32,494 nt of DNA from IMG/VR virus record IMGVR_UViG_3300014613_000067, positions 1 to 32,494 of that record. One strand, written 5' to 3'. Shown here piece after piece: positions 1 to 32,494 of the stretch; position 1 is the first letter of the stretch; every line of letters begins with the position of its first letter. Made by a program: the position numbers and the translations under genes. The notes under the pieces were generated by a model. It was given only the letters and a program-made list of their open reading frames with translations. It had not been told where the DNA came from and made no database searches. This DNA comes from a virus (taxonomy: Duplodnaviria; Caudoviricetes).

Positions 1-16
1 AGATAAGATGGGTATA

Positions 17-301
17 TCAGAAAGGCACTTCATCTTCTTTAGGGTCCTCAAAATATCCGTCTTTCCTTGCTTTATCCATTGTCCGCTTATGAAGCCAGAC
101 GGGTATAAGAGCAATTTTATGGTCCGGGTGTTGGTAGTCCCTGGTCACAAACTGGACATAATTAACCGGCAGCCATAACCTGACCGGTGGGTAAACCAGG
201 CTAATTTCTATCCCTAATCCCTTAGCTTGGTGGACCTCTTTTATTTCTATCTCTCTCTTTGGCCCTTGTTTTTGCGGCAATTTTCTTGAGTCCTTTGTCA
301 A
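17..301 (-). CDS. Hypothetical protein ending in an acidic DEVPF tail; start uncertain
   Basis: ORF track; TTG start overlaps the upstream ORF; C-terminus resembles SSB-type tails. Confidence 0.5.
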   Translation of the reverse strand: MTKDSRKLPQKQGPKREIEIKEVHQAKGLGIEISLVYPPVRLWLPVNYVQFVTRDYQHPDHKIALIPVWLHKRTMDKARKDGYFEDPKEDEVPF

Positions 302-389
302 ATTCTGCTTCGCTGCCCTTAAATCCCAGGGCGGCCTTCAGAATCTCCCATTGATGCTCCCCTATTTTGTGCGCCGGTTTATTTTTCAT
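222..389 (-). CDS. Small basic hypothetical protein (55 aa, MKNKPAHKIG...)
   Basis: Translated by hand; below the ORF-track length cutoff; GGAG upstream. Confidence 0.5.
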   Translation of the reverse strand: MKNKPAHKIGEHQWEILKAALGFKGSEAEFDKGLKKIAAKTRAKERDRNKRGPPS

Positions 390-533
390 ACTATATGTTG
401 TGTCTCCTGATTTTGGATAAAAAAATAATAGTGATTAAGTCCCTTTTATTTTTAATTTATTAAACTATATGAAATGGCCCCGCGATCGTGTGCGCCGGCC
501 AGGTCCTGCGGAGGCCTCCGCTGACCACTATCC

Positions 534-713
534 CTATTTGTTCCCCACTGTATCTTGTGCCGGATATCTCCTGATAGCCGACGGATATACTTTCACCTTC
601 CGGCCATCGACTATAGTAACCTCCAGCATATCCCCATCGATCCGCCTGGAGGCCTGAAAAGGCACGACGTGTCCCTTCTTTGGCTCTATTACAAAACCTA
701 TTCCTTCTTGCAT
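534..713 (-). CDS. Small hypothetical protein (59 aa, MQEGIGFVIEPKKG...)
   Basis: Translated by hand; strong RBS AAAGGGGG upstream of ATG. Confidence 0.6.
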   Translation of the reverse strand: MQEGIGFVIEPKKGHVVPFQASRRIDGDMLEVTIVDGRKVKVYPSAIRRYPAQDTVGNK

Positions 714-748
714 CGGTGGTCCCCCTTTCTCCTTTGCTTAAGGTGGGA

Positions 749-785
749 TCATAGGCGGCCGATTGTGCGGACCAGCCGCCTATGA
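749..785. repeat. 11-bp perfect inverted repeat (hairpin) in an intergenic region
   Basis: TCATAGGCGGC 749-759 / GCCGCCTATGA 775-785. Confidence 0.8.
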
Positions 786-956
786 CGTTTGACGTGTGCG
801 GGTGTGCGTCAATTCGGATAGCTTAAAGGCTCCGGTAAAAGCCCTCAAAAACCCGCTGTCTACCCTTTCGGAGGCCGGCGGCCGGGAAAAACATTTTACA
901 GACGTCCCCCGGTACCGCCGCTGCATCGACGCTAACAGTTAATATGAAACGGACGC

Positions 957-1709
957 CTAACCGCCCTCTAGTCCCTTCAGGGCGGGCTCCATATACTTAG
1001 GCTCTAAAAAGCTCTTACGGTGCGGCCTGGTGGGCGTGTGGTCTCCCTTCCTGGCCGTGGTGCCGTATACCTTGCATATACGCGATGCGTTAAAGGTCTT
1101 CTTATCGACATCGACCTGGTCGGTGTCGAACTTTTCCGCCAGACCCCTCAAGCAGTCCCTTATCTTAATGACGTTCGGGTCCTCACTGGGGTCCTCGCGG
1201 TTGGTCAATGCCAGATCGGGAAGCCTGATCAAAAGATGGGTGCCGTTGCCGGATACTGCCGGTACGCCGCCCTCGTACTCAAACTCACCCCTAAAATATT
1301 TAAAGATCTTATTTCTTAATTTGATTGCGGCCTTCAACTCTTCTTTACTGGATGAAATACCCGATGGCCGCCTGGGATCCAGGTCGATGTAAAGCCAGCG
1401 TAAACACAAAATGTCCTTATCGCTGGTCGTGGCCGTCTTCATGCCGGCCGCCTTCAGGCGGTTGGCCGCCCTGGCCAGGAGGACGGGAGTAACCGGGTTA
1501 ATGGTAAAATAGATGCCCGGCGCCGCTGCTTTGTCCAGGGCCTCGGCGCATCTGCCGAAATCCTCCGGATTGTCAAAGTATCCATAGACAATACCGGCGC
1601 CCCTGGCAAAGCCCTCCCAGGCTTTACTCTTTCCAGATAGGCCGAAGGCCCGGATCTCGGTCACCTCGCCCGGTTCGAAAAGCAGGGTATACACATCAGC
1701 GCATTTCAT
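957..1709 (-). CDS. AEP-superfamily primase (prim-pol / RepB'-like domain), no fused helicase
   Basis: Motifs YFTINP, YIDLDP (DxD), SGNGTH, NASRICKVYGT. Confidence 0.75.
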   Translation of the reverse strand: MKCADVYTLLFEPGEVTEIRAFGLSGKSKAWEGFARGAGIVYGYFDNPEDFGRCAEALDKAAAPGIYFTINPVTPVLLARAANRLKAAGMKTATTSDKDILCLRWLYIDLDPRRPSGISSSKEELKAAIKLRNKIFKYFRGEFEYEGGVPAVSGNGTHLLIRLPDLALTNREDPSEDPNVIKIRDCLRGLAEKFDTDQVDVDKKTFNASRICKVYGTTARKGDHTPTRPHRKSFLEPKYMEPALKGLEGG

Positions 1710-1993
1710 TTTATTTTCTTGGCGTTTCCCCTTATCGCCCTTGCCAGTGAAAAAGCTTCTTTCCTTTTCATGGCTATCCAGGCAACCGGCTTCCCGAAAT
1801 TGATAATTACATGATTTTTTACTAAGCCCACCAGGATCTCTTTTTTGCCTTTGTCTGCTTTCCCCTCCGGGACCGGGAATTTGCCTGGCGGAACTATTTC
1901 TAAAACAGCCTCCATTGGCCGCCCTTCGGTACGCTGGTAAAAGTCTTTTAATTTTCTGTCAAGCGCCCCGTCTTCATTTTTACCTTCGTCCAT
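1706..1993 (-). CDS. Hypothetical protein
   Basis: ORF; 4-nt overlap with the downstream gene. Confidence 0.7.
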   Translation of the reverse strand: MDEGKNEDGALDRKLKDFYQRTEGRPMEAVLEIVPPGKFPVPEGKADKGKKEILVGLVKNHVIINFGKPVAWIAMKRKEAFSLARAIRGNAKKIK

Positions 1994-2171
1994 AAGCCCT
2001 CCTCCTAAAACCTCTCCGCCTCTTAATCACATCAAGATACGGTTTTATTATCCGGCCCGAGTCATTAATAAAATTCCATCGGTCACTTGAACAATAAGGG
2101 CAGCCCTTACTTCCTGGGGTTTCAAACTCCCTTAAACATTCAAGACATAACTTCTTATAAGTCTGCGGCAT
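1980..2171 (-). CDS. Small zinc-ribbon protein
   Basis: CLEC...CPYC; RBS GGGGAG. Confidence 0.65.
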   Translation of the reverse strand: MPQTYKKLCLECLREFETPGSKGCPYCSSDRWNFINDSGRIIKPYLDVIKRRRGFRRRAYGRR

Positions 2172-2179
2172 GTATCTCC

Positions 2180-2219
2180 CCCTCTCACCTTCTCACTTTC
2201 TAACCTTCTCACCTTCTAA
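2180..2219. repeat. Degenerate 8-mer tandem repeat (CCTTCTCA x5)
   Basis: ccctctca ccttctca ctttctaa ccttctca ccttctaa. Confidence 0.8.
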
Positions 2220-2321
2220 GCATCCTTCACACTTCGGATCATTTTCTTCCTGGTGCCATTCACAAACCGCCCGGTGAAGATCCCTTTCGTATTCCGGACA
2301 ATAAAGAATTTCGTTCCACAT
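2193..2321 (-). CDS. Small Cys/His-rich protein (42 aa, MWNEILYCPEY...)
   Basis: Translated by hand; fills the gap in the operon. Confidence 0.45.
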   Translation of the reverse strand: MWNEILYCPEYERDLHRAVCEWHQEENDPKCEGCLEGEKVRK

Positions 2322-2344
2322 GGCTTGAGGCTGTTACTCCCCAT

Positions 2345-2926
2345 CTATTGGTTAGCCTCAAAGAACGCCCTTGCGAATCCTGCGGGGGTTATTGCTCGCT
2401 TTTCCGCCTTCGCCAGGCTATTACCTCTATCTTGAGGCTTATTGTTTCTTTGGCATTCAATGATTTGCTTTTCGGTCATCACTTTTGCTTTTTTTATATA
2501 TTTTGCGATCGGACGGTTAAATTTTCCCCATATAGCTGTCCGTTTTGTAAATGGGTCTCCAAATTCCCACGGATCAAAATAAAAATGCGGCCTTCCGAGC
2601 CATCGACTTAAAAGTCCCATTGGATTCTCTAAGGCCCAAAAAACAGGATCACATTGAAAAAAAATCCGGAAGCAAGCATTAACCGGGTTCATTCCTTTAA
2701 TGAAGTCTCTTTCTATTTCTGGGTGTCCATTCCTTGCTCTGCTAAATTCTGTGCATGGCGGGGCTGCCAAAATCCCATAAACGTTCTTAGGTGGGATAAA
2801 ATCAATCACGTTATGGTCTGGAAGTGTTATAATCCGCACGTCATACCCCGCATCCTTGTAGTCTTTACTCCACGCCCCTGAGCCTCCGCAGAGGTCAAGA
2901 ATTATTTTAGTTTCTGGAAAAAGCAT
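2345..2926 (-). CDS. Short phage C5 cytosine DNA methyltransferase-like protein
   Basis: Motif I ILDLCGGSG, motif IV APPCTEFS, motif VI LENP. Confidence 0.8.
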   Translation of the reverse strand: MLFPETKIILDLCGGSGAWSKDYKDAGYDVRIITLPDHNVIDFIPPKNVYGILAAPPCTEFSRARNGHPEIERDFIKGMNPVNACFRIFFQCDPVFWALENPMGLLSRWLGRPHFYFDPWEFGDPFTKRTAIWGKFNRPIAKYIKKAKVMTEKQIIECQRNNKPQDRGNSLAKAEKRAITPAGFARAFFEANQ

Positions 2927-2942
2927 TCAAAATATCCTTTAT

Positions 2943-3272
2943 TCAGGCGCTCTCCTCCAAAAAATTAACAGCAGCGGCATAAGCCTCCTCGTATCCCTCT
3001 CTCATTCTCAGATAGAGATCCACCTGCAAATCCCTTGGCAGTTTATAAAAACATTCCGGACAAAAAGAGTGCTTTGGTTTCTTTGGCTTTTCACATACAC
3101 ACTGATTGCTCCTCAATTCATCTAAGTAAAAGTTTTTAGATTTTGAAACCGTCACGTCTTGAACTATTGCATCTATGCACACCTGAATCTGCCCCAATGG
3201 ATGAGAGCAATTATCGGGTTCTCCCGCATCAAAGTAGCGACATTTTCGGTTTACGCATTTAATGATTCCCAT
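2943..3272 (-). CDS. Cys-rich hypothetical protein
   Basis: ORF with several Cys clusters; RBS GAGGGAG. Confidence 0.7.
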   Translation of the reverse strand: MGIIKCVNRKCRYFDAGEPDNCSHPLGQIQVCIDAIVQDVTVSKSKNFYLDELRSNQCVCEKPKKPKHSFCPECFYKLPRDLQVDLYLRMREGYEEAYAAAVNFLEESA

Positions 3273-3284
3273 TACTCCCTCTCC

Positions 3285-3446
3285 TCAAATGGTTCGTATA
3301 TAATCAGGCTCTCCCAGGGGGATATCAGTAAAACTAAAGGGAATATTACATCTGATTCCCAAGTGTTCGAGGGTGCAAACCAGCAGATCCATACTTACAA
3401 AAAAGTCGTGTTCACTCTCCATCGCCTCTATAGCCGCTATCTCCAT
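3285..3446 (-). CDS. Small acidic hypothetical protein (53 aa, MEIAAIEAMESE...)
   Basis: Translated by hand; RBS GGAGG. Confidence 0.5.
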   Translation of the reverse strand: MEIAAIEAMESEHDFFVSMDLLVCTLEHLGIRCNIPFSFTDIPLGEPDYIRTI

Positions 3447-3888
3447 CACTTAGTACCTCCCTGATTTTATCGTAGTTATGAGGGTTCGCGACTGCGTTGT
3501 CGTAGCGATGCAGGAAGTGCTTGCATTCATGTCCCAGCACATTTTGATTGACAATCACTCCCACATTTGTACGCACACCTAACAGCCAGATCGCCCAGCG
3601 CAAGGAATCAGCATAACCGAACACGCCATTCCTGACGTCCTGGGCGGGCTCCCAGTCGAATAATTCGTGTCTCCCGACAATGTGAATGGTTAAAGGGGGC
3701 AGGGTGATGATCTTATGAAGATCGGAGGGTATGTAAAGATCATTAAAACTTCTATGATTGTAAATCTCAGCTGCCTGCCTGTTTGCTACATAACGCGGCG
3801 TACAGCCTGAAAAAAGATAAAGGATAGCAACCGCGAGGGCAAAGCAGCTAAGCGATATAAGTAAATATTGTTTTCGTCGTGCCATCAA
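3412..3888 (-). CDS. Putative lipoprotein with HExxH zincin-like motif
   Basis: Signal peptide with lipobox LFSG-C; GHECKHFLH. Confidence 0.65.
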   Translation of the reverse strand: MMARRKQYLLISLSCFALAVAILYLFSGCTPRYVANRQAAEIYNHRSFNDLYIPSDLHKIITLPPLTIHIVGRHELFDWEPAQDVRNGVFGYADSLRWAIWLLGVRTNVGVIVNQNVLGHECKHFLHRYDNAVANPHNYDKIREVLSDGDSGYRGDGE

Positions 3889-4136
3889 CCTCTCACCGCC
3901 CTGGGATCTTTCATCAACTTATTAAAGGTTTTTCTTAACGCCCCTAAACTCCGGTGCCTGTGGCGCACCTGCCAGCTATTATAACCGGTGGTCGCCTCCC
4001 GAATTACGAGCAGGGATTTATCTTTCTGAAAAATCCGAATGCCCGCCGCGATTAATTTTTTATGATCTTCTTTGTGCATAAAAAAAGTGATACCTTGATC
4101 AGATATCCCCTTACCCTCTTCCTTTTTTATTGCCAT
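3885..4136 (-). CDS. Hypothetical protein
   Basis: ORF; 4-nt overlap with the downstream gene. Confidence 0.65.
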   Translation of the reverse strand: MAIKKEEGKGISDQGITFFMHKEDHKKLIAAGIRIFQKDKSLLVIREATTGYNSWQVRHRHRSLGALRKTFNKLMKDPRAVRG

Positions 4137-4293
4137 AACGATGTCTTTCCCCGGTCCTGTAGTCCGTAATGTAACCGAGCGGCCTGGTCGGCTTCCGGCG
4201 TGGCAACTGCGCCGTTAATGTCAGTCGATGGGTCTTTTTGCCGTCATCAACGGCGTTCGGTTTCAGATTTAGCCTGAGCTGCTCTGCCGGCAT
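4111..4293 (-). CDS. Small hypothetical protein (MPAEQLRL...)
   Basis: Internal ATG of ORF 4111..4383; overlaps both neighbours. Confidence 0.35.
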   Translation of the reverse strand: MPAEQLRLNLKPNAVDDGKKTHRLTLTAQLPRRKPTRPLGYITDYRTGERHRYGNKKGRG

Positions 4294-4567
4294 CCGGTCC
4301 TCTTTCATCAAACAACAACTCACGCGGCACCTGGTAAACCCTGGCAATCGCCTCCTGGATCTCAATATTATGCCGCTGTCCAAGCATTGTATTGGTGATC
4401 TCCTGGCGCTTTTTGCCGATTTTTAGGGATACTTCCAGGTGGCCGATCCCGGTCAGCTTGGACAGGGATCTCCTGATATTTATTAGAGGAAATTTCAGCA
4501 GCCGGAGCTGCAGCACGGCCATATGCGCGCTCTGTTGGGGTATCCCGGGGCTGAGTTGATCTTCCAT
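4247..4567 (-). CDS. Cro/Ner-like HTH DNA-binding protein
   Basis: HTH-like pattern ending IQEAIARVYQVPRELLF; near the start of the leftward operon. Confidence 0.6.
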   Translation of the reverse strand: MEDQLSPGIPQQSAHMAVLQLRLLKFPLINIRRSLSKLTGIGHLEVSLKIGKKRQEITNTMLGQRHNIEIQEAIARVYQVPRELLFDERGPDAGRAAQAKSETERR

Positions 4568-4572
4568 TTTTT

Positions 4573-4806
4573 TTACTCCTTTTTGCTTGCTTCTTTTGAT
4601 ACATTCTGGTATTTATAGGCTGGTATATCAAAAGCGCTTCCCGCGCTATTGATATGATCGATAATTTTGATAACGGCGCTTGCTTCAAGGTCTGCGTGCA
4701 CTTCTTTTAGTGCCTGGTTGACCTCATTTAAAGACATGCCCTGGGCCTCGGTTTTGATAAATTTAACGATTTTCTCTCTCAGGTCTGTAGTCGTTTGTGT
4801 GCGCAT
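4573..4806 (-). CDS. Hypothetical protein
   Basis: ORF; RBS GAAAGGAG. Confidence 0.65.
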   Translation of the reverse strand: MRTQTTTDLREKIVKFIKTEAQGMSLNEVNQALKEVHADLEASAVIKIIDHINSAGSAFDIPAYKYQNVSKEASKKE

Positions 4807-4945
4807 AATGCTGGTCTCCTTTCTAAATAAGGTAATTTCTTATGAAACTATTCGATGTGATGGCTGATATTGGTTCCGAATTCATAACTGGTCCCCTTTC
4901 AAAAAAAGTTTCTTTGATACCCTGTTTTATAGGGTGTTTGCATAT

Positions 4946-4973
4946 ATGATACAGGTTATCTTAAACATGTCAA
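4946..4973 (-). promoter_or_regulatory. Leftward sigma70-like promoter
   Basis: TTGACA (4973-4968), 16 bp spacer, TATCAT. Confidence 0.5.
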
Positions 4974-4989
4974 GGAAAAAATACAAGAT

Positions 4990-5520
4990 TTGTTAGAAAT
5001 AAATTATGTTAAGCTTTTTTTTCAAAAATATGCAGAGCATGAAAACATAAAAATCATGCATGGCTGGATTACAAAACTAGCTGAAAAGATAAACGAAACT
5101 GGTTTTACAGCGGGCAACATCTCTACATGGATTAATCGAGGTTGGCTACCTGAAAATAGAATTAATAATATTTTAAATTTAGAGATTCCTGAACATTTGA
5201 AAGATCTATGCAAGAAATGTGATAAATCCCCCCCTGAGACTTCCAAATCGCCACGAGGAACGACAATCCTTACCGGACTCATACAAACCTATGGGGAAAT
5301 TAACGATAAAGCGGAAAAAGAGGGGTTATCCTTTCAGGAACAGATTGAAATTCTTAATGAAAATAGAAAATTAAGGAATGAAATACGAATGTTAAGAGAA
5401 ATCATCTCTGAGAAACAAACCCATTTTGAGAATATCTCACACCTTTTCCACAACCAAAAAAAAAGCGGGAATCGCAAGAAAACTCCCGCCCTATGCCTTC
5501 CGTCATGCCTTTATAACTAA
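4990..5520 (+). CDS. Putative repressor-like HTH protein; 3' end runs out of frame into the integrase remnant
   Basis: HTH-like TKLAEKI...AGNISTWINRGWLP, then coiled coil; divergent from the leftward operon; start uncertain. Confidence 0.5.
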   Translation: MLEINYVKLFFQKYAEHENIKIMHGWITKLAEKINETGFTAGNISTWINRGWLPENRINNILNLEIPEHLKDLCKKCDKSPPETSKSPRGTTILTGLIQTYGEINDKAEKEGLSFQEQIEILNENRKLRNEIRMLREIISEKQTHFENISHLFHNQKKSGNRKKTPALCLPSCLYN

Positions 5521-5668
5521 TATGCTGGGCGCCGGCGCTGACCTGAAATCCACCTCAGAGATCGCCGGCCACAGCCGCACCGGCACCACAACCCGGATCT
5601 ACCACCACACCGACTTGACATTACATCGAAAATCAATTAATAAACTACCACCCTTAGAAATTCCATAA
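5445..5668 (+). pseudogene. int: C-terminal fragment of a tyrosine integrase
   Basis: YAFRHAFITNMLGAGADLKSTSEIAGHSRTGTTTRIY holds the box II R, H and catalytic Y; N-terminal part absent. Confidence 0.85.
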
Positions 5669-5852
5669 AATCTTGTATTACTGTGGCTTGTCAAGAAAAA
5701 AAGATATTTATGAGGTTTAAGATCTTATTTTTTTCCTGCTCGTTGAGATACATAGTATTACTTGTTATATCAATTAGTTGTGATGTTTAAGGGTGGTTTC
5801 AAATCTGGTTTAAGAAAAAAAAAATAATTATAAACCAAAAAAAATATTAAAA

Positions 5853-6236
5853 ATGTCCATTTCTGATCGATTAATTGAGGTGAGAGGGGCTCTTAGTAGG
5901 GAAGAATTTGCGGCAAAAATTGGCGTTTCCTCTAAGACTATCCAAAGGTGGGAACTTAAGGGGGTTTTACCGAAAGGTTCAAAATTAGAAAAAATCGCTG
6001 TTATATTCGATATTGATGCATATTGGCTTGTTACAGGCAAAGGGTTAAAACATCCGGTTAAAATTAAGGATCATGTTGGAGTTCAAGATTATATTGATAT
6101 AAAAATCTATGGTCCAAATGGCGGGTTAAAAGAACACGACGTTTTTGATTCCCAGGGCCTCAGTATTAAGGATAGAGGGGTAAGATATAAGATGGGTGAT
6201 GAGGAGATCCTGGACGCGGACGGTATGCTTGTGTGA
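5853..6236 (+). CDS. XRE-family HTH repressor
   Basis: LSREEFAAKIGVSSKTIQRWE...IAVIFDIDAYWLVTG. Confidence 0.9.
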   Translation: MSISDRLIEVRGALSREEFAAKIGVSSKTIQRWELKGVLPKGSKLEKIAVIFDIDAYWLVTGKGLKHPVKIKDHVGVQDYIDIKIYGPNGGLKEHDVFDSQGLSIKDRGVRYKMGDEEILDADGMLV

Positions 6237-6278
6237 TCCCCGGAAAACGGTAAATATGAGGACTATTTCGGAAGCAGG

Positions 6279-6581
6279 ATGGCCGATCGTCCCGATCCCG
6301 GGGCGATAGACCTGGGCCAGGCCATGACTATGTTTACTAATATCATGGTGTCCGGTGACCAGGCTATACTCCGGGCGCTCCTCTCCAACCTGAAGGCATT
6401 CAGCCGCGCCGCTGAACAGGGCAAAATGATCGAAAAACTCAAGAAAGACTGCGAGGAGCTAAAAAAGTGTCTCGCCGCGCTGGAAAAGCTCCACAGCTCT
6501 TTCAAATCAGAAAAACCCCCGGACGGCCTTGAGGAGCGCCGCAAGCTCTGGATCGAAATGAAAAAAGCCATCGGCCTTTAG
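6279..6581 (+). CDS. Coiled-coil hypothetical protein
   Basis: ORF following the repressor. Confidence 0.6.
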   Translation: MADRPDPGAIDLGQAMTMFTNIMVSGDQAILRALLSNLKAFSRAAEQGKMIEKLKKDCEELKKCLAALEKLHSSFKSEKPPDGLEERRKLWIEMKKAIGL

Positions 6582-6625
6582 AGTCTTTGTATAATAAGGA
6601 TAGCATCGATCAAAGAAGGCGCCCT

Positions 6626-6829
6626 ATGCCCCTGACAACCTGCCCCGATTGCAACCGCCAGGTCTCAGACCAGGCCCCCACATGCCCTGCATGCGGCCGC
6701 GTTTTCAAAAAACAGAAACAGCCTCCGCAAGAGGGTTGCTTTCTGCAAACTCTAAATATCGGCTGCCTGGTCGTTTTGGGCATTATCGTCATAATTATTT
6801 TTATCATTATAATTGCATCGTTTAAATAA
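6626..6829 (+). CDS. Zinc-ribbon membrane protein
   Basis: CPDC...CPAC plus C-terminal TM helix. Confidence 0.75.
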   Translation: MPLTTCPDCNRQVSDQAPTCPACGRVFKKQKQPPQEGCFLQTLNIGCLVVLGIIVIIIFIIIIASFK

Positions 6830-6927
6830 TTTTTAATTTTAAATTCACCCTATCCTTAATTAAACATAATATCACTCAATAATCCTGCCAAAATAATGCA
6901 TTTTTTTTAAAAACCTTCATTTTTATC

Positions 6928-6957
6928 TTGACATCTGCTATACATCTATTATATTAT
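6928..6957 (+). promoter_or_regulatory. Sigma70-like promoter of the accessory operon
   Basis: TTGACA 6928-6933, 18 bp spacer, TATTAT; AT-rich upstream. Confidence 0.65.
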
Positions 6958-6982
6958 CTACAGCAAGATAAAAACCTCCTTA

Positions 6983-7013
6983 CCCAGCCCGGTACCCAAG
7001 CCGGGCGAAAAGG
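6983..7013 (+). repeat. Hairpin-RBS repeat, copy 1
   Basis: cccaGCCCGG tacccaag CCGGGC gaaaagg. Confidence 0.9.
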
Positions 7014-7047
7014 GCCGCGCATCTCACACGCGGGAAAGGGAAAAATT

Positions 7048-7254
7048 ATGAAAAAGATAATAATGTCAAATCTCAAAAAAAGATGGGATGAGCGACAATG
7101 GGGTATATCTCAAATAGGGATATACCTAACCGAAAAAGAGAGGACCGCCGCTTTCCTAAAAGAAGCTAAAATCTATTGCTCCCAAAACCAGGGAGATTGT
7201 AAAACTTGTAGTCTTGTAAATTACGGACTTGATTGCCATAATAATTATATCTAA
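7048..7254 (+). CDS. Small protein with Cys motif YCSQNxGDCxTCSLVNYGxDCHNN
   Basis: ATG at 7048 after GAAAGGG. Confidence 0.75.
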   Translation: MKKIIMSNLKKRWDERQWGISQIGIYLTEKERTAAFLKEAKIYCSQNQGDCKTCSLVNYGLDCHNNYI

Positions 7255-7261
7255 CCCTCAT

Positions 7262-7293
7262 CCCAGCCCGGTAACCAGGCCGGGCGAAAGGAG
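7262..7293 (+). repeat. Hairpin-RBS repeat, copy 2
   Basis: cccaGCCCGG taaccagg CCGGGC gaaaggag. Confidence 0.9.
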
Positions 7294-7301
7294 AAAAAAA
7301 A

Positions 7302-7826
7302 ATGTACGCAATAAAAGTAACCCCGAATTATTACCAAGGCACATGCAACGCACCTCAGGAGAGTTTTTTGAGCTACCGAGACCTTGAGGAAAATCCCAAT
7401 CACGGGAGTGATGACATTGCAGAGTTTGACAGCCCCGAAGAGGCCGAGGCCATGATTGACGATATCCAGGGGGACGGACCTTACTATCTCTCACACGGAG
7501 AGGCTGTCCGCCCATCTTATGGAGTTGTTGATCTTGACAACATTAGTGAGGATGACTGTCAAGATGCCTCCGATTATGACCTTGACGGCTTTAAGCAGGT
7601 TGACAAGGATAATTTACCGCCCGGCGTAGCCGATGCCCTTGATGCCTGCAATGTCGAATATCATCGATCCGGGGATGATTATGATGTGTATTTGGATATT
7701 ATAACTATTGAGGATATCCGTTATGCAATCGTATACATGCCGACAACCATTGCCTTACAGCTTAACTCTGATGATCTCGGGAGCCTTGATTGGGATAAGG
7801 CCGCCTATTACAGAGAGATTATTTAA
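7302..7826 (+). CDS. Highly acidic hypothetical protein
   Basis: About 40 D/E versus 9 K/R in 174 aa (hand count); strong RBS. Confidence 0.85.
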   Translation: MYAIKVTPNYYQGTCNAPQESFLSYRDLEENPNHGSDDIAEFDSPEEAEAMIDDIQGDGPYYLSHGEAVRPSYGVVDLDNISEDDCQDASDYDLDGFKQVDKDNLPPGVADALDACNVEYHRSGDDYDVYLDIITIEDIRYAIVYMPTTIALQLNSDDLGSLDWDKAAYYREII

Positions 7827-7837
7827 CCCCACCTAAT

Positions 7838-7866
7838 GCCCGGTATCCAGCCCGGGCGAAAGGAGG
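7838..7866 (+). repeat. Hairpin-RBS repeat, copy 3
   Basis: GCCCGG tatccagc CCGGGC gaaaggagg. Confidence 0.9.
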
Positions 7867-7870
7867 AATT

Positions 7871-8299
7871 ATGAAAAAAGAAGTCGGCATCGGGCCTCGA
7901 ATCTCCGAGGCCTCTGCAAAATGGTTAGAGAGTAATTTTGAAACTCGAAACGGGGGGGCTTCTTTTGTCCTGGAGGCATTCCCTCCCCTGTATCGGCGCA
8001 CATTACAGTCCGCCCTGGCCCGTCTCACGGACGGCGAAAAAAAATTAATTATAGATCTCCATAATGCCTATGCAATGACCCGTCAAATCCTCGGCCAGGT
8101 CGTCATCCTCCAGGTTAGCGATGGAATTGAGCTGGAGGGTATGGATAAAAAATGGGGTGTCGATAAGAAACATCTCCTCGATACCCTCCATTCGATGCAC
8201 CCGTTCGACCTCGCCTGCATCGAGATTTGGGCGACCGCTTTCTGGCAGGCCGGCCATTGGGATGCACCCGACGCCATCGAAAAATATATTAAAATTTAA
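7871..8299 (+). CDS. Hypothetical protein, possible operon regulator
   Basis: Strong RBS; N-terminus loosely ribbon-helix-helix-like; last gene of the operon. Confidence 0.75.
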   Translation: MKKEVGIGPRISEASAKWLESNFETRNGGASFVLEAFPPLYRRTLQSALARLTDGEKKLIIDLHNAYAMTRQILGQVVILQVSDGIELEGMDKKWGVDKKHLLDTLHSMHPFDLACIEIWATAFWQAGHWDAPDAIEKYIKI

Positions 8300-8313
8300 G
8301 CCCATTTAATTTC

Positions 8314-8346
8314 AAAAAAAACCCGGTCAAAAGCCGGGTTTTTTTT
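8314..8346. terminator. Intrinsic terminator, bidirectional
   Basis: A8-CCCGG tcaaaag CCGGG-T8. Confidence 0.85.
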
Positions 8347-8587
8347 CTCAAACCATCTGCAAAAAAACACCAAAAACCGCCCAAATTTCTCAAATTAAAT
8401 ATTTCTCAAAATCCAGCGCGATGTTTTTTATAAGTCCTCATTTTATCTATATAAAGTCCTACAAAAGACCACACCATCCCACGCCAATCTTATTTCTCAT
8501 ACCATCTGCCCCCTCATAATTACCAAAATCATTTTGTATTACCAGTAAATTATTTAATTAAATCAATAGATTATTTAGACAGAAATA

Positions 8588-8635
8588 GCGTTCGGGACGC
8601 GGGGGTCGCTGGTTCAAATCCAGTCGTCCCGACCA
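8588..8635 (+). tRNA. 3' half of tRNA-Pro(CGG), the att core; not a complete tRNA
   Basis: Anticodon arm gcg-TTCGGGA-cgc, T arm GGTTCAAATCC, 3' end CCCGACCA; 5' half absent. Confidence 0.85.
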
Positions 8636-8652
8636 AGTAAAAACAATAAGTT

Positions 8653-8680
8653 AGCCCAGGTTGCAAGCCCTGGGCTTTTT
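8653..8680 (+). terminator. Terminator after the tRNA fragment
   Basis: AGCCCAGG / CCTGGGCT stem followed by a T-tract. Confidence 0.75.
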
Positions 8681-8718
8681 AATTTTTCGATAATGTATTA
8701 CCAGGACGATTAAAATTT

Positions 8719-9114
8719 TTAGGACGCTTTTATTCGCTTTGACACCTGGACCATCTGCTCGACTTTACCGCCGATAAAATCATCCATATAGGCCATCCCG
8801 GCCTTGTTGGCCACTGTGATGGCCGTGGGGGCCATAGTCTTAACCTTGGCTATCGCCATCCGCCTTAGTTCATCGGCCTCTTCTGGTGTCAATTTCCCAT
8901 CCTCCGCCGCTTTCCTGGCAGTCTTCTCAAGGTCATTAACCACACTGAGAGTTATTTCCGATATCTGCCCCATGGCATTATTAATAGCCTCGTTTTTGGT
9001 CTTAGACCTGATATAGCCATTCAACTCTTTCAACCCCCAGGCAATCAGGGACCCGACAACGGCCACACCTGCAGGTACCAATATAGCCATTATTTGGGCT
9101 GCAAAATCTTCCAT
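8719..9114 (-). CDS. Putative holin (LL-H-like, single N-terminal TM helix)
   Basis: TM helix then amphipathic helices; last gene of the late operon; RBS AAAGGAG. Confidence 0.65.
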   Translation of the reverse strand: MEDFAAQIMAILVPAGVAVVGSLIAWGLKELNGYIRSKTKNEAINNAMGQISEITLSVVNDLEKTARKAAEDGKLTPEEADELRRMAIAKVKTMAPTAITVANKAGMAYMDDFIGGKVEQMVQVSKRIKAS

Positions 9115-9568
9115 GTTTTCTCCTTTCAGATGGTAAATACTGCATCTCTAACTCATTGATTATGTCCCGAACAGGTAGTTCCTTGGCCTCATCTCCACTA
9201 AACGCACCGCCACCACAATAATAAACAGCAATGAAATATGTCATTGCCCGATAAAGTCTATTCTTATCCAAAAAATTATCCTCATGAATTACAAGCAATA
9301 TCATATTAAGTAGGAAAACAAGATCGGCTATTAATTTATCTTCCTCTATTTCTGCCTTGTGATACATCCAGTCATGTTTCTGGCAGGCCGGGAACATATT
9401 TTGAAGATAGTTTGTATCAGGGACTAACCAGTCCCCAAATTTCCCGGGGCCTCACCCACCAGTATTATTTTCTAATTCCTCTTTGGTGGCATCCCAGAAA
9501 CTCACGGGAGCAAATTGCAATATCCCGTTCTCACGCCTGCTTTCTATTTGATAACTTCCAAACTTCAC
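9002..9568 (-). CDS. PLA2/DUF1353-like HDxxY protein with in-frame TGA (candidate selenoprotein); start uncertain, GTG 9568 or TTG 9520
   Basis: Frame reads FAPVSFWDATKEELENNTGG*GPGKFGDWLVPDT...ACQKHDWMY...ADLVFLLNM. Confidence 0.65.
9417..9454 (-). promoter_or_regulatory. UGA codon plus candidate bacterial SECIS hairpin
   Basis: GGGACU-GGUU-AGUCCC; loop begins 23 nt after the UGA. Confidence 0.6.
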
Positions 9569-9574
9569 TTTAGA

Positions 9575-9601
9575 GTAATCCGTGTAATCTGCGAAATCTG
9601 T
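9575..9601. repeat. 9-mer tandem repeat x3
   Basis: gtaatccgt gtaatctgc gaaatctgt. Confidence 0.7.
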
Positions 9602-9604
9602 GGA

Positions 9605-10210
9605 TTAAAATGGGTCTATATATCTACGCATCCCCGCCCGTGAATCTATGGGGCGCACCTTGATGAAAGCGTTTTCTCTCATGGCATCATTTAATGTCTT
9701 TACAAGAGGGCCGCCGCCGGATGCCCCTATGGCCAGGGTATCGTTCAAGCAAAGCTCTATATGGACAGCTTTGCCCGCGCTGTTAAACCAGAATACAAGG
9801 GCGCCCCTTACCGGGGTTTCTATTTCGAGATCGACGAACCGGTGGTAAAGCGTATCCGCTGTCCAGTCGCCTTTGCGGGGTAACAACCCCACTGATTTAA
9901 GGGACTCTATTATATACCCGCTGCAATCAAAGCCGGCGGGATCATCGCCGCCCCAAAGATAGGGAGTCCCCAAATAGCTCCAGGCTACAGATATGACGGT
10001 TTCCCGTTTGGATTCGCCGTTCCCGATAATAGCCTTTAAGAACTGTTCTATATTTTCGCACCGGTGTTTGACCCTGCTTGTCTTCTCCAGGATCTCCTCC
10101 GGGTCCAGTTCGGCCTCTATGGCCCGCTCGATATCAATGATCATGCCCTTGATAACAGGCACATAATTTAATACGTTATGGCAAACATCGTCTATCTTGC
10201 ATTCTCGCAT
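9605..10210 (-). CDS. NlpC/P60 cell-wall peptidase (probable endolysin) with N-terminal helical extension
   Basis: YLGTPYLWGG...GFDCSG...HIEL. Confidence 0.85.
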   Translation of the reverse strand: MRECKIDDVCHNVLNYVPVIKGMIIDIERAIEAELDPEEILEKTSRVKHRCENIEQFLKAIIGNGESKRETVISVAWSYLGTPYLWGGDDPAGFDCSGYIIESLKSVGLLPRKGDWTADTLYHRFVDLEIETPVRGALVFWFNSAGKAVHIELCLNDTLAIGASGGGPLVKTLNDAMRENAFIKVRPIDSRAGMRRYIDPF

Positions 10211-10211
10211 A

Positions 10212-10619
10212 TCAACCCTTACCATTCACACTGGATATCGCCTCAGTGATTTTATCGCCCATTTTAGACAGGGCCATTGTAAAATCCTCTTTTGTTACCT
10301 TTATGCTGCTATTAAAGTCTTCTCTTATCTCCTTGATCCCGCCAAATAGCAGATCAAACTTTTTGCGCCCATGCTCCAGATCCTTCTCGATAAGCTCTCT
10401 GACGTGACCAATCTCTGTCTTTAATTCTTTTTCCATTTTGACCTGCTCTCTAATACAGTGTTTGTTTAATTCGTCTAGTGTAACTGCCTGATCACTTGGT
10501 TTATGAGTCTCGGTCTTTGCCTCTATCCATCCCCGGATTGCCCATATGGTGACGCCTAAAAAGAGGACACCTATAATCGCCTTGAAAACCCAGTCTATGG
10601 CTACTGAAAGATTTTCCAT
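10212..10619 (-). CDS. Membrane protein with coiled coil (lysis cassette)
   Basis: N-terminal TM helix plus coiled coil. Confidence 0.7.
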   Translation of the reverse strand: MENLSVAIDWVFKAIIGVLFLGVTIWAIRGWIEAKTETHKPSDQAVTLDELNKHCIREQVKMEKELKTEIGHVRELIEKDLEHGRKKFDLLFGGIKEIREDFNSSIKVTKEDFTMALSKMGDKITEAISSVNGKG

Positions 10620-10621
10620 CT

Positions 10622-10942
10622 TTATTGGTCTTGCTGATCATTTTCCTCTGTTTTTTCTATCTGTTCCGGGATGGGTGCCGAGGGCTTATCTTCCTCCTTT
10701 ACCTCGCCCTTTATGGCGTCTACCTGGTAGGTTTTCAATGCGTTGATTCTCGCGCTAATATTTTGCCAGGCCGCGTGGAGCTGCTGTAATCTCTCCTGGT
10801 GGTAAAGGTTTTCCCACTGAATAGATTTTAACCGTTCCTCGAGGAGAGTAATCTCTTGCTGTTTTGCGCTCTCCTCCTGGGCGAACACCAGGGGTGCCAT
10901 TGCCAAAACGACTACGACAAGTAACACAACAATCTTTTTCAT
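10622..10942 (-). CDS. Exported coiled-coil protein
   Basis: Signal peptide MKKIVVLLVVVVLAMAPLVFA; RBS AGGAGG. Confidence 0.75.
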   Translation of the reverse strand: MKKIVVLLVVVVLAMAPLVFAQEESAKQQEITLLEERLKSIQWENLYHQERLQQLHAAWQNISARINALKTYQVDAIKGEVKEEDKPSAPIPEQIEKTEENDQQDQ

Positions 10943-10982
10943 ATGCCCTCCTTTCTTTAATCTCTCACGCCATACCATCATT

Positions 10983-11771
10983 TCATTTCTTTATCCATTT
11001 CAATGGGTTGAATTTTTCCCTATCCGTCAGCATCGGATTTCTAAGGCATCCAACTAAAAATAGAAATGGTAATACCAGCTTGCTCATTGTCATTATATTG
11101 ATAAACATCGGCGGTCGACTTGGTTCGCCTGCGGGGGGAGCGCCCTCATGTAAATTGTAATCCTCACAAACTCCACTGTAATACGATAGGAGTGATGCTG
11201 TTACATATTGGTTGCAAGGATAGAAATACTGAAAATCATTTTGCTCTCCTGCACTGCAATCTATTGTTTCAGTTTCAAGCTCAATAGAACCGGCCTCTCC
11301 GAAATAATCAACGGTATGAATTCTCATAGTTAATTGGCCAGTGCCATTAGCTCCGCCATCATCATCTCTTTCAACTGTGATATAATATTGTGTGCTATCG
11401 CTTGCGAGAGAGTTGGCAGTATCAGAATGTCTATAAACTCCATCCTCAACAACGCCAAGCCTGGCTTTACCTACATATATGTTTATGTCCTGTGTATCGT
11501 CATTCTCAGTTCTGATATCATCCCATGAATCAATCTGATTAGCTAACAACCAAAGCAGAACCATTGGATAAACGCCATTCTCAGCAGTCAGTTTTAGTTT
11601 AAACGTATGCGTAAAATCGCCATTAAAATGATCTGCCCCATGACTTTTTTGCAACCAAGCCTCATCTTGCCTTTCAAATTGAGTAAACGTGCAAGCATTT
11701 GCGGCTGGACTTAAAACAGCCTGTTGAGCCCCGCCTAACGTATAATCATTCTGTAAATCTTCAAAGGCCAA
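10983..11771 (-). CDS. Acidic beta-rich (lectin-like) protein with hydrophobic C-terminal tail
   Basis: ORF composition; overlaps the upstream gene. Confidence 0.7.
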   Translation of the reverse strand: MAFEDLQNDYTLGGAQQAVLSPAANACTFTQFERQDEAWLQKSHGADHFNGDFTHTFKLKLTAENGVYPMVLLWLLANQIDSWDDIRTENDDTQDINIYVGKARLGVVEDGVYRHSDTANSLASDSTQYYITVERDDDGGANGTGQLTMRIHTVDYFGEAGSIELETETIDCSAGEQNDFQYFYPCNQYVTASLLSYYSGVCEDYNLHEGAPPAGEPSRPPMFINIMTMSKLVLPFLFLVGCLRNPMLTDREKFNPLKWIKK

Positions 11772-12117
11772 TGTGTTCCTCCAGGTCGGGACTGAATGTT
11801 GTGCTTTCCAAGTATTGCCCTTTTAGTTCTGTGATATAGCCTGCCCTTGCATCTTCTATTGCATTATGGATAGGTTTTTCTGCTTTCTTAAAAACCAGTT
11901 CCACAAAATCTGTAAAATCAGCACCAGACAGGACCGCAACATACGGATACCTGTCTTTAATGCGTTGGGGCAGATTATTATATTTCACCTCTGTTATACC
12001 AGTGGACGCCCACAAGCTCATGAGATTGTAGAGTAATCGCAGTTTTTCTCTGAGGCTGGTTAAAAACTCAAACCTCTGTAAATTCGTATCACATCCTCCT
12101 GGATAGGTTACTTCCAT
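11761..12117 (-). CDS. Hypothetical protein
   Basis: ORF; RBS AAGGAGG. Confidence 0.75.
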   Translation of the reverse strand: MEVTYPGGCDTNLQRFEFLTSLREKLRLLYNLMSLWASTGITEVKYNNLPQRIKDRYPYVAVLSGADFTDFVELVFKKAEKPIHNAIEDARAGYITELKGQYLESTTFSPDLEEHIGL

Positions 12118-12238
12118 ATTTCCTCCTTAATTCCCCGTCATCCCCAGATTAATTGTAAGTTTGTATACAATCCATTTGAAATGAAACTTTTGTTACTCCA
12201 GAAAGCGTGTGAAACATGACAAACATCCCATCACCGCA

Positions 12239-13612
12239 TTATCTTATCCTCCCCTTGATTTTGATATAAGTCTGTTGAACCAGATCCGCATCATCGAAGT
12301 TTATGAAAACCCAGTTCCCACCTTCCACAACTCGATGGTCAATATCAGTTCCCCGCACTTCAACCTCAGATGTAGTATTTGCCCTTAAATCTGCTTCGAT
12401 ATCATTATCGTGAGACGGACAGGCATCGGCGGTCCACTCCTCCACGTCGACCTGGTAATCTGTAGCATTACTAAATATCTGCATATAAACACTGTCGATG
12501 ATGATGCCGTTAGGATACGTGTCCTTATCAATCTTGAGCCAACCAACCAGTGGCGACACCCCAGATCTAACATCATCCGCATTAAAAGTATTAGCATTTA
12601 CAATCACTACGCTCACGCCTGACAGGGTGGCCCCACTGTCTGATCCAAATAGAAGTTTTGGAATAAAAAAACCTGTGGTCATTGTCCTTGCGGTTTCCAC
12701 CCCACCTGCAACCAATGAGAGCATATCCGCTGCTGGCCTATAAAGACCAGTATTTTCATCAATGTTAAACGAATAAGAAGGCAAGTCAAAAGATCCAGGA
12801 TACCTTAGTATTGCTGGGCTTCCTATGCCTCCTGATCCTAAAAAGTAAGATTGATTTATCCCAAATCTTACGATACCTCCTATGGTAAACCTTAAGTAAT
12901 CATCTTCTGATTCATAAATTCCAGTATCCATATCTCCAAAAGCAATCGTAGGGGTTATAGCATTATTCTGTTGGGGTAGGTAGTGCTTACCTTCGTTCGT
13001 AATTCCACTGTCCGTAACGGTTATGGCTCCAACTACACGTAGACTTACCCCAGAAGGCACAGTCACAGTCTTTGACACCCCACCGTCAACAGTAACATAA
13101 ACACTATTCCCTGTCGCTGTCGTGCTAAGCCCGTTAAGACCTTTCAGGAACATTCCCCCTACGGCATCCCCAAGAATGGCTGACTCCGCTTCGGTCCCAT
13201 CATCAGTCTGGATTGTAGTCAACCCCGACGCACCAACGGCGGTCGCGGTTGAAGTAATAACCAGGCCAAAGGTTCCACCGGCGCTATCTGATGGAGTCAG
13301 GTTGATACCGGCTCCTGCCGTCAATCCAAAATTAGCCGCACCTGTTAAGGTTGCTCCGCTATCCGCCCAAAGACTGACACCTGAGACACCTCCTGTGCCC
13401 GCCGCTGTAGTCATGGTGGTCCCGTCAAAAAATGCAATCCCTTTGAAGGTCTGCGTACCCGACCAGGTGTTGTCTTTCTTCAAGAGATAAGCGGGATCTC
13501 TCATCACCCTCGCATTGATGGGCCTTTTCCCCTCGCTATATGCGGGCGATAAAACCGAGCCAAGCAATGAAACGATCAGGCTAAAGAATATTATAGTTTT
13601 CCACCTATCCAT
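12239..13612 (-). CDS. Tail fibre-like protein with N-terminal signal peptide (alternative start 13627)
   Basis: NTWSGTQTF fibre motif; two P-x-x-x-F-x-(x)-D-x-[DN]-TG-x-Y repeats; position after the internal proteins. Confidence 0.75.
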   Translation of the reverse strand: MDRWKTIIFFSLIVSLLGSVLSPAYSEGKRPINARVMRDPAYLLKKDNTWSGTQTFKGIAFFDGTTMTTAAGTGGVSGVSLWADSGATLTGAANFGLTAGAGINLTPSDSAGGTFGLVITSTATAVGASGLTTIQTDDGTEAESAILGDAVGGMFLKGLNGLSTTATGNSVYVTVDGGVSKTVTVPSGVSLRVVGAITVTDSGITNEGKHYLPQQNNAITPTIAFGDMDTGIYESEDDYLRFTIGGIVRFGINQSYFLGSGGIGSPAILRYPGSFDLPSYSFNIDENTGLYRPAADMLSLVAGGVETARTMTTGFFIPKLLFGSDSGATLSGVSVVIVNANTFNADDVRSGVSPLVGWLKIDKDTYPNGIIIDSVYMQIFSNATDYQVDVEEWTADACPSHDNDIEADLRANTTSEVEVRGTDIDHRVVEGGNWVFINFDDADLVQQTYIKIKGRIR

Positions 13613-13626
13613 GATACCGCCCTCCA

Positions 13627-14508
13627 TTATGGCTCATTGGTATAGCAATCAATCCTTACCGCGATCTCGGCCAGGGCCTCCATTTTTAGATTGTTCAGTT
13701 CTTTGCGGTTCAAGAACCGGTAATCCCCTACCTCTAAAGTCATTGCATTGGCCCTGTTGATGCTCGATCCGTCTTTCGTATAAAATACGCTATTGCCCGA
13801 GCCGACTATCTGCATCTCGACCCACCGGGTGCCTGCCGGGATACCGTTACCGTTATCATCGGCGGCGGTCGTGCTTGTCCCTGAATTGGCATTCAGGCTG
13901 TATACCCGATTGCCGATAACAAAGGGCTGGGGCGGCACCCACCATGCTCGATCAAACCCGCTGGTAATGCCGACCTGGGCGTTATCGAACGGCGTAATAC
14001 CCGATGGTAAAAAATAGCCTCGCATGTAATTAGCCGGCCCTGTCTCAAAGAAATAGGGAACAACCGTATTACCCGAATTAATAGCCAGGGCGGTAAATAC
14101 CGGTGTTAGCTCTGCGTTGGCCCAGGCCTCCGGTGTATTCTCCTGCGCCGTCTTAATAAAGAAAGCCGCTGTTGTCCCGGACGAAAAATCGCTCGTACCT
14201 GTGGCCGCCTGGGACGGGTCCAGGTCGACAATGTCCACCCGGAAAAGCCCGCCCGAATCGCTGATATCAATCGTGTAAAGATCGGTCTTCAGCTCATCAG
14301 GGATCGGGCCGTAGCGGCGGGCCATGTTGGACACACCGGTATCTGTGGTCGCCGTGGCCGCCGTGGTATTCCCGGAGTCATAGACCGTCGCACCGGAACT
14401 GGGCACGGTCATCAGGGTAAACACCCATTTCTTTGTCCCGGCCTCGGCCTGGACCGATAAGGCCAGGAGAACCGCTACCATCAATAAAAATCTTCCTATC
14501 CGTTTCAT
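13627..14508 (-). CDS. Virion-module beta protein with signal peptide
   Basis: MKRIGRFLLMVAVLLALSVQAEA; RBS AAGGAG. Confidence 0.8.
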   Translation of the reverse strand: MKRIGRFLLMVAVLLALSVQAEAGTKKWVFTLMTVPSSGATVYDSGNTTAATATTDTGVSNMARRYGPIPDELKTDLYTIDISDSGGLFRVDIVDLDPSQAATGTSDFSSGTTAAFFIKTAQENTPEAWANAELTPVFTALAINSGNTVVPYFFETGPANYMRGYFLPSGITPFDNAQVGITSGFDRAWWVPPQPFVIGNRVYSLNANSGTSTTAADDNGNGIPAGTRWVEMQIVGSGNSVFYTKDGSSINRANAMTLEVGDYRFLNRKELNNLKMEALAEIAVRIDCYTNEP

Positions 14509-14549
14509 GGCGTTACTCCTTTTATAAAAATCTGTGTTCTATGGCTTCC

Positions 14550-17500
14550 TTACTGCGCGGCTTCCGCCTGTTGTTTTATATGCCCGTAATCAACCGCCAT
14601 TCTCAATGCCGGCGACTCCTCAAGCAACCTGATATTGGCCAGGGCCATTGCCTCATTCCTGTAGCGCTTGATATGCACTTCCTTCATGTCCGGACTTGCA
14701 GATCTGTACTGAGGATCATTTTTCACCATGTCATCCAGGCTGCTCTTCAGGCCTTTTCCGGTCGAATTCAGGGGGACGGTATTCATGAGCACCAAAAAGC
14801 GGTCATATTCATGTGGTGGCAGATTCAGGGCCACGCCTTCAAAGCTCATAACTTTTTTCGGTTTAGCAATGGGCAGCCGAAGCCTGATCAGTTCCCTGTC
14901 GATAGGCGAATCCTTTGCCTTCGAAAGATAGAATGGAGAGAGGGCGCTAAAGGCCGTTTCAATCCAGGAGCGATCCTTGCTGTAAGCGGTCGTGATAGGT
15001 TCGCCCCACAGATCGCGGCGGGGAGGAAGATCGGAGGAAAGACCAGGTATCCTGGATTTCATGGCATCTATTATGCTGTATACCGCCTCCATCTCCGGGT
15101 CCATGGTACGTTCTACCTGGGCGAACAGGGCGGGCACCATTGACCGGGCAAAGTTCTGGATATATCTTTGTCCGTATCGATCGGGATCATGTATGGCCTC
15201 TATGGCTTCGGAGACGCCCTTCATCCAGGTCTTGCTCGTGACGTTCTTTGACAGGGCCAGGGCGATCGCAGCGGCAAGCTTATCCATTTCAGGCTGCATT
15301 TCTTCGCCTGCCAGGCCCGCTATCTCCGTAAAATCGGCTGCCGCGCCTAAAAGTATTCCCAGGGGCTCAAGACGGTTAAAGGATATATAGGTATCGCCTA
15401 TTCTCATGGAATAGGGCTGCCATCCGGTCCTGCGCAAAGCGGCCTGCATCTCAGGATCTGATGGTCCGCCACCCGTAATAAGGCCCTGGGCAGCCAGATA
15501 GCCCGTTGATATCATGGCTGTGGATCCCATGGAGACCCTGGCGAGGGCCAGATCCCTGCGTGCGCCGCCCGCTCCGATTTCAGACCAGAATCTCCTTGAA
15601 GCAAAGGCGAGCGGGGTCCGCTCAAAGCCGCCTTTCATGATGTTTACCGGCGTTCTCACAAAAGGTGTTATCAACCGGAGCACGGGAACTTGAGATAATA
15701 TGCCCTGAAATTTTCGGCCTATTTCGCCCAGGGGCTGTGTGAAGGTCTGATATCTGCTCGCATCCACTGCGGCCATATGGATATCAGGGGCGATCTCTTC
15801 TGGGTTTTGAATGATCTCCTGTATCCGTTTTGCCATGCTTACGCCCTTCAGCCCCTCGTCAATGGCCTGGCGGTTCGCCCTGGCATGGAGTTCCATCTTG
15901 TAACCAACGGATTTAAAGAGTTCATCCTCGGCTGTGAGGAGCCTTCCCGGCACCCTGACCATTTCACCCATAAGGTCAACGGCTTGGGCGGCCATACCAC
16001 CCTGCTCCAGGGCATTGGGGCTGATCTTTTTTATAAGTCTGCCCGGAATAGTCTCACGGAGATTCTCTGCTGTAATGGCACGGTGCACCCTGGTCTCTAC
16101 CTTGGTCAGTTGCTCGGAGGGCTCGCCGGTGCGCAGGGCCTTGGCGGCTAATTTCCACCCGTCCTGCAGGCCCTCCATAAGCCCGTATGCCTGGCTTATA
16201 GCTTCCTGGGCCTTGACGGCCCTGGACCCCGTGATCTGGCCGATGCCTGCGGCCACGAATCTTTCCGGAATCTGCCACACGGCAAACAGGGTGTTGGATA
16301 GGGTATTGGTTGCATGGGTCTGTGGACCGGAAAGCAGACCGTTAATCCATGCCTCAAGAACCATATCAAAGGTGGTTGCACGACGGATCTGGCGGGCAAA
16401 GGTATTCACTCCTTCTACCGTATCAAGATGGGAGACCATTTCGGCTATCTTTGAGGTAGACATACCACCAGGAAGATTCTCAAGAAGTTCCTTGATGGCC
16501 TTTGTCTGGCCTTCCATGCCGGCCACGCTTATACCGAAAGCCTGAAGAGCCCTGCCAGCCTCGGCAGTCATACCGGAGACCTGGGCCTGAACGGCATAAT
16601 GCACATTAAGATGCTTGATAAATTCAAACCTGTCGATATCATTGGCATCGATGCTCGATGCCTTTTTAGAAAGCTCGACAAGATGCTCTGCGGATGACAC
16701 CAGAATCTGCCGTGCAGCCGTGGCCTGTTCGGCGTTAAAGGCCTCGCCTTTACGGCGTTTCAGCAGGGTCTTGACATCCATGCCCAGCAGATCTGCCAGC
16801 TTTCCGGTCTCCTCGTTTGAGATCATGCCGCGACGGGCGGCATCGATGCCGGACGAAAAAAGATCGGCGGTCTTAGCTATGGCCTCCTGGACATCATCCG
16901 ATGACTTGATGTTGGCAAAATTAATATTGACGGCCTTTTCGGGAAGATCCTGGATATTTGTCTGAAGAAAAAGGGAGGCCTTTTTTTCTGTCTCCGGTGC
17001 CAGCTCTACAAGAGGCTTACTGGAATCGCCCAGGACGTAGTTTAGGCGGGTTTCAAGTTCGAAGGGTGGTTCTATTGCAGCCCTGGGCGGGATTATATCA
17101 CCTTCTCCGACTCCCTGCAAAGGTTTCTCTCCATATTCCGCATTAATATCTTTCACCACAGAAGCGGTAAGCTCATCATCAACCTTTTCTGCCTGGAGAT
17201 TGGTCTTCACCCTCTCAACGGCATCCCGGACAAGCTGGGCGGATGGTTTAACGCCCTTTTTGGAAAAAGCCTTGATGATGCTTTTTTCTAAAAGATTCTC
17301 CACGCTCATACCGGAGACCATGCCTATCAGCACATTAAAGGGCATCGCAAGCCTCGGGTACTTCTCGCCCACCTTTTCGGTGGCAATGCCTACGGGGTAG
17401 TCCGCAATGGCGCCAACACCTGCCGCAGTAATCGACCTGGCCAGAGCGGGCATTAATTTCATACCGGCGCTCCATGCCACTTTCCCTGCTCCGGCAAAAC

Positions 17501-17855
17501 CACCGGAGGCGGCCGGTAGGGGATCGACCCAGGGTTCTTCAAGCCCGCCCATCATGGCCTGGATTTCTTCATCTGTTTTCCCTGATGATTTTTGCTGATC
17601 TATAAATTCCTGTTTTTTCTTCTCCTGATCTTCCGGAGTTAATCCGGGCTTTTCTGCTTTTCCCGGACCGGCTGGTTGCGATTTATCCCCATACCTGAAA
17701 AGCGCCTGCACGGCCGGAGAATGAAATTCATGGCTGATCTGGCGGTTTTCGAGATAGGCCCCGCTCACATCATCCTGAATATAATCTTCGGTCATTACAG
17801 GCTGGCCGGTCTTGGTGTTAATCCCGTCAACGATTTGTACTTTCGGTATCTCCAT
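14550..17855 (-). CDS. Large internal virion (ejection) protein
   Basis: 1101 aa, helical; PFVRTPVNI and GWQPYS motifs; T7 gp16-like position. Confidence 0.75.
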   Translation of the reverse strand: MEIPKVQIVDGINTKTGQPVMTEDYIQDDVSGAYLENRQISHEFHSPAVQALFRYGDKSQPAGPGKAEKPGLTPEDQEKKKQEFIDQQKSSGKTDEEIQAMMGGLEEPWVDPLPAASGGFAGAGKVAWSAGMKLMPALARSITAAGVGAIADYPVGIATEKVGEKYPRLAMPFNVLIGMVSGMSVENLLEKSIIKAFSKKGVKPSAQLVRDAVERVKTNLQAEKVDDELTASVVKDINAEYGEKPLQGVGEGDIIPPRAAIEPPFELETRLNYVLGDSSKPLVELAPETEKKASLFLQTNIQDLPEKAVNINFANIKSSDDVQEAIAKTADLFSSGIDAARRGMISNEETGKLADLLGMDVKTLLKRRKGEAFNAEQATAARQILVSSAEHLVELSKKASSIDANDIDRFEFIKHLNVHYAVQAQVSGMTAEAGRALQAFGISVAGMEGQTKAIKELLENLPGGMSTSKIAEMVSHLDTVEGVNTFARQIRRATTFDMVLEAWINGLLSGPQTHATNTLSNTLFAVWQIPERFVAAGIGQITGSRAVKAQEAISQAYGLMEGLQDGWKLAAKALRTGEPSEQLTKVETRVHRAITAENLRETIPGRLIKKISPNALEQGGMAAQAVDLMGEMVRVPGRLLTAEDELFKSVGYKMELHARANRQAIDEGLKGVSMAKRIQEIIQNPEEIAPDIHMAAVDASRYQTFTQPLGEIGRKFQGILSQVPVLRLITPFVRTPVNIMKGGFERTPLAFASRRFWSEIGAGGARRDLALARVSMGSTAMISTGYLAAQGLITGGGPSDPEMQAALRRTGWQPYSMRIGDTYISFNRLEPLGILLGAAADFTEIAGLAGEEMQPEMDKLAAAIALALSKNVTSKTWMKGVSEAIEAIHDPDRYGQRYIQNFARSMVPALFAQVERTMDPEMEAVYSIIDAMKSRIPGLSSDLPPRRDLWGEPITTAYSKDRSWIETAFSALSPFYLSKAKDSPIDRELIRLRLPIAKPKKVMSFEGVALNLPPHEYDRFLVLMNTVPLNSTGKGLKSSLDDMVKNDPQYRSASPDMKEVHIKRYRNEAMALANIRLLEESPALRMAVDYGHIKQQAEAAQ

Positions 17856-19406
17856 TTAATCGACCTTGAGTTTTTCGTACTCCTCTTTCCCCTGCTCATT
17901 AATATTCTCCCAGGCGGATACGATATTCTTGAGCTGATCTATAAGCTGCAGCTCATCAAGATATGCCGTCTCTGAGATCTCTTTTTTGAGATATGCCTGG
18001 GCGGAGGCCTCCTCCGCTGTAATAAGATCCGCCAGGTTATTCTTTTGCCCCTTCAGGAACATGGGCCTCCGCAACCCATGAATCGATCGGCGCAGATCGG
18101 AGGTATAGGAATTCACTACTGTTTTTGAAGCGTTCCCAGGCTCCATGCCCGAATCTATCAGTGTGTTGAACCTGTCCATGGCCTCGGCATATTTGAGGTG
18201 TTTGTCCTGGCTCCATCTGTCGGCTTCAGAAGGTTCCAGGGCGCGTGCGACAAAGGAGACCGCATCTTCATATTCTTTCTTTACAACCTGCCCTATCATT
18301 GTGATGTAAGTCCCATCTTTTATATCACCCCTTTGAAGGGCGGCCTTCAGGAGCGGGCGTGCATCCCTTCCTCTTTCTATCTCCTCCTGGATCTCTCCGA
18401 GGACTATCGGATTGTTTTCCTGGGGAGTCTTTTCGGGTTTCTCCATCCTGTCTCTGATGTTTATATAAGCGCCCTCGCTGATCTCCCTTGCGCTGGCTAT
18501 CTCTTCAAGCATTTCAAAGGTCATCGTCTTATTAAAAAACCCCTGATATGCCTGGTAATCGCTGTTTTCAATAAGTTGTGTCCTGATCTTTTCTATCTCT
18601 TTTTCGGCATCTTCCTGCTGTTTGATCTGTTGTTTAAGATTGGCCTGGTGAAGTCTAAGCGCATGATCACTCAGTGTAATCTTGTCTCCTGGGGTCAGAG
18701 AGGGGTAATCATCCGGATTGAATTTTTCTGGATTCCTCCTTAAATCCTGCCCCGCCCTGGTCCTCTCCGTAGTCTCTGAAAATTTGATTAGGTTTTCCCC
18801 CGCCTCCTGTGCCGTGATATAACCGGCGCTGAAGTTTTCGGCGGTGGCTACCTTAAATCGTTGGATAATGTCCTCCCGGCCCCCTTCGTCCTCGCCGGAA
18901 AAAAGTTTTTCATAGCTGTCTTTGGCATTGAAATAACTGGCCCGGCCAAAATCTGCCGTCTTCTTTCTGACAATTCCCCCGATCTTGACGCCCCCCTCCA
19001 GGTGCATCTTGACCAGGTCGTTGGTCAGGGCCTGAAACACATTGTCATCTAAATTCTTTTCTTCGTATCCCTTTTGTATGCCCCCTATCAGGTTATCCCA
19101 CTCAGCCTCGAAGTTTTTATAATCGTTCCTGCCCGCTAAACCCTTCTCAAAATCTGTTACCTGTTTCAGGGTATCGAGCTGGGTATTGTTCAGCTCGGTT
19201 ATCTGGCTCGCCTTATGCCACTTCTCCGCAAGCTCTGTTGCAATATCCGCTACCTTGCTCAGCTCACCCGCTGCCTGCCCTGCGCCAGAAGAAAAAGATT
19301 CCGCCTCTGCATGGATACCGGGAGGAATCCCGGGAATAGAGACCGGTCCGCCTTGCAGCCTGCCCAGGTTGATATCATCCCTTCTATATGTTGGTATGAC
19401 TGGCAT
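17856..19406 (-). CDS. Internal virion (ejection) protein
   Basis: MPVIPTY start; helical; gp15-like position. Confidence 0.7.
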   Translation of the reverse strand: MPVIPTYRRDDINLGRLQGGPVSIPGIPPGIHAEAESFSSGAGQAAGELSKVADIATELAEKWHKASQITELNNTQLDTLKQVTDFEKGLAGRNDYKNFEAEWDNLIGGIQKGYEEKNLDDNVFQALTNDLVKMHLEGGVKIGGIVRKKTADFGRASYFNAKDSYEKLFSGEDEGGREDIIQRFKVATAENFSAGYITAQEAGENLIKFSETTERTRAGQDLRRNPEKFNPDDYPSLTPGDKITLSDHALRLHQANLKQQIKQQEDAEKEIEKIRTQLIENSDYQAYQGFFNKTMTFEMLEEIASAREISEGAYINIRDRMEKPEKTPQENNPIVLGEIQEEIERGRDARPLLKAALQRGDIKDGTYITMIGQVVKKEYEDAVSFVARALEPSEADRWSQDKHLKYAEAMDRFNTLIDSGMEPGNASKTVVNSYTSDLRRSIHGLRRPMFLKGQKNNLADLITAEEASAQAYLKKEISETAYLDELQLIDQLKNIVSAWENINEQGKEEYEKLKVD

Positions 19407-19420
19407 AGCTCAATATAACT

Positions 19421-20062
19421 TTAGAACCCCGTTAATAATGATTGGTCTTGCTTTTTCTTGCTTTTATTATAAACATCAGCTACCTTTGACGCCCCTGTCA
19501 GTATCGTTGTCCCTGCCTGATAGGTACCTGCCCGTCCCGCCTGCGCTCCCTGCATCCGATTGAGGGCCGCCCCGGATCGCAATACATCGGACGTGCTTGC
19601 ACCCGCGATCATGGCGGTATCTGCGCCCGTCTGATACTGCCATGCCTTATACTTCCAGTTGTAGGCCTCTGTCTCTCCCCGGCGCAATATACCCAGGCGG
19701 TCGTAATCCACCTCCAGCATGGTCTGGACCAGGACATCGATCGGGGTTCCCTCCAGCAAGATACCGGCCTTGCCGTATTTAGCCTTTTGTGCGGCTATTA
19801 ACCGGCGGCCTTCTTCACCCTTTTTTTGGGCTTCCTCTTCAGCTTCCGTCGTGGCCACGGCGGCGTTATACTCTGCATACTCGACCTGTTGTCTGGCAAC
19901 GTCCGCCTCGCGCTTTGCGTTATACTCCGCCCACTGGGCCTGGTTCTCTCCCACAAGGGCGTTATATTCCCTCGCCTCTTCCTGCTCCTTCCCTTGCTGG
20001 TATTGGCTATAGGCGGCTGTAGCGGCGCTGAGGATTGTCATAATGACCAGGAAAACTTCCAT
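19421..20062 (-). CDS. Internal virion protein (gp14-like)
   Basis: Ala/Gln-rich; QKAKYGKAGILLEGTP. Confidence 0.75.
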   Translation of the reverse strand: MEVFLVIMTILSAATAAYSQYQQGKEQEEAREYNALVGENQAQWAEYNAKREADVARQQVEYAEYNAAVATTEAEEEAQKKGEEGRRLIAAQKAKYGKAGILLEGTPIDVLVQTMLEVDYDRLGILRRGETEAYNWKYKAWQYQTGADTAMIAGASTSDVLRSGAALNRMQGAQAGRAGTYQAGTTILTGASKVADVYNKSKKKQDQSLLTGF

Positions 20063-20081
20063 AATTTATCTACCTATTCCT

Positions 20082-22340
20082 TTAGTCCTCTGTCGTAACC
20101 TTCACAACAATTGACCGTATAGTTAAGGGTAGCGGTTCGTCCTGGACTACGGTAATGTAGCCCTCCTTTTCATATCCGCCCGGATAACTTATCTCCTTGT
20201 CCCCGGTAAAAAGATTGGTAGTGCCGCTTTCGGTCACTACGTCTAAAAGCTTATCTTCGTTCGGACCTACTGCAAAATTCTTTGTCTTATAAAGTCGTAG
20301 TATCGCCTTTGATATGCGCTTTATCCTGCCCTGGGACGTGCCGCCGTCCTCGGCGGGCGCTTCCAGACGCATGGTTTTGAGCGTGGCGGTATAAGGGAGT
20401 CCTATATGGACTTTGCTCGCCGCTTCCAGGATGCTGAAATTTCCGTCCGCGTCTACGGCGGCGCTCGTCACGCCTCCATCGGCCAGGACGCTGACCCCTG
20501 AGTCTCCATAAATAGTCGCTCCGGTTAAAGCCGTAACCGGGGACCCGGAATAGCTGAGGCTTCCGTCCAGGAGAATCGCGTCTGCAAGGTCTGTGCCGGT
20601 AAAGTGGGGGTTCAGGACTTCGATGAATCTTTTCTCATCTCCGTTTATAATTCTTTTGACAACCACATAGAGATCGTCTTGCATGTCTCCCGGTATAACG
20701 GCGGCGCTCTCAAACGAGCCTTGCGTAGTGTGGCGATGCCATGCGAATACCTCATGCTCCGGCAAATAGGTCAAACCTAATAAATTCCCATCCGCCCTGG
20801 TGGCCCACAAAACGCTGAAAGGTTCCTGTTGAAACGCCAGCTCGGATACACCGCTCTCCGTGATATGTTCCGCCAGAACAGTCATGTCGGGCGCTACATA
20901 TCCGGCGCTCTCCCAGTTATAGGAAAGCTTCCTGATCTTCCTCCGTGCCGACTGTATAAAAAGGATATCCTTGCCGATATTTGCGGCCATGCGGTTATAG
21001 GACCCGTATACCAGCTCTCGCTTGGCCGTGATATTTGTCGGGATAATGGGATCATCCGGATCTGTGGCGCTGATACGCCACTCCCCTGCGGTTGTGCCCA
21101 TGGTGAGATAAATAGATGGCACAAGCCACTGAATAGCGTTTACCTGGTCTGATGCCAGGGTGATAATAATAGCGTCGTCATCCAATACTCCGGTGGTAAA
21201 ATCGGTAAAATCCCCGGATTTGGATATCCATACCGTGTTGGGTTCGGTGTTGGTGTTGGCAAATATCAGCCGGTTTTCATGGAAGGTGCAGCATGAGGGG
21301 TAATCATCGGCCCCGGTAAAGGGGTCGGCTGTAAAGGCGCTGGCCCCGCTTATCGAGGTAAGGGCAAAATTGGTGTGGCCGCTCCTCTCAAGTATGTAGA
21401 CATCATAATCCGGGTGGGTCAGGTACATTACATCGGCGCTCTGGCACCATTTCAGATCATCAAGATCCCCTTCCTGATAGGGTGTTTCTATTTCATAGGC
21501 GGGATCAGCTTGTTTAATTTCAATTTCATCAAAATAATGGGTAACCCCGGAGCCGCCGCCGCCTTTCACCTCCAGTGTTATTTCGGCGGTTGATGCGTTT
21601 GCATAAAAATCAAAAGTGTGTTCCGTCCAGGCGGCCGGTGGGGACGATAATCCGGATTCGTATATCCTGTCTAAACCTACCCATAATGTCACCTCAATAT
21701 AATAAGGGGGTGCGTTGGAAACTCCTGATCCCGCTTTGACAGCCCAATGAAATTGATGTTTTTCACCCTCCTCGATCGGTATATCACTCTGTTCAACAAC
21801 ACCCCACTGACCTCCACCGGTCCCATTTAACGCCAGGCAATGTCCAGTTACCCCCCCTGCCACACTACTTGCATAACCCCTGACCAAAGTCCAGTCCGTA
21901 ACCCCTGCGCCGAAATCGCCATTTGAGACCGCATTAGAGGACCAGGGATCACCGCTCAGGATCTGCCCCTGGTTCATATAGAACCGCATGTACTCCTCGC
22001 CTGCCTCGATAATATAGGCCTGCTCGGTGGAAAATTCAAAAGGGATCAAACGACATTTCTTGTCGTAATTTTTGACTTTTGCCACATGGGCGAATCCCGG
22101 CCGCTTGGTCGCAGGACCGTGCGGGTACACAAAGAAGTTTTCAAGCTCAATGCAGCCGCTCTGATATTTTGCCATATCGGTGCGGCCTTCCATGAGAGGG
22201 GAAAGCTCGCCCGAGGTGAAGTTGGTTATGGCAATATGGGTATCTAACGCATAGGAGCAGGGGGCAAAGAGCGGGGCGCAAAAAGCCAGAATAGATATGA
22301 CTAATAGGGTGATATTTCTTTTTTTTGCGCTAAATGACAT
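20082..22340 (-). CDS. Tail tubular protein B / nozzle (T7 gp12-like) with signal peptide and CBM-like insertion
   Basis: TNFTSGELSP, KRPG, RLIPFEFS, QSADVMY, FHENRLIFA, AWHRH, HIGLPY. Confidence 0.9.
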   Translation of the reverse strand: MSFSAKKRNITLLVISILAFCAPLFAPCSYALDTHIAITNFTSGELSPLMEGRTDMAKYQSGCIELENFFVYPHGPATKRPGFAHVAKVKNYDKKCRLIPFEFSTEQAYIIEAGEEYMRFYMNQGQILSGDPWSSNAVSNGDFGAGVTDWTLVRGYASSVAGGVTGHCLALNGTGGGQWGVVEQSDIPIEEGEKHQFHWAVKAGSGVSNAPPYYIEVTLWVGLDRIYESGLSSPPAAWTEHTFDFYANASTAEITLEVKGGGGSGVTHYFDEIEIKQADPAYEIETPYQEGDLDDLKWCQSADVMYLTHPDYDVYILERSGHTNFALTSISGASAFTADPFTGADDYPSCCTFHENRLIFANTNTEPNTVWISKSGDFTDFTTGVLDDDAIIITLASDQVNAIQWLVPSIYLTMGTTAGEWRISATDPDDPIIPTNITAKRELVYGSYNRMAANIGKDILFIQSARRKIRKLSYNWESAGYVAPDMTVLAEHITESGVSELAFQQEPFSVLWATRADGNLLGLTYLPEHEVFAWHRHTTQGSFESAAVIPGDMQDDLYVVVKRIINGDEKRFIEVLNPHFTGTDLADAILLDGSLSYSGSPVTALTGATIYGDSGVSVLADGGVTSAAVDADGNFSILEAASKVHIGLPYTATLKTMRLEAPAEDGGTSQGRIKRISKAILRLYKTKNFAVGPNEDKLLDVVTESGTTNLFTGDKEISYPGGYEKEGYITVVQDEPLPLTIRSIVVKVTTED

Positions 22341-22351
22341 CTCCGGGATCC

Positions 22352-22393
22352 TCAATCTTCATTCTTCAATAATCAATTTTCAATATTCAAAAC
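22352..22393. repeat. 7-mer tandem repeat (TCAATNT x6)
   Basis: tcaatct tcattct tcaataa tcaattt tcaatat tcaaaac. Confidence 0.8.
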
Positions 22394-23193
22394 CTTCCAG
22401 CCGTCTGCCAGCTATTAAGTTCTCTCTCGTCAACCTGCTTGCCCTTCCGTGCCTCGATGGCCATGATATCCAATCGGGCCTTATTCAGCTCAATGCCGAT
22501 CTGCTGTGTTAATGTCTTCGAGGCGGCCAGTTTTTGACAGAATTGATATGCCAGGGTGAGGTAAAGCACATAGATAAAGGAAGGGCTGAATTTGGTCGTA
22601 TCCGTTATTTGTGCGATATATTCCAGGTCGATCGCATCGTCATTGACAAGCAGGTATTTCTCCTCGATGTCATAGTCGGCGGCGCTGTCATAGAGTTTGT
22701 GATCTTTCAGGAAATCAGAGGGCAGGCTGTACTCATACTCGAACTCAAATGGCGGCCTGAGTCTCACCTTGCCGCCTGACGTGTACGCGCCAAAGGCGGT
22801 GCCGTCCACGTCTTCCAGCTCAAAGGTATCTGTGGCCACATTAGCGATGCGGTAGGTATTGGTGTTTAAATCGGTCATGCCCCCCACGTCGGATATATAG
22901 ACATGGCGATAATCGGTAAAGCCATGTCCGGCGCATGTGATGACAACGGGATCGGCCTGGGTGGCCCCGGTAATGTCTTTTATCTGGTCATCGGAATCTA
23001 TGCTGATACGGCGCCTTGCGAACGGCCAGGGGAACATCTCCAGGACCTCGTCCCGCTTCTGTTCATAAAGCAGGTTGGCAAGCAGGGCATAGGGCTCGCT
23101 GCCCGTAAAGTTGGGGGGTTGGGCGCTCTCCTCAATCATGAAGTCCCCGATCCTGGCCAGTGCCATGTTGCATATATCTTTGGCTGTTGCCAT
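22387..23193 (-). CDS. Tail tubular protein A / adaptor (T7 gp11-like) with FCCH-like insertion
   Basis: DICNMALARIG, PWPFARRR, YSLPSDFL. Confidence 0.9.
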   Translation of the reverse strand: MATAKDICNMALARIGDFMIEESAQPPNFTGSEPYALLANLLYEQKRDEVLEMFPWPFARRRISIDSDDQIKDITGATQADPVVITCAGHGFTDYRHVYISDVGGMTDLNTNTYRIANVATDTFELEDVDGTAFGAYTSGGKVRLRPPFEFEYEYSLPSDFLKDHKLYDSAADYDIEEKYLLVNDDAIDLEYIAQITDTTKFSPSFIYVLYLTLAYQFCQKLAASKTLTQQIGIELNKARLDIMAIEARKGKQVDERELNSWQTAGRF

Positions 23194-23199
23194 TTTTTT

Positions 23200-23493
23200 T
23201 TACCCTTTTTTCTTTTGCATTTTGGGATACAGGTCGTCGGCATTGTCGGCGGGGATCCCCGTGGGTTCGATCTTGCATTTTGATGGTTTGACCGAGAACC
23301 TTTTCCCCTTATCCCATTCATACTCGTCTTTGCTGATGGATTTTACTGTGCCCTCCAGGGTAATCCTCACCTTGCCGTCGATCGTCATCTCGTTGAAACC
23401 CTTGGGTTCCACGCCCGAGCCTTTTGGGAAATTCAGATTGACCATAGGCGGATCTTTGCTTTTCGTGGCCATAATGGGTTGGTCTCCTTTCAT
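23200..23493 (-). CDS. Hypothetical protein
   Basis: ORF in the operon; may start at MATKSKD. Confidence 0.7.
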   Translation of the reverse strand: MKGDQPIMATKSKDPPMVNLNFPKGSGVEPKGFNEMTIDGKVRITLEGTVKSISKDEYEWDKGKRFSVKPSKCKIEPTGIPADNADDLYPKMQKKKG

Positions 23494-23511
23494 GGTTTAC
23501 CCTCTCCCGGC

Positions 23512-24027
23512 TTAACTGCCGCCGTGCACCGCTGCTACTTTGTCTGCCAAAAACGGGGGGAGGGTCCGCTGGTTCTCTTCATCTATCAGTTTGCTGGCCT
23601 CCAGCTCGTCTACTGCGTCACGGATCAACTGGAAATGCTTTGGCACCTCGTCGCCCTCAAATGCGTAATAATCTTCGCCCGGGTAATATAACTTGCAGGT
23701 GGCAGGTTTTGTGGGGCTTACCGGATGATGACATTTTTTGACACATTTATATCTCAATCGCTTGCGTGCCGGCGTAATGGGTACCGGATCCTTCAGGCTT
23801 TCCTCTGACTTTCCGGCCATGGCTGCCTCCCGCTCTGCAACTTCATTCAAGCGTGTTTCAATGTCATTTTTCCTGTCTTCTATCGCAGACTTCTGTGCCT
23901 CCAGGTTATCCTCTTTGTCCTGCAGGGCCATCTCCCTTTTCTCTACCTCGACCATGCGGCTGAGGATATCCTCTTCCAGGGCTGTCAGCATCATCTGCTT
24001 GTCCTCAAGCTCGTCTTTTTTTGCCAT
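23512..24027 (-). CDS. Coiled-coil hypothetical protein
   Basis: ORF; RBS GGAGAAGGG. Confidence 0.75.
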   Translation of the reverse strand: MAKKDELEDKQMMLTALEEDILSRMVEVEKREMALQDKEDNLEAQKSAIEDRKNDIETRLNEVAEREAAMAGKSEESLKDPVPITPARKRLRYKCVKKCHHPVSPTKPATCKLYYPGEDYYAFEGDEVPKHFQLIRDAVDELEASKLIDEENQRTLPPFLADKVAAVHGGS

Positions 24028-24085
24028 TTTTCCCTTCTCCTTTCTTTGAGATAAAGAGCCGGGGCAGGATATTTAACTCCCCGCC

Positions 24086-24113
24086 CCATGCTCCATGCTC
24101 CATGCTTCATGGC
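24086..24113. repeat. 7-mer tandem repeat (CCATGCT x4) beside a terminator-like hairpin
   Basis: ccatgct ccatgct ccatgct tcatggc. Confidence 0.8.
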
Positions 24114-24119
24114 CCGGTT

Positions 24120-24548
24120 TTACAGGCCATTGAAAAAGCTGATCTTTTCGTAATTATTGGACTGTTTATCAATCACAACATTTGCGTCAAGATTGCCCGC
24201 CGTAAAAGGACCGGTAGTTACGGTGTAATAGAGCCTCACATACCGGTCCGTGTTCTCCGGTATGGGGGGCAGCTCAATAGCGTAGCCTGCTACCAGCGCC
24301 GCCTTGGCCAGGGCGGCTGTTGCCCAGTGTGTCGTAGAACTGCCAAAAGTTGAATCGTCACTGCTCTGCAGCGATATGGTCAGTGTGGTTGCGCCGGCAG
24401 AGGTAAAGGTTGTCGTAACAGCGCATTGAATGGGCAGGGGTCTCCCGGCCCCGATAAAATCGGTTTGGGTATCCCATATGTCCTCACTGTCATCTGTTAC
24501 CGTAATGGCCTGTGCATTGCTTAACTCGGTATGTCCATCTAATAACAT
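24120..24548 (-). CDS. Capsid cement protein (Bbp16-like)
   Basis: MLLD...SNAQAIT...RYVRLYYTV...GPFTAG; follows the MCP. Confidence 0.85.
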   Translation of the reverse strand: MLLDGHTELSNAQAITVTDDSEDIWDTQTDFIGAGRPLPIQCAVTTTFTSAGATTLTISLQSSDDSTFGSSTTHWATAALAKAALVAGYAIELPPIPENTDRYVRLYYTVTTGPFTAGNLDANVVIDKQSNNYEKISFFNGL

Positions 24549-24613
24549 TTTGCTTATCCTCCTTTCGCAAGGATTTTCTGATTAAATGTTAAATACTTCG
24601 ATCAAGAAACGAC

Positions 24614-25603
24614 CTATGCCGCTACCAGGGCGGTCTCTGTGTTCAACAGTTGGTCCACCTTACGGACCGGGATACCCCAAAACTTGGTGACCGGGTTCCC
24701 GAAAGCATCATCAACCTGCGTGAAAAAGCGGTTGTTGCTGTCAGATGCGGCGATATCCATCTGTGTCTTGATGGTCTCGTTGACGTAGATGGCCGGCTTG
24801 CAAAGTTTCATGTTGGGTATTTTGTTATAGGCCTGGATCAGATACTTATGATCAAACGTGTTGGCGTCTCCGGCGGTCTCCACGTTGCATACCCTGACGA
24901 TATAGCGCCAGTCCTGTACGCAAAGCCCGGTCTTCCACTCCCACCAACTCACAAATGCCAGATACTCCCCGGCCGGTGTCTGGTCGTCGGATACCAGGAT
25001 AGGCTCGCCCTTACCCACATCGGTATGCTGGATACCGGCCTTGGTGCCCTTGGGGAAAATCATGTGGACGGTGTTCTCTCCCCAGCCTACCAGCCAGATG
25101 CTCGTTACATCGCTGCCGCTCCCGCCGTTATTGATCACGTTCGGGGCATCCGAGTATGGATACCTGGCGGCCATCCCCAGGAACTTCTCCGGGGTCAGGT
25201 CGGTATCGTAATAAAAAATACCGCCTGCCAGGTCCTGGTTCATGGCGCTGATATAGGGTTTTTCCTCTGCCAGCCTGGCAAGTGTGGTGCCGCCGTTCAG
25301 TTCGACGAGCCCCTTGTCCGCCTTGGCCAGGGCGCTGAGCATGCCGCATGTGTCTGTGACCTGAATGGTGGTAAACTTGCTCGGCTGAATACCACGATTG
25401 AGCTTGCGCCAGGTGACGGTCGGCTGCCCGGTCAAAACGGTGGTCTGATGACCGGTCGGAAGATTACCCTCTTTGAAGAGGGCATCTTCCAATACCTCAT
25501 TGGTCTCACTGAGGATGTCGACTATTTTGGCTATCTTGCCGTCCGGGCCGATCCGCTTGGCCCAGTCTGCAAGGGTGTATACATTGGTTCCGATAGTTCC
25601 CAT
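24614..25603 (-). CDS. Major capsid protein (BPP-1 Bbp17-like)
   Basis: TLADWAKR, EGNLPTGH, TSIWLVGWG, DWRYIVRVCN, GIPVRKVD. Confidence 0.92.
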   Translation of the reverse strand: MGTIGTNVYTLADWAKRIGPDGKIAKIVDILSETNEVLEDALFKEGNLPTGHQTTVLTGQPTVTWRKLNRGIQPSKFTTIQVTDTCGMLSALAKADKGLVELNGGTTLARLAEEKPYISAMNQDLAGGIFYYDTDLTPEKFLGMAARYPYSDAPNVINNGGSGSDVTSIWLVGWGENTVHMIFPKGTKAGIQHTDVGKGEPILVSDDQTPAGEYLAFVSWWEWKTGLCVQDWRYIVRVCNVETAGDANTFDHKYLIQAYNKIPNMKLCKPAIYVNETIKTQMDIAASDSNNRFFTQVDDAFGNPVTKFWGIPVRKVDQLLNTETALVAA

Positions 25604-25608
25604 TGTTG

Positions 25609-26334
25609 CTACCCTCCTTTATTTGCTGCTTTCATTTCGGGGAAAATTTGATCCGCCGGGCTCTCATCCTCTGCTCCTCCTCCTCGATCTCCGGTAAGCA
25701 GTTTATCCTCGTCAATAAACCCTTTTAGCTTTTCAATCTCGGAGGAGATTTTAAAGCAGAACTCGACTAACCTGGGATTATCGCCCAGCCCGCTTGTTTC
25801 CAGAAACTTCGCAAAGTCCTCGCCTCCATGCTCCAGGGCGATTGCCATTGCGTTTTCTGCATTCTTCGAATAATCGTTTCCCCATTTTCCCTGAAGGGCT
25901 TTGACCTGGTCGTCGTGATACGTCTTGCGTTTTGTCTGCAAGTCTTCGAATACCTTGACGGCCTCCTCGTTATATGTCGAAAACAGCTTCTCACCCGCTG
26001 CCTTGCTGAGGCCCAGGTCGTGGATGACCTTACGGAATTTCTGCTCTCCCTCCTTGTCGTAAGGCATGCCCTCCGGGAGTTGCGGCTCCGGTAATGCGTA
26101 GCCGTCCGGGGTTTCGGGTCGTCCCAGTCTGTTATAGAAGGTTGCCCGGTCTTCGTCGGTGGCCTTATCCCCTAACAGTTGGACGGAGTTTGCGGTCCTC
26201 CCATGCAGGTCAATAAAACTCTTCCCCAGATCGCCTATGGTTTCGTACTGGGTCAGTGTTTCGTTGCCCTTGAGGTCGTCCGGTAATTGCGCCGCCCATG
26301 CGGGTGGTGTTCCGCCGTTATTTACATCTGCCAT
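25609..26334 (-). CDS. Capsid assembly / scaffolding protein
   Basis: LGRPETPDGY, WGNDY, GLGDNP; lies between portal and MCP. Confidence 0.8.
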   Translation of the reverse strand: MADVNNGGTPPAWAAQLPDDLKGNETLTQYETIGDLGKSFIDLHGRTANSVQLLGDKATDEDRATFYNRLGRPETPDGYALPEPQLPEGMPYDKEGEQKFRKVIHDLGLSKAAGEKLFSTYNEEAVKVFEDLQTKRKTYHDDQVKALQGKWGNDYSKNAENAMAIALEHGGEDFAKFLETSGLGDNPRLVEFCFKISSEIEKLKGFIDEDKLLTGDRGGGAEDESPADQIFPEMKAANKGG

Positions 26335-26620
26335 GGTTACTCTCCTCTCGTAATTTAATAGGGTATTTTTTGGCTATATCAATAAGCGCTATGGTAATGG
26401 GCATAATAGTCTGGTGCTGCAATACGCCCATGTCTTCTAATATTTTTACTGCCACATTCCGCTTTATTCTTTCCTCCTCGGTCTTGCACTCGCTGAAAAA
26501 GTAATTCTTAGTTAAAATATCTGCAAGAATCCTGGTCAAAGCCGGTGTCGAAAAGGCCGCCTGATAATCCCTTGACCGGTTTTCAATCATATTTTCATAT
26601 GCTGTTTTCTCGCCTGCCAC
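26318..26620 (-). CDS. Bbp19-like small protein
   Basis: DYQAAFST...ILADI; directly follows the portal. Confidence 0.65.
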   Translation of the reverse strand: MAGEKTAYENMIENRSRDYQAAFSTPALTRILADILTKNYFFSECKTEEERIKRNVAVKILEDMGVLQHQTIMPITIALIDIAKKYPIKLREESNHGRCK

Positions 26621-26621
26621 C

Positions 26622-28367
26622 TTAAGCCGCTCCTGCCTGTGCCATTAAACCGGGTAGGTTTTTGAATATTTCGCCACCACTCGCCTGATCCGCCTCGGCC
26701 AAAGTCTTGGCCCCTGCTAATCCCTCCATAAGCTGCCTCTTGGCCGCCTCGGCTTGTGCCAGATCCTCCCTGACCTGGCGCATTTTATCCACCTCTTCGG
26801 TAGACCTGGTAGCCTTTTGAGGGTAATTATTGGATTCCAGTATCTCCCTGGCTGTCTCGTCCTCGTTCACAACATCCAGCACATGAGGGAACATCTCGGC
26901 CAGGGGTTGCAGGGCTATGAGACCCTGGGTAATGCTTTGTGTTTTAAAAAGCCGCCGTTGGGCCTGGGCCAGAGGGCCTAAATAAGTGACGCCGATGGGA
27001 CCCGCGCCGTAATCCCAGTAGATCTGGGGGACCTCCGGTAATCTCCCTGCCCTGTATTCGATCTGAAACACCCTGTTCATATTGGGATCAAGGCAATCCT
27101 GGTTAAGTCTGCCGATTGCCGTAGCCATGAGGGCCGCTTTCTCGCCGGCCCGCTCCAGGATCTCTGTAGCGGTCATCTGCCGTTTCGCCCTGGTCAGCAT
27201 AAGAAAAAAATCAAGATGAAAATGCCGCTCGATCACATCCCTGATACGGTCCTCCCTGTCAGTGCCGATCGGGTAATTAATCCCGGTCTGGACAGGCGTA
27301 ACGATCCGATTATGATCGTCACCATAATAATTAAAACCGTGCGGTATGATGTTGACCTTACCTAACAGTTCCGCCGGAACGTTATAAGCCGGATCTACCG
27401 ACATGCGGCTCGATCTGAGCATATCCTTGCTGATAAGGTTTAAAGACATGATATCGGCAAGGGCGAACATGGCCGGGCTGCGGCCGTAGGTTTCGAGGCT
27501 GCTCTTGCGGTACCGCCAGACATGGTACGGTAGACCGTCGTAACCCCACTCACTTATGACCTTCCTGGAGGTTATATCCACCCAAACAGATGCAAACGAC
27601 TTATTGAGCCCGTCCAGCTTATCGGGATTGCGCTTGGTCCTGGGGTAAACGGCGTGCAGGTACGGATATTTTTCGTATGGATTTGTTTCAAGGGAACGCT
27701 GGGCGGCATCCGATAGTTTTCCCTTACCGAATCGCTCCTTCGCCTTCTTGGCTGTCAGCTTTTCCTTTCTGAAAACGGTGTCCACTTCGCCGTATTGGTT
27801 CTCTGCGATATATACCTGGCCGGGGTGCATTGTGGTGAATGCGATCTTCCCCTCACCCTTATTCTCTTCCGAGTAGATCGTTGCCGTGCCGATCGTGCCG
27901 CCGTCCTCAAAGTAGGGCGTCATGGCGGAGTAAAAGTTAGAACGCTGATAGGCCCGGTACATGCCTATATCCGCTTCCTGGAGCCAGGCCTTTATCTCCG
28001 GGATGTCCTCCATATACTCATACCTGGCAATATAGGGCCTCATTGGCCCCCTCGTCATAGCGCCGGGTTGGCGGGCCGATAAACGGTCCTTCACCGACAC
28101 CTTGAGAGTCTGTCTGAACCACAAAATATTGGCCGGGATAAGGTGGCCGCTCATCCCATCCACATACACCTGCACGGCGTAAATAGGGTTGCCGTTATAT
28201 ATCTTGGTGGCCAGGCGCTGGCCCTCGGCCTTCTCCATCCTGATATCTTCCCTGATAGGGGCGACATGGTCGGCTACATCCTGCCATGTCTCCTCGTAGG
28301 GGTTGCGGATCTCCTCCAGGTTTTTTTGAGCTGATAGGAGGCTTTTTGCTATTTCATCTTCTGGCAT
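26622..28367 (-). CDS. Portal (head-tail connector, T7 gp8-like)
   Basis: SNFY, GTATIY, VDTVFR, YGRSPAM, MTATEI, YLGPLAQAQR. Confidence 0.93.
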   Translation of the reverse strand: MPEDEIAKSLLSAQKNLEEIRNPYEETWQDVADHVAPIREDIRMEKAEGQRLATKIYNGNPIYAVQVYVDGMSGHLIPANILWFRQTLKVSVKDRLSARQPGAMTRGPMRPYIARYEYMEDIPEIKAWLQEADIGMYRAYQRSNFYSAMTPYFEDGGTIGTATIYSEENKGEGKIAFTTMHPGQVYIAENQYGEVDTVFRKEKLTAKKAKERFGKGKLSDAAQRSLETNPYEKYPYLHAVYPRTKRNPDKLDGLNKSFASVWVDITSRKVISEWGYDGLPYHVWRYRKSSLETYGRSPAMFALADIMSLNLISKDMLRSSRMSVDPAYNVPAELLGKVNIIPHGFNYYGDDHNRIVTPVQTGINYPIGTDREDRIRDVIERHFHLDFFLMLTRAKRQMTATEILERAGEKAALMATAIGRLNQDCLDPNMNRVFQIEYRAGRLPEVPQIYWDYGAGPIGVTYLGPLAQAQRRLFKTQSITQGLIALQPLAEMFPHVLDVVNEDETAREILESNNYPQKATRSTEEVDKMRQVREDLAQAEAAKRQLMEGLAGAKTLAEADQASGGEIFKNLPGLMAQAGAA

Positions 28368-28587
28368 CCCTCTGTTTCCTCAATGATTCGTCTTTGCTCT
28401 GCGGCCTTTTCCAACTGGCCAGCATTGTTAGATGCTCGATGCGCTTGATGTGAAACTCCTTTAATTTTTCTATGATCTCAGGTTTATCTCCCGGCACGGT
28501 CTCCAGGGTGTAGCCCTCCACAACAATCGGTCTCTTGACCAGATCTTCCAACTTTTTTACACTTTCAGGCTTTCTCGGTAGCGACAT
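28354..28587 (-). CDS. Hypothetical protein; N-terminus paralogous to 28591..29169
   Basis: MSLPRKP...GYTLETVPG. Confidence 0.7.
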   Translation of the reverse strand: MSLPRKPESVKKLEDLVKRPIVVEGYTLETVPGDKPEIIEKLKEFHIKRIEHLTMLASWKRPQSKDESLRKQRDARR

Positions 28588-28590
28588 GGA

Positions 28591-29169
28591 TCAGGTGCCC
28601 AATTTCTCTTTTTTTGTTGTCGGTTTTCCATACACGCCCTTCCCGCCGGTAAGGATGGTATTGCCGGACCTGGTGCCTGGGCGTTGGCCGGCCTCTCCAC
28701 CGCCCTTGCGCTTCCATGCTTCACTTTGCTTCGCAAACTCTTCAACGTCCGCCGCCTTCTTGGCTTCTTCTTCCTGTAATTTACTCCTGGTCGCCCCATG
28801 GGGGTCCTCCAGCTTCCAGTCGTAGGTCTCGTAAGAATGCGTTAGATTAAAGGGCTGCCACCTTGCAGTTTCTTCGGGAGCTTTATCCCATACCGGGCCT
28901 GTGTAGGCTCCAGCTTTGATAGCTGCCTCTCTTTGTGCGGGCGTCTGAGTGGTCTGTGTGCTGCCAAGAGCGACATGCTTGGTTGTTTTGTAACCAGATG
29001 GGTAGAATTGGGCTGCCCCCGAATACCATCTCTCCACATTTACCGTTTTTGGCACCTTGACATACTTTCCGCCTGGCACCGTTCCAAGGGTAAAGCCGCC
29101 TATCTCCACTTCCCTGGTGGCCAATTTCTCCAGCTCGCCTATCTCTTTTGGTTTTCTCGGTAAAGTCAT
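28591..29169 (-). CDS. Chimeric pre-portal protein
   Basis: MTLPRKP... N-terminus; NTILTG...KLG C-terminus. Confidence 0.75.
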   Translation of the reverse strand: MTLPRKPKEIGELEKLATREVEIGGFTLGTVPGGKYVKVPKTVNVERWYSGAAQFYPSGYKTTKHVALGSTQTTQTPAQREAAIKAGAYTGPVWDKAPEETARWQPFNLTHSYETYDWKLEDPHGATRSKLQEEEAKKAADVEEFAKQSEAWKRKGGGEAGQRPGTRSGNTILTGGKGVYGKPTTKKEKLGT

Positions 29170-29172
29170 TTT

Positions 29173-29502
29173 TTATTCCCCCAATTTTCTTTTTAGTTTT
29201 GTCTTTTGGGTGGCCGGCGCTTCTGTCAGCAACCCCGTAAGTATTGTGCTTGACCTGCCTCTCGCCTGGCTCGATATCTTTTTCTTTGCCTTTTCCAGCT
29301 CTTCCTTGTTAGCCTCGTCATAGGGACTGGGTGGCGGTACATATACCGGTGGAGGCTCCGGAGGGGGGGGCGGTTCATATGCGGGTGGAGGTGCCGGAGG
29401 TGGAGGAGAACTCCCCCCCTTGCAATGGACTGACAGGGTACCTCCGGGGGGATCAATAAAACTTAGTGGTAACCCCTTAAGACTTTTAACAAATATCATC
29501 AT
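29173..29502 (-). CDS. Pro-rich pre-portal virion protein
   Basis: CKGG, poly-Pro, GRSSTILTG...KLGE. Confidence 0.75.
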   Translation of the reverse strand: MMIFVKSLKGLPLSFIDPPGGTLSVHCKGGSSPPPPAPPPAYEPPPPPEPPPVYVPPPSPYDEANKEELEKAKKKISSQARGRSSTILTGLLTEAPATQKTKLKRKLGE

Positions 29503-30044
29503 ATTACCTCGCTCCTTAATATGGATAACATGGTATAATCCGTCCAGCGGCCATCAACCTGTGCCCACTGTCTTAAGCGGCCATCCTTCCGAAATCCCAG
29601 GCGACGCGCAAGGCGTATAGCTGCCCTGTGCCTCGTAATGCCTATCAACATTCGTAGATTGTATTTTTCGAAAAACAAGGGTATGCCATCCCTCAAAATA
29701 GCGGTGATCATCCTATGATTAAGATATCCCTTGCGTTTGAATATGTTGATCGTGGCGTAATGGCCCGGATAAATATTGTCCAGGTACGCCCCGCCTACAA
29801 CCTGGCCGTTGTCTATCCCTGTCATTGATTCCCTGGCCGTTTCCCGGTACCATATCCTGAAGGCCTCATAATTTTTGACCTCGCCTTTGTCCGCCCAAAA
29901 AGAGCCCCATTCCTTCAAAATTTCCCAAAACCCTTCAAAGTGGCTCTCATCGGTTTTAACCACTTCAACCGGTCCGGATCTGAATATGGCCTTGATTGTG
30001 CCGATCGTGCCGGACCTGACTATGATTTCAGGCATACCTTTCAT
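29499..30044 (-). CDS. GNAT-fold (RimJ/RimL-like) acetyltransferase
   Basis: AIRLARRLGFRKDGRLR...DYTMLSILRSE. Confidence 0.8.
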   Translation of the reverse strand: MKGMPEIIVRSGTIGTIKAIFRSGPVEVVKTDESHFEGFWEILKEWGSFWADKGEVKNYEAFRIWYRETARESMTGIDNGQVVGGAYLDNIYPGHYATINIFKRKGYLNHRMITAILRDGIPLFFEKYNLRMLIGITRHRAAIRLARRLGFRKDGRLRQWAQVDGRWTDYTMLSILRSEVI

Positions 30045-30163
30045 TTTTTATTTGCCATAATGGCCCTGTGTTGTCCCTTGGCCTTTTTGACACTCCGGTG
30101 CGTCTTGATCTTCTTACCACTGCGCTTCCCTGTGCAGTGGTAGACTGTGCGGCCTTTTCTCAT
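30041..30163 (-). CDS. Small very basic protein (40 aa, MRKGRTVYHCTGKRSGKK...)
   Basis: Translated by hand; ATGA overlap with the GNAT gene. Confidence 0.55.
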   Translation of the reverse strand: MRKGRTVYHCTGKRSGKKIKTHRSVKKAKGQHRAIMANKK

Positions 30164-30186
30164 CGTTCAACCTTAAGCCGGGGGGG

Positions 30187-30909
30187 TTAACCGCTTATCA
30201 GCTCCGCTTTTTGTTGTACGCTGATCGCGGAATCGTATTGCAGCCGAAATGTCTGGTTGTCGCCCTGGGCGTCTATGCGAAATGTGCTCGCCCCTGTAAC
30301 AAATACACCCTCTCGATCAAGAGCCCTGAGCGTGCCGGTTACGGTCGTGCCGCTGTTATCTTCTGTCGGCTGCCAGAGGTAGATCGGTGACGTGCTCGTG
30401 TCCGGTTTTGTCAGGCTGAATTCATAGCCGTCATTGGCCGCTGTGGGGGTTACCGGTGCAACTGTCAGCCCAGTAAACGCTTTTGCCCATACGGTTAAGC
30501 CGGTCGTCCCCAAGGGGAGGGCGCTGTTTGAGATAGCCGTCAAATCTATCTCAAAGGTACTCGCCTTATACAGCGATGGATCAAGAATAAAAATAGATGC
30601 GCCGCTCTCCTCCGTAGCAGTGAGCTGGTTGTAGTTTGTCACTTTAAAGACACGCGAATAGAAGCGGCTGACACCGGCGTCCGTTATGGTGTCATCCCCT
30701 GAACCGCAAAAATCGAGATTTCTCGTAACGCCCAGGTCTCGAAATCCGCCCTCGCCCCAGGGGTTGGTAGCCCGGCCGACCGTGCCCTGGTTTTTATACT
30801 GCGGATCAAACTCATATCTCGCATAGACCGTGCCCGCCAAAACAATCAGCAGAAAGAAAAATGTTAACCAGCTCCCGGTTAATCTCTTGATAACCTTTCC
30901 CATTTTCAT
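30187..30909 (-). CDS. Virion-module beta protein with signal peptide
   Basis: KVIKRLTGSWLTFFFLLIVLAGTVYA; RBS TAAGGAGG. Confidence 0.8.
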   Translation of the reverse strand: MKMGKVIKRLTGSWLTFFFLLIVLAGTVYARYEFDPQYKNQGTVGRATNPWGEGGFRDLGVTRNLDFCGSGDDTITDAGVSRFYSRVFKVTNYNQLTATEESGASIFILDPSLYKASTFEIDLTAISNSALPLGTTGLTVWAKAFTGLTVAPVTPTAANDGYEFSLTKPDTSTSPIYLWQPTEDNSGTTVTGTLRALDREGVFVTGASTFRIDAQGDNQTFRLQYDSAISVQQKAELISG

Positions 30910-30936
30910 GTCCCTCCTTATCTCTTTAAAACCGCG

Positions 30937-32472
30937 TTAAGATCTCAGTGGATCCCATTCGTTCCTCTTTGCGTCAAAACCTGCCGGCAGTGGAACTTTA
31001 TATTCCGGAAATTTGACCTTTATTTCCGGGTCAAGGATTCTGGACTTATTGTCCAGGCTGTCGTCATGGAGCGCATAGGGCCAGATTTTATACTCCTCGT
31101 TGACGAACGCCTTTACCACGTCCTCCTGTTGACCCAGGTGATTGACCCTGATCAGGGTCTCAGGGATATAAAAACGATGCTCCTGAAAAATAGGGATCAG
31201 TTTCTCTATCCGGTCGCTCTTGGCCAGCTTGCCGCCTAATGGGTTGATTTCAAAATGGTAGTTCTCCCGGTCCTGAACTCCCTCTATATGCTCGATGTCG
31301 GCCTGGAGACCGTACTCCTCATACCAGACGCCCAGAGGCATGTAGGTCCTGTGAAAATAAAACAGCCTGGCCGCCTTCTCTGTCAGGTTCAGCCGGTCCC
31401 GGATGCCGTCTACCCAGTAATAATTTTTATCCGCCCCCAGGCCGATCACATCCATGACGGTATAGTCGTTCGTGTTCTTCTTTTTAGAGCTGCTCGGATC
31501 GACTAAGATGTACAGGTTGAGGTTGTTAAACTTTTGGGCCGGCCAGTATCTCAGCCACTCTTCATCGAAACCGATTACGCTGTCAGATTTTGGATTGAGC
31601 AGGATCTGGCAGGCGAATACATAGCTGCTCAGTTTCTTTTTTTTATCCGCCATGTATTCGTCTGAATAAAGCACCGGTTTCCCGGTGATCGTCCCGTTAT
31701 CGGTCCCGGGATAGATGCGAGGGATTGCCGCCCCTCTCTCCATGATGGTGTGATAGGTGTCTGCGAAGTGATAAATGGTGCCGACAAAGCGTTCCCTGCC
31801 GCCGTCCTTGCCCAGGTTCTCGGACAACTCCCAGTATTTTGTGATCTTCTTTATCCGTTCGATATTGGTTACGCTATCTTCCGTAATAATATCGTCATAT
31901 ATGCGCACCCCGAAGTGCTTGCTGGTCGGTTGACCGTCCACCAGGCCCCAGGCCTCCAGGGTGGCCTCTCTCGGGTTCCCTTTCCTTTTGACGATTATGC
32001 CGTCATTCTCCGACCACTTGGGCGCCTCCCTCTCCGGATTCCGCCACAGGACCTCGGGGAAGAGGCCCTTCAGTTCCGCGTTGCCCTCGAATTCCCTTTT
32101 GATCTGGTTCAGGAATCCCTTTGCGATGGGCCGGTTAAACGCAAAAATCCCGAAAGTCTCCTCGGGATCTTTTAAAATATCCTGTATGGTCAGGCCGAAA
32201 GTGATAATCGTACTCTTGTAATGCTCACGTGCCCATAAATCTAAGAATCCGTCCGGCTCCGCCTGGACCTCCCGGCACCTGTCGAAAAGCCAGTCTTTTT
32301 TATACTCCGGCCCCTCGTTCATGTGGGATTGTCCCAGCAGGTAAACGAGCAAAAAATAAAGGTCCTTCAGGGCTAAGGCCTTCATCAGAGGGCTTGTTTG
32401 ATCTTTGCGCCTCGTCGCCTCGCTAATGAGGTCCAGATATTCCTTTTGAACTGCCTGTCTCGCTGATAGCAT
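30937..32472 (-). CDS. terL: Terminase large subunit
   Basis: WAREHYKST, IYDDII, GTIYHFAD, ILVDPS, HDDSLD. Confidence 0.93.
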   Translation of the reverse strand: MLSARQAVQKEYLDLISEATRRKDQTSPLMKALALKDLYFLLVYLLGQSHMNEGPEYKKDWLFDRCREVQAEPDGFLDLWAREHYKSTIITFGLTIQDILKDPEETFGIFAFNRPIAKGFLNQIKREFEGNAELKGLFPEVLWRNPEREAPKWSENDGIIVKRKGNPREATLEAWGLVDGQPTSKHFGVRIYDDIITEDSVTNIERIKKITKYWELSENLGKDGGRERFVGTIYHFADTYHTIMERGAAIPRIYPGTDNGTITGKPVLYSDEYMADKKKKLSSYVFACQILLNPKSDSVIGFDEEWLRYWPAQKFNNLNLYILVDPSSSKKKNTNDYTVMDVIGLGADKNYYWVDGIRDRLNLTEKAARLFYFHRTYMPLGVWYEEYGLQADIEHIEGVQDRENYHFEINPLGGKLAKSDRIEKLIPIFQEHRFYIPETLIRVNHLGQQEDVVKAFVNEEYKIWPYALHDDSLDNKSRILDPEIKVKFPEYKVPLPAGFDAKRNEWDPLRS

Positions 32473-32494
32473 TTACCCTGTCCTTTAGTTCGGG

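Follow-up and report, generated by a model that had tools for sequence, protein, structure and literature searches.

The window analysed here, the whole 32,494-nucleotide stretch of the IMG/VR record IMGVR_UViG_3300014613_000067 (Duplodnaviria; Caudoviricetes), belongs to a 42,882-base contig of an uncultured short-tailed phage, a podovirus. It carries head, tail and ejection genes together with a likely endolysin gene (table 1). N-terminal signals and repeated copies of the motif [ST]-G-x-[ST] are found together on the tail nozzle and on three of its neighbours, and are absent from the head proteins.

Table 1. Features of the window. 'Core' denotes S-G-[VATINL]-[ST]; 'broad' denotes [ST]-G-x-[ST].
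Feature	Position	Strand	Remarks
terminase large subunit	30937..32472	-	phrog_38, E 8e-42; signal-less, 0 motifs
protein of no known family, signal-bearing, 5 motifs	30187..30909	-	predicted cleavage after Ala30; gene lies between those of terminase and portal
portal	26622..28367	-	PF12236, E 5e-119; signal-less, 0 motifs
major capsid protein	24614..25603	-	PF20911, E 2e-108; signal-less, 0 motifs
cement protein (Bbp16 family)	24120..24548	-	PF21190, E 7e-27; signal-less, 0 motifs despite S/T-richness
head-tail adaptor	22387..23193	-	phrog_394, E 2e-32; signal-less, 1 broad / 0 core motifs
tail nozzle (T7 gp12 type)	20082..22340	-	phrog_376, E 2e-180; signal, CBM-like insert, 9 motifs (7 core)
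three ejection (internal virion) proteins	14550..20062	-	phrog_418 and phrog_6651 for two of the three; no signal with basic n-region; 4 broad / 0 core motifs
protein of no known family, signal-bearing, 9 motifs	13627..14508	-	predicted cleavage after Ala23
fibre-like protein, signal-bearing, 9 motifs (8 core)	12239..13612	-	role suggested by position and make-up
signal-less protein downstream of fibre, 0 motifs	10983..11771	-	no family match
small signal-bearing, probably coiled-coil protein, no motif	10622..10981	-	h-region Kyte–Doolittle 3.9; family matches all sub-threshold
NlpC/P60 peptidase, likely endolysin	9605..10225	-	PF00877, E 6e-11
small membrane proteins flanking the NlpC/P60 gene	10212..10619, 8719..9114		holin-like by anatomy only
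3' 48 bases of tRNA-Pro(CGG), likely attachment core	8588..8635	+	matches tRNA-Pro(CGG) genes

What are the signal-bearing proteins other than the nozzle? Neither 30187..30909 nor 13627..14508, nor the signal-less 10983..11771, matches a Pfam, PHROG or NCBIfam family; for 13627..14508 there was also no structure match, and nothing above 0.83 in the ESM Atlas. The position of their genes suggests that 30187..30909 and 13627..14508 encode virion parts, the former possibly a head or tail appendage. The fibre-like protein has no match in Pfam, PHROGs, PDB sequences or cultured phages and a single weak, broken one across 209 genomes; at the same gene place G001 and L003 carry a signal-bearing, motif-rich gene. 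For 10622..10981 our guess is an exported chaperone or a lysis helper. A scan of viral contigs with the A1 pattern gave no match, and Rfam and ARAGORN detected nothing in the window. In one RNA run 0.07 of the words were present.

The stretch 8588..8635 is likely the attachment core of a temperate phage. It occurs exactly in two of 401 genomes of one phylum and in at least 13 of 121 genomes of the order to which those two belong, and in run X3 there are contigs that extend into the 5' half of the tRNA. The core points to one deltaproteobacterial order as candidate host. The host junction of L369 yielded no attachment core, paired-motif DNA patterns across 251 genomes and ten single queries gave only noise as to host, and a Ner-like gene searched in the ESM Atlas offered no clue. 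Dependentiae were not adopted as host: the 14.4-kb contig (L114/G001) in an assembly of that title carries phage-type genes only.

How convincing are the signals? They were called by rule and by eye, on n-region, h-region and c-region criteria. All four N-termini (30187..30909, 20082..22340, 13627..14508 and 12239..13612) have a basic n-region of net charge +1 to +4, an h-region with an 11-mer Kyte–Doolittle value of 2.97–3.25, and a c-region with small residues at −3/−1; no membrane segment lies further on, and a Shine–Dalgarno-like sequence precedes each ATG. These are the sequence features of Sec/SPase I substrates, and they bear out the Sec-like signals read in a preliminary description of this DNA. 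That description named four such proteins; the operon holds a fifth signal-bearing gene, 10622..10981, which is poor in Ser and Gly and lacks the motif. The signal is kept in eight of the eight closest nozzle homologues and in all nine homologues of 13627..14508 (41–83% identity), while signal and motifs are both kept in all three homologues of 30187..30909. More distant homologues of the last, in L428 and L132, again have signal and motif, and the L132 nozzle carries a signal. Such conservation supports the export proposed earlier for the outer virion parts, and, judged from the sequences, export with cleavage of the signal is very probable.

The nozzle gene lies between those of the adaptor and the ejection proteins, the order found with T7 gp12-type nozzles, and its product belongs to that type both by fold and by sequence family (phrog_376; family match at E 4e-128). 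Foldseek with the nozzle model (pLDDT 92.4) returned podovirus tail chains at ranks 1–17; the values were E 5e-47 and TM 0.66 for Carin-1 (8ck1, from a Cobetia phage) and E 1e-27 for the T7 tail. The closest cultured phages are of the Pelagibacter HTVC010P type; tail tubular protein B of pelagiphages is 37–46% identical to the nozzle. T7-type and pelagiphage tails assemble in the cytoplasm; the conserved N-terminal signal departs from this signal-less pattern, and in the 30 cultured nozzle matches listed the alignment begins only at query residue 30–40. The signal is fused directly before the N-terminus at which signal-less nozzles start. Cleavage is predicted after Ala31, and the first strand, at the mature N-terminus, is modelled with confidence (pLDDT 93).

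Could the N-terminal segments instead stay uncleaved and serve to anchor the proteins in the membrane while the tail is assembled, or could the virion use a signal-less, cytoplasmic form? We hold this to be very improbable. By an established rule a basic n-region ahead of the h-region gives N-in, C-out topology, which is therefore predicted for the four proteins. The small-residue cleavage regions stop where the signal-less homologues begin, comparison of homologues revealed no conserved internal in-frame start at the signal/mature junction of the nozzle, and the nozzle gene is present in a single copy among the 29 proteins scanned. What speaks for such an anchor or cytoplasmic form is that export of the virion copies is itself a prediction, and that it raises a real mechanistic problem: as T7 and P22 illustrate, a head without its nozzle would have to retain its DNA, in this case until lysis.

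Is the motif more than a consequence of composition? The counts of [ST]-G-x-[ST] reported earlier were reproduced exactly, at 5 (30187..30909), 9 (nozzle), 9 (13627..14508) and 9 (fibre) in 1742 aa, and the excess over composition-preserving shuffles is plain. The shuffle expectations are 0.94, 1.63, 0.75 and 1.95, respectively (p = 0.0014 for 30187..30909; with the other three proteins, 5000 shuffles never reached the count), and the pooled figure is 32 observed against 5.3 expected (z 12). Reordered controls are flat: 3 against 5.3 for [ST]-x-G-[ST] and 4 against 5.3 for G-[ST]-x-[ST]. The eight signal-less virion proteins, credited before with about five motifs, have 5 broad ones in 3661 aa where 3.4 are expected. 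Shuffles and reordered controls rule out an artefact of composition. Since the codons at the motif positions are mixed, the motif is one of protein, and a DNA-level origin is ruled out.

Nearly the whole excess resides in a core form, S-G-[VATINL]-[ST], which was picked post hoc after inspection of the window: 24 against 1.0 in the four proteins and 0 against 0.64 in the eight signal-less ones. Outside the data of its selection the core stands at 42 against 2.9 in five distant nozzles and at 10 against 0.67 on the exported proteins of a further phage, unrelated to this one, that resides in a genome from the candidate order; the remaining proteins of that phage give 3 against 1.25. Both flanks are required. 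S-G-[VATINL]-[^ST] occurs 28 times against 23 and A-G-[VATINL]-[ST] 8 times against 5; this requirement is the behaviour of a recognition sequence. Other short sequences were rejected as the true signal: N-x-S/T is flat (12 against 12.9), D-(S/T)-(A/I/L/M/T/V) depleted (4 against 8.4), G-[ST] alone not enriched (176 against 154) and [ST]-G-S flat or depleted. The motif occurs on unrelated proteins (A1 versus A4, probability 0.9%).

Where on the nozzle do the motifs lie? In the model they fall mostly in loops, as had been expected, with seven of the nine motif glycines in coil. The count of nine was correct; two of the sites, at residues 320 and 606, are family-wide, being common in signal-less nozzles also (38/121 and 30/121). 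The loop motif at residue 705 behaves differently: it is kept across indels in 7/11 and 5/5 members of two motif-rich groups, against 0/5, 1/18 and 6/121 outside them. Of 150 distant nozzle clusters, 26 are signal-bearing and lie dispersed in the tree, and the signal is lacking from 110 of 111 more distant matches; a nozzle profile search of G484, G466 and G513 gave no match. Only two nozzle groups are motif-rich, and the 18 other signal-bearing nozzles have the motif at background, so that signal and motif are separable traits. Five signal-less nozzles nested within the window's own group contain 2.2 core motifs per 1000 aa, against 6.1 (p 0.003).

The co-occurrence of signal and motif holds among related phages, where 20 exported ORFs have 55 motifs against 4.1, and fails for those 18 nozzles. 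This bears on a second possibility, that the motif is simply a small-residue turn to which beta-rich extracellular proteins are prone, made more frequent by common descent and neither modified nor read, in proteins that are nonetheless exported. Even where they lack signals, beta-rich phage proteins do show the motif at a background 2 to 3 times the expectation (255 against 124 in ordinary ones; 148 against 49 in signal-less nozzles), the signal-less nozzle P0020 has nine broad motifs, sites 320 and 606 are shared throughout the family, and a single origin of both motif-rich nozzle groups is compatible with the tree test (p-AU 0.49). Of the four genes that bear the motif in the unrelated phage, three have distant homologues in the window; given this and the compatible single origin, the two cases are not independent. 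However, enrichment reaches 13–15 fold in the motif-rich groups against the 3-fold background. Across ordinary phage proteins the reversed control G-S-x-[ST] rises along with the motif (208 against 124) but shows no rise in the 20 exported ORFs (6 against 4.1). Replacement of the first Ser by Ala or Thr leaves barely any enrichment, and in other phages 50 exported ORFs, like the 18 nozzles, stand at background. We consider an unread turn quite unlikely.

If the motif is read, is it read by a general host system, as was first proposed? A sequon of that kind would be enriched in the exported proteome. Among 300 predicted exported proteins (from 2.47 Mb) of nine candidate host genomes there are 29 motifs against 21.9, so that the expected enrichment did not appear and a general glycosylation system is not supported; no modifying enzyme came to light either. 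Six of the 29 motifs belong to phage genes, and 32 S/T/G-rich exported proteins have 8 against 7.2. STT3 above the cut-off was present in none of five candidate host genomes, which, with the flat N-x-S/T count, does not fit bacterial N-glycosylation (PglB/STT3). No TMEM260-like gene was found in these five, and in the search with TMTC_DUF1736 the controls gave no match. PMT_2 matches occur in four of the five, up to 14 per genome and some in tandem with TPR repeats, as do Wzy_C proteins in four of five; both are found in 9 of 14 control genomes as well, and no motif-dense exported protein adjoins a PMT_2 or Wzy_C gene in the candidate hosts. Enzymes of the PMT_2–TPR or Wzy_C type are possibly the candidate transferases on hand.

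A third possibility is that the exported proteins bear a phage-specific tag, either a docking sequence for a partner (a chaperone, a decoration protein or a protein of the host envelope) or a site at which a phage enzyme acts or a group other than sugar is attached. The only two motif-dense proteins among the 300 are phage genes. In the 13627..14508 family the invariant alignment columns include the motif residues, a stricter conservation than glycosylation sites usually show, and some 10 kb of the genome lies outside the window. Against a tag, the window proteins scanned include no glycosyltransferase, as already remarked in the preliminary description, and no other modifying enzyme except a cytoplasmic GNAT. 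The window and the unrelated phage share no partner gene beyond those that bear the motif. Five to nine copies per chain, on four folds, seem to us to fit modification better than stoichiometric docking. We rate a phage tag as unlikely.

We return to glycosylation by the host. The presence of signals and motif on the nozzle and three neighbours, but not on head proteins, suggests that these four are likely produced outside the cytoplasm. Nozzle, fibre-like protein and both accessory proteins would be exported by the host Sec pathway and their signals cleaved; a dedicated host envelope enzyme might then O-glycosylate the motif; and the exported parts would join the cytoplasm-built head and adaptor once lysis opens the inner membrane. 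As a whole we give this scheme somewhat less than an even chance. Granted export, the chances are about even that one of the two motif hydroxyl residues covalently bears a sugar, placed there by a membrane glycosyltransferase that acts on few proteins of the host. The most specific form, in which tailed phages of anaerobic deltaproteobacteria build nozzle and fibres in the periplasm, a host membrane transferase, possibly of the uncharacterised PMT_2–TPR kind, glycosylates a new sequon S-G-[VATINL]-[S/T], and the glycosylated tail snaps on to the filled head at lysis, is doubtful.

Why would this matter? In the textbook account tailed phages are put together entirely in the cytoplasm, and the nozzle closes the DNA channel. 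If the nozzle has a cleavable signal, filled heads must wait for their tail, and the last assembly step either spans the inner membrane or follows its rupture. The scatter of signals over the nozzle tree would make this a strategy that recurs in uncultured phages. A second trait is the motif, a sharply defined Ser/Thr sequence on the exported virion proteins of two nozzle groups, and is possibly a glycosylation site of a kind not yet known from any bacterium. As a sequon it would offer a substrate with which to track down a new protein-modifying enzyme of bacteria; as a docking tag, a clue to how exported parts find each other. Were the host-transferase reading true, the phage proteins would disclose virion assembly divided between two compartments, together with a bacterial code for O-glycosylation that has yet to be described.

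How does the motif compare with known systems? The general O-glycosylation sequon of Bacteroidota, D-(S/T)-(A/I/L/M/T/V), stands on a large part of the exported proteome. It is likewise a short Ser/Thr sequon on exported proteins, but it is depleted in the window proteins, and the window motif is unenriched in the exported proteins of candidate hosts. The literature covered, with subscription journals mostly outside it, contained no paper on signal-bearing tail nozzles or on an S-G-x-S/T sequon. Mycobacteriophage virions are reported to have capsid and tail tube modified by phage-encoded glycosyltransferases (PMC12363180); that, too, is sugar on tailed-phage virion proteins, whereas here sugar is only proposed, no transferase is seen in the window and the capsid lacks the motif. 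Surface proteins of haloarchaeal viruses are predicted to be glycosylated by host AglB, with nine sequons on the attachment protein of the tailed HRTV-DL1; in that report, dependence on the host is demonstrated for a membrane-enveloped virus and not for a tailed one (PMC10384203), and the archaeal system uses N-x-S/T, unenriched in the window. In anammox bacteria (Kuenenia) the reported motif for O-glycan attachment to surface proteins is GT/S (10.1101/2020.12.03.409086). It likewise places an O-linked glycan at Ser/Thr beside Gly, but the window motif requires a Ser ahead of the Gly and a Ser/Thr two positions beyond it. Finally, the sequon of ComP recognized by PglS, a periplasmic O-oligosaccharyltransferase, is IASGASAATTN, in which the acceptor Ser82 ends an S-G-A-S stretch (PMC8457361). 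As described there, the flanking Ile and Asn, and not Ser-Gly, are conserved and required, and PglS is specific to one pilin; the likeness of this stretch to the window motif may be chance.

How secure is the motif? The counts of [ST]-G-x-[ST] in the preliminary description (5, 9, 9 and 9 in the four signal-bearing proteins) proved exact, and the enrichment persists: pooled, the four hold 32 copies where 5.3 are expected, and reordered patterns stay at chance level. In the eight virion proteins that lack a signal (TerL, portal, MCP, cement, adaptor, three ejection proteins) there are 5 against 3.4. The excess comes from Ser at position 1 together with, at position 3, a residue that is small or branched. 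The corresponding core, S-G-[VATINL]-[ST], occurs 24 times against 1.0 in the four and 0 against 0.64 in the eight; it was picked post hoc from the window and homologues, and later held in sets outside that choice. In 14 motif-rich proteins the core reaches 98 against 5.5. The corresponding figures are 28 against 23 without the final S/T (S-G-[VATINL]-[^ST]), 8 against 5 with Ala first (A-G-[VATINL]-[ST]) and 25 against 15 with Thr first (T-G-x-[ST]). Tested as an enriched pattern, [S/T]-G-S was flat (14 against 12.5). Codons vary freely within the motif. We conclude that the excess is real, far beyond chance.

Are these proteins exported? Judged by rule, all four start with a basic n-region and an h-region (KD about 3), and none has a membrane segment further on. 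In the nozzle and its eight closest relatives (54–80% identity) a signal-type segment directly precedes the conserved N-terminal strand; it recurs in one of the 111 others among the 120 nozzle matches listed. Signal-less nozzles begin at the very strand that follows the window-type signal. Signals are kept in 9 of 9 homologues of 13627..14508 and 3 of 3 of 30187..30909, and the layout recurs on a contig of genome G001, where the 13627-like and fibre genes bear signals. Because the signals end at the family's native N-terminus, on a single-copy nozzle, export and cleavage of all four is the simplest reading and, on comparative sequence, a well-supported one. The export of outer virion parts proposed earlier is supported through rule-predicted signals conserved in homologues. 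The nozzle family is otherwise known without signals, and our literature search found no publication on exported nozzles. That the proteins are not exported at all is improbable, and we rank it last. Under export and cleavage the head, adaptor and ejection proteins would remain cytoplasmic, so that the parts would have to meet at the inner membrane, or upon or after its breach, the filled head presumably holding its DNA until the tail parts join.

Do signal and motif travel together? The nozzle profile matched 21,561 clusters; in the best 150, signals were found in 24 by rule and 2 by eye, scattered across the FastTree tree. Motif density was taken for 160 of 162 nozzles, 12 proteins from the 120 matches listed having been added and 2 with truncated starts excluded. 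Core motifs per 1000 aa number 6.1 in the window's signal-bearing group (11 proteins, 45 against 3.3) and 9.0 in a second (5 proteins, 42 against 2.9), but 1.6 in 18 other signal-bearing nozzles. The proposed co-occurrence therefore holds for two groups and fails elsewhere, and the two traits are separable. Signal-less homologues are less enriched: 2.2 in five nested in the window's group (8 against 1.3) and 1.5 in 121 others. In the full set of phage loci retrieved, the two groups' exported ORFs hold 55 against 4.1, and those of other phages 4 against 4.5. The best tree separates the two motif-rich groups; a constraint joining them is not rejected (p-AU 0.49), and we therefore claim no independent origin. 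The nested signal-less nozzles (P0020–P0023, P0156) reflect either one export loss or two gains.

Might the motif be a structural turn? A monomer model of the mature nozzle (76-row alignment, pLDDT 92.4) matches podovirus nozzles (Carin-1, E 5e-47; T7, E 1e-27). Loop placement is partly upheld in this monomer: seven of nine motif glycines are predicted in coil, two at strand ends. All nozzles have a roughly 3-fold motif background, the motifs at 320 and 606 occur throughout the family, and 9 broad motifs are present in P0020, which lacks a signal; all of this counts against a special role; S/T/G-rich non-exported phage ORFs hold 255 against 124 (reversed control 208). The loop at nozzle residue 705, on the other hand, bears the motif in 7 of 11 of the window's group and 5 of 5 of the second, against 0 of 5 nested signal-less, 1 of 18 other signal-bearing and 6 of 121 other signal-less nozzles. 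A mere turn is unlikely and ranks third. Its ends are fixed, its copies many, the folds that carry it unrelated and its positions in loops, and it is tied to the exported proteins of certain lineages; in all this it resembles a recognition sequence. Among exported virion proteins it is a real feature, restricted by lineage.

Glycosylation of the motif is a plausible prediction. No known system matches. Neither the N-x-S/T sequon nor the Bacteroidota O-glycosylation sequon, used for comparison, is enriched in the window proteins, nor is the anammox GT/S motif (10.1101/2020.12.03.409086). The PglS sequon contains S-G-A-S, yet depends on other residues (PMC8457361). The accessible portion of a bacterial O-glycosylation review (PMC12645811) contains no S-G-x-S/T-type sequon. 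Mycobacteriophages glycosylate virions with their own transferases (PMC12363180), and haloarchaeal viruses use AglB (PMC10384203). In its accessible portion, an HFTV1 preprint (10.64898/2026.09.13.751334) mentions signals for host proteins only. Signal-bearing nozzle P0147 has 21 N-x-S/T against 9.1 expected, only a lead because signal-less P0225 (17 against 8.1) and P0245 (20 against 12) show an excess too.

The window is an entire virus record (32,494 bases). An operon on its minus strand encodes the complete set of podovirus morphogenesis functions: terminase, portal, scaffold, capsid, Bbp16-type cement, adaptor, nozzle and three ejection proteins, followed by fibre-like and lysis genes. 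The phage is marked as temperate by its repressor-like genes, by a tyrosine-recombinase fragment and by 48 bases from the 3' end of a tRNA-Pro(CGG).

Positions of the features discussed, in the window unless a phage locus (L) is named
Positions	Strand	Feature	Remark
3412..3888	−	early-region gene	lipoprotein-type N-terminus (hydrophobic stretch ending Ser-Gly-Cys), HExxH-like stretch; no family match
5426..5668		C-terminal recombinase fragment	sole recombinase trace, 3 kb from attP-like core
8588-8635	+	likely attP core	tRNA-Pro(CGG) 3' half, then terminator-like hairpin; just beyond lysis genes
9570-9610		41-base intergenic element	matches genomes of candidate host phylum (100% in genome G075); probably host-type repeat
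10622..10981	−	fifth signal-bearing operon gene	short, charged, without motif; could be exported fibre chaperone or lysis helper
12239..13612	−	fibre-like	signal and motif
13627..14508	−	signal-bearing gene	signal and motif
20082..22340	−	nozzle	signal and motif
29499..30044	−	GNAT gene	in both motif-rich groups it follows the signal-bearing gene that comes after terminase; in cultured relatives an acetyltransferase follows the nozzle, not the post-terminase gene
30187..30909	−	signal-bearing gene	signal and motif
L132:2080-2544		GNAT gene	counterpart of 29499..30044
L125:2909-3889; L114:4506-11852		unrelated gene insertions in relatives	nozzle/ejection or ejection/13627-like interval
L370:9202-9723 (G466:C131)		short signal-bearing 13627-like gene	third phage type, same order as candidate hosts; 3 core motifs; adjoins signal-less tail genes

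Which host might be involved? Exact copies of the attachment core occur in 2 of 401 genomes from the phylum to which G002 (delta proteobacterium MLS_D) belongs, which we take to be Desulfobacterota. The order containing both has such copies in at least 13 of 121 genomes; in contigs of sequencing run X3 the core continues into the tRNA 5' half. Because the core was searched in G002's phylum alone, that deltaproteobacterial order is a lead rather than an identified host. The 13627 family profile matched 3 of 209 genomes (all those of the order). In one, G484, the match lies inside a phage segment ending in a host-type ABC binding protein, and another G484 contig, which probably belongs to that prophage, carries two distant homologues of 30187. 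Neither the head nor the tail hub of this phage matches its counterpart in the window. Its core motifs number 10 against 0.67 in exported and 3 against 1.25 in other proteins, an only partly independent case, since of the four genes that carry the motif three have homologues in the window.

Among 300 predicted exported proteins (2.47 Mb from nine candidate genomes) the core motif occurs 29 times against 21.9, and in the cytoplasmic proteins 75 against 62.4; no motif-rich substrate was found beside the candidates' Wzy_C or PMT_2 loci. The host glycosylation proposed earlier is therefore not supported in these nine genomes as a general system of the Bacteroidota kind. The sole two motif-dense proteins among the 300 are G484 phage genes, which would suit a phage-specific tag or other modification, a somewhat unlikely reading that we rank second. 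The candidate hosts have no STT3 over cut-off and no TMEM260-like genes; they carry Wzy_C and many PMT_2 proteins, some in tandem PMT_2-TPR genes, families common in control genomes too. Dedicated host O-glycosylation at the motif we rank first, tentatively. Two candidate-host loci, L464 (G320:C26) and L467 (G484:C179), contain tandem arrays of PMT_2 and TPR-repeat membrane proteins adjoining sugar-pathway genes, an architecture that recalls the eukaryotic TMTC O-mannosyltransferases.

Follow-up and report, generated by a model that had tools for sequence, protein, structure and literature searches.

A tail nozzle from an uncultured podophage carries a leader resembling a Sec signal peptide, which suggests assembly in two compartments

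The tail nozzle gene of an uncultured podophage begins with 31 codons that have the features of a Sec-type signal peptide. The gene lies in a stretch of 32,494 nucleotides, referred to here as the window, which is a virus record about 85% complete present in sequencing runs labelled as groundwater and soil metagenomes. The leader is predicted to send the nozzle through the host Sec channel, signal peptidase I would likely cut after A31, and the nozzle would fold outside the cytoplasm, in the periplasm. The exported protein would meet the DNA-filled head and its adaptor once the inner membrane is breached, likely at lysis. We assign a probability of roughly 55% to this route as a whole, from Sec export and cleavage through folding in the periplasm to joining at lysis. 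Taken separately, export and cleavage are predicted with high probability, and joining of an exported nozzle to the head at lysis is moderately favoured. The accepted view is that assembly of tailed phages takes place entirely in the cytoplasm. Since it is the nozzle that retains the DNA inside the head, its export, if true, forces a different order of assembly, a different way of retaining the DNA, or assembly at the membrane.

The genes on the minus strand of the window include those for a terminase, portal, scaffold, major capsid protein, Bbp16-type protein, adaptor, nozzle and three ejection proteins, followed by a likely lysis region. The features relevant to the analysis are as follows.

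30187..30909, minus strand: gene after the terminase, with a 30-aa leader (leader scoring); no match for its function
24614..28367, minus strand: major capsid, scaffold and portal genes, none with a leader (PHROG and leader scoring)
22387..23193, minus strand: leaderless adaptor of the T7 gp11 type that contains an E1_FCCH-like insert (PHROG394, PF16190)
22347..22355, minus strand: ribosome-binding site of ATG 22340 (SD pairing)
22340-20082, minus strand: nozzle ORF, T7 gp12/Carin1 type
22248..22340, minus strand: putative nozzle leader, Sec-type, 31 aa (sequence rule, alignment, AF2)
22223-22197, minus strand: NFTSGELSP motif of the nozzle, N40 beginning at 22223
20082..22247, minus strand: predicted mature nozzle, 721 aa (PHROG376, 8ck1_A, Foldseek)
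21564..21938, minus strand: carbohydrate-binding-like insert in the nozzle (PF02018, E 5e-4, below the Pfam cutoff)
14550..20062, minus strand: three ejection (internal virion) genes without leaders, two matching internal-virion PHROGs and the middle one assigned by position
13627..14508, minus strand: first gene after the ejection proteins, with a 23-aa leader; possible virion role, from position only
12239..13612, minus strand: fibre-like protein with a leader, start ATG 13612 (fibre-type Atlas structure rows)
10622..10942, minus strand: small protein with a leader, next to the lysis genes; by eye its sequence is coiled-coil-like
8719..10619, minus strand: likely lysis region (NlpC/P60 and two genes with an N-terminal hydrophobic segment)
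9605-10225, minus strand: NlpC/P60 peptidase, without a leader (PF00877, E 6e-11)
10212-10619 and 8719-9114, minus strand: two candidate holin genes with an N-terminal hydrophobic segment, the holin role being presumptive

A promoter scan of the window stayed at chance level. Other reading frames deserve mention. ORF 9002-9397 (minus strand), in the lysis region, has a C-x-x-H-D-x-x-Y motif, which we take to resemble the phospholipase A2 active site, and had no Pfam or NCBIfam match. The early-region ORF 3412-3888 (minus strand) combines a lipobox-like FSG-C with H-E-x-x-H and likely encodes an exported lipoprotein. The end of ORF 11771, at 10983-11108 (minus strand), is hydrophobic and terminates in LVG-C plus a basic tail; read from internal ATGs, it could be a lipoprotein of 36-41 aa just upstream of the lysis genes. 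Clustered strain variants were seen in other runs at 24947-24950 (capsid gene), 28849-29013 (in the 28591-29169 gene) and 31290-31475 (terminase).

The identification of ORF 22340-20082 as a podophage nozzle of the T7 gp12/Carin1 type is firm on sequence and model comparisons; its hexameric placement on the adaptor in virions is only predicted. Profile searches matched the protein to PHROG376 (E 2.2e-180) and to the Carin1 nozzle, PDB 8ck1_A (E 3.6e-120). The AF2 model (pLDDT 84.7) had Carin1, LME-1 and T7 gp12 as its best fold matches (Foldseek: 8ck1_A, E 8.5e-46, TMq 0.63; T7 gp12 7ey7, E 1.5e-26), and the top 21 ranks among those listed were phage tail chains. The gene is found in single copy between the adaptor and the ejection proteins (the window record is 85% complete, relative G001 is complete). 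The carbohydrate-binding-like insert is present in three of nine members of its clade by alignment. The nozzle is a member of a known family with a leader added to it.

Nucleotides 22340-22248 (minus strand) encode MSFSAKKRNITLLVISILAFCAPLFAPCSYA (31 codons), in frame with LDTHIAIT-NFTSGELSP. The first-pass annotation had described a basic and hydrophobic stretch ending in S-Y-A at 22248..22340, and this description was confirmed. The leader has a basic n-region (K6, K7, R8), a hydrophobic core at about residues 10-25 and a c-region ending in S29-Y30-A31. Cleavage is predicted between A31 and L32 and would leave eight residues ahead of the motif. The leader is the only TM-grade stretch of the nozzle (19-mer KD 2.33 vs a best value of 1.13 after residue 32; 11-mer KD 2.97), and its core is free of charge. 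In the AF2 model a helix occupies residues 4-21, pLDDT falls under 50 at 26-30, and a strand follows at 33-38.

The start context strongly suggests translation from ATG 22340. The sequence TTGAGGATC at 22355-22347 pairs at -6.0 kcal/mol with a generic anti-SD, an ordinary strength among the late genes of the window (-0.4 to -12.1 kcal/mol), and the upstream TTG at 22355 scores only -1.0. The earlier observation that no in-frame ATG lies between the leader and the motif holds and extends to GTG and TTG, none of which was found between ATG 22340 and the motif. The near-cognate codons ATC10, ATA15, ATT17, CTG18, ATT36 and ATA38 showed no SD pairing. Among homologues, L001, L044 and L066 have the start codon of the leader overlapping the upstream stop or directly adjoining it, and no ATG, GTG or TTG was found within 23 codons upstream of the motif in L001, L044, L065 and L066. 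It is very improbable that the leader is untranslated or a chance extension of a nozzle that starts near the motif. Such a start could be sought at ATT36 or ATA38, which lie near the usual position, and L003, L035 and L043 do have a start codon 4-12 residues ahead of the motif; the lack of SD pairing at ATT36 and ATA38 speaks against it, as do the open, in-frame, variable leaders found across the clade and in separate lineages, where chance would give about 0.4%. This last figure comes from the in-house signal rule on which every leader call rests. Of 20000 random positions, 84 had a match to the rule 6-12 codons upstream (0.4%, a share that also counts true signals), and a match followed 36 of 2749 start codons. 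The 11 matches on the coding strand all fell at starts belonging to six real ORFs. The rule wrongly scored L092, a leaderless nozzle.

Contigs from all four runs examined span the leader free of indels, and no change is listed within it; one of these runs, X3, may be the source of the window DNA. An assembly artefact was ruled out as the origin of the leader because all four reproduce it intact. A comparison with L001 over 35 codons gave eight synonymous and eight replacement changes, and the replacements in the core remain hydrophobic. Third-position changes affected 4 of 26 leader codons vs 21 of 40 in the core; the coding signature of the leader is therefore weak, which counts against the favoured reading. 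The leader is a real feature and very likely a functional one.

Sec signal peptides cleaved by signal peptidase I carry small residues at positions -3 and -1. Basic residues (K/R) preceded the hydrophobic peak in 34 of 34 leaders; a strict [AVS]-x-A site was present in 20, and a permissive rule accepted all 34 but is easily satisfied by chance. The Tat route was rejected: the window leader has no twin-Arg motif, and RRx[FL][LIM] occurs in 2/34. The lipoprotein (SPase II) route was also rejected, since C21 and C28 fall outside a lipobox and only 1/34 leaders matches one; the lipobox, in the available passages of PMC9360617, ends in a conserved Cys. Judged by their sequences, the leaders are Sec/SPase I-like and neither Tat nor lipoprotein signals. 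The reading as a signal peptide thus gains support from the Sec/SPase I features, from a conserved architecture and from recurrence in separate nozzle lineages.

The region after the leader was also compared. Sec export favours a less basic early mature region. The eight residues before the motif were net positive in 4 of 34 leader-bearing nozzles vs 68 of 106 leaderless ones, and the next 60 residues had a net charge of +1.9 vs +3.8, with no difference over the last 300. On independent pairs the shift kept its direction and was not significant (4.7 vs 0.2 of 9, median P 0.06). Other blocks of the nozzle were also more acidic in the leader-bearing set, so that the shift extends in part further into the protein. 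Cysteines were not enriched in leader-bearing nozzles (0.62 vs 0.78 per 100 aa, P 0.09). Export driven by a need for disulfides was ruled out on this ground, since without extra cysteines disulfide folding does not explain it.

Among the 119 non-self homologues listed, nine carry leaders, namely the eight closest and P0018, while the remaining 110 have the motif at residue 4-10. The expectation that the motif lies within about 10 residues of the N-terminus therefore held for 110 of 119 homologues, for HTVC028P (residue 10) and for vir555 (residue 11), and failed for Carin1 (residue 16). Those three named phage records (two cultured, one assembled) are all leaderless. The alignment of N-termini suggested by the first-pass annotation showed leaders in all eight closest homologues, which form a clade with the window nozzle (SH-aLRT 99-100). 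Within this clade the leaders share 23% identity vs 64-69% for the mature part; as far as sequence can tell, the architecture is conserved and the sequence is not. A -3,-1 site stands exactly eight residues ahead of the motif in eight of nine members, the exception being P0009, which has none at the usual distance. Among leaderless starts the most frequent has the motif at residue 10 (68/111), which leaves eight residues ahead of it once Met is lost. The predicted cleavage would reproduce this commonest leaderless N-terminus because both leave eight residues before the motif. L066 and its sister L047 form a natural pair: a leader followed by ANVIITSF in the former, Met followed by SNVIINSF in the latter.

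The fixed register bears on whether the leader could instead be an uncleaved anchor that tethers the nozzle to the membrane during assembly, a reading we consider quite unlikely. The strongly hydrophobic core (11-mer KD 2.4-3.5 in the clade) and the missing site of P0009 would suit an anchor, whereas a cleavage motif in constant register in eight of nine members would not. Basic residues before a hydrophobic core put the C-terminal part outside, following the positive-inside rule (PMC9360617, in the passages available), and so even an anchored nozzle would be placed outside.

Leaders are also found beyond the clade. A profile of the clade matched 21,170 clusters at 50% identity, of which the best 150 were examined. 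The signal rule identified 26 leaders, 111 had short starts, three were intermediate and ten lacked the motif, two of the latter showing leaders by eye; the share of leaders among the 150 is biased upward, since leader columns were part of the profile. A quick ML tree was built from 155 mature sequences, with 13 of the 150 omitted and 18 others brought in; on it the leader label changes 12 times, nine of them forced by starred branches, from which the leader state would have changed at least nine times among nozzles; gain and loss are not separable on this tree, and some leaderless database proteins may be mis-started. The leaderless relatives L004 and L047 were checked at the DNA level. A complete relative of 45.9 kb, G001, has one nozzle ORF, and it bears a leader. 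G005 is a Desulfovibrio record; of 401 genomes from its phylum, 15 had nozzles. The N-terminus could be read at 12 of these 15 loci, and each of the 12 was leaderless.

The first-pass annotation had stated that the adaptor has no signal, creating a topological puzzle for assembly. The window adaptor indeed has none. Leaders scored on 0/116 adaptors, 0/54 portals, 0/38 scaffolds and 0/64 capsid proteins (redundant loci included), and the puzzle is real because the leader is on the nozzle and on none of the adaptor-class ORFs. Other classes gave 3/58 Bbp16-class proteins, 1/46 first ejection proteins, 1/11 large ejection proteins and 1/2 terminases, matches that by eye look like artefacts of start choice except for L065. 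In that locus, a homologue of the first ejection protein (L065:6728-7258) is extended at its N-terminus by a leader-like stretch, unexpected in a head-packed protein. In L066 a frameshift apparently divides the adaptor (9016-9937) into two ORFs, of which the second stops right in front of the nozzle ATG; this is possibly an assembly error.

Four more late genes of the window (30909, 14508, 13612 and 10942) and one early gene (3888) carry leaders. The feature is common to the whole clade and to other late genes of the phage, which goes beyond the earlier observation. In the 14508 family the leader was seen by eye in 10/10 homologues, and one of its members shares a contig with the leader-bearing nozzle L035; the model of the 14508 protein (pLDDT 70.7) has two predicted beta-sandwich domains, and fold searches gave no decisive match. 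For the 13612 protein the fibre-type Atlas rows (TM <=0.41) are a lead only. The 30909 gene has a leader in 3/3 distinct homologues (window, L001 and L002) and no Atlas match. Pfam, PHROG, NCBIfam, PDB sequence, Atlas and fold searches with the other leader-bearing proteins yielded nothing decisive (best Z 8.0). Strong leader scores on other genes occurred in 7 of 103 cases in leader-nozzle loci vs 46 of 1177 in the others. That every outer part is exported does not hold as a general rule, because two large post-ejection genes of G001 lack leaders. There are also phages with nozzles not scored as leader-bearing that have two to five other leader-bearing genes (L056/L134, L054, L060, L132, L047), and export of accessory proteins would therefore be wider than nozzle export. 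A pattern search for a leaderless gp17-type fibre start gave 0/6 leader loci vs 24/56 others (loci partly redundant), and the window showed none. The FCCH-like adaptor insert was present in 9/9 leader-nozzle loci vs 2/63 others (loci partly redundant), and a similar insert in the nozzle in 0/11 leader-bearing loci vs 48/111; this adaptor/nozzle exclusion does not hold among protein clusters (9/34 vs 29/111). For annotation, the warning is that a virion role should not be dismissed because a protein has a signal peptide.

Virions must be built from the leader-bearing nozzle because no other nozzle is present, G001 being a complete genome. Export, cleavage and late joining are favoured since the sole nozzle has a leader, its basic residues orient the C-terminal part outside, and a retained leader would be awkward. 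The awkwardness follows from T7, where the N-terminal strands of the nozzle belong to the adaptor-binding platform (PMC6702177, in the portions available). According to the same portions, adaptor binding in T7 reopens the portal valve, the valve holds only briefly and the nozzle alone holds the DNA. For this reason a head awaiting an exported nozzle needs an unexplained plug or late binding of the adaptor; by analogy, either the adaptor binds late here or the portal may hold longer. The leaderless NlpC/P60 peptidase of the window fits release by lysis. A complex prediction of adaptor and mature nozzle scored 0.00 with controls that did not fold, and was not used as evidence.

The wait of unplugged heads would be shortened if the exported and cleaved nozzle were joined to the head across an intact inner membrane, through a phage-made pore, before or without lysis. 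We regard this as unlikely. The membrane-segment genes at 10212-10619 and 8719-9114 and the small predicted exported protein at 10622-10942 might contribute to a pore, but no channel or ATPase gene of a known type was found among the 27 and 26 proteins scanned (one could be missing because the record is about 85% complete), and a leaderless peptidoglycan peptidase suggests ordinary lysis. Another reading of low probability is that export is leaky, so that a cytoplasmic share of the nozzle builds virions, while exported copies prevent superinfection or are discarded. Canonical assembly would be kept, and the frequent switches on the tree, with leaderless sisters, are what an optional feature would show. 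Against it, signal peptidase cuts on the outer side of the membrane, which would leave the cytoplasmic copies with a hydrophobic leader of 31 aa on the adaptor-binding platform, and no conserved internal start (L001, L044, L065, L066) would provide a shorter form.

Export followed by joining at lysis would have as its likely gain that neither finished virions nor free nozzle occur in the cytoplasm. It would hide the nozzle from cytoplasmic sensors, putatively such as Avs13, because Avs13 binds a tail nozzle in vitro (PMC13581612, in the passages available). Given this nozzle-sensing family, relocation of the nozzle suggests a route of immune evasion. Against it, other Avs families sense portal, adaptor and capsid (same passages of PMC13581612), and these stay in the cytoplasm. 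As a broader and tentative proposal, to which we give somewhat less than even odds, many uncultured podophage lineages may build their virions in two compartments, with DNA-filled heads in the cytoplasm and nozzle and appendages on the far side of the inner membrane, the two sets coming together only at lysis. This arrangement would have evolved repeatedly through a signal peptide replacing the start Met, and would hide the nozzle from Avs13-like sensors.

A host with two membranes is weakly indicated. CRISPR, binning and homologue leads did not yield a host. A 63-base contig of run X2 matches window positions 22379-22415 with one mismatch and continues into 26 bases that look to us like a type I-E CRISPR repeat; the contig is likely a host spacer against the adaptor-nozzle junction. 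A repeat-like loose end was absent from the five genomes searched. L035 is in a Ca. Dependentiae MAG and may be a mis-binned phage contig, and the few named NlpC homologues came from Bacteroidales, Deltaproteobacteria and Desulfobacterales. BK063671 (L157) is a virus whose listed host is archaeal (Methanomicrobiales) and which has a leaderless nozzle of the same family; the nozzle family therefore does not fix the type of host envelope.

No description of an exported nozzle or of such an assembly route was found in the open-access literature searched. The coat proteins of filamentous phages are exported with signal peptides and show that virion proteins can use host secretion. Filamentous phages extrude without lysis and have neither head nor tail, unlike the window phage with its portal, terminase, nozzle and lysin-type gene. 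The best sequence and fold match, the nozzle of Cobetia phage Carin1 (8ck1_A; PQ119497), is encoded directly after the adaptor/connector and starts MASNNYQPASSYIQPSF, without the hydrophobic leader of the window nozzle. The best-ranking cultured matches are tail tubular protein B of the Pelagibacter phage HTVC028P/HTVC010P group (37-46% identity), and HTVC028P is leaderless (three of 217 matching records were read at the N-terminus). In T7 the addition of the nozzle to the adaptor occurs in the cytoplasm. The fold and the order of head, adaptor, nozzle and ejection genes are the same in T7 (gp12/gp11) and in the window, but in T7, as the portions of PMC6702177 describe it, the nozzle joins the adaptor straight after packaging, whereas the window nozzle carries an export-type leader. 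The nearest hint of a precedent is gp41 of Pseudomonas phage A1002, a tail component of a podophage. The virion map lacks its first ~33 residues, for which the authors suggest proteolysis (PMC13730344). This protein is a fibre and not a nozzle, and the available passages name no signal peptide.
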